A stretch of DNA of 64,000 nt from Blastocystis sp. Blastoise (lineage: Eukaryota > Protista > Bigyra: Opalinata): NCBI GenBank assembly GCA_039096225.1, contig JBBPEB010000007.1, forward strand, positions 372,001 to 436,000, read 5' to 3'. Shown here one piece after another: positions 1-64,000 of the stretch; within the stretch, counting starts at the first letter, position 1, and each line of letters begins with the position of its first letter. The position numbers were made by a program, and so were the translations under genes. The notes beneath the pieces are model-generated. The model was not told the origin of the DNA. It saw only the letters and a list, made by a program, of their open reading frames with translations, and made no database searches.

Positions 1-37
<37 letters not shown>

Positions 38-3000
38 TTCAGCATGACCTAATAGGTCTGAACAATTTGTTTCATTATTAATCTGTATACATATTAATTT
101 TTTATTTAATAATTTTGATAAATTTTGAATAACAAAGCTTTTTCCTGAAGGCGAAGAACCATAAATAATAATAGAACGTGATGATGAATATGCTAATATA
201 ATTTCATAAGCTAAAAATAATTCTGATTGTGTAAACTGTATATATTGTGTATTAAAATAATTAGATTGAATAGAAATATCATATGAAGATGAAAATATGA
301 TTAATTTTTTTATAGAATCATATTGAATAGATATTTGATTATTGTTATTATTCATTCCTAAATATTCATCTAATTCTATTCGATCTTCTTTCTTATATTT
401 ACATGCTATACTTAACCATAAAGCTATTTGTATATAACAATTTGATTTTTTATATATATCAATAGCTTTTAATATATCTCTTAATGTAAAGAATGTCCTT
501 GTTTGTTCACCTATTAATATACTTTGTAATAAAATATATTCTAATTTTTGTATAAATTCTTTCTTTTCATTTTCATATTGATTTTCATTTATAGGTTTAA
601 AAAAAGGTAATATCATTTGTTTACTAATTTCAATTAATTCTGTACGACTAAATTGAATATCTTTAAAATATAATGAATAATGAATAATTGATTTTGGTAA
701 AAAACAACGACTTGAAGATAAATTTGCAGGATTTTGAGAAATAATACATAATATATGTGGAAGATTTTTAATAACAATATCACTTTCAGGAATATGAAAT
801 GGTTTATGATAATAACTACATGATAATAATATACTTATTTCATCAAGTAATTCTAAAGATGCTAAATTCAATTCATCAAATAATAAACCAATAGTATAAT
901 TACTATTTTTATTATTATTATTTGATTTATTATTATTCGATTTATTATTATTATATTTATAATATCTATTTGTATTTAATAATAATAATGTTAATTGTGT
1001 AGGAATAAATTCATTACTTTTATTTGATAAATTACGTTGTCCAAATATATTTGAAACTTCAATATTTTGTGCAAAATTATATCGTACATAGGGAATATGT
1101 AAATAATTAAAAAATTGTATAGTTAAATCTGATTTTCCTACTCCTGGATTTCCTTCTAATATTATACTATAATTAGGATCTCTAATAGATTTTAAATTAT
1201 TTATATTATTATTATTATTCGAATTATTATTAAAATTATTATTATCATTATTATTATTATCACTATCATTATCATTATAATTATCACTATTATCATTATT
1301 ATTAATATATTTTTTAGAAGATAAATAATAGCCAAAGAAAAGTGTACATATAATTTGATATGTAGTTTTCGTTGGAATTAAAGGTATATTATTAATTGTT
1401 TTTATATTATTAAAAAAGGATATAATATCATTAACAAGTGATGATACAAATAATTTATTTAATATATTCATATCAATTGTATAATATTCACTTGAATATA
1501 CTAATAATTGTTCTAATTCTTTTGAACATGGATATAATTGAAATAATTTATTACGTTGATTACGATCTTCTTGTATATATAATAAATAAAATAAAGCATC
1601 ATTATAATTATTTTTAAATAATGGATATAAATATTCTGATAAGGATAATAAAGAAAATGATATATTTTTTGTAGATATTAAATTATAATGAGGATATAAT
1701 TCAGTAGCTTCTTTTTCAGTATAATAAAAACAAGGTATATATAAAAAATAATCAGATAATTTTGTATTTATATAATCTTCTTCATTTATACTCCCTATAA
1801 AATGAATTTTATGTATATTTATAGTAGTATGTAAAGAAGAATCTTCATGTATACTATAATTATTATTTAAATAATAACTATCTAATAATGCATGTATTCT
1901 TGGTATTAATGTATCATTTAATAAATTAAAATGATCTAATAAAAATAATTGTTCTTTTAATAATGATAATGACATTGGACCAGGTTTAAAAAACATTAAT
2001 GAATGAATACATTGATTTTCTTTTTCTTTTATATTCATATACCATTTCTTATATCCATTATTTATTTGATTCTTATTATTTATTAATAAGGTATTATTTA
2101 TAGTATCTTCTTTATCATAAATATCTAATAAATTTTCTATTTCATTAATATTATATACAGTCATTTGACCTATTAAATAATCAATATTCATTGAACGTGA
2201 TAATTCTATTGTATTTAATTGTTGAAATAAACTAGATAAAAATGAATATTTATTCTCTTTTCCACCTAATAATATAGGAATCGATGAAAATATATTAATA
2301 AGATTATCTTTATTGGTATTGTTAGCTTTATCTATATTTTGATTAATATCTATATCTACATTTTTATCTATATCTACATTTTTATCTATATCTATATCTT
2401 TATTATTATTATTAACTAAGGATATAATTGAAAAACGGAATAATAATTGTAAAAACCAATTTTTATTATTTAATAATTTCTGATTAATAGAAATTAAAGG
2501 AATCTCAAATATAGAATTTGTTATATATAATTTATTATTTTTATTTATTATTTGTATAGAACTATCTAAATAATGTATTAATTCTTTTTTATAAATTTCA
2601 TGTTGATATATATTTTTAGATTCTTTTAAATCATTATTTTCTTTCATAATATTTAATGAATCACATAATACTTGTAATTGAACACTATTTTCAGATAGAG
2701 CTGAAGAAGGTTGAAATAAAGTAATAAGATGAATTAAATATATAGATAATTCTTGTGTTAATAAAAGTGATTTATTTATATAGGGAATAAGTTGAGTAAA
2801 TAATTGTTGATATATTAATAATAATTGAATACTATATAATTTATTAGAATATAATTCATATAAACATGGATATTGAAATAAATTATTTAATTCTTCTTTT
2901 TTAAATGGATTAATATATATTTTATTATAATAACTAGGAAATAATTCCATAATATTTATATTTTTTATTTCATTATATACAAGTATTATTCTAAAATAAG

Positions 3001-5110
3001 GAGAAATAGTATATACTTCATCCATACAATGAATACTATTATTCATAGGATCTATATATTCTTCTAAACATTGAATAAAATCTTCATTTAAATATTCTAT
3101 ATTTTCTAATATAAATATACGTCCTTCTATCATAGCATTTAATAAAGATCCTTTTCTATAACTAGTTTCTTCATTTTTATTATCTCCTAATGTATAATAA
3201 CCAATTAATTGAGATATTTCTGTTTCTGAAGATAAATAAAATATATCACATAATGATATTAATCCTGTAGATAATAATGTATTCTTTAATATATGTGATT
3301 TACCACAATTAAGAGGACCATATAATACAGTACAACGATTTTCTAATAAAGATATATAAAGAGTAGATAAATATTGTTGTCTTTGAATCATATAATGATT
3401 AAAATAAGGAAATAATTGTTTATTTATATAATTTTGATTTAAATTATCTAATATAGTTTCTAGAGAATAGGTTATAGACTGATTATTAGAATTACTTTCT
3501 TTAGAAATAGTTGTATAAGAATGATATAAAAACATCAATGATGAATAATATTTCTTTTGAATATAATAAGGAGAAGATGAATAATCATATAATGTATAAA
3601 TCATTTGTTTTTTATTATTATATAAAATTGGCATACAAAATAAATTCTCTATAGTATCTTGTTTTAATATATATGATGGATTTAATTCGATTTCTTTTTC
3701 TTCATTTAAAACAAGATGAATAAATCGATTACTTAATGCTGGTGAAAAATTATTTATTCCTAATAAAGAACATGTACCTATTGTACGGTAATTATTATCT
3801 ACATTTATAATTGGATTATTTTGACGTTCATCAAATCGAATAGTAGTTATTATCTTTTTTGATTTCTTTTCTTTTTTATTATTCTTATTAAAGAATGGAT
3901 TTGAAGGTTCCATTTGTAGTTCAAATACATTATTTAATCGTTCTAAACAATTTGATTTAATTTGATGTATAGATTGAAATACACAATACGAACCATTCAT
4001 TAAACTATTTATAAATGGACTATCATACCAAGTAGGAAGAAACTCATTATGTTTATTTTGTTTATTATTATTAGTGTCTTTATTATTATTATCAGCTTTA
4101 TTATCAACATTATTATCAACATTATTATCATTTTGTTTATTATCAACATTGTTATCATTTTGTTTATTATCAACATTATTATTATTTTGTTTATTATCAA
4201 CATTATTATTATTTTGTTTATTATCAACATTATTATTATTATTTGACCTTTTAAGAATGGTGCATCCAATTAATTGTTCCGATTGTACACCTTGATTACA
4301 ATATATAGTATTATAATTAATTCGATCTTCTTTTGATAAATTAGAATAATATTTCATATAATATAAATAAGCATAAACATATTTTCTAGCTGTAAATTCA
4401 TCTTTAGAAATAACAATAACGCTATTACCACTTGATAATATATATTGTATTTTATAAAAAAATTCAGACCATACATTTAAATCTAATGGAAACAAAGGAT
4501 ATATATTTATAAATGTATTTGTTATAGTAGTTGGTATATTTATAGAATCATGAAAATTATATACTATTTGAATAGCAGTTTGAATATCACAATGAATTGA
4601 TAATAATGATAATACTCTATTCATATCTCTTAATGTATAATAATGTTTTGTTTTTATACTATTATTATTATTATTATTATTATTATTTCTTTGAGTAATA
4701 CGAATAGCTTTTAATAATTCATTAACAATAGAACTATTATTATTACATTTATAACTAATAATAATTTTTTGTTCATCTTCTGTAATATTTGGAAATATAG
4801 ATTCATCTACTACTCTGAAATAATCTTTAATATGTTGATTAATCATAATACGTTTATATATAGAACCAGCAGGATTCTGTGTTGCTATTATACGAAAATT
4901 AGGATTCATAGGAAATGTAATATATTGTTGAATCATATTTATATATAAACTCTTATAATCCATTGAATGTAATAATGATTCTATAATAGATTCAGGTGCT
5001 AAGGACATTTCATCTAATAATAATATATATCCTTTTGTAAAAGCTTCTAAAAATGGTCCTGGCTTATAAACAAACTGACCTATTTTTGATGATATATTAT
5101 TATTATTTTG

Positions 5111-5164
<54 letters not shown>

Positions 5165-8100
5165 TTGTTTATAATTATTATTATTATTATTATATTGTGA
5201 TAATAATAGATCTCCATAAATATCTTCAAATGTAGTTGTAGGACTACAATTAACTCTTAATAAAGGTAATAAACTAGTATAGATAACTTCTTCAACACTA
5301 TATGTTTTACCACTTGATGTATCTCCTTCTATTAATAATGGAATATTATTATTTATACATTCATTTATATAATGTATACGTTTTTCACTATTTTCAGTTT
5401 TTATAAATAGAGGTAAAGAATCACGAATATGAACAGTTTTATAAGGAAGAATTGTATATTTTTCATAATTATAATAATAAGTTAACATAGGTTCATGAGA
5501 ATGTACAATTAAATAATCACCATTTATAGATATTCTTATTAATGAATTTGTTAAATATATATATTCATTATTTAATGAAGGAATAGGTTTTTCTGTATAT
5601 ATATCATAATTATAAATTTTAGTAATACAATAAAAATATATATCATTTTTATTCGTATCTTTATTAAATATATTCATATTATATTCATTTGATAAAAAAG
5701 GTAAATAAAAATGTGTTTGTAAATTAGATAAAGAAGTAGAAGAAAGAAAACCATAATAATTATTATATATAATAGAATCTAATCCATAATATAATGCAGA
5801 TGGTAATGAATTTATTATATTACCTTGTATATTAATATTATATATGAAATTATCTTTTGAAATAGTATATATAGATAATTCATCCATAGTTATAGACATA
5901 TTTATATTTAAATTTATATTATATATTAATAATGAAGGCTTATTATTAATATTATAAGGAGGTATAGATTGAAAAGGAATACAAGCAGATAAAGAAGAAT
6001 ATATAGGATAAATTTCTATATATAATAAATGTATAAAATATATTTATATAATAAATTTGTGAAAATATATATATATATATAATAAATATATATATAAAAC
6101 AATAAATACTATAAGTATCAAAAACATAATATTCATAATCTTTTATAAATTGTGATTGCTGATATTCTGGAAATTGACTATTATTTAACTATATATAAAT
6201 ATAAAGATATATATAAAAAATTAATAATAATATATATACGGTTATTTTAATATTTTCATGAATAGGTTGAATATAATAATGTATAAAATAACTAAGAAAA
6301 TCAATATATAATGTTAAATGATCCGAATTTACTATATATATAAATTAATAATCGAATTTAGATTATATATATACAATTAATATCTATTAATTCTAATGTA
6401 TAAAATATAGATTCTGTTTCAAGTATAAATGATGTATATGAATTGAATATATTGGTTAGTATATAATTCATAGGAAATAAGCTTACTATAAAATATATTA
6501 TTATAGTTTATATATATATATATATACATGGAAAATAAATAGTATATGGAATATAATAATTCTTTGATGAATAATCTAGTTTATATTCTATTGTTAACTC
6601 ATGTATAGAATCTATATATATATATATAATAATAATATTAATAATAAAATATTATATATATATATACCAGAGATAAATATTTTGTGTAATGGATTATTAA
6701 ATAATTGTTCACATAATTTTTGAAGATGACTAAGTGGTAAATAATCATTGTCATCTATATATATATTATATTATATTATATATATATAAGATTTTTTAGA
6801 AAAGAGTATATTTAAAAGAATAATCATAGAATCAAAAATTTATATAATAAATCATGATTATTATTATATATACAGGAAACAGATAAATGTCCTAAAGAAG
6901 GTATATTGTTATTATAATATAATAATGCTTTTCGTTTTTGTATTGTAGAATTATATAATGGTGATATTTGGTCCTTATTAACTATATATAAATGTAAACA
7001 TATACTATATATATATATATACAATATTTAAAATAATAGTATTTCGGATGAATGGAAGCATGAATTTTTGATAACTATATATATATATATTCAAATCATA
7101 ATATATTTACCGTAAAAACTTCAATAATATTATTATTTCTTTCTATTTCTTGTATTTCCTCTTTATATATTTGTTCAGTTATATATCTTCCTCTATATAA
7201 ACAAAGAACATCACTTGAAACATCTTTTGTTCTATTCTATATATAAACATATAAATAATTTATATAATTATAAAATATTTAAAAACTAAATATAACATAT
7301 AAATAAACATAATAATAAATAAAATAATATATATATACCCATAAATTCTTTATAAATTCTTTATAAGTATTAATACGAAGAAATGAAAAATTTTGTCGTT
7401 TTGATTCAGGTATATATGCAATATACATATTTACCGTCTATATATAATAGAATATTTATTATAATTTATAGAATATACATAATTTAAATCTTTTCTTAAC
7501 CTTTTAACACGATTTTTATTTCTATAAATAAATGATATATATATATTAATTATATACAATATAAAGATACTCATTTATTATTTTTGGCTTTCCAATAGAA
7601 TTTAATATATATTCTTTAGGAATTATTTCTATATATAATCATATAGAATCATATAGAATCATATATATTTATACTAGAGTTTTTTGTATATGAAAAAGAC
7701 ATTGAACGAATAAGATTTGAAAAAGATCTATATATATATAGTATTATATATATATATATATATACTCATGAATTCTCTGTTTTGGTATTTTATTATTATT
7801 ATTATTTTCACTATATATATATATAAAATACAATATATATACAATTTCTAATAAATATATACAATTGAATATTATGAGAATAAGGAAAAAGAAGATTATT
7901 TTGATTTATATTTGTTATATAGTTATTATCATCAATACATATTTGATCCTTATTATATCGACGACTTAATATATTCTTATCATAATCAGAGAACTAAATA
8001 TGAATATAATAAATTTATAGAATAATAAAAAATAATAAAAAATAATGAAAAAAAATTAAAAAAAAATTAAAAAAAATTAAAAAAAAAGTTAAAAAAAATT

Positions 8101-8689
8101 AAAAAAAAAGCTAAAACAATTACTTGACACTCAACACGAACAACATATATTTTACGATCTAAATTAGCATATGACGTTTTATCTGGTTTTATATAATCAT
8201 TAGTAACTCCATAATACAACTTATTAAAGCAATCTGAAAAACCAAACGATTCGAATATCTACATATATATTATATTATTAATTAATAAATGCATACATCA
8301 TCTACTGTATGGTATAAAGAAATATTTGTAAAAGAGTTATCGGTTAATGGAACAAAAACAGAAAAATAATGATCTTCTACAATGACGCGAAACTCTTTAT
8401 AACTAACGTAAAAAGAGTATGGCGTTTCTAAAGTATTTGGTTTCATCTTTATATTAGAAAAACCTTTTTGAAGAGGATCATTGGAGTTGAACACACGATG
8501 AGACATCTATAGTGGAATTAGATATTCTAATTTTATAGATCAGAGCAACAGGCATACAAGAATAGTTTTGGATTGTATGTATTCATTATTGCTATAAGAT
8601 TGTGATTGAGAAATTTCATATTTGAAAAGTGAATCGTTTATCGAATAATAAACAACAAACTTAGACTCGTTTGATTCAATGATATCCAT
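1..8689 (-). CDS. MDN1: Midasin/Rea1-like hexa-AAA+ ATPase, 5' portion (continues beyond window start); many small 5' exons plus one giant exon 1-6015
   Basis: Manual minus-strand translation gives LIEGDTSSGKTY (~5305-5335), LRVNCSPTTTFEDIYG, FVYKPGPFLEAFTKGYILLLDEMSLAPE, NFRIIATQNPAG, NFSPALSNRF, YGPLNCGKS (~3300), FFKPGPMSLSLLKEQLFLLDH, IILEGNPGVGKS (~1130-1160), LLFDELNLAS and YGSSPSGKS (~140). These are tandem midasin-type AAA modules. The ORF track probably missed it because it is open at the window edge. Attachment of the 6016-8689 small exons (ATG at 8689) is inferred from GT..AG introns. Confidence 0.8.
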
Positions 8690-9166
8690 GGAAAACAATG
8701 GTTCCTAAGATATATAAGAAGCAAAAGAGTTTTTAATGATTATCATTTCTGAATATGCTCAAAAAGTCATTATTATCATGAAAATAATTGGTTTATTAAT
8801 ATTTATTGTGTTTTTATTGTAATTCTTATTTAAATCACAATTTAGAAAACTTTCAATATCATGCTTTACTAGAGAACATCAAAATACTTGTATTTTAGAT
8901 AGTTTTAAATAAATATCGTGAAATTTGTGAAAATGTCATTCTTGGTATGGATCTTTGGATCATTTGAATCAATAGATATTATCTTTTTAATGTTTTTTCT
9001 TTGATTATTATCAATAAAATATAAATTATTTCGTAAACTTTCCGAAAAATACAGAATAATTCTTATTTTTGAAAATTTCGATTCTTGCGAATCATTTAGT
9101 TAAATTCCCCTAATTATTTTTGCCAATTATTATTTTTTATTTTAAGTAATTGGTAGACTATAAAGA

Positions 9167-10154
9167 ATGCCATTTAAAGATCGATGCTTTTATTGTTCTT
9201 GGTTAATTATCATTATTATGATGGTCATTAACGTATATATTTTTTCATTGATTATTTTTATCATAATTCTCTATGTTGAAATATTCTAACATAATTCTTA
9301 TATAGTTATATATGGTATCCAAAGTATGTTTTAACACACCAATTGAATCATTGTATAATTTATTTGTTAGACCGATTTCTTAGAACCTTCAAAGAAATCT
9401 ATTAATTTTTCATATGAATACTTTAAAGAATTGCTTTCTTTCAGCAAAGAGAATATTTCTATTTACAAAAAGAATAATTGTATGATACATTTTATGTAAT
9501 AGTTGTTTTATAATAGTTGTTTTTATCATATAAAGTGAAATAATTTTATTTAATAAATATATAGTAGTTTATATGTCTCAACCAGTAGAAAAAGAAGCAA
9601 ATGAAGATATTTCTGAGACTAATTCTATAGAATCAATTGAATCTTCAACTACTATTATGAAAGAGAATAAAATAAATACACATTTAAAACAATCTGAACC
9701 TATTGAAAATGATATGATAATAGAAAATAATAATAAAGAAGAAGAATATAAAAAGTAAAAAAATTTTGTTTTATTTTTATACATTAATTTATTATACTCT
9801 ATAGTGAACATGAATATTTATTAGTTATCTGTACAACATTAATAGATACAAATGTATAATTATTATATATATTTTATTTATTATTATTATTATATATATA
9901 TATTATTTTTTTTTTATTATTATTAATATATATATGCAGGTTGAAAGAAAAATTCAAGTACAAAAGAATGCTATTTATACTTGGTCATTAATGAAACCTA
10001 AAGTAAAATTAATTATATTTACTCAAAGTGAGTATTGGCAAAAATATTGTAATGAAACTGGTGTTACTTATCATACTAAACAAAAGTATATTATATATAT
10101 ATATATATTTTATTATTTTTTGGTTTTTGGTTTTTTTTATTATTTATTATTTAA

Positions 10155-10187
<33 letters not shown>

Positions 10188-10910
10188 TTTAATCGATATG
10201 GTACTCCATATTTTAGTTCTATGATAGGTATTATAGAACAAACATATGATTCTATGTTTTATGGATATATTAATGGAGATATACTTGTATCTCAAGATAT
10301 TATTACTATTATGGAACAATTAACATGTAAAATATATAAGAAAGAATTAAAAGAAAAAGTATATTTAGTTATTATTATGTTTATATTTATATTATTTTTT
10401 TATATTTATTTATAATTCTATATATTTATAATTCTATTTATATTTATTAAAAATATTCTATAGGTAATGTTAATGGGAAGACGATATAACCGTGATTCTT
10501 ATTTTGATATAGATATAGGTACTACTAAAGATTCTATAGAATTATTTATTGATAATACAACTTATCTTAATGAACAATTTATTACAGTGTCTATTGTATA
10601 TATATATATATTATTTATTAATAATTCTTTTATTATTTTTTACATTACAATATATATATTATTTATTATTATTTATTATAATATTAATAGTAGTATATAT
10701 AACTTTATTTTATAGGATTATTTTATATTTACAAAACCTACATTAAATTTACGTTTATTAAAACCAATTGTAGTAGGACGTAATTTTATTGATGGTTATT
10801 TTGTCAATTTATGTTATCATGATAAATCAATGGATTTTATTGATTTATCAAATGCTTGTATATAGAATTATTATTATTATTATTATAAATATTATTATTA
10901 TAATTATAAA

Positions 10911-10942
<32 letters not shown>

Positions 10943-10946
10943 GGTT

Positions 10947-10984
<38 letters not shown>

Positions 10985-12317
10985 ACATATTAATATAATT
11001 ATTATATAGTAAAAATAGTACATCAGAATGATAAGAAAGGTACATTTGCTGGTGAACAGAATAAAGATGGTTTTTGGAATAAACAAAAAGTAGGTAAAGA
11101 ATTATTAGATCATGAAAGTATAAGACATGCAGATTGGTTTATGTGTATATTTTTATTTTTATTTTTATTTTTATTTTTATTTTTATTTTTATTTTTATTT
11201 TTATTTTTATTTTTATTTTTATTTTTATTTTTATTTTTATTTTTATTTATATATAGTATATTACACAATAAATTCATATTTATTATAATAAAAAATTATA
11301 TATATATATATAGATAAATATAATGATGGTACATATAAGCTTCTTCCTTGGACATTATATGATGATGAATATACGCAAGAAGAAATGAATTTTCTTTCTA
11401 AATATATCCATAAAACAGATAGTATATATTTATATAGTTTATGTTCTTATAATAATATTATTTAAGAATAATAATGTTTTTTTATATTATGATTATTTAT
11501 TTAGATGTATTATCTTATAATTATGGTTATTCTGAAGGTAAACTTGGACAATTTGCAAAATATATACTTAATTTTCATTATGATGTTTGGTATTTGTATG
11601 TAATTTATTATATATATATGATATTATTATTATATTTTAAATATTATATATATATAGTAGAGAATCAAATGGTGATAAAACAATTGATAATGCAGATCGT
11701 GATAAGAAAATCCCAGAGTATATATATATTATTATTATTATTATTATTTAAAATATATAATAACATATATATAGTGTATTTAATAAGAAATTAGAGGGTA
11801 TGTGCCAACGTTATCGTCTTTATTATAAATATGTTTTCGAAAAGAAATACATAAAAGAACATAAATTACCTCAATTTAATATATATTTATTAGATAGTGT
11901 TTGTACTATTCATATTTTACAAGAAATATCCTTTTTATAGTCTATTATATTAATTCTATTCTATTCTATTAATTCTATTATATCTATTCTATTCTATTCT
12001 ACTATAAAAATTCTATTAATTCTATTAATTCTATTTTATTATATATCCTTAATAAATTGACATTTATTCAATAACTCCTGAAAATGCATTATTTATTGTT
12101 AAAGGATTAAATACTGATAAATTCCGCGGTTATAAACCTATTATTAGTGAAGGATATGAACTTATCGATAGGTATCTATATTTTTTTTTTCTTATTATTA
12201 TTATATGTATATATATTATTATTAATTAATAGTTTACCTGCATCTGATCATAATATATTTGAATGGGCAGTATATAAGAAGAAACCTACAAATATTATAT
12301 CTCAATTACCTTTATAA
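9167..12317 (+). CDS. Multi-exon type II membrane protein, putative glycosyltransferase-like
   Basis: ATG 9167 gives MPFKDRCFYCSWLIIIIMMVIN (signal anchor), followed by a stem region and the motifs FYGYINGDILV, LMGRRYN, DYFIF, VVGRNFIDG and HQND. The last exon ends ...IISQLPL-TAA at 12317. Introns are GTAT..TAG. Confidence 0.55.
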
Positions 12318-13028
12318 AGCATTAAACAAAATATTTATATATATAAAGAAATATTTCTATAATATTTTTTGTTTTCTTTATTATTATATCTATTTATATA
12401 TTCATTTTATATTCTTATTATTATTTTTTTTGAAGGTGATACATATTATAAATGAATGTATCAAATATATCTATTTTTTTCTTCGTTTATAAATATAAAT
12501 ATATCTTTGTATTCAAATTATATATATATACTAGGATATTTTTTCTTATTTATCATTCTTGTTTAAATGTATTTAATACTATTGTTAACTTATTAGCCTA
12601 ACAGCATGAAATTGTTTTCATTTTTTTTTAATTTTTTGTATCATATAATCTATTAATTATCATTACTAAAATAAATAATTTATATTATATTGATGAAAAT
12701 CCCTTCTAACGTTATTAGACAGAATTATTATGTGAAAATTATCATAAAATTTTAACAAAACATTTATTTATGACAATATATCAATATATTTTATATTTAT
12801 AGAAATTAAGTATAAAAAGGAGAGTTTCTTTGCATGACCTTTATTTTTAAAACGAGAAAATACTCTCATACTGAATATATCATTTCCAGTACTATTAATT
12901 TAAACAATAATTTATATATATATAGAATTAATAGGAACCTTAATGCATATTAAAAAGTCACATAAAAAAATAATAATTATATATTACATAATAAAGATAT
13001 AAAAAATATATAGATACTAGCAAAGTTA

Positions 13029-14110
13029 TTAAAAACTTTCGATTCTATAATCTACATGATTCTGTTGAATAAATGACGAATCGCTCAACTGTTGTTCATA
13101 TATATCACGTTTTTGTTGAAGAACATAATAGTCTATATGATATAGTATGGATATATATAACTATACATACTAACGTAAAAAATAAACTCTCTTAATTTAG
13201 GAATTTTTCCAGTAATAATAAAATTGATAAATTTTGGTATTTGTTTCTCATCATAAAAAACTATATAAGCAAAGTATAACTTAACATACTACTATATGCA
13301 TACAGATTTCTATATATTTTAAATTTTGAGTTTTATTATTGTTTATATAATCAAACAATATTTCTAGTTCATATTTACTCATCTTTACATCTACATATAT
13401 AAATGTATAACACTTTTAATATATATATATATATACTATCATTACCAATAACTGTATCGATAAATGAATTATCATCATATTTACATCGAAGAATAGAAGT
13501 CATACGATTATAAATAAAATCATCAAAACCATAAGAAGAAATATCCTCTAAAGAATTATAATATTAATTAGTATAAGTATGATTATGAATACGAACATAC
13601 CACATAGTCTAAGAATGCTTATTGTTGGAAAGTTATTATTATGAATATATTTAAATTGTTTTTCTATAAAAGATTTATACCATGTGTCAACTCTGTATAT
13701 ACCTATATATGTATATATATATATAATATTTAATAAATATAATTATTAGATACTAAAAATGTATATATAAATCATATTTTATAACATAATTAAAAAGATT
13801 TTTTATGAATATATACACAAATTAATAGATTTTAATTGAGGGAAATTATTTGTAGTATATAATTTGCAAAAGTTATTATTGGGTATACTTGAAAAAACTA
13901 AATTAATATTAATATAAAAAATAAAATGAAATGTATAATGTATATAATAATTACTTAAAAAAAAATTATCTTAACATATATATATACAAAAATTTAATTC
14001 AGTTGTATTATGGAAATAACCTTCACGAATTAATTGGTTAATGAAATGTATAGTGAAATCTGATAATAATAATAATTAAATTCATAAAATAATTATCATT
14101 AAGTAGAATA

Positions 14111-14177
<67 letters not shown>

Positions 14178-15163
14178 TCTATAGTAACAATGGAAGACTT
14201 CGAAATTAATTTCTTTATTATGTTTTTAAATATAGGAAAACATTCAGATGTTATTTCTTTTTTATGAGAATATACTATAATCATAGTTACATATTTAAAA
14301 ATAAATATACATCTAATTGTAATTTTATGAATAGTATTAAATTTATTATCGTTAAAGAGACTTGATACCCAATTTAAATAATCTTTAGTCATATTACCAT
14401 CAACTATAATATTATAATAGTAATAATACTATACATATATACATTTAATAGTTAAATCATTCAAATTTTGTAATACACTACTCTTTAAAAATCTTTCTAA
14501 TGAATTTCTAACATCACTTTGATTTGAATTATTATTCTCTTCTTCATAATCTATAGAGCAATCAAAACTAGTATTAGAATTATATATCAATAAATATTTA
14601 TTTAATAGAAATGAATACTATTGAATTCAATATTTAAACAATCAATGTTTTGTTTATAGCTGGTAAAATAATCTAATTTTTTGATATTTTCAGATTTATA
14701 AGTATCAACTGTATAAGATATAATATATATACTATTTATAATAACACACTAAAAATGATAATAATTAAATATTTTATACTATATAGTTCGTTAATGGAAA
14801 TAAGATCTTTCTCCAATAATTCTTTTAAGTGTGGAAAATAGTAAATTAACCAATCTATAACTATATATATATAAAATATATAACTAATTACATATGTATT
14901 CTATGTTATTAAATATATATATATATATATATATACCAATTCCATCAATATGAATTGAATAATTATAAACTAAATCATTAAAAAATGAAGCTTTTTCCTC
15001 TTCCGGATCAAAGATAAATTTATGAATATGAATTGTATCAATCATTGATATTAAATCCATCGGAAATAATAACTCAAAATTATCAATAAGCATAGAAGCT
15101 TCATAGTTGATAATATGCAGTTTTGGAAAACATTTTTTCTTTATTGAAGTTAATGTGAATTCT

Positions 15164-15221
<58 letters not shown>

Positions 15222-16966
15222 TGCCACTATTATCATATAGAAGTGTAGTAACATTTGGAAATAGATGAGTTGACATTATTGTCGAATACATACCATAACT
15301 AAATGTATCCGTTATTTTTTCAACTATATAATAATAATAATAATAATAATAAATATAATAAAAATAAATATAATAAATATTACAAATATAATAATAATAA
15401 TAATTTTAAAAATACTCCACACTACACTTAAAGTAGTTAAAAAATCAAAAACACCTTCTTTTAATGCTTTTAGAATAAGTTTAGCTGAATACTTTGAATA
15501 AGACTGGTCTATAATAAATTATTTATTATATTATATACATTTATTTACCTGGTTTATTTGTAATTTGTGTAATAGAAAAATAAGAAGGAAGACGTAATAA
15601 TTGATACATACCCCATTCGGTAGATATATAGTCAATACTATTTTATATACATTCATAAAATATTTCTTATTTTTATTCATAATATATACAAGAAATAGAA
15701 ATATATACATAAATGTTTTATCACTTGTTTTATCTATATATAATAATAATAAAACAAATAATATTATAATAATATATATACCATCATATTGAATGATGAC
15801 TTCATCTTGTTTCGTACATTCATCATTTATTTCACTTTTGTTAACTTCTGAATAATTATTTGTATATTTGGCTTCATCAGCTATATACTTATATAATTTA
15901 GGTAACTGATTTTTTTCTCTTCTTTCATTATAAACGTTAACATGATTACTATTCCATGTATATAGGCTTTTACGATCTAAAGAAGAGATCTTATTATATT
16001 CATTTATTTCTGATTCTGTGTAGTAATCATATTCTTCAGGATTCTTTATTTTATAGTCATATCTAGAAAATAAACGACTATATGTCGTTATATATTCCTC
16101 ATTATTTGGATTTAATAATTCATCACTTTTCTTATAATATGTAACTACTATATATATTTATTATTTTGTATATATTTATTTATTTATATTTATATATATA
16201 CCTTTAATCTTTAATTCTTCTAATGAAGGGAAAATATCTTTAATGCACAATGGGCATATATATTCTAATGGAATATTCGACGCATATGGATCTATATATA
16301 TTTATTATTTATAATATACTCTAGTATATATACATTCAACTTCAACTTGAGTAATATTCATCATTTTAAAAAAAGAGTGAATAACATAATAATTCATCTC
16401 TTCTTTGTGGTATCAATAATCCTATATATATACTATATTTATTATAAATAATTATATATGATTACCCCTAATAAACATTTGGTGTTTATTGTGATAAAGT
16501 GGAATCATAGTCATATATAGTATTCTATTCTTACTATAATATTCATATATATATAATAATAATAATATTTCTCAAATACTTGAATAAGAACTCTTTTAAA
16601 TGAAAAAATAAATCACTTTGTCTACTACTATCAACCACAAGTGAATACTCAAGTATTATTCTATATATATCCATACTATCTTTAAAATTTAATGAAGAAA
16701 TATCCATGTTCTCTTCCAACAAAAAATGAATTACTTTTTCCATCGGAGAAAAAGGTAGATCTATATAATAACTACCATCATCATATTTCTCAGAATGTTG
16801 AATAATGTCATAGAATGGAAGTTGAGGATATTTCTCAATAAATTCTTTAGAAATCCATAATTGCGTCTCATCCTGAAATGTAAACAAATCTAAAAAATAT
16901 ATTTATTATTTCTATTCATTAATAAATACATTTATCATCAAATATAAAAGAATCTGTGTCTGACAT
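13029..16966 (-). CDS. Multi-exon protein with N-terminal BTB/POZ-like domain and degenerate LRR-like repeats
   Basis: ATG 16966 (MSDTDSFIFDDK). Exon FTFQDETQLWISKEFIEKYPQLPFYDII...YYIDLPFSPMEKVIHFL is BTB-like. Repeated FPxL motifs follow (FPSLEELKI, FPNVTTL, FPKLHII, FPHLKEL, FPQLKSI, FPKLREF). Stop TAA at 13029-13031. Confidence 0.55.
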
Positions 16967-18524
16967 TGCTTAAATTCAACTAGAACGATAAGATAATCAT
17001 ATATTATTATGCTTAAAAGATACTCTCTTATATATACAATAAATAAATAATAATGAAAGCTGATGTAATATAGAATATTATAAAATAATTGAAATGAAAA
17101 AAATAAAACTTGCTAATTCTGTAAAATACAATTTTTATGGAAATTATGAGAAATATAAAGAAAAAATAATAACTCTATTCACATAATATTTTTTATTCTT
17201 TTTCAGTCATTTTCAGATGATTTTCTTCATTCATTCAAAATTTCTGTTACATATATTATTCACTATTCAACCCTAGTATCAAGTCTATTTTTAAACAAAA
17301 ATGTGATATAGATTCTCCTAGACATCTTGAATATTTTTCTACTCTATAATAATTGAATTAAATAGAATCATCTCTCTCAAATAATTAGAATAAGTTGTTT
17401 ATTTTTTCTAGCCAACATAATACTATAAACAAATATTGTTACGATTGAAATTCTATCTATTCTTTCAAGTTCTATACTTTTTAAGTACAAATCAATAAAA
17501 GTTCTATAAACTCAGTTCTTGAAATATTTATATAGATGTTTTTAAAAGAAAGCATTTATTCACAAAATAATGCTTATAAAAATAAACATATATTCTTAAA
17601 AATCCTGAAAACATTAAAATAAAATTTTTTAACTCACTTGGAAAAAATTGAACAAATATATTCATTGTTCTATTGTTTATATGCAAGTATAGTAAAGATT
17701 TAAAAACATTTTATTCATTCTGTTGCTAGTATATACTTTTATAATCAATTAAATAAAAAATAAACAAATATTTTTATAGGAACAAATTCACTTTTTGTTT
17801 TATTGTTTCTGATATCATTCTTTATATATTTGAAATATTGTTTATATTATTTAGTATATAAAATAATATGATAGTATTATAATTAATAAGAAAGAATAGA
17901 TAGAAAGAGAAACAATATATATATATATATATACTTATTGCCAACACTTGCAATAAGAAAAGTATTTTTAAAAACTTTGGAACTCTTTATAAAAGTAGTC
18001 TCATTTCACATGCTATTTATCCTTATATATCTATACAGCTTTTATAAAAAAATAATTTCGATAATTATAACATATATAGATATAGTTATTAAAGCAATTA
18101 ATATGTGTTAACAATAATTGTTGTGAAATTCAAATTTCTTAATTCATTATTTTTTGGTTTTAATATATATAAATAAAAACAAATCGGTGTTAAGTATATA
18201 GAGTAGATAGATATTCTAAATAGGTAAATGTTTAAGGTTATTTATATTTATAATAATTTTCTTATCGATAAACATATGTACTAACAAACAAATACTTATA
18301 AATCATTCTATGTATAGAAATAAACAAAGAAAAACAAATATGCAATAAACATATCGTGAATACAAAGCAAAAATAAAAAAGTGAAAAGAAGTAACAATAA
18401 AAATAAAGAAATCAATTTTTTATATATAAAAAATAATGTATATAGAAATAAAGTTTGAACAAAAATATAAAAATAGTTCACAATAAATATTTCTTTGAAA
18501 ATATATATATATATAATATATTAT

Positions 18525-21500
18525 TTACCAATGTCCTTGATTATCTCCAAATGGATAATTAATATAATTTTGAATAACTAATTCATAATCTGTTTGTTTC
18601 TTCGTATCTAAAATAGAATAATAAAGATCATTTGTAGTATTAATAGCATTATTTGAATAGAAAGAACGAGGTTCTAATAATTTATGAAAATCTAAATGAT
18701 TAAATAATGTTGTTTTTATTTGACTAGGTATAGTTACAATACATATACCTATATCGTGTGATAATAATAATCGTTTACCATAATCTATCATGTCATAAGC
18801 TATTTTAAAACCACGATATGAAGGGAACACAAATAGTTTCCCTAATCCTCCAATTTTAAAAGAATAATTAATATATACACTAGCATTTGGTTTAGACATA
18901 TTTGTACAATGTACTTTTGATTCATATATTAATAATATAGCTACAATACAATGTTGTTGATTTTCTCTAGCAATTATATATCCATCAGGAATATAAGAAG
19001 AATCATAAACAGAATATAAAGAAGCATAATTAGGTTCACTAACTAAATTTTTATAAAAATTAATAATTTCTTTATATTCATTTTCAGAAATAGCACAATG
19101 TTTTAAATATGTAAATGTACAAAGTTGATTATTTGGAGGACTAACAATTTTTGGTAGACAAATAGAAGTAGATAAAGATACAGTTGAATTAGATGGCATC
19201 TCTTTTGATTGATTATTTATATTCAAATTATTTTGATTATTTATATTCAAATTATTTTGATTATTTATATTCATATTATTTTGATTATTTATATTCATAT
19301 TATTTTGATTATTTATATTCATATTATTTTGATTATTAATATTCATATTATTTTGATTATTTATATTTATATTATTTTGATTATTTATATTTATATTATT
19401 TTGATTATTTATATTCATATTATTTTGATTATTCATATTATTTTGATTATTTATATTTATATTATTTTGATTATATATAGCATTACTATTAATATTCATA
19501 TCTTTATTAGTATTTTGTGGTATCGATGGTAATAAATTATGATTTGACTGATCTTCTGAATCTCGTTGATAATTAACTTCTTTTATTTTATTAAATATAT
19601 TATTATCATTATATTGAAGAGAAGAATTATTTACAGAAGGTGATTGCTGTTGATATAAAGATGTATTTGAATAATAAGAATCAGGATAATCAACAGGAGA
19701 TAATGGAGAATATATTTTAGTATTTATAGAATTATTGATAGGAATATTATTAAATGGATTTGTTGGTATATGTGGAATATATGAATTATTATTATTATTC
19801 ATGTTTTTATTATTATTTAAAAAAGGGGAAGATAAAGGAGTTGTATCATGAGAATTATTAGATAGAAGTGGAGATGCATATAATGTATTATATGCTTGAT
19901 TTCCAGGGGAATTTATTGACTTTGTCGAATATACAGAAGATTCAGAATAATTATATGTAGAATTAAGTGGATTTATTTGTTCTTGCTTTAAATTAGAATA
20001 GGGAAGAGAAAAGTTACTTAATGGAGATTCATTCTTTTTGGTCGTTTCAATAGGAAGAGTGTTATTATTATTATTATTATTATTATCTGAGATATTATTA
20101 TCAGCTTTATTATTAACTTTACTATTATTATTATCATCTGATATATTATTTTTATTATTATTATTATCTGAGATATTATTATTATTATTATCTGAGATAT
20201 TATTACTATTATTATTATCAGTTTTATTATTATTATCAGTTTTATTATTAACTTTACTATTATTATCTGAGATATTATTACTATTATTATTATTAATATC
20301 AGCTTTATTATTATTATTATTATTAAGATTAATAGTATTGAATAGTTTATAGGGATCAATAGTATTATTATTATTATTATTATTATTTTTAAATACATTA
20401 TTACTATTATTACGTACATTATTATTATTTTTAAATACATTATTATTATTTTTAAATACATTATTATTATTTTTTAATACATTAATACTATTTTTAAATT
20501 CATTATTATTATTTTTAAATTCATTAATATTATTTTTAAATTCATTATTATTATAATCAATTAAAACTGTATCACAAAGATAACTCATAGCATCCTTATC
20601 ATTAATAACACTAGTACTTCTCTTTTGACTTTTACCATTTATTGTAGCTATATTAATAACATCAGAATTTGTTAACTGTGGACTTGATGAAGAAATAGAA
20701 GCATTTATAATAGTAGAAGAAGACGATGAAGAAATTGAAGAAATTGAAGAATTATTAATTATTTGGCTTGATTCCTTATTATTTGTGATCTTTTCTTTAT
20801 CATTAATAATATCATTAATAAATTTTTCCATAGTATTCAGTTCATTTTCAGTTTTTGTTGTCTCAGAAATCATTTCTTTTTGTTTATTTTCTTTATTTAC
20901 TAGAGAAGTATCTCCATTTTTATTAACATCTATAATAATACCCAATTTATTCATAATGAGATTTTTATCATTATTATGTTCTTCATTATTATCATCTTTT
21001 TTAATATTATTATCTTTATTATCTTTATTATTTTTATTATCTTTATTATCTTTATTATCTTTATTATCTTTATTATTTTTATTATTTTTATTATCTTTAT
21101 TATCTTTATTATCTTTATTATCTTTATTATCGTTATCAATATCAATGTCTTCTTCAAAAGGAGAAGTAGAAGATTTTGATAAATAATCGCGAAATGATTC
21201 TTCGATATTTTTTTTATTTGATTTATTACTATCTTTATTATTATCTTCTGAATGAGCATTTATATTTAATGGTTGATTATTTCCAAATAATGCAGTTAAA
21301 GGTAGATTATTATTAGCATCATTATTAACATTATTATTTTGTATATATATATTATTATTCACTTCTTTCATTTGTGTCTTTCTATCTGATTTATAATAGG
21401 CAGAAGAATTTGCATCATTTTGATGGTTACGTACATATTCTATAAAATAGATTATATTTAATAATAATATTAAAACTATTTTTAAAAAAATATCATTTAT

Positions 21501-23435
21501 AAACAACACAGGCTTTATAATATATATATATACTCTTTAGTTTTTCAAGTCTTATATTCATTTCTTCTTCAGGAGCATCATTATAATAAACTTCATCAAA
21601 ACCTTCATCACAATGAGGAAGTTCAGCATTCACTATATATATAATAATTATTATTATTATTATACAAAAAAAAACTTACAATAATAATAATAATAATAAT
21701 AATTATTATTATTATTATTATAATACAAAAAAAAACTTACAATAATAATAATAATACTTCAATAATAATATATAAATATATAATAAAAAATGTAATTTTC
21801 AAAAATAAAAAACATATATATATACTTAATAACTTTTGCATAATAAAATTATTTATATCTTTATCAGGATCTGTTAATTCACGTTTCTTTCTATATTCTA
21901 AGAATTTTTCAACAGTTTGAATAAAAACTATTGCATATTTACGATAGGTAAAAAAATAAGATAATTTTTTAGCTCTACTTCTTATATCTAAATTAGTTAA
22001 ATCCAAAATATAATTATGATTTTGCTTTGATACTCTTTCTAATATTAAATCAAATAAATCTATATATATATATTGATAAATTTTTATTATGACATATATT
22101 ATATTATAATAATAATAATAAATATATTATATAATAATAATAATATATACGATATGATTTAGAAATCAAAAATCGTTTAGAATAATCACGATAACGAGGA
22201 CATGTACTACACTATATAAAAATAATATTTAATACTTATTATACACAATGAAAATAAAATGAATATAAAAACATTTAAAAAAAAATATTTATTATATAAT
22301 AAAATCATCAATATATATATACATCAAATGTATAAACAAGAATATCTGAAGATAATATTCTCCACCGTTTTAATGGTTCAGAAGCACGTTTTAAAACTGT
22401 ATATGTCGATTTACCACTACAGGGAGGTCCTATTAGCATTAATAACTATATATATATTATTATAATAAAATATTAACAAAAATATAAAAAATAATAATAA
22501 AAATAAAATATTAACAAAAATATAAAAAATAATAATAATAATAAAAATAAAAAACACAATAAAAACAAAATAAAAATAAAAATAAAAATAAAATAATAAT
22601 ATACGGTTCCTTTTTTTATACTACATATAGATCCAAAATTAATATCAGTTGATTTTAATAATCCCATGGGAATTCCAGTAATATTATATTTTTTTATAGA
22701 TGATTCAGGTAAATTAAAGTTAAAATTGGCAGTAATTTGTGTATTTAACACATATATATGAGGAAATGAACCACAATCAAACTATATATAATATATATAT
22801 ATATATAAATAAATATAGAAAATATTTATTCTTTAAAAAAATATATATATAATTATACACTTGGATCTATTGGATATTTCCTAAATTGATCTCCAATTAA
22901 AGTCCATATATGACATTCCTCAAAATTAATACCCATATAAACTATATTTAAACAGAAAGAGATTATTATATATTATTATTATTTAAATATATATATACTT
23001 GTATCTTTTGTTTTTCCAGGAACTTCAACTGTTACTAAAGAACCAACTGAGTCATGACAATCATCAATGACATTCCTAAAAATAAAAAAATAAAGAAAAA
23101 AAGAATAAAATAAAATTATTTACCCATTTAAATCATAGCATCGACCAATTTCTTCAGGATTCACATTTGATGTCGACCAGCCAACACGAACAAATGAGTT
23201 TTTATTCGGAGTATTATTATTGATGCCATCAATCACAATCTTATAATAGCATGGAGATTTCTTAGTATAATGAGTAGCTCTTATACCTGCTCCAATATAT
23301 GATAAATATCCTATAACCCATAAATAAACCAAATTAAAATATACCTTTCGAATCTTGAGTGAATTTCAAAGAATCTTGAGTAATTCCATGTAAAGAACAA
23401 TCACTCGGATTCAAACGAATAATATTATTACTCAT
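18525..23435 (-). CDS. hnRNP-U/SAF-A-like protein (SPRY + AAA_33 P-loop), Asn-rich linker, C-terminal GNAT-like domain
   Basis: SPRY: GIRATH...CYYKIVID...VRVGWS, PHIYVLNTQITANFN. P-loop LLMLIGPPCSGKSTY at ~22405-22445. HNYILDLTNLDIRSRAKKLSYFFTYRKYAIVF and LPHCDEGFDEVYY parallel the hnRNP-U NTPase domain. The final 2.9-kb exon ends with IGGLGKLFVFPSYRGFKIAYDMI, resembling GNAT motif A. Confidence 0.7.
19209..19470 (-). repeat. Coding 24-nt tandem repeat (NNQNN[M/I/L]NI)n
   Basis: Directly visible ttttgattatttatattcatatta units, in frame in the 994-aa ORF. Confidence 0.9.
21010..21130 (-). repeat. Coding 9-nt tandem repeat (DNK)n
   Basis: ttattatct units in frame in the 994-aa ORF. Confidence 0.9.
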
Positions 23436-24003
23436 TTATTCTTACAGGAAAAGAAATATGAGAAATAAAATTGGCTGAAAAGAGTTGAAAAAAACTACTT
23501 TTTTATTTTTTTTAATTTCTCCACTTTTTATTGAATATAAAATATATAAGATAGGGCAATACTATCATATTTATTGTGAATATATATTTATGAAATTAAA
23601 ACAGTCTTATGAGCAATTAACTTTTTTATATGTGTTGCAATTTGTTTATAATTCTTAAATTTGTTATAAAAATTAAAATTATAACTATTATTTATATTCA
23701 AATGAATATCCATAATCTTCACAAATGTAGTTTGATATTTAAATGAACACAAAATGTTGTAAAAGGCAGTTTAATTATTTTAAAATCATATTGATATCCA
23801 ATTACAAGCACTTATACTTTATAGTACATCTTAATTATAGTTAAATAAGTCTAGAATAAATGAAAATTTATTTAAAATGAACAAAAATCGAAAAATTCAT
23901 GGGAATTCAAGAAATTTTAAATAAATCAAAATAATCAAGAATAAATAATAAATGAGAAAAATTCTTCATTTGTGTTGTTTTGTCATATATCCTTGCAATA
24001 TTC

Positions 24004-27000
24004 ATGAGATCAGTATTTGCTCTCATAGGATATCTTTGCTTGTTCTTCGTAGCATGTAAGCCTTTTATACTTAAAATAGTGTGTCTATATATATATATAC
24101 TCATTATAGTTTGTTGCGAAGAGGGTGAAATTGATATTATTTTAACAAAGCATTTCACAGAAAGATCTGAGGATCAATCATGGGCTTTGTATTATCAAAA
24201 CAAGACTTCATTAGATAGACTATTCCTTAGTCATGGTTCACTTATTGATCAGTACAATCAAAAAATTCAATATTTATGTCTACTTAAAGATTCCAATTAT
24301 ATTCTTACATTAAATTCTACGTATATAGTTCTATTATTTTTTTAAATGGTTTTATTTTGTAAATTTTTAATAATTTATGTTTTTTATATAGATCTGGAAA
24401 TGGTTGGGGATCAAAGCCAAGTGATGAAACAAGAATAGAAATTTCTTATGATAAATTTGTATTAATTATTGCAAATTTTCCTTACTTTCAAGGTCAAAAT
24501 ATATTTTCTATTGAATTTTCTTTTACAAGTATTTATTTTTTGTATTTTATAATGTTTTATATTTATTATTATATTTATTATATTTATTATATTTATTATA
24601 TTTATTATTATTATTATATTTATTATATTTATTATATTTATTATTATTATTATATTTATTATATTTATTATTATTATTATATTTATTATATATATTATAT
24701 TTATTATATATATTATATTTATTATTATATAGCTACATTTTTATCTTATCCTTCAGAATCATGGGAATATAGTAAAATTCCTCAAGAAAATGATTTATGG
24801 AAAACAATGTCTACTTCTATATCATGGCGTGAATATGATCCTTCTATAAGTATTTTAGCAGATAGTATTACTCGATATTATCGAAAAATTGTTGATTTTA
24901 ATATATATAAACATATATTATTTCGTTTATTTATTAAAAGTAATTGTGGAATTGTTATCTATATAAATGGATATGAAATCGATAGACATGCTTTGAAAAG
25001 GTAATTAAATAGGGTTATATTATATTATAATTTTTTTTTATTAGTTTTTATATTATTTTTATTAAATTATATATTATTATTATAAATTATTATATAGTGG
25101 TCCTATATATTCGAATACAACTGCTTCAACTCCTTATACTATTATAGCTTACTATAAGTATATTAATATATTATATATATAATAAACTATATATATATAT
25201 AGTTATTTATTATCATCAGATGTATATAAATCTGAAAATGGTTTAATAATCGTGGGAATTGAACTTCATTCTTATAATTTAGATAATATTAAACAAGAGG
25301 TGTTTATTTCATCACTTTATTTAGTTAATTCAAATAGTATATATATATATATATATATATGATATCATATTATTATTATTATTAATAATATATATATATA
25401 TATTTTTTTTTATAATTTTATTATATATTTTAATAATATATAATATATAAATAGCTGATGCATATATGCTTACATTAAATGGATTTTATTCTTGTTCTTC
25501 AAAACAAACAATTACTTCATCATCATGTAATTCATTATTTGTACCTCAACAATATTATCAACCATTTATTATTAATACACCTGTTGATATTCTATTTGAT
25601 TTCTATGAAAATAAGTATATTTTATTATATTTTATTATTTTATATTAATTTATTTTAATTATATATTAAATATTATTATTTTTTTAATTATATAATAAAT
25701 ATTGCTATTTTTTTTTAATATATTATTTTATTATTATTAATTATAATAATAATAATTTTATTGTTATTCTCCAATATATATTTGAATTAATAAAACTAAA
25801 ACTATTCTATATTCTCTATATAGTTTTGAATGGTTGAATTATTATTCTATAACTTTTTGTGTTAGTGAAGAAGATCAATATACATGGTTTTTATATGGTA
25901 GAGATATATATGGTATAGAATATTTATTAGATAGTCAATATAATGTAAATATTAATCCTGATAATAAAGAAACATATTATTTATTAACTACAAATATTAA
26001 AACATATTGTGGATATTCATTACATATAAGTATATATATTTATTTAATTTTATTTATTTATTTAATTTTATTTATTTAATTTTATTTATTTATTTATCAA
26101 TTTTATTTATTTATTTATTTATTTATTTAATAAATTTTATTTATTGCTAAAAATATAATATAAATAATTCTTTATAGTTTCTGCATCAAATAAAATATCT
26201 ATATGTAAAATTCATTTTTATGGTTTATTAAATAAATATATAACATCTTCTTTAGAATATCCTGATTCTATTTCATTTTTCCCTCAAAATTCTATATTAA
26301 CATTAAAGCCTATATCAACAGGATATCAAAATTTTACATTATTATCAACTATTGCATATGAAACATATGATTTTTCTAAATATGATGGAATATTAACTAT
26401 ACAATTATCTCATTTACGTTCTATATATATTAATATTTCTGCTTTTGATTCAATATCACAAACAATTCAATATGCTTCATTTACTATTACTTCTAGTTGT
26501 ATATATATATATATATATTATTATTATTATTATTATTATTTATAATTATTATAAGTATAATAATAATAATAATTATTTATTTATGTATTATTTAGTAAAT
26601 AAAACAATAACATATTAATATATCTATATATAGTTTGTTCTAAATCAAGTATTCTTGGTTATTTTGATTTTAATAATGTTCCTTATTCTAAAGATATGTT
26701 AATATCTTTAAAAGATTTAAATAATTATGCAAAATTATGGTTTTATCGAAAAGCTATCTCTATTCCTGAAGTATCCTTATGTTTAAATCCATTACATTTT
26801 TATTCTTTATCATTTGTAAAAAATTCCCAAGATTATTTATGGGGTAAAGGATATTATTTAGATTTATATTTATTATTTAATAGTGATTTACCTTATTCAT
26901 TTCAATATTTACGTATGTCTTCATTTGATGATTCTTTATATGATCCTATTACTTTTCAACCAAATTATTTAATATCATTACAAACAAAATGGAGATATTT

Positions 27001-30000
27001 ACCATTATCTATATATGATTCAATACCTATAAATTGGAAAGATATAGATTATAATGATTCAAATTGGAATATATATCAATTTCATTATAATAAATTATAT
27101 AGTCCATTAGCTACAAAAGAAACACATCTATTATTATTACGAAAAATATTTATTGTTGATAATATAGAAGATCCACAAATAATAGTTTTTAGTGGATTAA
27201 CAAATATGAGTTATATAATATATATTAATAATAATGAATTATGTCGTATACGTATAAATGGTAAAGATCCATTATCTATGAATACAAGTAGTACTAATGA
27301 TGATGATGAAGATGAAGATAATAATAATAATGAAGATAATAATAAATATAATAATAAATATAATAATAAATATAATAATGAAAATAATAATAAATATAAT
27401 AATGAAAATAATAATGAAAATAATAATAAATATAATAATAAATATAATGATGAAAATAATAATAAATATAATAATGAAGATAATAATTCAAATAATAATA
27501 AACATAATGAATATAATAATTCTAATAAATCTTCTTCAATTCCTGCTTCTGATATTATATTTTCTATAGTTCGAAAAGAATCTAAGAATAGTATTATTGA
27601 TATACATAATTATTATTCAATATCTTTATATAATAATATAACAAGATTATATCAATCACCTTATTTTCAATCTTATTATAAACAAGGTATACGTTCTATG
27701 TATTGTAGTGGCCCTATAGATTTAATTCATAAAGGAAATAATACTATTTCTATAGCATTAGTATCAAATAAAGATTTATCAAAATATCCTATATTTTTTG
27801 ATAGTACATTAATGTTTGCTTATCATAGTCAAAAATATACATTATCTACTTCTACTCCTCAATTATTATCTAATGAAAATGATATGATAGATAATAATCC
27901 TTTATTTTTACATGATTATAATATGGATACATATTGGTCTACTTTTCATTCAGATGAATATATATTAAAAAATATTACTATTCTTAATAAATCACATCGA
28001 TTAGATTATATTAATAAATATTGTGTTTATCAAAATTTTTATTTAAATTTTTTATCACCTTATTTTTTACATTGGTATATATATGGTATTACTGAACAAA
28101 ATGAATATATATTATTAGATACTTATGAAAATTATTATCAAACAAGTGTTTATACAAAAGATTGTTTCTATATATCTACAAAACATGATAGTTATAGAGG
28201 TTATTGTATGACATTTCAATTAAGTAATATGAGTGTAAAACCTATATATATACGTATTTCAGAAATAGAATTATTAACTGAAAATCTTAAAACAAAAACT
28301 ATTCCAAATTTTACATGGTATCAATCAAATGTTACTTTATTTAATGGTTATACAATTACACCAGAATTATATTTAAATAAAGAATTTAAAAATTATACTA
28401 TAATACCTTCATTAGAATTCTATAATATATATATAAATAATGGTAATGGTATATTATTTGGTACTCCTAATAATACATTAAATAAATCAACATTTATTAT
28501 ATCAGCTATTGATGTTCACGATGAAATACATTATGTTAATATTACTTTAGAAATACTCAATTGTTCTGGTGATATATATAATGATTTACAATTTTCATTT
28601 TATACATATAATAATGGTAAATATTTAAATTGGTATGTAACTGAGTATTCTAATGATAAAATAGTTGCTTATGATTTTCGTATTATTGATAATAAAAAAA
28701 GTATTTATTCTTATTGTCTAGTTAAAAATAGATATATATTACATTTATCAAGTAGTATTAATAATGGTTGGTTAAATAATTATTATGCTATTACTTTTAA
28801 TGGTATACATATATATAATAATAAAATAACTACTTTAAAATATAATCATACAATAGAAATTAGTAATAATTTTATTTCTCAACATGTTATTTCTATATGG
28901 AATTATACATCTATATATATGGCTACTACCCATTGGGTTGATATAAATTATCAATATTCAAATTTATTTAAACCTATACGATTAAAAGATTTTATTAAAT
29001 ATAATGATATATCTACTTATTATTTTAGATATATATTTGATATTGATAAATCTTTATATATAAAATATCCATCTATATTATTTAATATAAAAATTACAAG
29101 TGATATTAAAGTATATTTAAATGGTGATTATATATTATATTATAATGAGAAATATTATCATAATACAGATCCTTATTGGAGAGAACGTGATAAAAATAGT
29201 CCTTATAATTGTGATGTAATATGTTTATTAACTGGATTTATTATTTCTATGAATGATACACGATTAATTCATGGAAAAAATATATTAGCTATTCAATTAG
29301 ATTATATAGGATTTACTGATCAATTAGATAATAATAATTTTATAGAAAGAAATGATAATAATAATAATAATTATAATTATAATAGTTATAATAACAATTA
29401 TAATTATAATAATAATAATAATAATAATTATAATTATAATAATAATAATAATACATATTCTCCTTTATCATCTACAAATATTTTTAATAATAATAATGAA
29501 TATGCACAAAAAATAACATATAAATTAGATGTTGGTATTTCCTATAAATATTCATATGAATCTATATTATTTAATGGTTATTATTTTTCAAATATATTTT
29601 ATAATTCACAACATAATTTAGATTCATTATTTGATAATGATCCATCAACTTATATAGAAAGTATAAATGGTTGTGAAAATATATATATTGAATGGAAATA
29701 TGATTATTTATTTCATACAATAGGAAATAGTTATACTTTAATAGGACCCAATTCTTGTTTAACACAAGCACCTACTTCTTGGACAATAGAAGGATTTAAT
29801 TATTTACAAAATGAATGGATATTATTAGATATACGATATAATGAAACATGGACTATTTCTAAACAAATTAAACATTATTATTTTAATCAAAAAAATACCA
29901 TAAATCATACTTTTTATATATATCGTTTAACTATATTATCTTGTGATAATTTAATTGAAACACCTATATGTAGAAATGATACTATTTCTTTATCTGAATG

Positions 30001-32631
30001 GAATATATATACTGAATCTATACCTCAAAATCTTGTTTGTTCTAATGATATTAATTATAGTCCTATATATAAAAATATGTATAGTTATAAATTATGTGAT
30101 TCTTGTTATAATGGTTATAAATCACGTTATTGTAATTCTAATTTATTATTTGATAATGAAATATCATATTGTAAATTAAATTCACCATCTTATTTAGAAT
30201 ATCATCCATATAATGTTTCTATTGAAGCAGGAGAAACAGTTATAATGATACCTTATTATAAAGGTTGTTATAGTACATTTTCTATATCTCCTCCTCTTCC
30301 TTCTACATTTACTCTTAATACTACTACTGGTGTTATAAGTGGTTATGGAGATATAGATGTTTTTTCGGGTATATTTATTGTTACATTATCTAATAAAGCT
30401 GGTCATATTAATACTACTATATCTATTAGTAATATGAATACAAGATGTCCAAAAGAAGATATGTGGAATACAACTATATATACAACACAAGTTATAACTT
30501 GTCCTTCTGATTATACAGGTAGTATTTTTAGAGAATGTAAATATGATAAAGAAACAAAAACACCTTATTGGTCTGATATTTATTATGATTGTAAAGAAAA
30601 ACCTATTTATATATTCTATAATAGTTCATATTTTTATTATATAGATGATTATATACGTATAAAACCTAGTAGTATTACACCATTACCTATAAATATTACT
30701 ATAGAGCCACCTTTACCTAATGATTTATTTTTTAATATAAATGATTATTCTATTACTGGTATTATAACTTATATATATTTTAATATGTATATTATTACAA
30801 TTACAACATCAATACAAGTATATAAAACATTTTTTTCATTATCTGTAATAGATAATGATTTAAAATTTTGTTTTCCTTTTGATATGTATCCATTATCTCG
30901 TGTTCAATCTATTGTTTCTATTCCTTGTTTAGATATGAATGAATATACAGGTTATAGAACACGTAAATGTATATATAATAATAAAAATATACCTGAATGG
31001 ACAGAAGAAACAAATACATGTATTCCTTCTTTACCTTTTGTTATGTATCCAAAAGATATAATAGGATATACTAATCATTTATTACCTACTATACATCCTT
31101 ATATATATGGATTAAATATATTAAATGTAACATTAATAAATGCTCCTTTAGGTATATTAATGGAAGATAATGGTAGTATTATAGGTTTAGTACATGAACC
31201 TTTAGAAACACCTATTATTATTAAAATAATTAGTTTATATGGTTCTTCTGAATATACTATTATATTACATATATATAAAGATGAATGTCCTGAATATGAA
31301 GATTATCCTAAATCTCCTATACATAGTATAATATCAAATCCTTGTGAAGATTCATATTCTATAGGATATAGACAAAGAGAATGTATATATACAAATCATC
31401 CTTATTGGTCTAATGAAATAAATACATGTATTTTACCTTTACCAACATTATCTATTTCTAGTACTTATTATTCTGTATATGTATATCATACTATACCAAC
31501 AATACATATAACATTTAAAGCAGGATTAGATTATAATTTTACTATATCACCTTCATTACCAAATACATTAATATTTGATACTTTTACAGGTGATATTGAT
31601 GGTACTATTAATGAAGTTATGTATACACATTATTATATTACTTTATCTAATCATTCAGGTAATAAAACAATTGATTTTTATATATATGCAATTGTTTTAT
31701 TATGTAAAACAGATTCTATATGGACATCTACTAATGAAAATACTATTCGATATAATTTCTGTTCAGATAATAATTATAATGTTATGTATAGATTATGTGA
31801 ATCTTCAGGAATAGATACTGTTCGTTGGGGTATCTTATATGATGAAAATTGTCTAGATATTAATAATAGAAATATTTCTAGTAATTATACACCAATTATA
31901 TTAAATATTAATGTATGTAGATATGTTATTATTTTTTTATTATTATTTTATGTTATAATTATATTTATTATATTTATTATATTTATTATATTTATTATAA
32001 TTATTTTTATTATAATTATTTTTATTTTATTCATTATAATTATTTTTATTTTATGTTATAATTATATTAATTATATTTATTCTAATTATTTTCAATATAA
32101 TTAATATAAATTCTCTTTATATAGATATATGGATTAGATTCAACTTATTTTGCAAAAGCTTATAATATAGAATTAATTCGTTCACAATTAATATTTTTAC
32201 TTCATGATTTTAATGTCATATCATCATATATATATATTAATTCAATTTTTTCTTCATCTCAAACTAATACTAATGATTCTTCTTATATTATTTCTACTAC
32301 TATTTATTTTCCAAATATTTCTTTATCTATATGTAAATATTATTTATTAAATATATATAATATCTCTCAATATTTAACTATGTTTATTATTCATCATACA
32401 TCTATTAATTCTTCTTCTTCTATTTATGTTTCTATACAAGAACAAGATATTATTATTCCTAATTTAAATATATTCTCTTCTATTTATATATTTATTCTTC
32501 TTATTCTAATTATTCTTTTATTTAATATATTTCTATTTATTTATATATTTAAACGAACAAGAAAAACATTAATTCATAAAAGAAACTCTGTTCAATTAAA
32601 TTTAATTTCTAATTATAAAAAAAGTATTTAA
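24004..32631 (+). CDS. Large type I membrane/surface protein with beta-sandwich/discoidin-like, putative Ig (He_PIG-like) and Cys-rich repeats
   Basis: Signal peptide MRSVFALIGYLCLFFVA at 24004. Discoidin-like SLFDND..T..APTSWTIEG. Repeated ISPxLPxxLxFDxxTGxIxG. CxxxYxGxxxRxC Cys modules. C-terminal TM IFSSIYIFILLILIILLFNIFLFIYIF-KRTRK, with stop at 32631. Includes the 1802-aa ORF as a giant exon. Confidence 0.75.
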
Positions 32632-33675
32632 TAAAAAATTTGTTTATTTTTTTTATTATTACTTTCTCATTTTCTTTTTATTTTTTAATTTACTTTCTTC
32701 ATTATATATATATTTATATATAATTTTTATCTATTATTTATTTCTTTTTTCAAATATATATTTAATAATTTAATTACTGTTTTTTTTTTACAGTAATTCT
32801 TACATTTTTTTTATTTTAAACATACATTATTTATCTAAAAAGGTATTCTCTATATATATTTTCACTTTTCTATATATATTAATTATTTTTATATTTTATT
32901 CTTGTACATATTTCATATTTGAATATTTGATAATATTCAATTTATTTATATATTTATATATAATTTTTTTGGTATTTTCTTCATATAAAATTTCTGAAGA
33001 TTTCAAGCTTTTTCATTTTAAAAACCTATCTTTTTATTATTAACTAATAAATATGTATATTTACTTGTATTTTTTTTTTATATAATTTTTCTTTTCTTTT
33101 TCACATGTATTGTTAATCATAATAAAAATATATTTATATTATCCTTTCATTCGATTTCGATAATAAATATTACTTTATATATTATCATTTCTTATATGTT
33201 TTATTTTTTTAATTCTTTTTCTCTTTTTCTTTTTGTAACCTATTTTTGGATCAATCATTTTTATATGCGTTGTGAAACATATTTATTTAGTTTTGTTCTT
33301 ATAGTTATAGTCATAAATCTACATTTTTTTAGTGGCAAAATTCATAATGATATAAACAAACTTAAAATATGAATACGTTGAATAATCATAGGGAAAATAC
33401 TATTAAAAACGATCATACAAAAAAATATCATAGATGATGAGAAAATATGTACGTAGATAGTATTAAAAAATATATATATATATATAAAATATAAATAATT
33501 AGATATAAAAAAAAGAAAAATAGGGATTATATACGAATATAAAATGATAAAATATATATAAAAAAACGATGTTAAGAATATTGGAAAAAAAATTATTTTT
33601 TTATATATATTATTATTATTATCATTAATAACTAAACTATTTATTTATTATAAGTTTAGTATTGGTAATAGATAT

Positions 33676-33987
33676 TTAATGGAAAATAGTTGGAGGAATA
33701 GTATTATTATTAAGGGGAATAGAATTATTAGTATTATTGGTATTATTATTATTTGTAGTAGTAGTAGTAGGAGTAAAAGTAGTAGTAGGAGTAAAAGTAT
33801 TAGTAGTAGTAGAAGTAGCAGTAGGAGTATTAGTAGTATTAGTAGTAGTAGGAGGAGGAGGCATGGTAAAGGAATAGGAAACAGGAGGAGGAGTAATAGG
33901 AGCATAGAATGGATGAATATTTCTTTTATTATTATTATTATTATCTGAGATATTATTATTATTATCTAATATATTATTATTATTATA

Positions 33988-34067
<80 letters not shown>

Positions 34068-35379
34068 GACGACCAGAACGATGTATAAATCTTAATTTCT
34101 TTTGAGGACTTTTATTTATATTATTATTACTTTCCGATTCAACTTCTTTCTTTTTTTTAGATTCATTATATAAATTTGAATCTTCATATTTCTTTTCACT
34201 AGATATATTTATAGGTTCATAAGATAATTCTTTTTCACTCTTATTCTGAATACTTTTTATTTTATCTGAATCATTTTGAATAGACTATATATATATATAT
34301 TTATATATAAATTTTGAACATGTCATGAAAAATAGTGATAAACAATATATTATATATATTATATATACTATATATATATAATATATATATATACTTGTAT
34401 AGTTGCTAATAATGGATTGATTTCATTTTTCGTCATAGTTAATGTATTATTAGTAGCATCCAACATAGTGACGCATGCCTCGCCGATGGGTTTTGGTAAC
34501 GCATGCTAAAGAGATTATTATATAGATAGTAGAATATATAATTATAAATAAATCAATAATAAATAAAAATGAAATGAAAAATAATTATCATTAAAAATAA
34601 TAATATATAAAATAACAATATATAAAATAACAATATATATATATATATACAATAATTTGTCTTTGGTTTTGATATACTTGATAATGAAGAGTAGTATTAT
34701 GTATTTCTTCAACCATTAAAGAAATCATCTTCTCTATAGTATCCATCTTAGCCTTCATTCTATATATATATTTATTATATATATAATATATATTATATTA
34801 TTGTATATTACTTTTAATTATATATATATATATAAATATATATACCCATCAAAATATAAATCATAAGATCTTTTTTGTAATAATAAGAACTTCTATATAT
34901 ATATATATAAGTTTATATAATATAATTAATAAAATTAAAATAATTAATATATATACATCATGAATTCGATTTGCTCTTTCAAAAAGTTGTTTCTGTACTG
35001 TAATTAATTCATCAGCTTTCTTTTGTAAGATAACATTATATTTATGAGTTGATTGAATTAATATCCCTAATTGTATATTATTCTCTTCAAATAGCATAAC
35101 TTTATTATTTTCAATACTTTTAATTTTATTAATTTTTAATCTATATTCATCTATTTGTTTTACAATATATACCTATATATATATATTATTTAATAATAAA
35201 ATAGAATACTATATAATATATATACAATTTGTTGAATTTGTTTAAGAAAAGCTATTGTATATAATTGATATAATAATTCCTTTGGTTTATCTTTATTTAC
35301 AGAATAAATATCATTCGTAAACTCAATAAAACTCTCTTCAATACTTGGAATAATTAACTATATATATATATTAATAATT

Positions 35380-35411
<32 letters not shown>

Positions 35412-36656
35412 GGAAGAATATCCTCATTTTTTTCTATTTTCTTTAAAATTATATCTATATATATATATACATAATTATTATATAATATATATACTTTTCT
35501 TGACATCTTTAAATACTAAGTTTCCTGCAGTTTTAATTTCACGATTATTTGTTAAATATACTAAATTTGTGATTGATGAATATGTATAAAGTGTCTAAAT
35601 ATATAATTATTATAATAATAATAATAATAATAATAAATTTTAAATACATTAAATGAAATAGCATCATCATTAATAATATTGGGAATTTCTGTAATTAAAG
35701 GGGAATTCTTATTGATTTCCTTGAGAAATTGTGGTCCATCAATTGTATTATCCAAATATTTAGAAATAAATTGAATAATAGGTAATTCAATACATATACT
35801 ATATATATATAATATGATTAAATAAATAGTATATATAGAAATAAACAAATAAATAATATATATAGAAGAATATTCTATTAAATATATATATATACAGTGC
35901 TCTATTAACAATAGTATAGAATATTTGTTGATAAGGATTATATTGAAATTGAAACAAATTTGAATTTATATAATTAGATATATATGTATGACTAAGAGGT
36001 ATCAAGTGATCACACTATATATATATAATTTATATTAATATTAAATAATAATATATTTAATTATTAAAAAAATGAAATACTTTTAAAAGAAATATACATA
36101 TATTATTATTTAATAAATAAATAAATACATTATTTTGACTATTAACAGATTGTAATGATAATAAATATATATCTATATATTTATTATTGACAAAAGAAAT
36201 ACATAAAAATGATTCATCAGAAATTGTAGGAAGTCTATGAAAATGTATATATAAAATAGATTATATAATATAAATAATATAAATAACATATAAAAATAAA
36301 TATATATATATACATAAAGAATCCATTTTGAGTAATATTTTTACTAGAATCTTTTTCTTTTGTATTTAATTTATTTAATTTAATTAATGGCGGGAATGTT
36401 ACATTTTTATTTATAACATATATATCAGGACATGGTAATGAATATGAACTATATATATATAAAAGTAATAAGTATAAATACATATATAATAATTTTAAAT
36501 ACATATATTTATATTAAAAAAGAAAATATCATATATAAAAAACTATTAATAATCAATAAAAAAAATATATTTAAAGACAATATTCCTCATTATTTTAATA
36601 TATAAAAGAATTAAAATATATATATATATAATAGTATATATAAAAGAATTAAAATA

Positions 36657-36741
<85 letters not shown>

Positions 36742-37572
36742 ATAAAAATAAATATAAATATATACGTATCAAGAATAATATTTTCAGCATGATCCCATTT
36801 CTGTATACTAAAATGTTCAATAAGCCATTGATTTATAGAACTAAGAGTAGTATTACTATTAATATATGAATAATATATTTCTTGAAATTGTAGGAATGAA
36901 AAAGTCATATCTATTGGACATAAGAAAGATATATAATAAAATGTATTCACATCTGTAGAGAGAATCAATGAATAACGATATTTATGATTATTCTTAATAA
37001 ATGAGAAAGAAATGGGTTTTAAAGGTGATATTAATAAAGAATATTCATTAACAAAATTTATAGCAGTTTCTTCAATATGATAAATACATATAGTAGTATC
37101 TGTTAATACATATATATAATCATTATCATAAGGATAAAACTTAACATCAATAATTGTATTACGTAATAAAGAAACTTGAGAAAACCTAGTTAATTATAAA
37201 ATGTAATAAAATCAATATATAGAATAAAACTAGATCAACAACAACAAAAAAAGATAAAAAATAAGAACAGCAACAAAATAAAATTGAGTATAATAGAATT
37301 ATATACTGAATTACAGTATCCTTACGAATTCTTGGCGATCCATTTACTTGTAAGACACTCATGACATATACACATTCATTTCCCCACAAGAGAACTCTAG
37401 ATCCAGCATCATCAAACTCAATTTTATTCACCAAAGTCAACAACAGAGGCGAATGAATATCAAATGTTTCATCTTCTTTTGTTATATCATCAATTGAATA
37501 ATAACTTAGTGTATTCGAATCCTTTATAGCAATACAGTCACCAAATGAAGTCGTTGCTAATACATCAATCAT
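33676..37572 (-). CDS. Multi-exon protein, possibly Nup88/Nup82-like (beta-propeller plus coiled coil, Asn/Pro/Thr tail)
   Basis: ATG 37572 (MIDVLATT..). RVLLWGNECVYVM, IIDVKFYPYDNDYIYVLTDTTMCIYHI, PISFSF and YYISFLCP follow the Nup82/88 propeller pattern. A heptad-rich region lies near 34700-35250. The last exon ends ...PPTIFH-stop at 33676. Confidence 0.45.
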
Positions 37573-37928
37573 TCTCAAAACAAATTTTATTCTAATAAAT
37601 TCTAAAAAATAGTATCATCATCATTTCTATATAGTATTACATACAATTAAATACTTGGATATATGAAATAAACCAATGAAGAACTAATAAACTAAGTCAA
37701 ATCTTTATAAAAATTTTTAGAAAAAGCAAATAATCATGGTTTTGTTCCTTTTATAAATAAAAACTCCCAAAATAGTTTCTTTTCTTGTAAACGGTCTTAT
37801 TAGACTGTAATAACGCTTATTTAATATTTAATTTTATTTATTCTACATCTCTAAAGGTTTTATATATCTATAAAAACAATAGAATGAACAAAGGAAGAAT
37901 ATTAATAATTTTTTTTTTTATTTTAAAT

Positions 37929-37971
37929 AAAAAATGTAAAAAAGAAACGCCTGATAGGGGGATCGAACCCC
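37929..37971 (-). repeat. Target-site duplication, 3' copy (tRNA-Lys T-arm/acceptor 3' strand plus T-rich terminator)
   Basis: Minus strand GGGGTTCGATCCCCCTATCAGGCGTTTCTTTTTTACATTTTTT, identical to 55019-55061. Confidence 0.95.
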
Positions 37972-40900
37972 AAGTGTTAGCCAATTAAAGTAACCATTTG
38001 TACCAGAGAGAACGGTACACAAACAGAAAAAGAACATAAAAAAAAATTAAAATAAATTTAAAATATCATTTAATAACATTTGTTCATTTTGTTTTGTTTA
38101 AGTATGTTTTACCGCGGGGATATCACAACACATGTATTTCATATGCACCTTAAAATCACCAATAGGACTCTCTGAATGGGATTTGTGTACTGATACCAGA
38201 TCTAGTAACACAATTTTTACACCTCCCAAGCATTTCTGGGATATAGCTGATGTATAGGTACAATATACCTTTCATATCACGACTATATATATATAATTAA
38301 TATAATTTAATTAATTTAATTAATATAGAAGGTTAATAAGTAATAGAATAATTTTTTAAGTAATATTTTTAAGATAAGAGTTTAATAAACAGTAAGTAAG
38401 AGAAAAAGAGAAAATTCAATCTATAAATATATAGATATTCAAAGAAGAACTGATTATAAATAAAATCAGTATAAATAAGTTTTAATTAAATAAAATTAGA
38501 ATAAGATATAAAGAAAAGATTTCAATAAAAAGATATATATAAAAAGTAGTAAATTATAAAATCAAGTAAAAGTAATATATCCAATATAATATATAGAGGA
38601 TAGGGAGTAGATATGTATAGTAAGTATAATATAAAGTAGAATTATTAATATAATATCCATTGTAATATGTAGAGGATAAGTAGTAGATAAATTTCATCAA
38701 TATAGTATAAGTAGTAGTAGTATATCCAATATAGTATATGGAGGATAAGTAGTAGTTTTATAGAGGATAATTAGTAGTATATATTATTCCATATAGTAAT
38801 ATATATTACTCCATATTTCGTTGAGTTAATTCAATATGAGCAGCAGAAGAATGTAGTCTAGAAATATTTTTTGTAATTAGTCTAGAATCAGAAAGAGATA
38901 GTCTCCAATACTTATAGGCCCATTCTAAGACTATATCATTAATTTTTGATATTAAAAAGTATAAGTATCTTCCTTTGAGTTTTGAGACTTGAGATATATT
39001 ATGAATAGTAGATTCAGGAATTGTCCCAGAGGCACCAATGATAACAGTATAGTAAGAGATTTGTTTATTAGGGAAATCATGTTGTAATTTTTGTATAGCT
39101 TCATCATATGAATGATCTTTAGTATGTTTCATTTCTAAGAGAGTATCACGAGTTCCATCTACCTGTTCATAAGTAACACCAATTTCTACCATTCTTATTT
39201 CTTTCTCACTTGTAATTATAATATCTGGACGGCGATTAGCCCATTCTTCTTTATTCTTACCATCATATAGAATAGTATTCATTGATTTTTCTTGATTGAC
39301 TTTAAAAATAGTATAAGGAAGAGTTTTTGCCAAAGATCTAGTTAAACATTCTCGTATTTCATTATGTCTTTTGCTAATCAGATCGTGTCCATTTTCATTT
39401 CTAGAAATTCTAGCACAAGTAGTCATGATGTGGGTTTGACTATGTATTTTTGATTCATTTTTAGTTTTCAAACAATAAGGACATAAAGCGACAGTATCAT
39501 GTAGAGTAGGTTTTTTTCCTTTTGGATCTTGTCTTCTATAAGCCATTTCACCAGTATATAGGGTTCTCATTCGAAGATTCAATAAGGCACAGTATTTTGA
39601 AGGATTAATATGTTTTGTTTTGTATATCCATTTGTTACACGATATATTATTATTCAAGTATTTAGTATATTGTAAATAGGAGTATTCTTTCAGCATAGAA
39701 GCATGTCTTATTTTCAAAGATTCATTTAATAATTTACACATCTTACGTTTCACATCTTTCGCTTCTATAAATTTCGATATACTATTATCAGTACTTCTTA
39801 TTCTTATTCCAGCTCCATTTTTCGGATTATTTTCATAGTAACATATGTCCATGTTTAATGCAACTATAGCATCAATAGCTTTTCTTATATAAGGGAATGG
39901 ATGGTTCAGTGTAGTAAAGTCTATATCTAGAGGAATAACAGTATTATTTTCTTTCTTTGCTTTTAAGGGTTTGTTAATGTTGTTGATAGATAGATTAAAG
40001 AATACCAAATCTTTCTTTCTAGTTTCAGGGATTTCAGTAGGAATATGGCCTCTCATATAGTTTATTGGATCATTAATCACATATAGAGAATTTTGTAGAG
40101 TAGTATATCTAAGAGCATAATATAAAGTATTTCTAATATTTATATCATTTGAATTAGCTATTCTTACCAGTAGAGAAGCTTTACCAATATAATACCTATC
40201 TAACAACAAAGTAACACCAAGTCCACCATCTCGTATTGAAGTGCTATAAAAGTCTTTAGGCCAGACAGAAGAACATCCATTCCAATTCTTAACATTATTT
40301 CTTATTAGTACATCCAGTTCTTTTATTTTAAGTATATTAGTATCACCATTTCTAGCCAAGAATTCAATACAAGGAATAATATATTGACGAAGAGTTATTA
40401 ATTTTTGATGAGGACTAATAGGAATTGTGTTTAATGAATTTATTTTTTCTTTGATTTCATCTAAGGTATTCACCCAGAATTCTCTTCGTTTAGTAATGGA
40501 TTCACCCATAGGACATCCTAAATATCTTTGGATTTCAGTATCTTTAAGTAGAGTAATCACTTCATTATTATAAGTAGGAGGAGGAGGAGTATAAGTAAGT
40601 TTTCTATTTCCATCATTGGAATATTTCATCGCTAAACACTTACATTTATTAACCGATAGTTTCATATGATATATATTAAGTATTTCTTTTACCTTTCCTA
40701 AAAGAACTTCCGTATCTTCTTTATTGTTAGCTAGCAGGACGATATCATCTGCATAAGCATAAGCATTACTTTCTGATATAACAATAGGATTATTAGGAGT
40801 AGTGTTATCTTTAATATTCATCATCATTGCTTGATTATTGTTCAGGTAATTCAATAAAGGATTAAGTATAATATTGAATAGAAGAGGAGATAGTGGATCA

Positions 40901-43900
40901 CCTTGTCTTATTCCACGCTTTAAGTATATAGGATCTGTATATGAATTTTTGGTTAATCTTATGACAGTATTAGCAGAAGAGTATAAGGATAGAATAATAT
41001 TTCTGAAGTCTATAGGAAAGTTCATATATTGAAGAATTTGATGCATTAATCTTTGAGGTACCGTATCATAGGCCTTCTCCAAGTCAAGGAAAGTAAAATA
41101 GGCAGCAGTTTTAGCTCTTCTAGATAGTTTAAAGTTAGCTATGTAGTTTTGTAGTATGAAATTAAGTTCTTCACAACCAGGTATTCCAGATATAAATCCT
41201 TTTTGATATTTTGACATAAAGTTTTGTTTATTGTTTAGTTCATTCATGTAAGTAACCATTATAGAAGAAAGTATTTTTGATTCAGTATTTTGTAAAGCCA
41301 AAGGTCTCCAGTTTCCTAAGCTACTAGGATCCGATTTATTTTTGTCTAGTAGGCAAGTGATAGAGGAACTCCAAGATTTTAGAGTAATACCATTCGAACG
41401 ACATATTTCTAATATATAAGCCAATAGAGAACAAGCAGAAGAGGAGTATTTGTATACTTCATAAGGGAGACCATTAGGACCAGGAGTACTGTTATTTGGT
41501 AAAAATTTTAATGCATGTTTAATTCTTTCATAGGTTATCTTATTAAGGGCAGGAGGATTTAGTAATTGTTTAGTATTTGATTTTATAATATCTGGAAGTA
41601 ATATATTATCTGAAGTTTCTTGTGAGTCATATAGTTTCGTAAATTGTTCTTGTAAATCCTTAGAAGGTATTTCACAATATCTAGGAGTAGTTTTAGAGAA
41701 TACTTTACTTCTTAAGAAAGCTTTAGTATTCTTATCAAATTCAGATTGTATTTTCTTAGCATCATTAATAGAAGTAATTCTTATTTTAGCTTCTTTGAGT
41801 TGGTTAATATTCCATAAGCATGATTCTATCTCATTCATTATAAGATTTAATATCTCTTTCCATTGTTCTAGAGTAAGTAGAGGAGTATTATTATTTTCAT
41901 TATCTTTCTGTAAGATATTTAATATATTTATTTTTAATTCTTCATCTTCATCAAAGAGTGTAATAGATTGTAGTTTATTTTTCCAATTAAGGATAGACTC
42001 TGAAAGAGTAGAAGAGATAGTATAGGATTCAGTTTCAGGAATATTAGGTAATATAGTATGATTCAAATCGTATTTTAGAGTATCTAGATTACTTTTTAGA
42101 TTATTATAGTATTTCTTTAAAGCTTCAATTTCATTATCCGTAGATTTTCTGAAAGGATTATTATCAAAGAAATCATCATTCGTTTGTTTGAATTTATTAT
42201 TCATATGTATAGTGTTCGTATTATTAGAAGGAGTAGTAGTAGTAGGAGGAGGGGAAGTAGTAGAAGGAGTAGTAGTAGAAGTAGAGGGAGTAGTACTATT
42301 TATAGTAGTAGATCGATTAGTAGTAGTAGTATTATTAGTAGTAGTAGAAGGACTTAAATCCATATAGTTCTTATATTTATTATTCTTTTTATATTTATTT
42401 TTATTACTATAATTGTTTATAGGATGATTATAATTATTCTTTCTTCTATTATATCTATGTTGATTATAATCATGATTATTTCCAGGAATATTTTGAGTAT
42501 CATATCGATTTTGAGTATTCCCGTGATTATTTTGAGAAATATCATGCGTATCCATATCATCCATATTATTAGTAGTATTCTGAAGATTATTAGGAGTAGA
42601 ATCAATATGACTTCGATTTTGACCATAACCGCGATTATTTTGAGAAATATCATGAGTATTCATATACTTTTTTCTATATTGATTATTCTTTCTAGCATAT
42701 ATTTTCTTTGAGTTTCTATATTGGTTATTTGATCTATATGAATTGCCATTTCTATTCTTAATATTCTTTCCAGCATAAAAGTATTTATTTGAAGAATTCT
42801 TATCATTATAACTATTCTTTTGAGAAGGAGAATAACTATTATTCTTTCTGTATATAGTGTTGTATTTCTTAGTAGAACTATTGTTATTGAGATTATTATT
42901 ATGCCAAGATCTGTAAGTAGGAATAGAGTTATTATATATCCAGTTATAAAGTTCATTTTGAATATAATCACATATATTATTGAAGGAATTAATCATTTCG
43001 TTATTCATCTGTATAGTATTCGATTCATCAGAGGAGATAGGGAAAGGAGTAACAAGAGGTATGAGTTTATCTTCTATAAATTTGTTAAATCTAATGAAAC
43101 TTTTCCAATTTCCTAATTTATGTATAGCCATAGAAGAAAGTCGTCTTTTAGGAGTATTATCTACTTTGATAGTTTTTGAGAATTGTATAGTTTTCTGAAT
43201 ATTAATAGGAGAGTAAGTAGAAAGGAGATCTTCAGTATTAGGAATTCGAGGAGCCTTTATATAATCATCATATTTTGATTTATTCTTAGTATTCTTATTT
43301 TTATTTCCTTTTTGTGTAGAATTCTTTTTATTCTTTTGAGTTGAATTATTTGTAGAAGTATTTTCTTGAGTATTAGAAGATTCAATATCCATCATAGTAT
43401 CATTATTAGTATTCATAGTAGTAGAAGCTATTTCTTCTTGTATTTCCATAGTATTCATAGGAGTATTTGTTTCAGAATTACTCATGTTTTGATCTATATC
43501 TATATCAATATCTATAGTATTATTATTGTTTAAAATTTCATTCGTATTGATAGGAAAAGGAGTAGTAGTAGTTTCTATAGTAGTAGTAGTTTCTGTAGTA
43601 GTTTTCTTAGATTCATTTGTATCTTTATGAGTAGAAATAATAGGAGTAAAATTAAAATCTATATTAGAGAGACTTATATGATTTTCAAGAGGAATAGGAG
43701 AATCCATAGGAGAGGTAGCAGTTGAAGTGGATGTAGAAGAGATATTAATTATCGATTCATCAGAAGATATATCATAATATTCATTTTGATTCTGTATTGT
43801 AGTTGTATTATTCATTTGAGTATTAGTTTCATCAAGATTAATAGGATTTCTCTTATTTTGTATATTTTCTTCTTCATTAGCTATAGATGTAGTAATATCA

Positions 43901-46428
43901 TTGTTTGTAGTAATATTCATAGTATTATTTACTAAATCCTTATGAATAGATTCCTTTTGCTGATTAATATTATTTGTATTAGAATCAATAGTATTCAAAG
44001 TAGAAGGAATACTATTAATATCTATATCTAATTCCATATCTATATTTTCCATAGAACTATTAGGAGACAATTGAGTATTATTTATAGAAGGAGAAGATAT
44101 AATAGTATTGTTTATTATATTGGTATTTATTTGCTCTATATTCATAGAAGAAGATAAGTTTGTTGAATCTATATTAGAAGGAGATTCTATAGATATAGGA
44201 GATTCTATAGTAGAAGAAAGATTGACTGTAATAGGAGATTCTATAGATATAGGAGATTCTATAATAGTATGATCATCTGGATTTATAGTAGTATTCATGA
44301 TAATAGGAGTATCTATATTATTTGTAGTATTTGTAGAAGAAGAAGAAGTATGTATAGGAATAGAATTAGAATTAATTATAGAATTTGAGATAGAAGGAAT
44401 AGTAGGCTCAATAGTAGTTATAGAATCAGAAGGAACAGGAGATAAAAAGGTACCCATATTAGTATGTGTATTATCCTCAATTTCATTTTGTATATAGTTA
44501 TTTATTGTATCACTTGGAGTTATTCTTTCTTGTATAGGGATTTCATTTTGTTTCGCTACTTCATTTATTGGAGCACTAGAATTTCTATGTTTATTTGAAT
44601 AAATATTTCTGAGAGTTCGTAGTAAGTAGAACAGTGTATTCACACTTGACTGAGGGAATAACATGGAGAATGATTTTTGGCGTGTAATTCTTTTTTGAAT
44701 TCTAGGCCTATTTTTTCTTTTCTCGTAGATAAACATTAAAGTGAAGTGATTTATAAATTCCTTTAAGGATTCTATATTATTCCATTTCTTTCCATTTTTA
44801 TGTTTTTTTATTGTGTTATAACCAATTAGAAATTCAGGTTTTGCCGGGAAAAGCCAATTAAATTTAGTAGGAAAATCTTTAGGAGGAGAAGTAATAGTAT
44901 ATATATTAGTAGGTAATAGAATATTAAAATTATTTCCATGAGTAGTTTCAAGTATATTATCAATAGTAGGAATTTCATATTCACCAAGTATTTCATTAGG
45001 AGTATAGGTATGTACATCATCTAAAGTATCATAAGAGGATTCATGTTCTTCATCACTTAAGTTCATTGTAATTAATTCATCTTCGGAAGATATAGAAGAA
45101 TTATGTTGTATAACGTTTGATTGATTATTAGTAGTTAAAAAAGTATTATTATTAGTATTTATAGACGTATTTATTGAAGTGTTTGTAGATGATGGAGAAG
45201 ATAATTCCAATGTAGATATATTATTATTTTGAGCCCAAGAAGGAGGATTTGTATCATTTGGGAATATTCTTTGATGTAATAATTGACTAAGTGTAGGAGT
45301 AGGAGGAGAATTAGAAGATATAGGAAAATCTGAGGATTCACTAGGAGTATTTTCATTCATAGAGTTATCAATATTGTTTTCATTCAATTCCATATTTATA
45401 TTACTTTTTTGTATCTCAGCATCCATTTTATCATTCTCATCAACTACTGTTGTATCAATATTGATTACATTGCTTTCTTCAGTATTCATCGAAACATCTT
45501 TCATTTCATTTTCATTTCGTATTTCTTTACTTTGAGAGGAATTAGGAATAATTTCTTGTAGATTCTGAGTCGTTTCATTCATAGAGGGATTCATAGTAGT
45601 TTCATTCATAGTATTAGATTCATCTAAGGGTATTGTAGTAGTTTCATCATTCGTAGTACCAAAGTTCGTAGAGAATGTAGAAGTAGGTTTCATAGTATTT
45701 CGAGGATCATCATAATCAATCCAAATATTGATATCAGTAGACCAAGAGCTTTGCACAGAGTAGTTCGAGGACCATGAAGTTTTAGTAGAGGAGAAATTCC
45801 AATCATTCTTTTTCGTAGTATCATCATTTTTCGTAGATAGAGAGTTTACAGCATCCTTTGTAGACATAGTAGGTTCAACAAGTTCATCACCATCTTTCTT
45901 CTTTCTTAAACTCATAAAATCAGTACATACAGGAGACATCTTTCTCTTTTTCGCAAGTGTAGAAGTTTCAATGTAGAAGACTTCAGTTTCTAGAGGTATA
46001 GGACTGTTCTGGTTGTGTAGAGGTAATGTAGTTGTAGAGATAGATGTAGAAGAAGAAATATCCTTTTCAGGATTATTTTTGGGTTGTAAATAACCGTTAT
46101 TATTTGGTGGATCTTTCAAAGTAATAGAAGAACCACGGGAGGCTTCGGAATTTCCTGGGATTTCACATCCGGAGAAATTCTCTTTTTCCTGAATTGGAAG
46201 ACCATTCTGAGCATATTTTATTTGTTTTTGATTTTTTGAAGCCCCAAGGAATTCTTGAGTATTTCCACCATCACTAATCATCTTATCATCTTCTCTAGCA
46301 CACACAGAAGAAGAAACGGAAGAATTCTGACCTTTATAAACTGATTGTAAAAGATCATGTTGGAGTTTTGACTCCGGAACAGAAGCATTGTTACTTATTT
46401 GGATTGCTGATTGCATGAGGATAAAAAT
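37972..46428 (-). mobile_element. Non-LTR retrotransposon copy A (RLE-type, R2-supergroup), full length ~8.46 kb
   Basis: Bounded by tRNA-derived duplications. Single ORF, ~830-nt 3' UTR ending ...GGCTAACACTT with no poly(A). Near-identical to copy B over its 3' ~6.9 kb. Confidence 0.95.
38806..46416 (-). CDS. Retrotransposon polyprotein A, 2536 aa (RT + CCHC + restriction-like endonuclease)
   Basis: Likely start MQSAI at 46416, conserved in both copies. RT motifs PGPNG, NWRPLAL, YQKGF, FLDLEKAYDTV, GIRQGDPLSPLLFN, AYADD, RYLG, GGLG. CPYC-x13-H-x4-C knuckle. RLE motifs KRHN, RPDII, MVEIGV, K..K..Y. Confidence 0.95.
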   Translation of the reverse strand: MQSAIQISNNASVPESKLQHDLLQSVYKGQNSSVSSSVCAREDDKMISDGGNTQEFLGASKNQKQIKYAQNGLPIQEKENFSGCEIPGNSEASRGSSITLKDPPNNNGYLQPKNNPEKDISSSTSISTTTLPLHNQNSPIPLETEVFYIETSTLAKKRKMSPVCTDFMSLRKKKDGDELVEPTMSTKDAVNSLSTKNDDTTKKNDWNFSSTKTSWSSNYSVQSSWSTDINIWIDYDDPRNTMKPTSTFSTNFGTTNDETTTIPLDESNTMNETTMNPSMNETTQNLQEIIPNSSQSKEIRNENEMKDVSMNTEESNVINIDTTVVDENDKMDAEIQKSNINMELNENNIDNSMNENTPSESSDFPISSNSPPTPTLSQLLHQRIFPNDTNPPSWAQNNNISTLELSSPSSTNTSINTSINTNNNTFLTTNNQSNVIQHNSSISSEDELITMNLSDEEHESSYDTLDDVHTYTPNEILGEYEIPTIDNILETTHGNNFNILLPTNIYTITSPPKDFPTKFNWLFPAKPEFLIGYNTIKKHKNGKKWNNIESLKEFINHFTLMFIYEKRKNRPRIQKRITRQKSFSMLFPQSSVNTLFYLLRTLRNIYSNKHRNSSAPINEVAKQNEIPIQERITPSDTINNYIQNEIEDNTHTNMGTFLSPVPSDSITTIEPTIPSISNSIINSNSIPIHTSSSSTNTTNNIDTPIIMNTTINPDDHTIIESPISIESPITVNLSSTIESPISIESPSNIDSTNLSSSMNIEQINTNIINNTIISSPSINNTQLSPNSSMENIDMELDIDINSIPSTLNTIDSNTNNINQQKESIHKDLVNNTMNITTNNDITTSIANEEENIQNKRNPINLDETNTQMNNTTTIQNQNEYYDISSDESIINISSTSTSTATSPMDSPIPLENHISLSNIDFNFTPIISTHKDTNESKKTTTETTTTIETTTTPFPINTNEILNNNNTIDIDIDIDQNMSNSETNTPMNTMEIQEEIASTTMNTNNDTMMDIESSNTQENTSTNNSTQKNKKNSTQKGNKNKNTKNKSKYDDYIKAPRIPNTEDLLSTYSPINIQKTIQFSKTIKVDNTPKRRLSSMAIHKLGNWKSFIRFNKFIEDKLIPLVTPFPISSDESNTIQMNNEMINSFNNICDYIQNELYNWIYNNSIPTYRSWHNNNLNNNSSTKKYNTIYRKNNSYSPSQKNSYNDKNSSNKYFYAGKNIKNRNGNSYRSNNQYRNSKKIYARKNNQYRKKYMNTHDISQNNRGYGQNRSHIDSTPNNLQNTTNNMDDMDTHDISQNNHGNTQNRYDTQNIPGNNHDYNQHRYNRRKNNYNHPINNYSNKNKYKKNNKYKNYMDLSPSTTTNNTTTTNRSTTINSTTPSTSTTTPSTTSPPPTTTTPSNNTNTIHMNNKFKQTNDDFFDNNPFRKSTDNEIEALKKYYNNLKSNLDTLKYDLNHTILPNIPETESYTISSTLSESILNWKNKLQSITLFDEDEELKINILNILQKDNENNNTPLLTLEQWKEILNLIMNEIESCLWNINQLKEAKIRITSINDAKKIQSEFDKNTKAFLRSKVFSKTTPRYCEIPSKDLQEQFTKLYDSQETSDNILLPDIIKSNTKQLLNPPALNKITYERIKHALKFLPNNSTPGPNGLPYEVYKYSSSACSLLAYILEICRSNGITLKSWSSSITCLLDKNKSDPSSLGNWRPLALQNTESKILSSIMVTYMNELNNKQNFMSKYQKGFISGIPGCEELNFILQNYIANFKLSRRAKTAAYFTFLDLEKAYDTVPQRLMHQILQYMNFPIDFRNIILSLYSSANTVIRLTKNSYTDPIYLKRGIRQGDPLSPLLFNIILNPLLNYLNNNQAMMMNIKDNTTPNNPIVISESNAYAYADDIVLLANNKEDTEVLLGKVKEILNIYHMKLSVNKCKCLAMKYSNDGNRKLTYTPPPPTYNNEVITLLKDTEIQRYLGCPMGESITKRREFWVNTLDEIKEKINSLNTIPISPHQKLITLRQYIIPCIEFLARNGDTNILKIKELDVLIRNNVKNWNGCSSVWPKDFYSTSIRDGGLGVTLLLDRYYIGKASLLVRIANSNDINIRNTLYYALRYTTLQNSLYVINDPINYMRGHIPTEIPETRKKDLVFFNLSINNINKPLKAKKENNTVIPLDIDFTTLNHPFPYIRKAIDAIVALNMDICYYENNPKNGAGIRIRSTDNSISKFIEAKDVKRKMCKLLNESLKIRHASMLKEYSYLQYTKYLNNNISCNKWIYKTKHINPSKYCALLNLRMRTLYTGEMAYRRQDPKGKKPTLHDTVALCPYCLKTKNESKIHSQTHIMTTCARISRNENGHDLISKRHNEIRECLTRSLAKTLPYTIFKVNQEKSMNTILYDGKNKEEWANRRPDIIITSEKEIRMVEIGVTYEQVDGTRDTLLEMKHTKDHSYDEAIQKLQHDFPNKQISYYTVIIGASGTIPESTIHNISQVSKLKGRYLYFLISKINDIVLEWAYKYWRLSLSDSRLITKNISRLHSSAAHIELTQRNME

Positions 46429-46470
46429 AAAATGTAAAAAAGAAATCGCCTGATAGGGGGATCGAACCCC
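46429..46470 (-). repeat. Target-site duplication, middle copy between the two elements
   Basis: GGGGTTCGATCCCCCTATCAGGCG-A-TTTCTTTTTTACATTTT, with a 1-nt insertion at 46446 relative to the other two copies. Confidence 0.93.
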
Positions 46471-49400
46471 AAGTGTTAGCCAATTAAAGTAACCATTTGT
46501 ACCAGAGAGAACGGTACACAAACAGAAAAAGAACATAAAAAAATTAAAATAAATTTAAAATATCATTTAATAACTTTTGTTCATTTTGTTTTGTTTAAGT
46601 ATGTTTTACCACGGGGATATCACAACACATGTATTTCATATGCACCTTAAAATAACCAATAGGACTCTCTGAATGGGATTTGTGTACTGATACCAGATCT
46701 AGTAACACAATTTTAACACCTCCCAAGCATTTCTGGGATATAGCTGATGTATAGGTACAATATACCTTTCATATCACGACTATATATATGTAATTAATAT
46801 AATTTAATTGATTTAATTAATATTAAAGGTTAATAAGTAGTAGAATAATTTTTTAAGTAATATTTTTAAGATAAGAGTTTAATAAATAGTAAGTAAGAGA
46901 AAAAGAGAAAATTCAATCTATAAATATATAGATATTCAATCAGAGCTGATTATAAATTCAATCAGTATAAATAAGTTTTCATTAAATAGAATTAGAATAA
47001 GATATAAAGAAAAGATTTCAATAAAAAGATATATATAAAAAGTAGTAAATTATAAAATCAAGTAAAAGTAATATATCCAATATAATATATAGAGGATAGG
47101 GAGTAGATATATATAGTAAGTATAATATAAAGTAGAATTATTAATATAATATCCATTGTAATATGTAGAGGATAAGTAGTAGATAAATTTCATCAATATA
47201 GTATAAGTAGAAGTAGTATATTCAATATAGTATATGGAGGATGAATAGAAGTATTATAGAGGATAATTAGTAGTATATATTATTCCATATAGTAATATAT
47301 ATTATTCAATATTTCGTTGAGTTAGTTCAATATGAGCAGCAGAAGAATGTAGTCTAGAAATATTTTTTGTAATTAGTCTAGAATCAGAAAGAGATAGTCT
47401 CCAATACTTATAGGCCCATTCTAAGACTATATCATTAATTTTTGATATTAAAAAGTATAAGTATCTTCCTTTGAGTTTTGAGACTTGAGATATATTATGA
47501 ATAGTAGATTCAGGAATTGTCCCAGAGGCACCAAGTATAACAGTATAGTAGGAGATTTGTTTATTAGGGAAATCATGTTGTAATTTTTGTATAGCTTCAT
47601 CATATGAATGATCTTTAGTATGTTTCATTTCTAAGATAGTATCACGAGTTCCATCTACTTGTTCATAAGTAACACCAATTTCTACCATTCTTATTTCTTT
47701 CTCACTTGTAATTATAATATCTGGACGACGATTAGCCCATTCCTCTTTATTCTTACCATCATATAGAATAGTATTCATTGATTTTTCTTGATTGACTTTA
47801 TAAATAGTATAAGGAAGAGCTTTTGCCAAAGATCTAGTTAAACATTCTCGTATTTCATTATGTCTTTTGCTAATCAGATCGTGTCCATTTTCATTTCTAG
47901 AGATTCTAGCACAAGTAGTCATGATGTGTGTTTGACTATGTATTCTTGATTCATTTTTAGTTTTCAAACAATAAGGACATAAAGCGACAGTATCATGTAG
48001 AGTAGGTTTCTTTCCTTTCGGATCTTGTCTTCTATAAGCCATCTCACCAGTATATAGGGTTCTCATTCGAAGATTCAATAAGGCACAGTATTTTGAAGGA
48101 TTAATATGTTTTGTTTTGTATATCCATTTGTTACACGATATATTATTATTCAAATATTTAGTATATTGCAAATAGGAGTATTCTTTCAGCATAGAAGCAT
48201 GTCTTATTTTCAAAGATTCATTTAATAATTTACACATCTTACGTTTCACATCTTTCGCTTCTATAAATTTCGATATACTATTATCAGTACTTCTTATTCT
48301 TATTCCAGCTCCATTTTTCGGATTATTTTCATAGTAACATATGTCCATGTTTAAAGCAACTATAGCATCAATTGCTTTTCTTATATAAGGGAAGGGATGG
48401 TTCAGTGTAGTAAAGTCTATATCTAGAGGAATAATAGTATTATTTTCTTTCTTTGCTTTTAAGGGTTTGTTAATATTGTTGATAGATAGATTAAAGAATA
48501 CCAAATCTTTCTTTCTAGTTTCAGGGATTTCAGTAGGAATATGGCCTCTCATATAGTTTATTGGATCATTAATCACATATAGAGAATTTTGTAGAGTAGT
48601 ATATCTAAGAGCATAATATAAAGTATTTCTAATATTTATATCATTTGAATTAGCCATTCTTACCAGTAGAGAAGCTTTACCAATATAGTACCTATCTAAC
48701 AACGAAGTAACACCAAGTCCACCATCTCGTATTGAAGTGCTATAAAAGTCTTTAGGCCAGACAGAAGAACATCCATTCCAATTCTTAACATTATTTCTTA
48801 TTAGTACATCCAGTTCTTTTATTTTAAGTATATTAGTATCACCATTTCTAGCCAAGAATTCAATACAAGGAATAATATATTGACGAAGAGTTATTAATTT
48901 TTGATGAGGACTAATAGGAATAGTATTTAAAGAATTTATTTTTTCTTTGATTTCATCTAACGTATTCACCCAGAATTCTCTTCGTTTAGTAATGGATTCA
49001 CCCATAGGACATCCTAAATATCTTTGGATTTCAGTATCTTTAAGTAGAGTAATCACTTCATTATTATAAGTAGGAGGAGGAGGAGTATACGTAAGTTTTC
49101 TATTTCCATCATTGGAATATTTCATCGCTAAACACTTACATTTATTAACCGATAGTTTCATATGATATATATTAAGTATTTCTTTTACCTTTCCTAAAAG
49201 AACTTCCGTATCTTCTTTATTGTTAGCTAGCAGGACGATATCATCTGCATAAGCATAAGCATTACTTTCTGATATAACAATAGGATTATTAGGAGTAGTG
49301 TTATCTTTAATATTCATCATCATGGCTTGATTATTGTTCAGGTAATTCAATAAAGGATTAAGTATAATATTGAATAGAAGAGGAGATAGGGGATCACCTT

Positions 49401-52400
49401 GTCTTATTCCACGCTTTAAGTATATAGGATCTGTATATGAATTTTTGGTTAATCTTATAACAGTATTAGCAGAAGAGTATAAGGATAGAATAATATTTCT
49501 GAAGTCTATAGGGAAGTTCATATATTGAAGAATTTGATGCATTAATCTTTGAGGTACCGTATCATAGGCCTTCTCCAAGTCGAGGAAAGTAAAATAGGCA
49601 GCAGTTTTAGCTCTTCTAGATAGTTTAAAGTTAGCTATGTAGTTTTGTAGTATGAAATTAAGTTCTTCACAACCAGGTATTCCAGATATAAATCCTTTTT
49701 GATATTTTGACATAAAGTTTTGTTTATTGTTTAGTTCATTCATGTAGGTAACCATTATAGAAGAAAGTATTTTTGATTCAGTATTTTGTAAAGCCAAAGG
49801 TCTCCAGTTTCCTAAGCTACTAGGATCCGATTTATTTTTGTCTAGTAGGCAAGTGATAGAGGAACTCCAAGATTTTAGAGTAATACCATTCGAACGACAT
49901 ATTTCTAATATATAAGCCAATAGAGAACAAGCAGAAGAGGAGTATTTGTAAACTTCATAAGGGAGACCATTAGGACCAGGAGTACTGTTATTTGGTAAAA
50001 ATTTTAATGCATGTCTAATTCTTTCATAGGTTATCTTATTAAGGGCAGGAGGATTTAGTAATTGTTTAGTATTTGATTTTATAATATCTGGAAGTAATAT
50101 ATTATCTGAAGTTTCTTGTGAATCATATAGTTTCGTAAATTGTTCTTGTAAATCCTTAGAAGGTATTTCACAATATCTAGGAGTAGTTTTAGAGAATACT
50201 TTACTTCTTAAGAAAGCTTTAGTATTCTTATCAAATTCGGATTGTATTTTCTTAGCATCATTAATAGAAGTAATTCTTATTTTAGCTTCTTTAAGTTGGT
50301 TAATATTCCATAAGCATGATTCTATCTCATTCATTATAAGATTTAATATCTCTTTCCATTGTTCTAGAGTAAGTAGAGGAGTATTATTATTTTCATTATC
50401 TTTCTGTAAGATATTTAATATATTTATTTTTAATTCTTCATCTTCATCAAAGAGTGTAATAGATTGTAGTTTATTTTTCCAATTAAGGATAGACTCAGAA
50501 AGAGTAGAAGAGATAGTATAGGATTCAGTTTCAGGAATATTAGGTAATATAGTATGATTCAAATCGTATTTTAGAGTATCTAGATTACTTTTTAGATTAT
50601 TATAGTATTTCTTTAAAGCTTCAATTTCATTATCCGTAGATTTTCTGAAAGGATTATTATCAAAGAAATCATCATTCGTTTGTTTGAAATTATTATTCAT
50701 ATGTATAGTGTTAGTATTATTAGTAGGAGTAGTAGTAGTAGGAGGAGGGGAAGTAGTAGGAGGAGAAGCAGTAGAAGGAGAAGTAGTATCAGTAGAGGGA
50801 GTAGTACCATTTATAGTAGTAGATCGATTAGTAGTAGTAGTAGTAGAAGGACTTAAATCCATATAGTTCTTATATTTTTTATTCTTTTTATATTTGTTTT
50901 TATTACTATAATTGTTTATAGGATGATTATAATTATTCTTTCTTCTATTATATCTATGTTGATTATAATCATGATTATTTCCAGGAATATTTTGAGTATC
51001 ATATCGATTTTGAGTATTCCCATGATTATTCTGAGAAATATCATGAGTATTCATAGCATCCGTATTATTAGTAGTATTCTGAAGATTATTAGGAGAAGAA
51101 CCAGTATAGTTTTGATTTTGACCATAACCGCGATTATTTTGAGAAATATCATGCATATCCATATACTTCTTTCTATATTGATTATTCTTTCTAGTATATG
51201 TTTTCTTTAAGTTTCTATATTGGTTATTTGATCTATATGAATTGCTATTTCTATTTTTTCCAGCATAAGAATATTTATTTGAAGAATTCTTATCATTATA
51301 GTTATTCCTTTGAGAAGGAGAATAACTATTATTCTTTCTGTATATAGTATTATATTTCTTAATAGAACTGTTGTTATTGAGATTATTATCATGCCAAGAT
51401 CTATAAGTAGGAATAGAATTATTATATATCCAGTTATAAAGTTCATTTTGAATATAATCACATATATTATTGAAGGAATTAATCATTTCGTTATTCATCT
51501 GTATAGTATTCGATTCATCAGAGGAGTTAGGGAAAGGAGTAACAAGAGGTATGAGTTTATCTTCTATAAATTTGTTAAATCTAATGAAACTTTTCCAATT
51601 TCCTAATTTATGTATAGCCATGGAAGAAAGTCGTCTTTTAGGAGTATTATCTACTTTGATAGTTTTTGAGAATTGTATAGTTTTCTGAATATTAATAGGA
51701 GAGTAAGTAGAAAGGAGATCTTCAGTATTAGGAATTCGAGGAGCCTTTATATAATCATCATATTTTGATTTATTCTTAGTATTCTTATTTCTATTTCCTT
51801 TTTGTGTAGAATTCTTTTTATTCTTTTGAGTTGAATTATTTGTAGAAGTATTTTCTTGAGTATTAGAAGATTCAATATCCATCATAGTATCATTATTAGT
51901 ATTCATAGTAGTAGAAGCTATTTCTTCTTGTATTTCCATAGTATTCATAGGAGTATTTGTTTCAGAATTACTCATGTTTTGATCTATATCTATATCAATA
52001 TCTATAGTATTATTATTGTTTAAAATTTCATTCGTATTGATAGGAAGAGGAGTAGTAGTAGTTTCTATAGTAGTAGTAGTTTCTGTAGTAGTCTTCTTAG
52101 ATCCATTTATGTCTTTTTGAGTAGAATTAAGTGGAGTAAAATTAAAATCTATATTCGAGAGACTTATATGATTTTCAAGAGGAATAGGAGAATTCATAGG
52201 AGAGGTAGTAGTTGAAGTGGATGTAGAAGAAATATTAATTATCGATTCATCAGAAGATACATCATAGTATTCATTTCGATTCTGTATTGTAGTTGTATTA
52301 TTCATTTGAGTATTAGTTTCATCAAGATTAATAGTATTTCTCTTATTTTGTGTATTTTCTTCTTCATTAGTTATAGATGTAGTAATCTCCTTGTTTGTAG

Positions 52401-55018
52401 TAATATTCATAGTATTATTTACTAAATCCTTATGGATAGATTCCTTTTGCTGATTAATATTATTTGTATTAGAATCGATAGTATTCAAAGTAGAAGGAAT
52501 ACTATTAATATCTATATCTAATTCCATATCTATATTTTCTATAGAACTATTAGGAGACAATTGAGTATTATTTATAGAAGGAGAAGATATAATAGTATTG
52601 TTTATTATATTGGTATTTATTTGATCTATATTCATAGAAGAAGATAAGTTTGTTGAATCTATATTAGAAGGAGATTCTATAGATATAGGAGATTCTATAG
52701 TAGAAGAAATATTGACTGTAATAGGAGATTCTATAGATATAGAAGATTCTATTATAGTATGATCATCTGGATTTATAGTAGTATTCATGATAATAGGAGT
52801 ATCAATATTATTTGTAGTATTTGTAGAAGAAGAAGAAATATGTATAGGAATAGAATTAGAATTAATTATAGAATTTGAGATAGAAGGAATAGTAGGTTCA
52901 ATAGTAGTTATAGAATCAGAAGGAACAGGAGATAAAAAGGTACCCATATTAGTATGTGTATTATCCTCAATTTCATTTTGTATATAGTTATTTGTTGTAT
53001 CACTTGGAGTTATTCTTTCTTGTATAGGGATTTCATTTTGTTTCGCTACTTCATTTATTGGAGCACTAGAATTTCTATGTTTATTTGAATAAATATTTCT
53101 GAGAGTTCGTAGTAAGTAGAACAGTGTATTCACACTTGACTGAGGGAATAACATGGAGAATGCTTTTTGGCGGGTAATTCTTTTTTGAATTCTAGGCCTA
53201 TTTTTTCTTTTCTCGTAGATAAACATTAAAGTGAAGTGATTTATAAATTCCTTTAAGGATTCTATATTATTCCATTTCTTTCCATTTTTATGTTTTTTTA
53301 TTGTGTTATAACCAATTAGAAATTCAGGTTTTGCCGGGAAAAGCCAATTAAATTTAGTAGGAAAATCTTTAGGAGGAGAAGTAATAGTATATATATTAGT
53401 AGGAAAAGAAAGAATAAATTCATTATTTTCAATAGTATTTAGTATAGTTTCATTTGTAGGAATCTCATTTTCATCTATTATATCATTAGGAGTAAGTATA
53501 GGTATTTCTATATTAGAATCAGAATTCGTATATATATCTTGATCCTCTTGTTCGGTATTATTTAAATTGATAGAAATAGGTTCATCTTCAGAGGATAAAA
53601 GGGAGGTAGTTTGTATAGAAGGATGAATAATTTCATTTCCAATAGGAGTATTATTTGTAATTGTAGCAGTATCTATTATAGTAGTATTTGAAGATGTAGA
53701 TAAAGAAGGAGATAGTTCTAGTGTAGGATTTCTTGCCCAAGAAGGAGGATTCGTATCATTTGGGAATATTCTATTGTGTAGTAATTGACTAAGTGTAGGA
53801 GTAGGAGGAGAATCAGAAGATTCAGGAGAATTTATAGCATCAGGAGAGTTTATAGAATCAGAAGAATCCATAGAAAAAGAAGAATCCATAGGAGCAGAAG
53901 AATCAAGAGCATTAGAAGAAACCATAGAAGCAGAAGAATAAATAGAATTAGTAGAATCAACAAAAGCAGAAGAATCAATAGCATTAGAAGAATTCATTAA
54001 ATTAGTAGATTCAGAAGTATTTAAAACAGTAGAATTAGATTGTGTAATGTTAACAGTAGGAATATTTTCATGAGTAGAAATAATAGATAAATTAGTAGAT
54101 TCGTTAGTAGAATTGTTCAACAGGGATTCTTTTGTAGAGGACACATTTTCAGGAGTAGATAACGCATTAGAAGAAATAATAGTAGTAGAATTTTCATTAA
54201 GAGTGTTTGTAGCCACCGAAATAACCATAGGTACATCATTTTGTTGATTTAGAGTCGTATTTTGTGTAGGAAGTCCAAGATTGGTAGTAGATTTTTGAGT
54301 AGATTTCACGTTTTGTTTAGGATCATCATAATCAATCCAAATGTTTACATTAGTAGACCAAGACTTAGCAAAGGCATCAGAAGACCAACCAGTAGAAGAC
54401 CAAGATTCATCTTTCTTTTCAGAAGTATTTTCAGTAGAAGGTTTCAAAGGTTCAGAATTCACTTGTAGAGAAGAGTCAAGAGGAGGGTTCAAAGGAGTAT
54501 CCACTCTTTTTCGAATAGACTTGTATTGTGTAGATATCGGAGACATAATTCGTTTCTTAGCCGAGGAAGTAGTATCTACGTAGAGGGTATCACTTTCAGA
54601 AAGTACCCAGTTAGAAGAATTGTTTGTAGTTGTAGTAGTTGAACCAGTAAGAGATAAGTCTATTAATTCTTTAGTATTTAAAGAATAATCTTGTTTATTT
54701 TGAGGATCTATTTTAGTAGTAGTAGAATCACGGGAGAACTCGGAGTTTTGTGGGATTTCAAATCCGGAAAAAACCAATTTTGATCTTGGATCACCATTTT
54801 CATCATAATTTTTTTGTTTTTCGTTTTTCTCATCTTCCACAGATTTAATTCGTTTCTCGTTTATCTGTAAACTGTTCTCATCGCTAGGGCTAGGAGCAGA
54901 AGAAGACGCCAGGTTCGTAGACCCAGATTTATCTCTGATCTTCAGATCAACTTGGAGTTTTGACTCCGGAACTTCACCGTTGTTACTAAAATGGATTGCT
55001 GATTGCATGAGGATATAA
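46471..55018 (-). mobile_element. Non-LTR retrotransposon copy B (same family), full length ~8.55 kb
   Basis: Same 3' terminus (...CTAACACTT joined to GGGGTTCG), same 3' UTR, single intact ORF. Starts directly downstream of the intact tRNA-Lys. Confidence 0.95.
47302..55008 (-). CDS. Retrotransposon polyprotein B, 2568 aa (RT + CCHC + restriction-like endonuclease)
   Basis: Likely start MQSAI at 55008. Same RT, CCHC and RLE motifs as copy A, with only about a dozen mostly conservative substitutions across RT-EN. Confidence 0.95.
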   Translation of the reverse strand: MQSAIHFSNNGEVPESKLQVDLKIRDKSGSTNLASSSAPSPSDENSLQINEKRIKSVEDEKNEKQKNYDENGDPRSKLVFSGFEIPQNSEFSRDSTTTKIDPQNKQDYSLNTKELIDLSLTGSTTTTTNNSSNWVLSESDTLYVDTTSSAKKRIMSPISTQYKSIRKRVDTPLNPPLDSSLQVNSEPLKPSTENTSEKKDESWSSTGWSSDAFAKSWSTNVNIWIDYDDPKQNVKSTQKSTTNLGLPTQNTTLNQQNDVPMVISVATNTLNENSTTIISSNALSTPENVSSTKESLLNNSTNESTNLSIISTHENIPTVNITQSNSTVLNTSESTNLMNSSNAIDSSAFVDSTNSIYSSASMVSSNALDSSAPMDSSFSMDSSDSINSPDAINSPESSDSPPTPTLSQLLHNRIFPNDTNPPSWARNPTLELSPSLSTSSNTTIIDTATITNNTPIGNEIIHPSIQTTSLLSSEDEPISINLNNTEQEDQDIYTNSDSNIEIPILTPNDIIDENEIPTNETILNTIENNEFILSFPTNIYTITSPPKDFPTKFNWLFPAKPEFLIGYNTIKKHKNGKKWNNIESLKEFINHFTLMFIYEKRKNRPRIQKRITRQKAFSMLFPQSSVNTLFYLLRTLRNIYSNKHRNSSAPINEVAKQNEIPIQERITPSDTTNNYIQNEIEDNTHTNMGTFLSPVPSDSITTIEPTIPSISNSIINSNSIPIHISSSSTNTTNNIDTPIIMNTTINPDDHTIIESSISIESPITVNISSTIESPISIESPSNIDSTNLSSSMNIDQINTNIINNTIISSPSINNTQLSPNSSIENIDMELDIDINSIPSTLNTIDSNTNNINQQKESIHKDLVNNTMNITTNKEITTSITNEEENTQNKRNTINLDETNTQMNNTTTIQNRNEYYDVSSDESIINISSTSTSTTTSPMNSPIPLENHISLSNIDFNFTPLNSTQKDINGSKKTTTETTTTIETTTTPLPINTNEILNNNNTIDIDIDIDQNMSNSETNTPMNTMEIQEEIASTTMNTNNDTMMDIESSNTQENTSTNNSTQKNKKNSTQKGNRNKNTKNKSKYDDYIKAPRIPNTEDLLSTYSPINIQKTIQFSKTIKVDNTPKRRLSSMAIHKLGNWKSFIRFNKFIEDKLIPLVTPFPNSSDESNTIQMNNEMINSFNNICDYIQNELYNWIYNNSIPTYRSWHDNNLNNNSSIKKYNTIYRKNNSYSPSQRNNYNDKNSSNKYSYAGKNRNSNSYRSNNQYRNLKKTYTRKNNQYRKKYMDMHDISQNNRGYGQNQNYTGSSPNNLQNTTNNTDAMNTHDISQNNHGNTQNRYDTQNIPGNNHDYNQHRYNRRKNNYNHPINNYSNKNKYKKNKKYKNYMDLSPSTTTTTNRSTTINGTTPSTDTTSPSTASPPTTSPPPTTTTPTNNTNTIHMNNNFKQTNDDFFDNNPFRKSTDNEIEALKKYYNNLKSNLDTLKYDLNHTILPNIPETESYTISSTLSESILNWKNKLQSITLFDEDEELKINILNILQKDNENNNTPLLTLEQWKEILNLIMNEIESCLWNINQLKEAKIRITSINDAKKIQSEFDKNTKAFLRSKVFSKTTPRYCEIPSKDLQEQFTKLYDSQETSDNILLPDIIKSNTKQLLNPPALNKITYERIRHALKFLPNNSTPGPNGLPYEVYKYSSSACSLLAYILEICRSNGITLKSWSSSITCLLDKNKSDPSSLGNWRPLALQNTESKILSSIMVTYMNELNNKQNFMSKYQKGFISGIPGCEELNFILQNYIANFKLSRRAKTAAYFTFLDLEKAYDTVPQRLMHQILQYMNFPIDFRNIILSLYSSANTVIRLTKNSYTDPIYLKRGIRQGDPLSPLLFNIILNPLLNYLNNNQAMMMNIKDNTTPNNPIVISESNAYAYADDIVLLANNKEDTEVLLGKVKEILNIYHMKLSVNKCKCLAMKYSNDGNRKLTYTPPPPTYNNEVITLLKDTEIQRYLGCPMGESITKRREFWVNTLDEIKEKINSLNTIPISPHQKLITLRQYIIPCIEFLARNGDTNILKIKELDVLIRNNVKNWNGCSSVWPKDFYSTSIRDGGLGVTSLLDRYYIGKASLLVRMANSNDINIRNTLYYALRYTTLQNSLYVINDPINYMRGHIPTEIPETRKKDLVFFNLSINNINKPLKAKKENNTIIPLDIDFTTLNHPFPYIRKAIDAIVALNMDICYYENNPKNGAGIRIRSTDNSISKFIEAKDVKRKMCKLLNESLKIRHASMLKEYSYLQYTKYLNNNISCNKWIYKTKHINPSKYCALLNLRMRTLYTGEMAYRRQDPKGKKPTLHDTVALCPYCLKTKNESRIHSQTHIMTTCARISRNENGHDLISKRHNEIRECLTRSLAKALPYTIYKVNQEKSMNTILYDGKNKEEWANRRPDIIITSEKEIRMVEIGVTYEQVDGTRDTILEMKHTKDHSYDEAIQKLQHDFPNKQISYYTVILGASGTIPESTIHNISQVSKLKGRYLYFLISKINDIVLEWAYKYWRLSLSDSRLITKNISRLHSSAAHIELTQRNIE

Positions 55019-55037
55019 AAAAAATGTAAAAAAGAAA
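55019..55037 (-). terminator. Pol III T-rich terminator of tRNA-Lys
   Basis: TTTCTTTTTTACATTTTTT immediately after the discriminator base. Confidence 0.7.
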
Positions 55038-55109
55038 CGCCTGATAGGGGGATCGAACCCCTGACCACTGGATTAAAAGTCAAGCGCTCTACCGCTGAGC
55101 TAACCAGGC
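55038..55109 (-). tRNA. tRNA-Lys(UUU), intronless, 72 nt
   Basis: GCCTGGT TA GCTC AGCGGTA GAGC G CTTGA CT TTT AA TCCAG TGGTC AGGGG TTCGATC CCCCT ATCAGGC G forms a full cloverleaf with A and B boxes. Anticodon TTT at 55075-55077. Confidence 0.95.
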
Positions 55110-55954
55110 TCCTTGAAATGTTAAGAATTACGTTACTCCTTGAGAATATCTTTAAAGAAATATTTTTTCCAATTCTTTTTTGAAACTAAATATTATATGA
55201 ATAGTTAAATGGTGATTATAAAATTATAAAATAAAGTTCTTATAATTGAAAGAATGTAAAATAAATCTGAAAATGAAAAGAAATATACGTCGAAAAATAA
55301 TTGAACGTCTTAGTCATACAGATATATGTTCATTATTGTTTTCAGCATTATTATATTTATTTCAGATTATTATTTCGTCAACTAGAAAGAAATGGAATTG
55401 ATACTCAAACAAAAGTAGCATTAAATCTTATTGATTTTATGATTTTGTATCTTCTATAATCAATGTACATCTCAGAATCACATTATTTCTGATGATAAGA
55501 CAATTTTGTGAGCATCCGAAGAAATAAAAGAATTATTTAATATCAATCAGAGATATATTCAATGAAAAAAACACGATATATTTCACAGAAACGAATTTTT
55601 TAGAATTAAAATCACAATATATATATATAGATCTTTAAAAAAAAATATGTATATTTTTTTACTAATTAATTTTTTAATAATTTCAAAAAAAAACTAAACT
55701 TTTTATAAAACTACGATATGAACTAATTGAATCAAAAGGAGTACTAACGAAATATATAATATGACAAAGACAAAAAAAGAAAAGAAATAAAGAACAATAA
55801 TATTCACAAAATAGATATATATGAATATATATATATATAGATATCTATGAAATTTAAATTATATAAATAAAAGATAAACAAGTAAATATATATAAATAAT
55901 AAATATATTTAAACAAATAATAAAAATTTTATTCAATATTAAATATACAAAAAA

Positions 55955-58900
55955 CTAAAAAGAATAAGTAATATTATCTTGAAATGAATAGTTAATTGAT
56001 TTTAAAGAATCCCCAGGGGACACTAATGGCGGGAATGGATGTCCTTTCTTACAATTATATCTATATATAATAATAAATATATTTATAAGAGAGAAAATAT
56101 AAAATAGAATAAATTTATATATATATATTATTTAAGAGAAAAAAAATATAAAATAAAATATATAAATAAATATATATATTTACAGATATTCTTCATAGAT
56201 TAAAAGTAAGTCAGCTAAAGAATGGATATAATAATTTAATTCATTTTCTTTAATAGGAGGCAAATCTATATATAGAGTGATTTATATATTATTATTGTAG
56301 AATAAAATAAATAATTATAATAATAATAATAAAATAATAATAATAATAATTGAATAATAAAAAAATAATAATAATAATTGAATAATAATAATAATAATAA
56401 TAATTGAATAATAAAATAATAACATAAAAAATACAATAAAAATAATCATTTATATTTTGAATCATATCATTTTTATATGTATCTTCAATTTTAGTGGAGA
56501 ACATAAGAAGAGAAGCTCTTTTTAAGTTTTTTAAATATGATAAATAATCACGGGATTGAGAACCTGCTTTTTTAAGTAATTTATATTCTTTATAAAAAGA
56601 GAATTCTTTTAATTGTGTTAATGTAGGAATAGAAAGTGATTTATAACGATCATTGACATAACGAAGGTAAAAATATTCAATTACTGTGAACTATAAAGCA
56701 TACAATAATTATATAATTATCAAAATATAAAAATTATTTATATATATATATATATTTATTTATAAATATATATATAACAAATTTAAAAAAAATTATCAAT
56801 ATATATATATACTCTTTCTATAATAGACTTTGTAGCTAATTGTAATAACATAACTAAATTCTCATTTTTTTCTTTATCTACACTCTCAGGCTATATAATA
56901 ATATATATAGTAATTGTAGAAATAATAATAATTTAAAAAAAAAATAAAATATTAATAATTTATAGAAAATGAAATATATAACAATTATATATATATATAT
57001 ATTATATATATACATCTTGGAGATTAAGTTTATCATGAATAGATGGAGTAGTACTTGCATTTGTTAGAGGATTTTCACTATAACTATATATATATATAAA
57101 TCATAATAGAATAGCAAACATGACATATTCATTATAAACATTTATAAAAAAAAAAACATTAAAAAGAAAAATAAAACAAGAAATATTCTTATGAACAAAA
57201 TGTATATATATAAAACAAAAATAAAAGAAAATAGAAAAAAAAAAAATTATAAAAAATATATATACAATGAATCATTATTAATAGCAACAAAAGAATCATT
57301 GATAGCACTTAATACAGATATATTACTTAAACTACTTGGCCATTGCTGAATGTTCCCGCGGTTATATGCGTTTTCTAAGGGACTATTTGCATTTATAGAT
57401 GTTTTACGTTTTAATTTCTTTGAAGAATTTGTTTCTGAATCAATATTTAAGCCAATTTCAGGCATATCAATTGGACTATCTTGATTTGTATAATTCACAT
57501 GAGATCCCATCATAATTCCAGAATCCCCACGGTTATAATTATATCTCATATGATTTATTATACAGTTATTAATCATCTTTATAGATTGATCTGTATTTGA
57601 TTTTTCTTTATATAATTTATATAATTGATTAATATATGAACTACCTAAAACTTTAAATAAAACTCTATATGTATTTATACGTATATTAACATTATAATGA
57701 GTAAGAAGAAAGGGAAGATTCGATAATAAATGAGAAAGAAGGATATTTTGATATGATATATCTTTATAATCCATAAATATATCAAATAAAGATAAGGATA
57801 AAAGTACTAACTATATATATATATAATTGTGTTAAGGAAGAGATAAAGAAATGTGAAATAAAAGTAATGAAGAATAGAAATAAATACGATAATTGTTATA
57901 AATAATATAATTATTATTATTATAATTGTTATAAATATTATAAATATAATTAATATTATAAATATTATACATATAACTAATATTATAAAATCTATAAGAT
58001 ACTTGTATATTATTACTATTAATATTTGCATATAAGAAATCTTTCATCCAAGGACATATTTCAGCTTGTATATATGTAATATTCTTATTAAATCGTTCAT
58101 CTATATATATTACTTTTCCTGTTTCTTTATTTTTCATATAATAATCTAATGAATAAAGTTGTCTTGCAAGGAATATTGTGGGTAATTCAGACTCTGGAGA
58201 TAGGGGAGAAGAAGACGTTGAAGGCGAAGAAGCAGAACCTTAAAATTAATAAAAAAAGATATAGAATAACAAATATATAGTAAAAACAAATAAAAAAAAA
58301 TGAAAGAAAAAGAGAATAATTGTTTTTAAGATTTTATAATAATAATAATAAAACACAACTAATATAATAATAATAATAAATTATACTCAGTGAATATAAT
58401 AATAATAATAAATTATCTGCAATGAATAAAATAATAATAATAGAGATATACCATTTGTTGAGAAACTATCTATAGATACAGAACAAGAATTTGGTGAATT
58501 CATAATATGATTATTCTTTATTGATTGATCATGAATAGTATTCCCAGTATATCCATTATTTGCACATGTCTGAGGATCACAAGTGACAGAATCATCATAA
58601 GAATATCCTGCATTCCCATGAGAATCTTGGTTTTCAGGGGAAATACAACCATTTGAGTTTTGATATGATGCATTCCCTTGGGAATTCAGATAAGACTCTA
58701 ATAGAATATTCTCTTTTTGATCAGTTTTAAAACATTGCATGGGACACTATATATAAACATATACATACTTATTTTTGAATAAAAAGTATATATAAATATG
58801 AATAAAATATAAATATGAATAATCTTAAATATTTTCTTTTATTATATATATATTATAATATTTTTTTAATGTATATATACAGAAAGATTATATATAAGTG

Positions 58901-60043
58901 GATAGAAGAGTTGATACGAAAGTGATAAAAATCGTTGAATAGATAAACTATATAAGTCCTATATATATTATGTTTATTATTATTATTATACTTATTATTA
59001 TATATATATAGAAGATATAAAGAGATTCTATAATTATATACAGGAACAGTATTCATTTCAGATATCATCAGCTGGACTTGAGACGGCTGAATATATTTAA
59101 GATAAAACATTGGCTATATATAGAAATATATAAATATAATATATATTTTCTTGAAAGAAATAACTAATAAAAGTATACTTTAACTAATAAAACTATAGTA
59201 TAAATAACTAATAAAATTATACTATAACTAATAAAACTATACTATAAATAACTAAATAAAATACTTTAACAACCGCGGGAATACAAATTTCTTTTAAAAG
59301 AATTCTCGTTAAATCAGTTGATAAATATAAATTTTTATATATATCCATATAAATAGGTGTTGCTGTTAATATATTTGTTTCTATAATAGATCTCTTTAAT
59401 AATAACACTATACATCTATATAAATAGGATATATATTAATGAATATGAAATAATAAAGTTATATGTATATTGTAATATTATATATATTAATGAATATGAA
59501 AAATATAATAAGTGAATAAAATAATATATATTTAAATATATACTTAAAAAAAGGTAATTGTCTAAATATAGGAGAAGATGGATAAGAGACTACATAAGCC
59601 TGTTTAATCCATTCAATTCTATATATATATATATATATAATGGATATTATATTTAAAAAAATATTAGTATAAATAAGGAGATATCTTATTATATTTTTAT
59701 AAGAATTAAGAATTTGATTATTATATATATAATATATATATAATGGATACTATATTTAAAAAAATATATATAATAATATTCAAGAATATAATATAATATA
59801 TATACATAACAACATAAAGGAGATCATGTATTTCTACAATACAATCGACAAGAATAGGATAGGATTGAATTATTTCTGCGATTTTTGTCTCAAAATCACG
59901 ATTATCCGACAAATTATAAGCTTTCTAAAAAATATTCATAATGAAAATATTTACGAATATATGTATATGTATGAATATATATATATACATCAATTAAAAT
60001 CGTTAATGCTTTTTTAGAAAACACCTCAGTATCCTATAATTAA

Positions 60044-60082
<39 letters not shown>

Positions 60083-60389
60083 CAGTAATAACCATGTTAA
60101 GATGTGATACCGTTAGAAGTGATGGCTATATATATATATATATTTATAAATAGATATATATATATATATACAGTATCACCATTAGATTCTTCACTTTCAT
60201 TTATTGACTCTGAAAATAAGATTGAATGCTATATATGTATATATTTATAATTTATATATATATATATATACTTCCTGTTTTCTAATCTTAGATGATCTTT
60301 CATCTATAAATATATGTATATAGTATTATACATATATAATAATAATAATAATACCTTTTGTTACTTTTCCATCAATAATAATTGTCTAT

Positions 60390-60425
<36 letters not shown>

Positions 60426-60784
60426 TACTTGTTCTTCGTACATTCCTTCAATACGATTGGTTACTTCTGTTTGTATATATTCATTAAAATAAGGAACTCG
60501 ATATAATAACGATACATATAACATTCCTAACATTTTCATCTATATTATATAATACATATATATATATAATACATATATATATTATATTTAGATACATCTT
60601 CAACATTTTCATTTTGAGCCATTTCAGCAGTAAGTTTAATTAGATATATATACATATTTAATACTTCTTGTATTAATGAGACTGAAATATCCTTAAAAAT
60701 ATCAAGCGATTTATATAAATAATTAAATTCGAAATGCTGCAGAATTACAGTGAATATCTATAATAATAAACATAATAAACATAT

Positions 60785-60865
<81 letters not shown>

Positions 60866-60871
60866 TCTCAG

Positions 60872-60913
<42 letters not shown>

Positions 60914-60926
60914 TCTCAGATAATAA

Positions 60927-60958
<32 letters not shown>

Positions 60959-63421
60959 TATAATATACCTTAATACATAGATGTCGAAGTATTTCATATT
61001 CTTTATATCGTTCCATACTTTCTTTAATATAATAAAATATTTTCATAAACATAGAAATTGCTTGTTGTAAAGATAATTCCATAGTACATTTATTATATAA
61101 TAATTCTTTTAATACATCCAATATGATTGGATAAATACATGATAAATCAGGAGACCTTGTGATTTCATTGGTTGATATAATTTGACTTAAACGCTTTATT
61201 AACGACTCATAACATTTATAATGAGGATGTTTAAATGGACTATTATTACTATATATATACAGTAGTAACAGTAATAATAATAATAACATTACTATTATAT
61301 ATGTTATGTAAAATGAATTCATATATATAAATATAATATATATATAATATATATAGATTAAGAATTAAATACAATATATATATATATACCCCACCATACT
61401 AGATATTTGTCTATATATAGTAGTAGTATCATATAATTTCTTATCACGATATAAATATGTATATGCTTGACGAATAATCTTATAATGATCAAAATATAGG
61501 CAAATATGCACTGTTCCCACGGGACGCCCGTCATCAACGGCATTACAATATACATGAATAGGAGATTTACAACTACATGCACATTGTTTATCAGAACTAT
61601 ATAATTGATATATAATTGATTTATAACAGATATATAATTGATTTATAATAGATATATAATAGATAATAATTGATATAAAATTGATATATAATAGACATAT
61701 AATAGATAATAATTGATATATAATAAATATTATAATAGATATATAATATATATAATATAATATATACATATATGCAGTATCGACTGTAAAAGTAGCTAAT
61801 TTCATTTTTCGTTTTGCTTTAAATAAAATATTTCCTTCTAAACATCCCGATAATAAGGTTTGAATAGATGCTATTTAATAATAATATTAAATAATATTAA
61901 TAATAATAATAATTTAATAATAATATTAAATAATATTAATAATAATAATAATTTAATAATAATAATACAATAAACAAAACAACATATATATACTTCCATC
62001 TTTAAAAGGATATATAGCTTGAATATCTTCTTCATTATATATATATTTATAGAAATAGGATTGTGTATTATTAGGAGTATATCCATCTATAAATACAGAA
62101 GAAGAAGGAGATAGAGCAGAAGCAGTAGAAGTGTCTGTTAATATTAAACTCTCTATATATATTATATTTATTATATTTATTATATATATTATATATGTAT
62201 ACCTGATTTTTCATGTTTCACAATAGACTATATTTTAAAAAATATATGAATATATCATTTAAATATATATATAGATAAAAATATACATGTGTTTTCCATG
62301 TAGAAATTGGACAAAAATAATTAGCATGTGTTGTTGGACTAATAATATATATATATATATTTATGATTACAAAAGAAAAATATAATTTCATAAAAATATA
62401 TATATTTATTTACTAATGATATTTAAATAATATTCCCACGGGAACATTCTTTTGAAGACGAGATTTATCTTCAATATTAATAATTAAATTATTATCTAAT
62501 GTTGCTGATATAAACTTTAAATGAATTCCATAATTATAATATTGACGTAAAGTAATATGAAACATTAATCGAAATTTTCTATATAGATATATATATTATA
62601 TTTATTATTATTATTATTATACTATAAATTAATTAATTTATTATAAAAATAATACATAATAATATAATATACATATTATTATAAGATAATGTGAATTCAG
62701 TAACTGTAGGAAAAGATAGAAATTCCATTACCGAGCAAACAGTACTATCAAATATATAATTAAAGAAATCAATATAGTATTCATTATATATATATAAATA
62801 TAATAAAAATAAATAATAGGATATTAATTTGTTTATTGTCAAAGTATTCAATTTTGAAAATTCCTGTTTTTAATAATCGCTTTTGAATAATAATTCTATA
62901 AAGTGTATATATATATAATATATATAGATAATACATACATAAAAAAACATATATATATATATATATATTTAAAAAAACAAATATATACATTTAAAACATA
63001 TATAGATTTAAAATAAAAAATAATATTAATATAAATACGTTTTTTCTAATGGTTGTGGATATTCATATTTTGTTAGAGAAGTGGATGAGAAATTCTTTGT
63101 AACTAAATCAAACAGAGATGTAGGTTCACCTTTTTCTAGAAGAATAAATCTCAAGTTCATAAGTTAAGATATATATATAAAATTCTACAAATATATTATA
63201 TAACATTAATAATAATAAAAAAAGGATATTTTGCCTTTTATTGGATGATGTTCTAATGTAATATATTTAAATGAAACATTAATCTTCATAGAATCTTGAC
63301 CATTGAAGCAGGAATAGATATTGTTTGTACTCGTTGCTACATCACAATCATCAGGATCTAATGAATTCATAAAATTTAAAAAAATGAATCCTATACCGAA
63401 TTTTGAGCAACTTGCGCCCAT
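55955..63421 (-). CDS. Large multi-exon protein with N-terminal MGxxCS acylation motif; possibly a divergent DOCK-family GEF (C2-like N-terminal part, helical middle)
   Basis: ATG 63421 gives MGASCSKF, followed by numerous GT..AG-bounded exons. The C2-like stretch reads MKLATFTVDTA..GTVHICLYF. The C-terminal region YIQAEICPW..VMLLQLATKSI..FTVIEYFYLRYVND..SLADLLLIYEEY loosely follows DHR-2 layout. Stop TAG at 55955-55957. Confidence 0.4.
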
Positions 63422-64000
63422 TTAAAATTAATTCCAGCTTTTGATATGCTTTTAAAAAGTATGATAAAGATCTAATTTCTATTTCTTTTTTTGAACACAA
63501 ATTTCCCTGATTATTTCTTCATTATCACGAATTAAACACGAAAAAATCAAAAATCCTCACAAAAACGAAAGGCTTAGAAAACACCAAGTTTCTATTTGTG
63601 TTTACATCTTTTTTTCACTATTCATGAATTCATCTGTTAACAAAAATACTCACAATATATGTAATATCATCAAATAAATTTATATAATTTTCTCAAAACG
63701 ATCATTTCGACCCTTTTTGGATTCAACCATTACTATTTCTAGGTTAACTAACTTGAAGCGTATCACAGAAACTCTAAAACATCAACAGAATATCAAAGCC
63801 AATGATATTTATCCAAAGTAATTCAAACATAAAAGATTTTAAAACAACTTGACCTCTCACTCAATACAAACTACCGTTTCACCTCCTGAATCACCTCATT
63901 ATCATCGTTTCTCAAGGCTATATCCGAATAATAATAATAAAAAACAAAAACTTGAATAAAAGAAAAATACAGAAAATTTCTGAAAGAAAATAAAAACACA

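What the first reader, a model, noticed from the sequence alone, without database searches (positions are those of the whole stretch)
37929..55109. Site-specific RLE non-LTR retrotransposon family inserting inside the T-arm of tRNA-Lys(UUU)
Seen: two full-length elements whose 3' ends (...CTAACACTT) are both joined to the same tRNA nucleotide (between A49 and G50, TGGTCA^GGGGTTCGATC), just before the B box. Both encode RT + CCHC + PD-(D/E)xK endonuclease. Known: RLE-encoding clades (R2, R4, NeSL/Utopia, CRE/SLACS) target multicopy RNA genes such as rDNA, SL RNA and U2, and tRNA targets are rare. Inference: a sequence-specific, probably active family with a tRNA-Lys target that I do not recognise as described. 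It is also a candidate for R2-like targeted gene insertion tools.
Basis: partly seen in the sequence, partly recalled or inferred. Interest (0 to 1): 0.92.

Follow-up and report, generated by a model that had tools for sequence, protein, structure and literature searches.

The report
tRNA-Lys-specific retrotransposon that rebuilds its target
Two 8.5-kb jumping genes of a tortoise-gut Blastocystis sit head to tail behind a lysine tRNA gene; every copy in the genome enters the tRNA gene at the same base, yet a complete tRNA gene is always left in front, so the target survives and can be hit again.

Summary
On the minus strand the window holds a full tRNA-Lys(UUU) gene, element A (8,567 bp), a 24-nt tRNA fragment (nt 50-73), element B (8,475 bp), and the same fragment again. 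All 11 element 3' ends in the 33-Mb genome join G50 of this tRNA. Five of the six tRNA-Lys(UUU) genes carry stacks, and each stack keeps an intact tRNA in front.

Each element has one 2,536-2,568-aa ORF with an R2-like reverse transcriptase, a CCHC knuckle and a PD-(D/E)xK endonuclease. The first 1,560 residues hold no zinc finger. Eight A copies are at least 99.92% identical and seven have intact ORFs. A versus B gives dN/dS of about 0.06-0.1 in the catalytic parts, so the family is recently active.

The host is Blastocystis sp. 'Blastoise'. The family is not described in the papers I could search. However, tRNA-specific RLE elements are already known (NeSL-1_TV, LIN15_SM, LIN25_SM; PMC4640811), so this is a new variant of a known kind.

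New here:
- Only 24 bp of the apparent 43-bp duplication is independent of the locus.
- At least three distant relatives from metagenomes show the same layout of a tRNA 3' part on both sides.

No RNA evidence could be obtained. The scan had already found and followed up this family on other contigs of the same genome.

The parts
55038..55109 (-). Complete tRNA-Lys(UUU) gene, the regenerated target in front of the stack
   Evidence: ARAGORN; Rfam tRNA 64 bits; one of six identical genes in the genome
46471..55037 (-). Element A, the younger copy (8,567 bp), 100% identical to the first copy on contig C13
55009..55037 (-). 29-nt leader of A. Its first 10 nt (TTTCTTTTTT) form a T-run that would act as Pol III terminator for the tRNA in front. 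The leader is the same at every locus whatever the native trailer.
   Evidence: the same leader at C33, C10, C13, C14 and C29; the terminator role is inferred
47302..55008 (-). ORF of A, 2,568 aa; identical to NCBI KAK8810187.1 'hypothetical protein', Blastocystis sp. Blastoise
49012..49830 (-). Reverse transcriptase domain of A
   Evidence: Pfam RVT_1 E 3e-32; R2 structures E 3e-41
47911..47979 (-). CCHC zinc knuckle of A (aa 2344-2366)
47512..47868 (-). PD-(D/E)xK restriction-like endonuclease of A (RHN, RRPD, VEIGV, K, GASG motifs)
   Evidence: alignment with RLE relatives; weak alignment to the R2 endonuclease
51364..51771 (-). Ordered island aa 1080-1215 in the otherwise low-complexity, cysteine-free N-terminal 1,560 aa. 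It is under purifying selection and is a candidate nucleic-acid-binding module.
   Evidence: dN/dS 0.12; no Pfam or phmmer hit; weak atlas lead; AF2 pLDDT 44
46471..47301 (-). 3' UTR of A (831 nt), no poly(A), ends ...GGCTAACACTT; contains 76-nt degenerate repeats
46447..46470 (-). 24-nt tRNA fragment (nt 50-73) between A and B
37972..46446 (-). Element B, the older subfamily (8,475 bp). It is 95.8% identical to A over the 3' 7.4 kb; the first 1.1 kb is strongly diverged; it begins with one extra A after the tRNA fragment.
38806..46416 (-). ORF of B, 2,536 aa, intact (RT 40516-41334; CCHC 39415-39483; RLE 39016-39372)
37948..37971 (-). 24-nt tRNA fragment (nt 50-73) behind B: the original 3' part of the first target
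37929..37947 (-). Trailer behind the stack; shares its first 19 nt with the element leader. It may be native trailer or the remnant of an older element.

Best explanation
This is a sequence-specific non-LTR retrotransposon of the restriction-like-endonuclease (R2/NeSL) type, and its only target is the tRNA-Lys(UUU) gene of Blastocystis sp. 'Blastoise'.

Inferred mechanism. The encoded protein nicks the antisense strand between tRNA positions 49 and 50 and uses that 3' end to reverse-transcribe the element RNA from its fixed 3' end (target-primed reverse transcription). The sense strand is joined 24 bp further downstream, at the last nucleotide of the tRNA. Positions 50-73 therefore end up on both sides of the insert.

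Shown result. A complete tRNA gene, with A and B boxes, stands in front of the element. The element's first ten bases form a T-run that can serve as the tRNA's terminator. A dead 24-nt fragment stands behind the element.

Because the intact site is rebuilt, later insertions land in front of earlier ones. This makes head-to-tail stacks ordered by age. In this window the young copy A lies next to the tRNA and the older copy B lies behind it.
For: - Site: 11 of 11 3' ends join G50. The intact 24-nt site occurs exactly six times in the genome, always in a full tRNA-Lys gene. Five of these have stacks and one (C1) is empty.
- Protein: RVT_1. Solved R2 proteins are the best PDB hits, with the endonuclease also aligned. 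CCHC, RHN, PD, E, K and GxSG motifs are conserved with RLE-type relatives. There is no APE domain and no LTR.
- The leader belongs to the element. The same 29-nt leader follows the tRNA at C33 and C10, whose native trailers differ from position +1 and +12. Only 24 bp is therefore duplicated in a locus-independent way.
- The 5' junction varies by one A exactly at the tRNA end / leader boundary in two of three B copies, as is usual for non-LTR 5' joints.
- Repeated insertion rather than duplication: in all five stacks the near-identical A copies lie next to the tRNA and B or older remnants lie distal. A SNP at element position 8324 sorts A copies by their place in the stack in most cases.
- Activity: eight A copies are at least 99.92% identical and seven ORFs are intact. 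dN/dS is 0.06 for RT and 0.10 for CCHC+RLE.
- The layout recurs. Metagenome relatives L055, L058 and L056/57 are preceded by a tRNA 3' part plus T-run, and L055 and L056/57 are also followed by the same tRNA part.
- Precedent: 20-bp TSDs in reptile Utopia, intact U2 genes in front of oomycete Utopia, and a long tRNA duplication in LIN15_SM (PMC4640811).
Against:
- No biochemical evidence exists for either cleavage site.
- The sequence cannot tell a 24-bp target duplication from an element that carries tRNA nt 50-73 itself, because all six tRNA genes are identical.
- No N-terminal zinc finger or Myb domain was found, so how the target is read is unknown.
- The truncated C23 copy has no tRNA in front.
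- C1 and C10 share a flank but not the upstream DNA. Some array history therefore involves recombination or misassembly.
Confidence: 0.87

Rival explanations
1. Same element and same nick, but no target duplication. The element RNA itself begins with tRNA nt 50-73 plus an old captured trailer, because it is transcribed together with or from within the tRNA in front. The sense strand is cut next to the first nick, and copying the cDNA end rebuilds the tRNA.
For: The leader looks like a tRNA-Lys trailer: its first 11 nt are identical to the native C1/C10 trailer. The ATG lies only 29 nt behind the tRNA, which leaves little room for a promoter of its own. In relatives the 3' junction lies at different depths of the tRNA (at least 28 and at least 30 nt of tRNA are kept), while the family-specific sequence always starts within 0-2 nt of the tRNA end. 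R2 RNAs that carry upstream 28S sequence are a known parallel (my own knowledge, not checked here).
Against: A one-base difference (an extra A) sits exactly at the tRNA end / leader boundary, which is where a joint is expected. Long duplications are documented for related families (PMC4640811). There are no transcript data.
Confidence: 0.3
2. The stacks arose mainly by unequal crossing-over, gene conversion or segmental duplication of one old insertion, not by repeated retrotransposition into a rebuilt target.
For: Three loci show the same A-A pair with 8,591-bp spacing. C1 and C10 share a 100% identical flank but different upstream DNA, with the break at the tRNA. Many genes occur twice in this assembly.
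Against: Different subfamilies lie in one stack in age order at all five loci. The loci have unrelated upstream and downstream DNA. The two members of a pair differ by SNPs that are shared across loci by position in the stack. dN/dS well below 1 shows descent through functional copies.
Confidence: 0.08
3. The target is not read directly by the protein. It is found through the Pol III machinery (TFIIIC on the B box), as for Ty3 or Dictyostelium TRE elements, and the endonuclease only fixes the exact base.
For: No zinc finger or Myb domain occurs in 1,560 N-terminal residues. The nick lies directly 5' of the B box.
Against: Only one tRNA species is used, although T-arms and B boxes are shared by all tRNAs; a 46%-identical sister family sits elsewhere. 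Junctions are exact to the nucleotide. A conserved island under purifying selection could be an unrecognised DNA-binding domain.
Confidence: 0.1

Closest known systems
Utopia (NeSL clade), U2 snRNA-gene-specific RLE retrotransposons, especially those of oomycetes (Kojima & Jurka 2015, PMC4640811)
   Same: Single ORF with RT, CCHC and RLE. Precise 3' junction inside a small multicopy RNA gene. Low-copy target (about 10 genes). Arrays with several families. Intact target genes are found in front of the elements in Phytophthora, which is also a stramenopile. 20-bp TSDs occur in reptile families. The closest sequence relative found here (P0001, 27% identity) lies next to U2 genes.
   Different: The target is a tRNA, not U2. 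Utopia has 1-3 N-terminal zinc fingers, and this element has none. The ORF here is about twice as long. The RT tree leaves the relation unresolved.
tRNA-gene-specific NeSL-related families: NeSL-1_TV (tRNA-Pro, Trichomonas), LIN15_SM (tRNA-Arg) and LIN25_SM (tRNA-Glu) of planarians (PMC4640811, S6 Fig)
   Same: RLE-type elements with fixed insertion sites inside tRNA genes. In LIN15_SM the 5' flank runs well past the 3' junction, so a long stretch of the tRNA is duplicated.
   Different: The tRNA species and the site differ: LIN15_SM enters near the anticodon stem, and this element enters the T stem. In the one LIN15_SM 5' junction shown, the copy in front stops inside the T arm, so it is not a full tRNA. 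Here the duplication ends exactly at the last tRNA base. Sequence relatedness could not be tested because Repbase was not available.
R2 (28S rDNA-specific RLE retrotransposon; solved structures 8gh6, 9dou, 9nl2)
   Same: RT with the R2-type N-terminal extension and thumb, CCHC and RLE at the C-terminus; no poly(A); exact 3' junction. R2 proteins are the best solved-structure matches (E 3e-41).
   Different: The target is not rDNA. There is no N-terminal ZF/Myb. As far as I know, R2 disrupts its target unit, whereas this element leaves a whole gene. The RT falls outside the presumed R2-like group in the tree.
tRNA-associated retrotransposons that spare the gene: Dictyostelium TRE5/TRE3, yeast Ty1/Ty3 (my own knowledge)
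   Same: They use tRNA genes as safe landing places in compact genomes and leave the tRNA functional.
   Different: Those elements insert outside the gene at a distance set by Pol III factors, use APE or integrase, and accept any tRNA gene. This element cuts inside one tRNA species and rebuilds it.

Membership tests
RLE-encoding (early-branching) non-LTR retrotransposons | Non-LTR-type reverse transcriptase in a single long ORF | tested here: met
   RVT_1 E 3e-32; R2 and LINE-1 proteins are the PDB hits
RLE-encoding (early-branching) non-LTR retrotransposons | C-terminal CCHC motif followed by a PD-(D/E)xK endonuclease; no APE domain | tested here: met
   CCHC at aa 2344-2366; RHN, RRPD, E, K and GxSG motifs align with RLE relatives; no Exo_endo_phos hit
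RLE-encoding (early-branching) non-LTR retrotransposons | No long terminal repeats; fixed 3' end; variable or imprecise 5' joint | tested here: met
   The only flanking repeat is the 24-27-nt tRNA fragment. 11 identical 3' ends. A 0/1 extra A at the 5' joint.
RLE-encoding (early-branching) non-LTR retrotransposons | Insertion by target-primed reverse transcription | not testable with these tools
   Needs a nicking/TPRT assay
R2 clade in the strict sense | Insertion in the conserved 28S rDNA site | tested here: not met
   All copies are in tRNA-Lys
R2 clade in the strict sense | N-terminal zinc finger(s) and Myb DNA-binding motif | tested here: not met
   One cysteine in aa 1-1560 of copy A; no Pfam ZF or Myb hit
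NeSL clade including Utopia | RT groups with NeSL/Utopia in a phylogeny | tested here: inconclusive
   The element lies in a 95%-supported group with a U2-flanked relative and an Ulp1-bearing relative, but as a polytomy; no named reference sequences were available
NeSL clade including Utopia | One to three N-terminal C2H2 zinc fingers (Ulp1 protease in some) | tested here: not met
   None found in A or B; both are present in relative P0002
NeSL clade including Utopia | Specific site in a multicopy small RNA gene | tested here: met
   tRNA-Lys(UUU), between nt 49 and 50
Described tRNA-specific families (NeSL-1_TV, LIN15_SM, LIN25_SM) | Sequence relatedness to, or the same tRNA and site as, those families | tested here: not met
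   Different tRNA species and a different site. Sequence relatedness was not tested because Repbase was not available.

The most novel reading that the evidence does not exclude
This element may be one member of an unrecognised, widespread lineage of giant-ORF, zinc-finger-less RLE retrotransposons in AT-rich gut protists. Members would all live directly behind tRNA genes, rebuild the tRNA and its terminator at each insertion, and have switched tRNA species several times: Lys here, a 46%-identical sister family elsewhere in this genome, and at least two other tRNAs in metagenome relatives. The element-specific sequence always starts within 0-2 nt of the tRNA's last base, while the 3' junction depth varies. 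This would then reflect use of the tRNA itself, through co-transcription and tRNA 3'-end processing (RNase Z) or homology-guided joining, to define the element RNA and its 5' joint.
Probability: 0.3. Interest if true: 0.8.

Novelty: new variant of a known kind. Interest (0 to 1): 0.62.

Why it matters
- Site-specific RLE retrotransposons normally inactivate the gene copy they enter, and they persist only because the target family is large. Here the target family has six genes and five are occupied, yet none is lost, because each insertion rebuilds the gene and its terminator. This gives a parasite a self-renewing safe harbour, and it explains the age-ordered stacks.
- The family, its sister family and the metagenome relatives offer a natural series of TPRT enzymes with different tRNA specificities and no recognisable zinc-finger reader. 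That is of interest for how R2-like proteins read DNA.
- More remotely, it bears on R2-based insertion tools that would not damage the landing gene.
- It is also the first specific retrotransposon biology described for Blastocystis. The genome paper reports only bulk repeat percentages (PMC12129017).

Tried and rejected
The whole 3' UTR gives z = -0.87. Rfam gives no tRNA hit there even at E 10. Not supported.
- N-terminal domains: no Pfam hit. phmmer of three islands against all collected relatives found nothing. The protein atlas gave nothing for island 1 and only weak NDC10_II / integrase-like leads for island 2. Single-sequence AlphaFold models had pLDDT of 44-47, so no fold search was run.
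Its tRNA-Phe target, reported in earlier notes, is untested by me. The genome-wide tRNA listing was too partial to help.
- Clade naming: no Repbase or Dfam references were available, and the trees leave a polytomy.
- Other relatives: L054 (P0359, Myb+ZF+RT) and L060 (P0360, a large eukaryote chromosome) gave no clear target. P0365 had no DNA.
- A bacterial-style integrase island at a tRNA 3' end was considered and rejected: there is no recombinase, and RT plus RLE are present.
- The sigma-70 promoter scan is irrelevant for a eukaryote.


Full report
ANATOMY. The window is contig C29:372001-436000 of a 33.3-Mb, 34-contig, roughly 18% G+C genome. ARAGORN and Rfam find a single tRNA, tRNA-Lys(UUU), at 55109..55038 on the minus strand. 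Reading the minus strand gives, in order:
- the full tRNA;
- element A, 55037..46471 (8,567 bp);
- a 24-nt copy of tRNA positions 50-73, 46470..46447;
- element B, 46446..37972 (8,475 bp);
- the same 24 nt, 37971..37948;
- the flank.

Both elements end in ...GGCTAACACTT, with no poly(A), directly before G50. This is one base pair into the T stem and just 5' of the B box. The only direct repeat that flanks copy A is the tRNA fragment, so there are no LTRs.

CODING CAPACITY. Each element has one ORF that starts 29 nt behind the tRNA sequence: A has 2,568 aa and B has 2,536 aa.
- Pfam sees only RVT_1 (E 3e-32).
- Solved R2 proteins are the best PDB matches (E 3e-41 to 1e-27), ahead of LINE-1 ORF2p, and the C-terminal endonuclease aligns weakly as well.
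- An alignment with RLE-type relatives shows the CCHC knuckle (aa 2344-2366 in A), the RHN motif, and the catalytic PD, E and K positions followed by GxSG.
- The first 1,560 residues of A contain a single cysteine and no Pfam zinc finger or Myb domain. They are mostly N/S/T-rich low complexity with two ordered islands (aa ~530-660 and ~1080-1215).

I could not assign a fold to the islands. There was no phmmer similarity to any collected relative, only weak language-model leads, and low-confidence AlphaFold models.

GENOME-WIDE TEST OF SITE SPECIFICITY. The 3' UTR occurs 11 times, and all 11 copies are joined to G50 of the same tRNA fragment. A protein search finds the same 11 copies and no others above 50% identity. 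The tRNA gene occurs six times, all identical. The 24-nt sequence spanning the nick occurs exactly six times even with three mismatches allowed.

Five genes carry stacks:
- C33: one A copy.
- C10: A-A.
- C13: A-A plus an old remnant.
- C14: A-A-B plus a remnant.
- C29 (this window): A-B.

C1 is empty. A degraded array on C23, near a contig end, lacks the tRNA.

HOW MUCH IS DUPLICATED. In this window the tRNA fragment plus 19 nt of trailer look duplicated (43 bp). Across loci, the 29-nt leader that follows the full tRNA is the same whatever lies behind the stack.
- At C33 the native trailer differs from the first base.
- At C10, whose native trailer is confirmed by the empty C1 locus (100% identical flank), it differs from base 12.
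- The tails behind the C13 and C14 stacks are about 90-nt remnants of older element 5' ends, not native DNA.

The leader therefore travels with the element, and only the 24 tRNA nucleotides are duplicated independently of the locus. Two of the three B copies have one extra A exactly between the tRNA end and the leader, which is where a 5' joint would lie.

The leader starts with TTTCTTTTTT. Its role as Pol III terminator for the rebuilt tRNA is an inference. The sequence alone cannot separate two models, because all six tRNA genes are identical:
- a 24-nt staggered second-strand cut;
- an element RNA that itself begins with nt 50-73.

ACTIVITY AND HISTORY. The eight A copies differ at nine positions in 8.6 kb. 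Seven have intact ORFs, and C14_1 has a one-base insertion. A variant at position 8324 separates tRNA-proximal copies (T) from most distal copies (A). This fits successive waves of insertion in front of earlier ones.

B is 95.8% identical to A over the 3' 7.4 kb. The first 400 codons, however, are only 34% identical with dS of 0.86, so the 5' module is mosaic.

Between A and B, dN/dS is:
- 0.06 in the RT;
- 0.10 in CCHC+RLE;
- 0 in the pre-RT region;
- 0.12 in island 2;
- 0.5-0.7 in the low-complexity parts.

The lineages therefore diverged while the protein was needed. In every stack the youngest copies lie next to the tRNA. Unequal crossing-over does not predict this order.

HOST. An intronless HSP70 of this genome is 100% identical to KAK8807319.1 of 'Blastocystis sp. 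Blastoise'. Protein A is deposited as the hypothetical protein KAK8810187.1 of the same organism. The genome paper (PMC12129017) reports only total repeat content and does not mention retrotransposons or tRNAs.

RELATIVES. Outside this genome the nearest proteins are only 25-30% identical.
- The best hit, P0001, lies beside U2 snRNA genes and so is Utopia-like.
- P0002 has C2H2 + Ulp1 protease + RT, the NeSL architecture.

In FastTree and IQ-TREE analyses of the RT, A and B form a long branch inside a 95%-supported group. That group also holds the U2/Ulp1 relatives, a clade of giant-ORF elements, and a clade containing P0290, P0362, P0388 and P0372. The order among these four is unresolved. 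A group with R2-like CCHC spacing lies outside.

The contigs of P0290/P0356 (L055), P0388 (L058) and P0372 (L056/57) come from 24-26% G+C metagenome organisms. Each begins with a tRNA T-arm plus acceptor 3' strand plus T-run, followed within about 80-250 nt by the ATG. L055 and L056/57 also end with the same tRNA part. Two giant-ORF relatives (L061, L062) are tandem units separated by a 15-20-nt segment plus T-run that looks like a tRNA 3' end, but this is not proven.

The layout 'tRNA 3' part on both sides, terminator, short leader, ORF' is thus not peculiar to this genome. Whether it has one origin is open.

KNOWN BIOLOGY. Kojima & Jurka 2015 (PMC4640811) already list tRNA-specific RLE families: NeSL-1_TV (tRNA-Pro), LIN15_SM (tRNA-Arg) and LIN25_SM (tRNA-Glu). 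They also report 20-bp duplications for reptile Utopia and intact U2 genes in front of Utopia in Phytophthora. Their S6 figure shows LIN15_SM entering near the anticodon stem, with a 5' flank that reaches into the T arm.

A tRNA target and a long duplication are therefore precedented. What I did not find described is:
- a tRNA-Lys-specific family;
- a T-stem site;
- a duplication that ends exactly at the tRNA's last base so that gene and terminator are rebuilt;
- such an element in Blastocystis;
- an RLE element of this size without N-terminal zinc fingers.

Repbase and Dfam could not be consulted.

LIMITS.
- No expression or read evidence. I worked beside those places and sent none of their letters to any search tool afterwards.
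- The sister family with 46% identity could not be fetched. Its reported tRNA-Phe target comes from earlier notes of this scan and is untested here.
- The same family had already been followed up by this scan on other contigs. My results agree with those notes. They add the cross-locus limit of 24 bp, the selection analysis and the metagenome relatives. They do not support the pseudo-cloverleaf idea.

VERDICT. This is a real, recently active, strictly site-specific RLE retrotransposon family that rebuilds its tRNA-Lys target. It is a new variant of a known kind and of solid interest to transposon biologists.

Noticed in passing
window 44913-46416 versus 53500-55008 (first ~400 codons of B and A): The two copies are 94-99% identical at the protein level from codon ~400 on, but only 34% identical before it (dS 0.86 against about 0.05). 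The 45 nt around the leader and ATG are conserved again. This looks like exchange of a 5' module between lineages.
   Followed up: partly
L035:5026-9702 (contig C13) and contig C14 at about 683,900-696,200; also next to the truncated C23 copy: A ~12-kb Helitron (1,559-aa ORF with Helitron_like_N + PIF1 helicase) is inserted just after the stop codon of B copy C14_3. It also lies behind the C13 stack and beside the C23 copy. That makes three associations with these arrays.
   Followed up: partly
contigs C1:374804-379386 and C10:48000-52481: The empty tRNA-Lys locus on C1 and the occupied one on C10 share 4.5 kb of downstream flank at ~100% identity, but the DNA upstream is unrelated, and the break lies exactly at the tRNA. 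This is either ectopic exchange between tRNA/element arrays or a misjoin of the assembly at the repeat.
   Followed up: partly
contigs C13 (behind 636242) and C14 (behind 696876): Behind the last tRNA fragment of these stacks lie about 90-nt remnants of an older, divergent element 5' end (leader plus about 20 codons), followed by unrelated DNA. Old stack members seem to be lost by deletion.
   Followed up: partly
genome G000: C23:75195-78086, C23:269546-272434, C15:488102-490987, C15:724039-747701, C4:1520457-1584167, C4:2408859-2422170: A sister family with 44-52% protein identity over RT-RLE and ORFs up to 2,787 aa has at least 10 copies or fragments. Earlier notes of the scan say it targets tRNA-Phe. 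I could not fetch it.
   Followed up: no
L061:150-220 and L062:7700-7775 (metagenome contigs): Giant-ORF relatives (2,529-2,661 aa) occur as tandem units. The element 3' end (AATAAAC motif) is followed by about 15-20 nt of the form AGTCCCG + 7 nt + C, then a T-run, and the next ATG follows within 10 nt. These may be tRNA 3' ends.
   Followed up: partly
L049:3703-3884 and 5329-5473 (metagenome contig, 1.16 Mb): The closest outside relative (P0001) lies in a cluster of RT genes interleaved with one complete and one partial U2 snRNA gene. This is a Utopia-like array.
   Followed up: partly
window 38577-38816 and 47027-47312: The start of each 3' UTR holds about two copies of a degenerate 76-nt repeat and 22-nt repeats. 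Their function is unknown.
   Followed up: no
window 18525-21509 (-) and 26696-32104 (+): Two long ORFs (994 and 1,802 aa) outside the elements have no Pfam match.
   Followed up: no
genome G000, e.g. HSP70 loci C25/C16, C4/C8, C33 (twice), C1/C21: Many HSP70-family loci occur as identical pairs on different contigs. This suggests large duplicated blocks or uncollapsed haplotypes, which matters when counting 'independent' loci.
   Followed up: no
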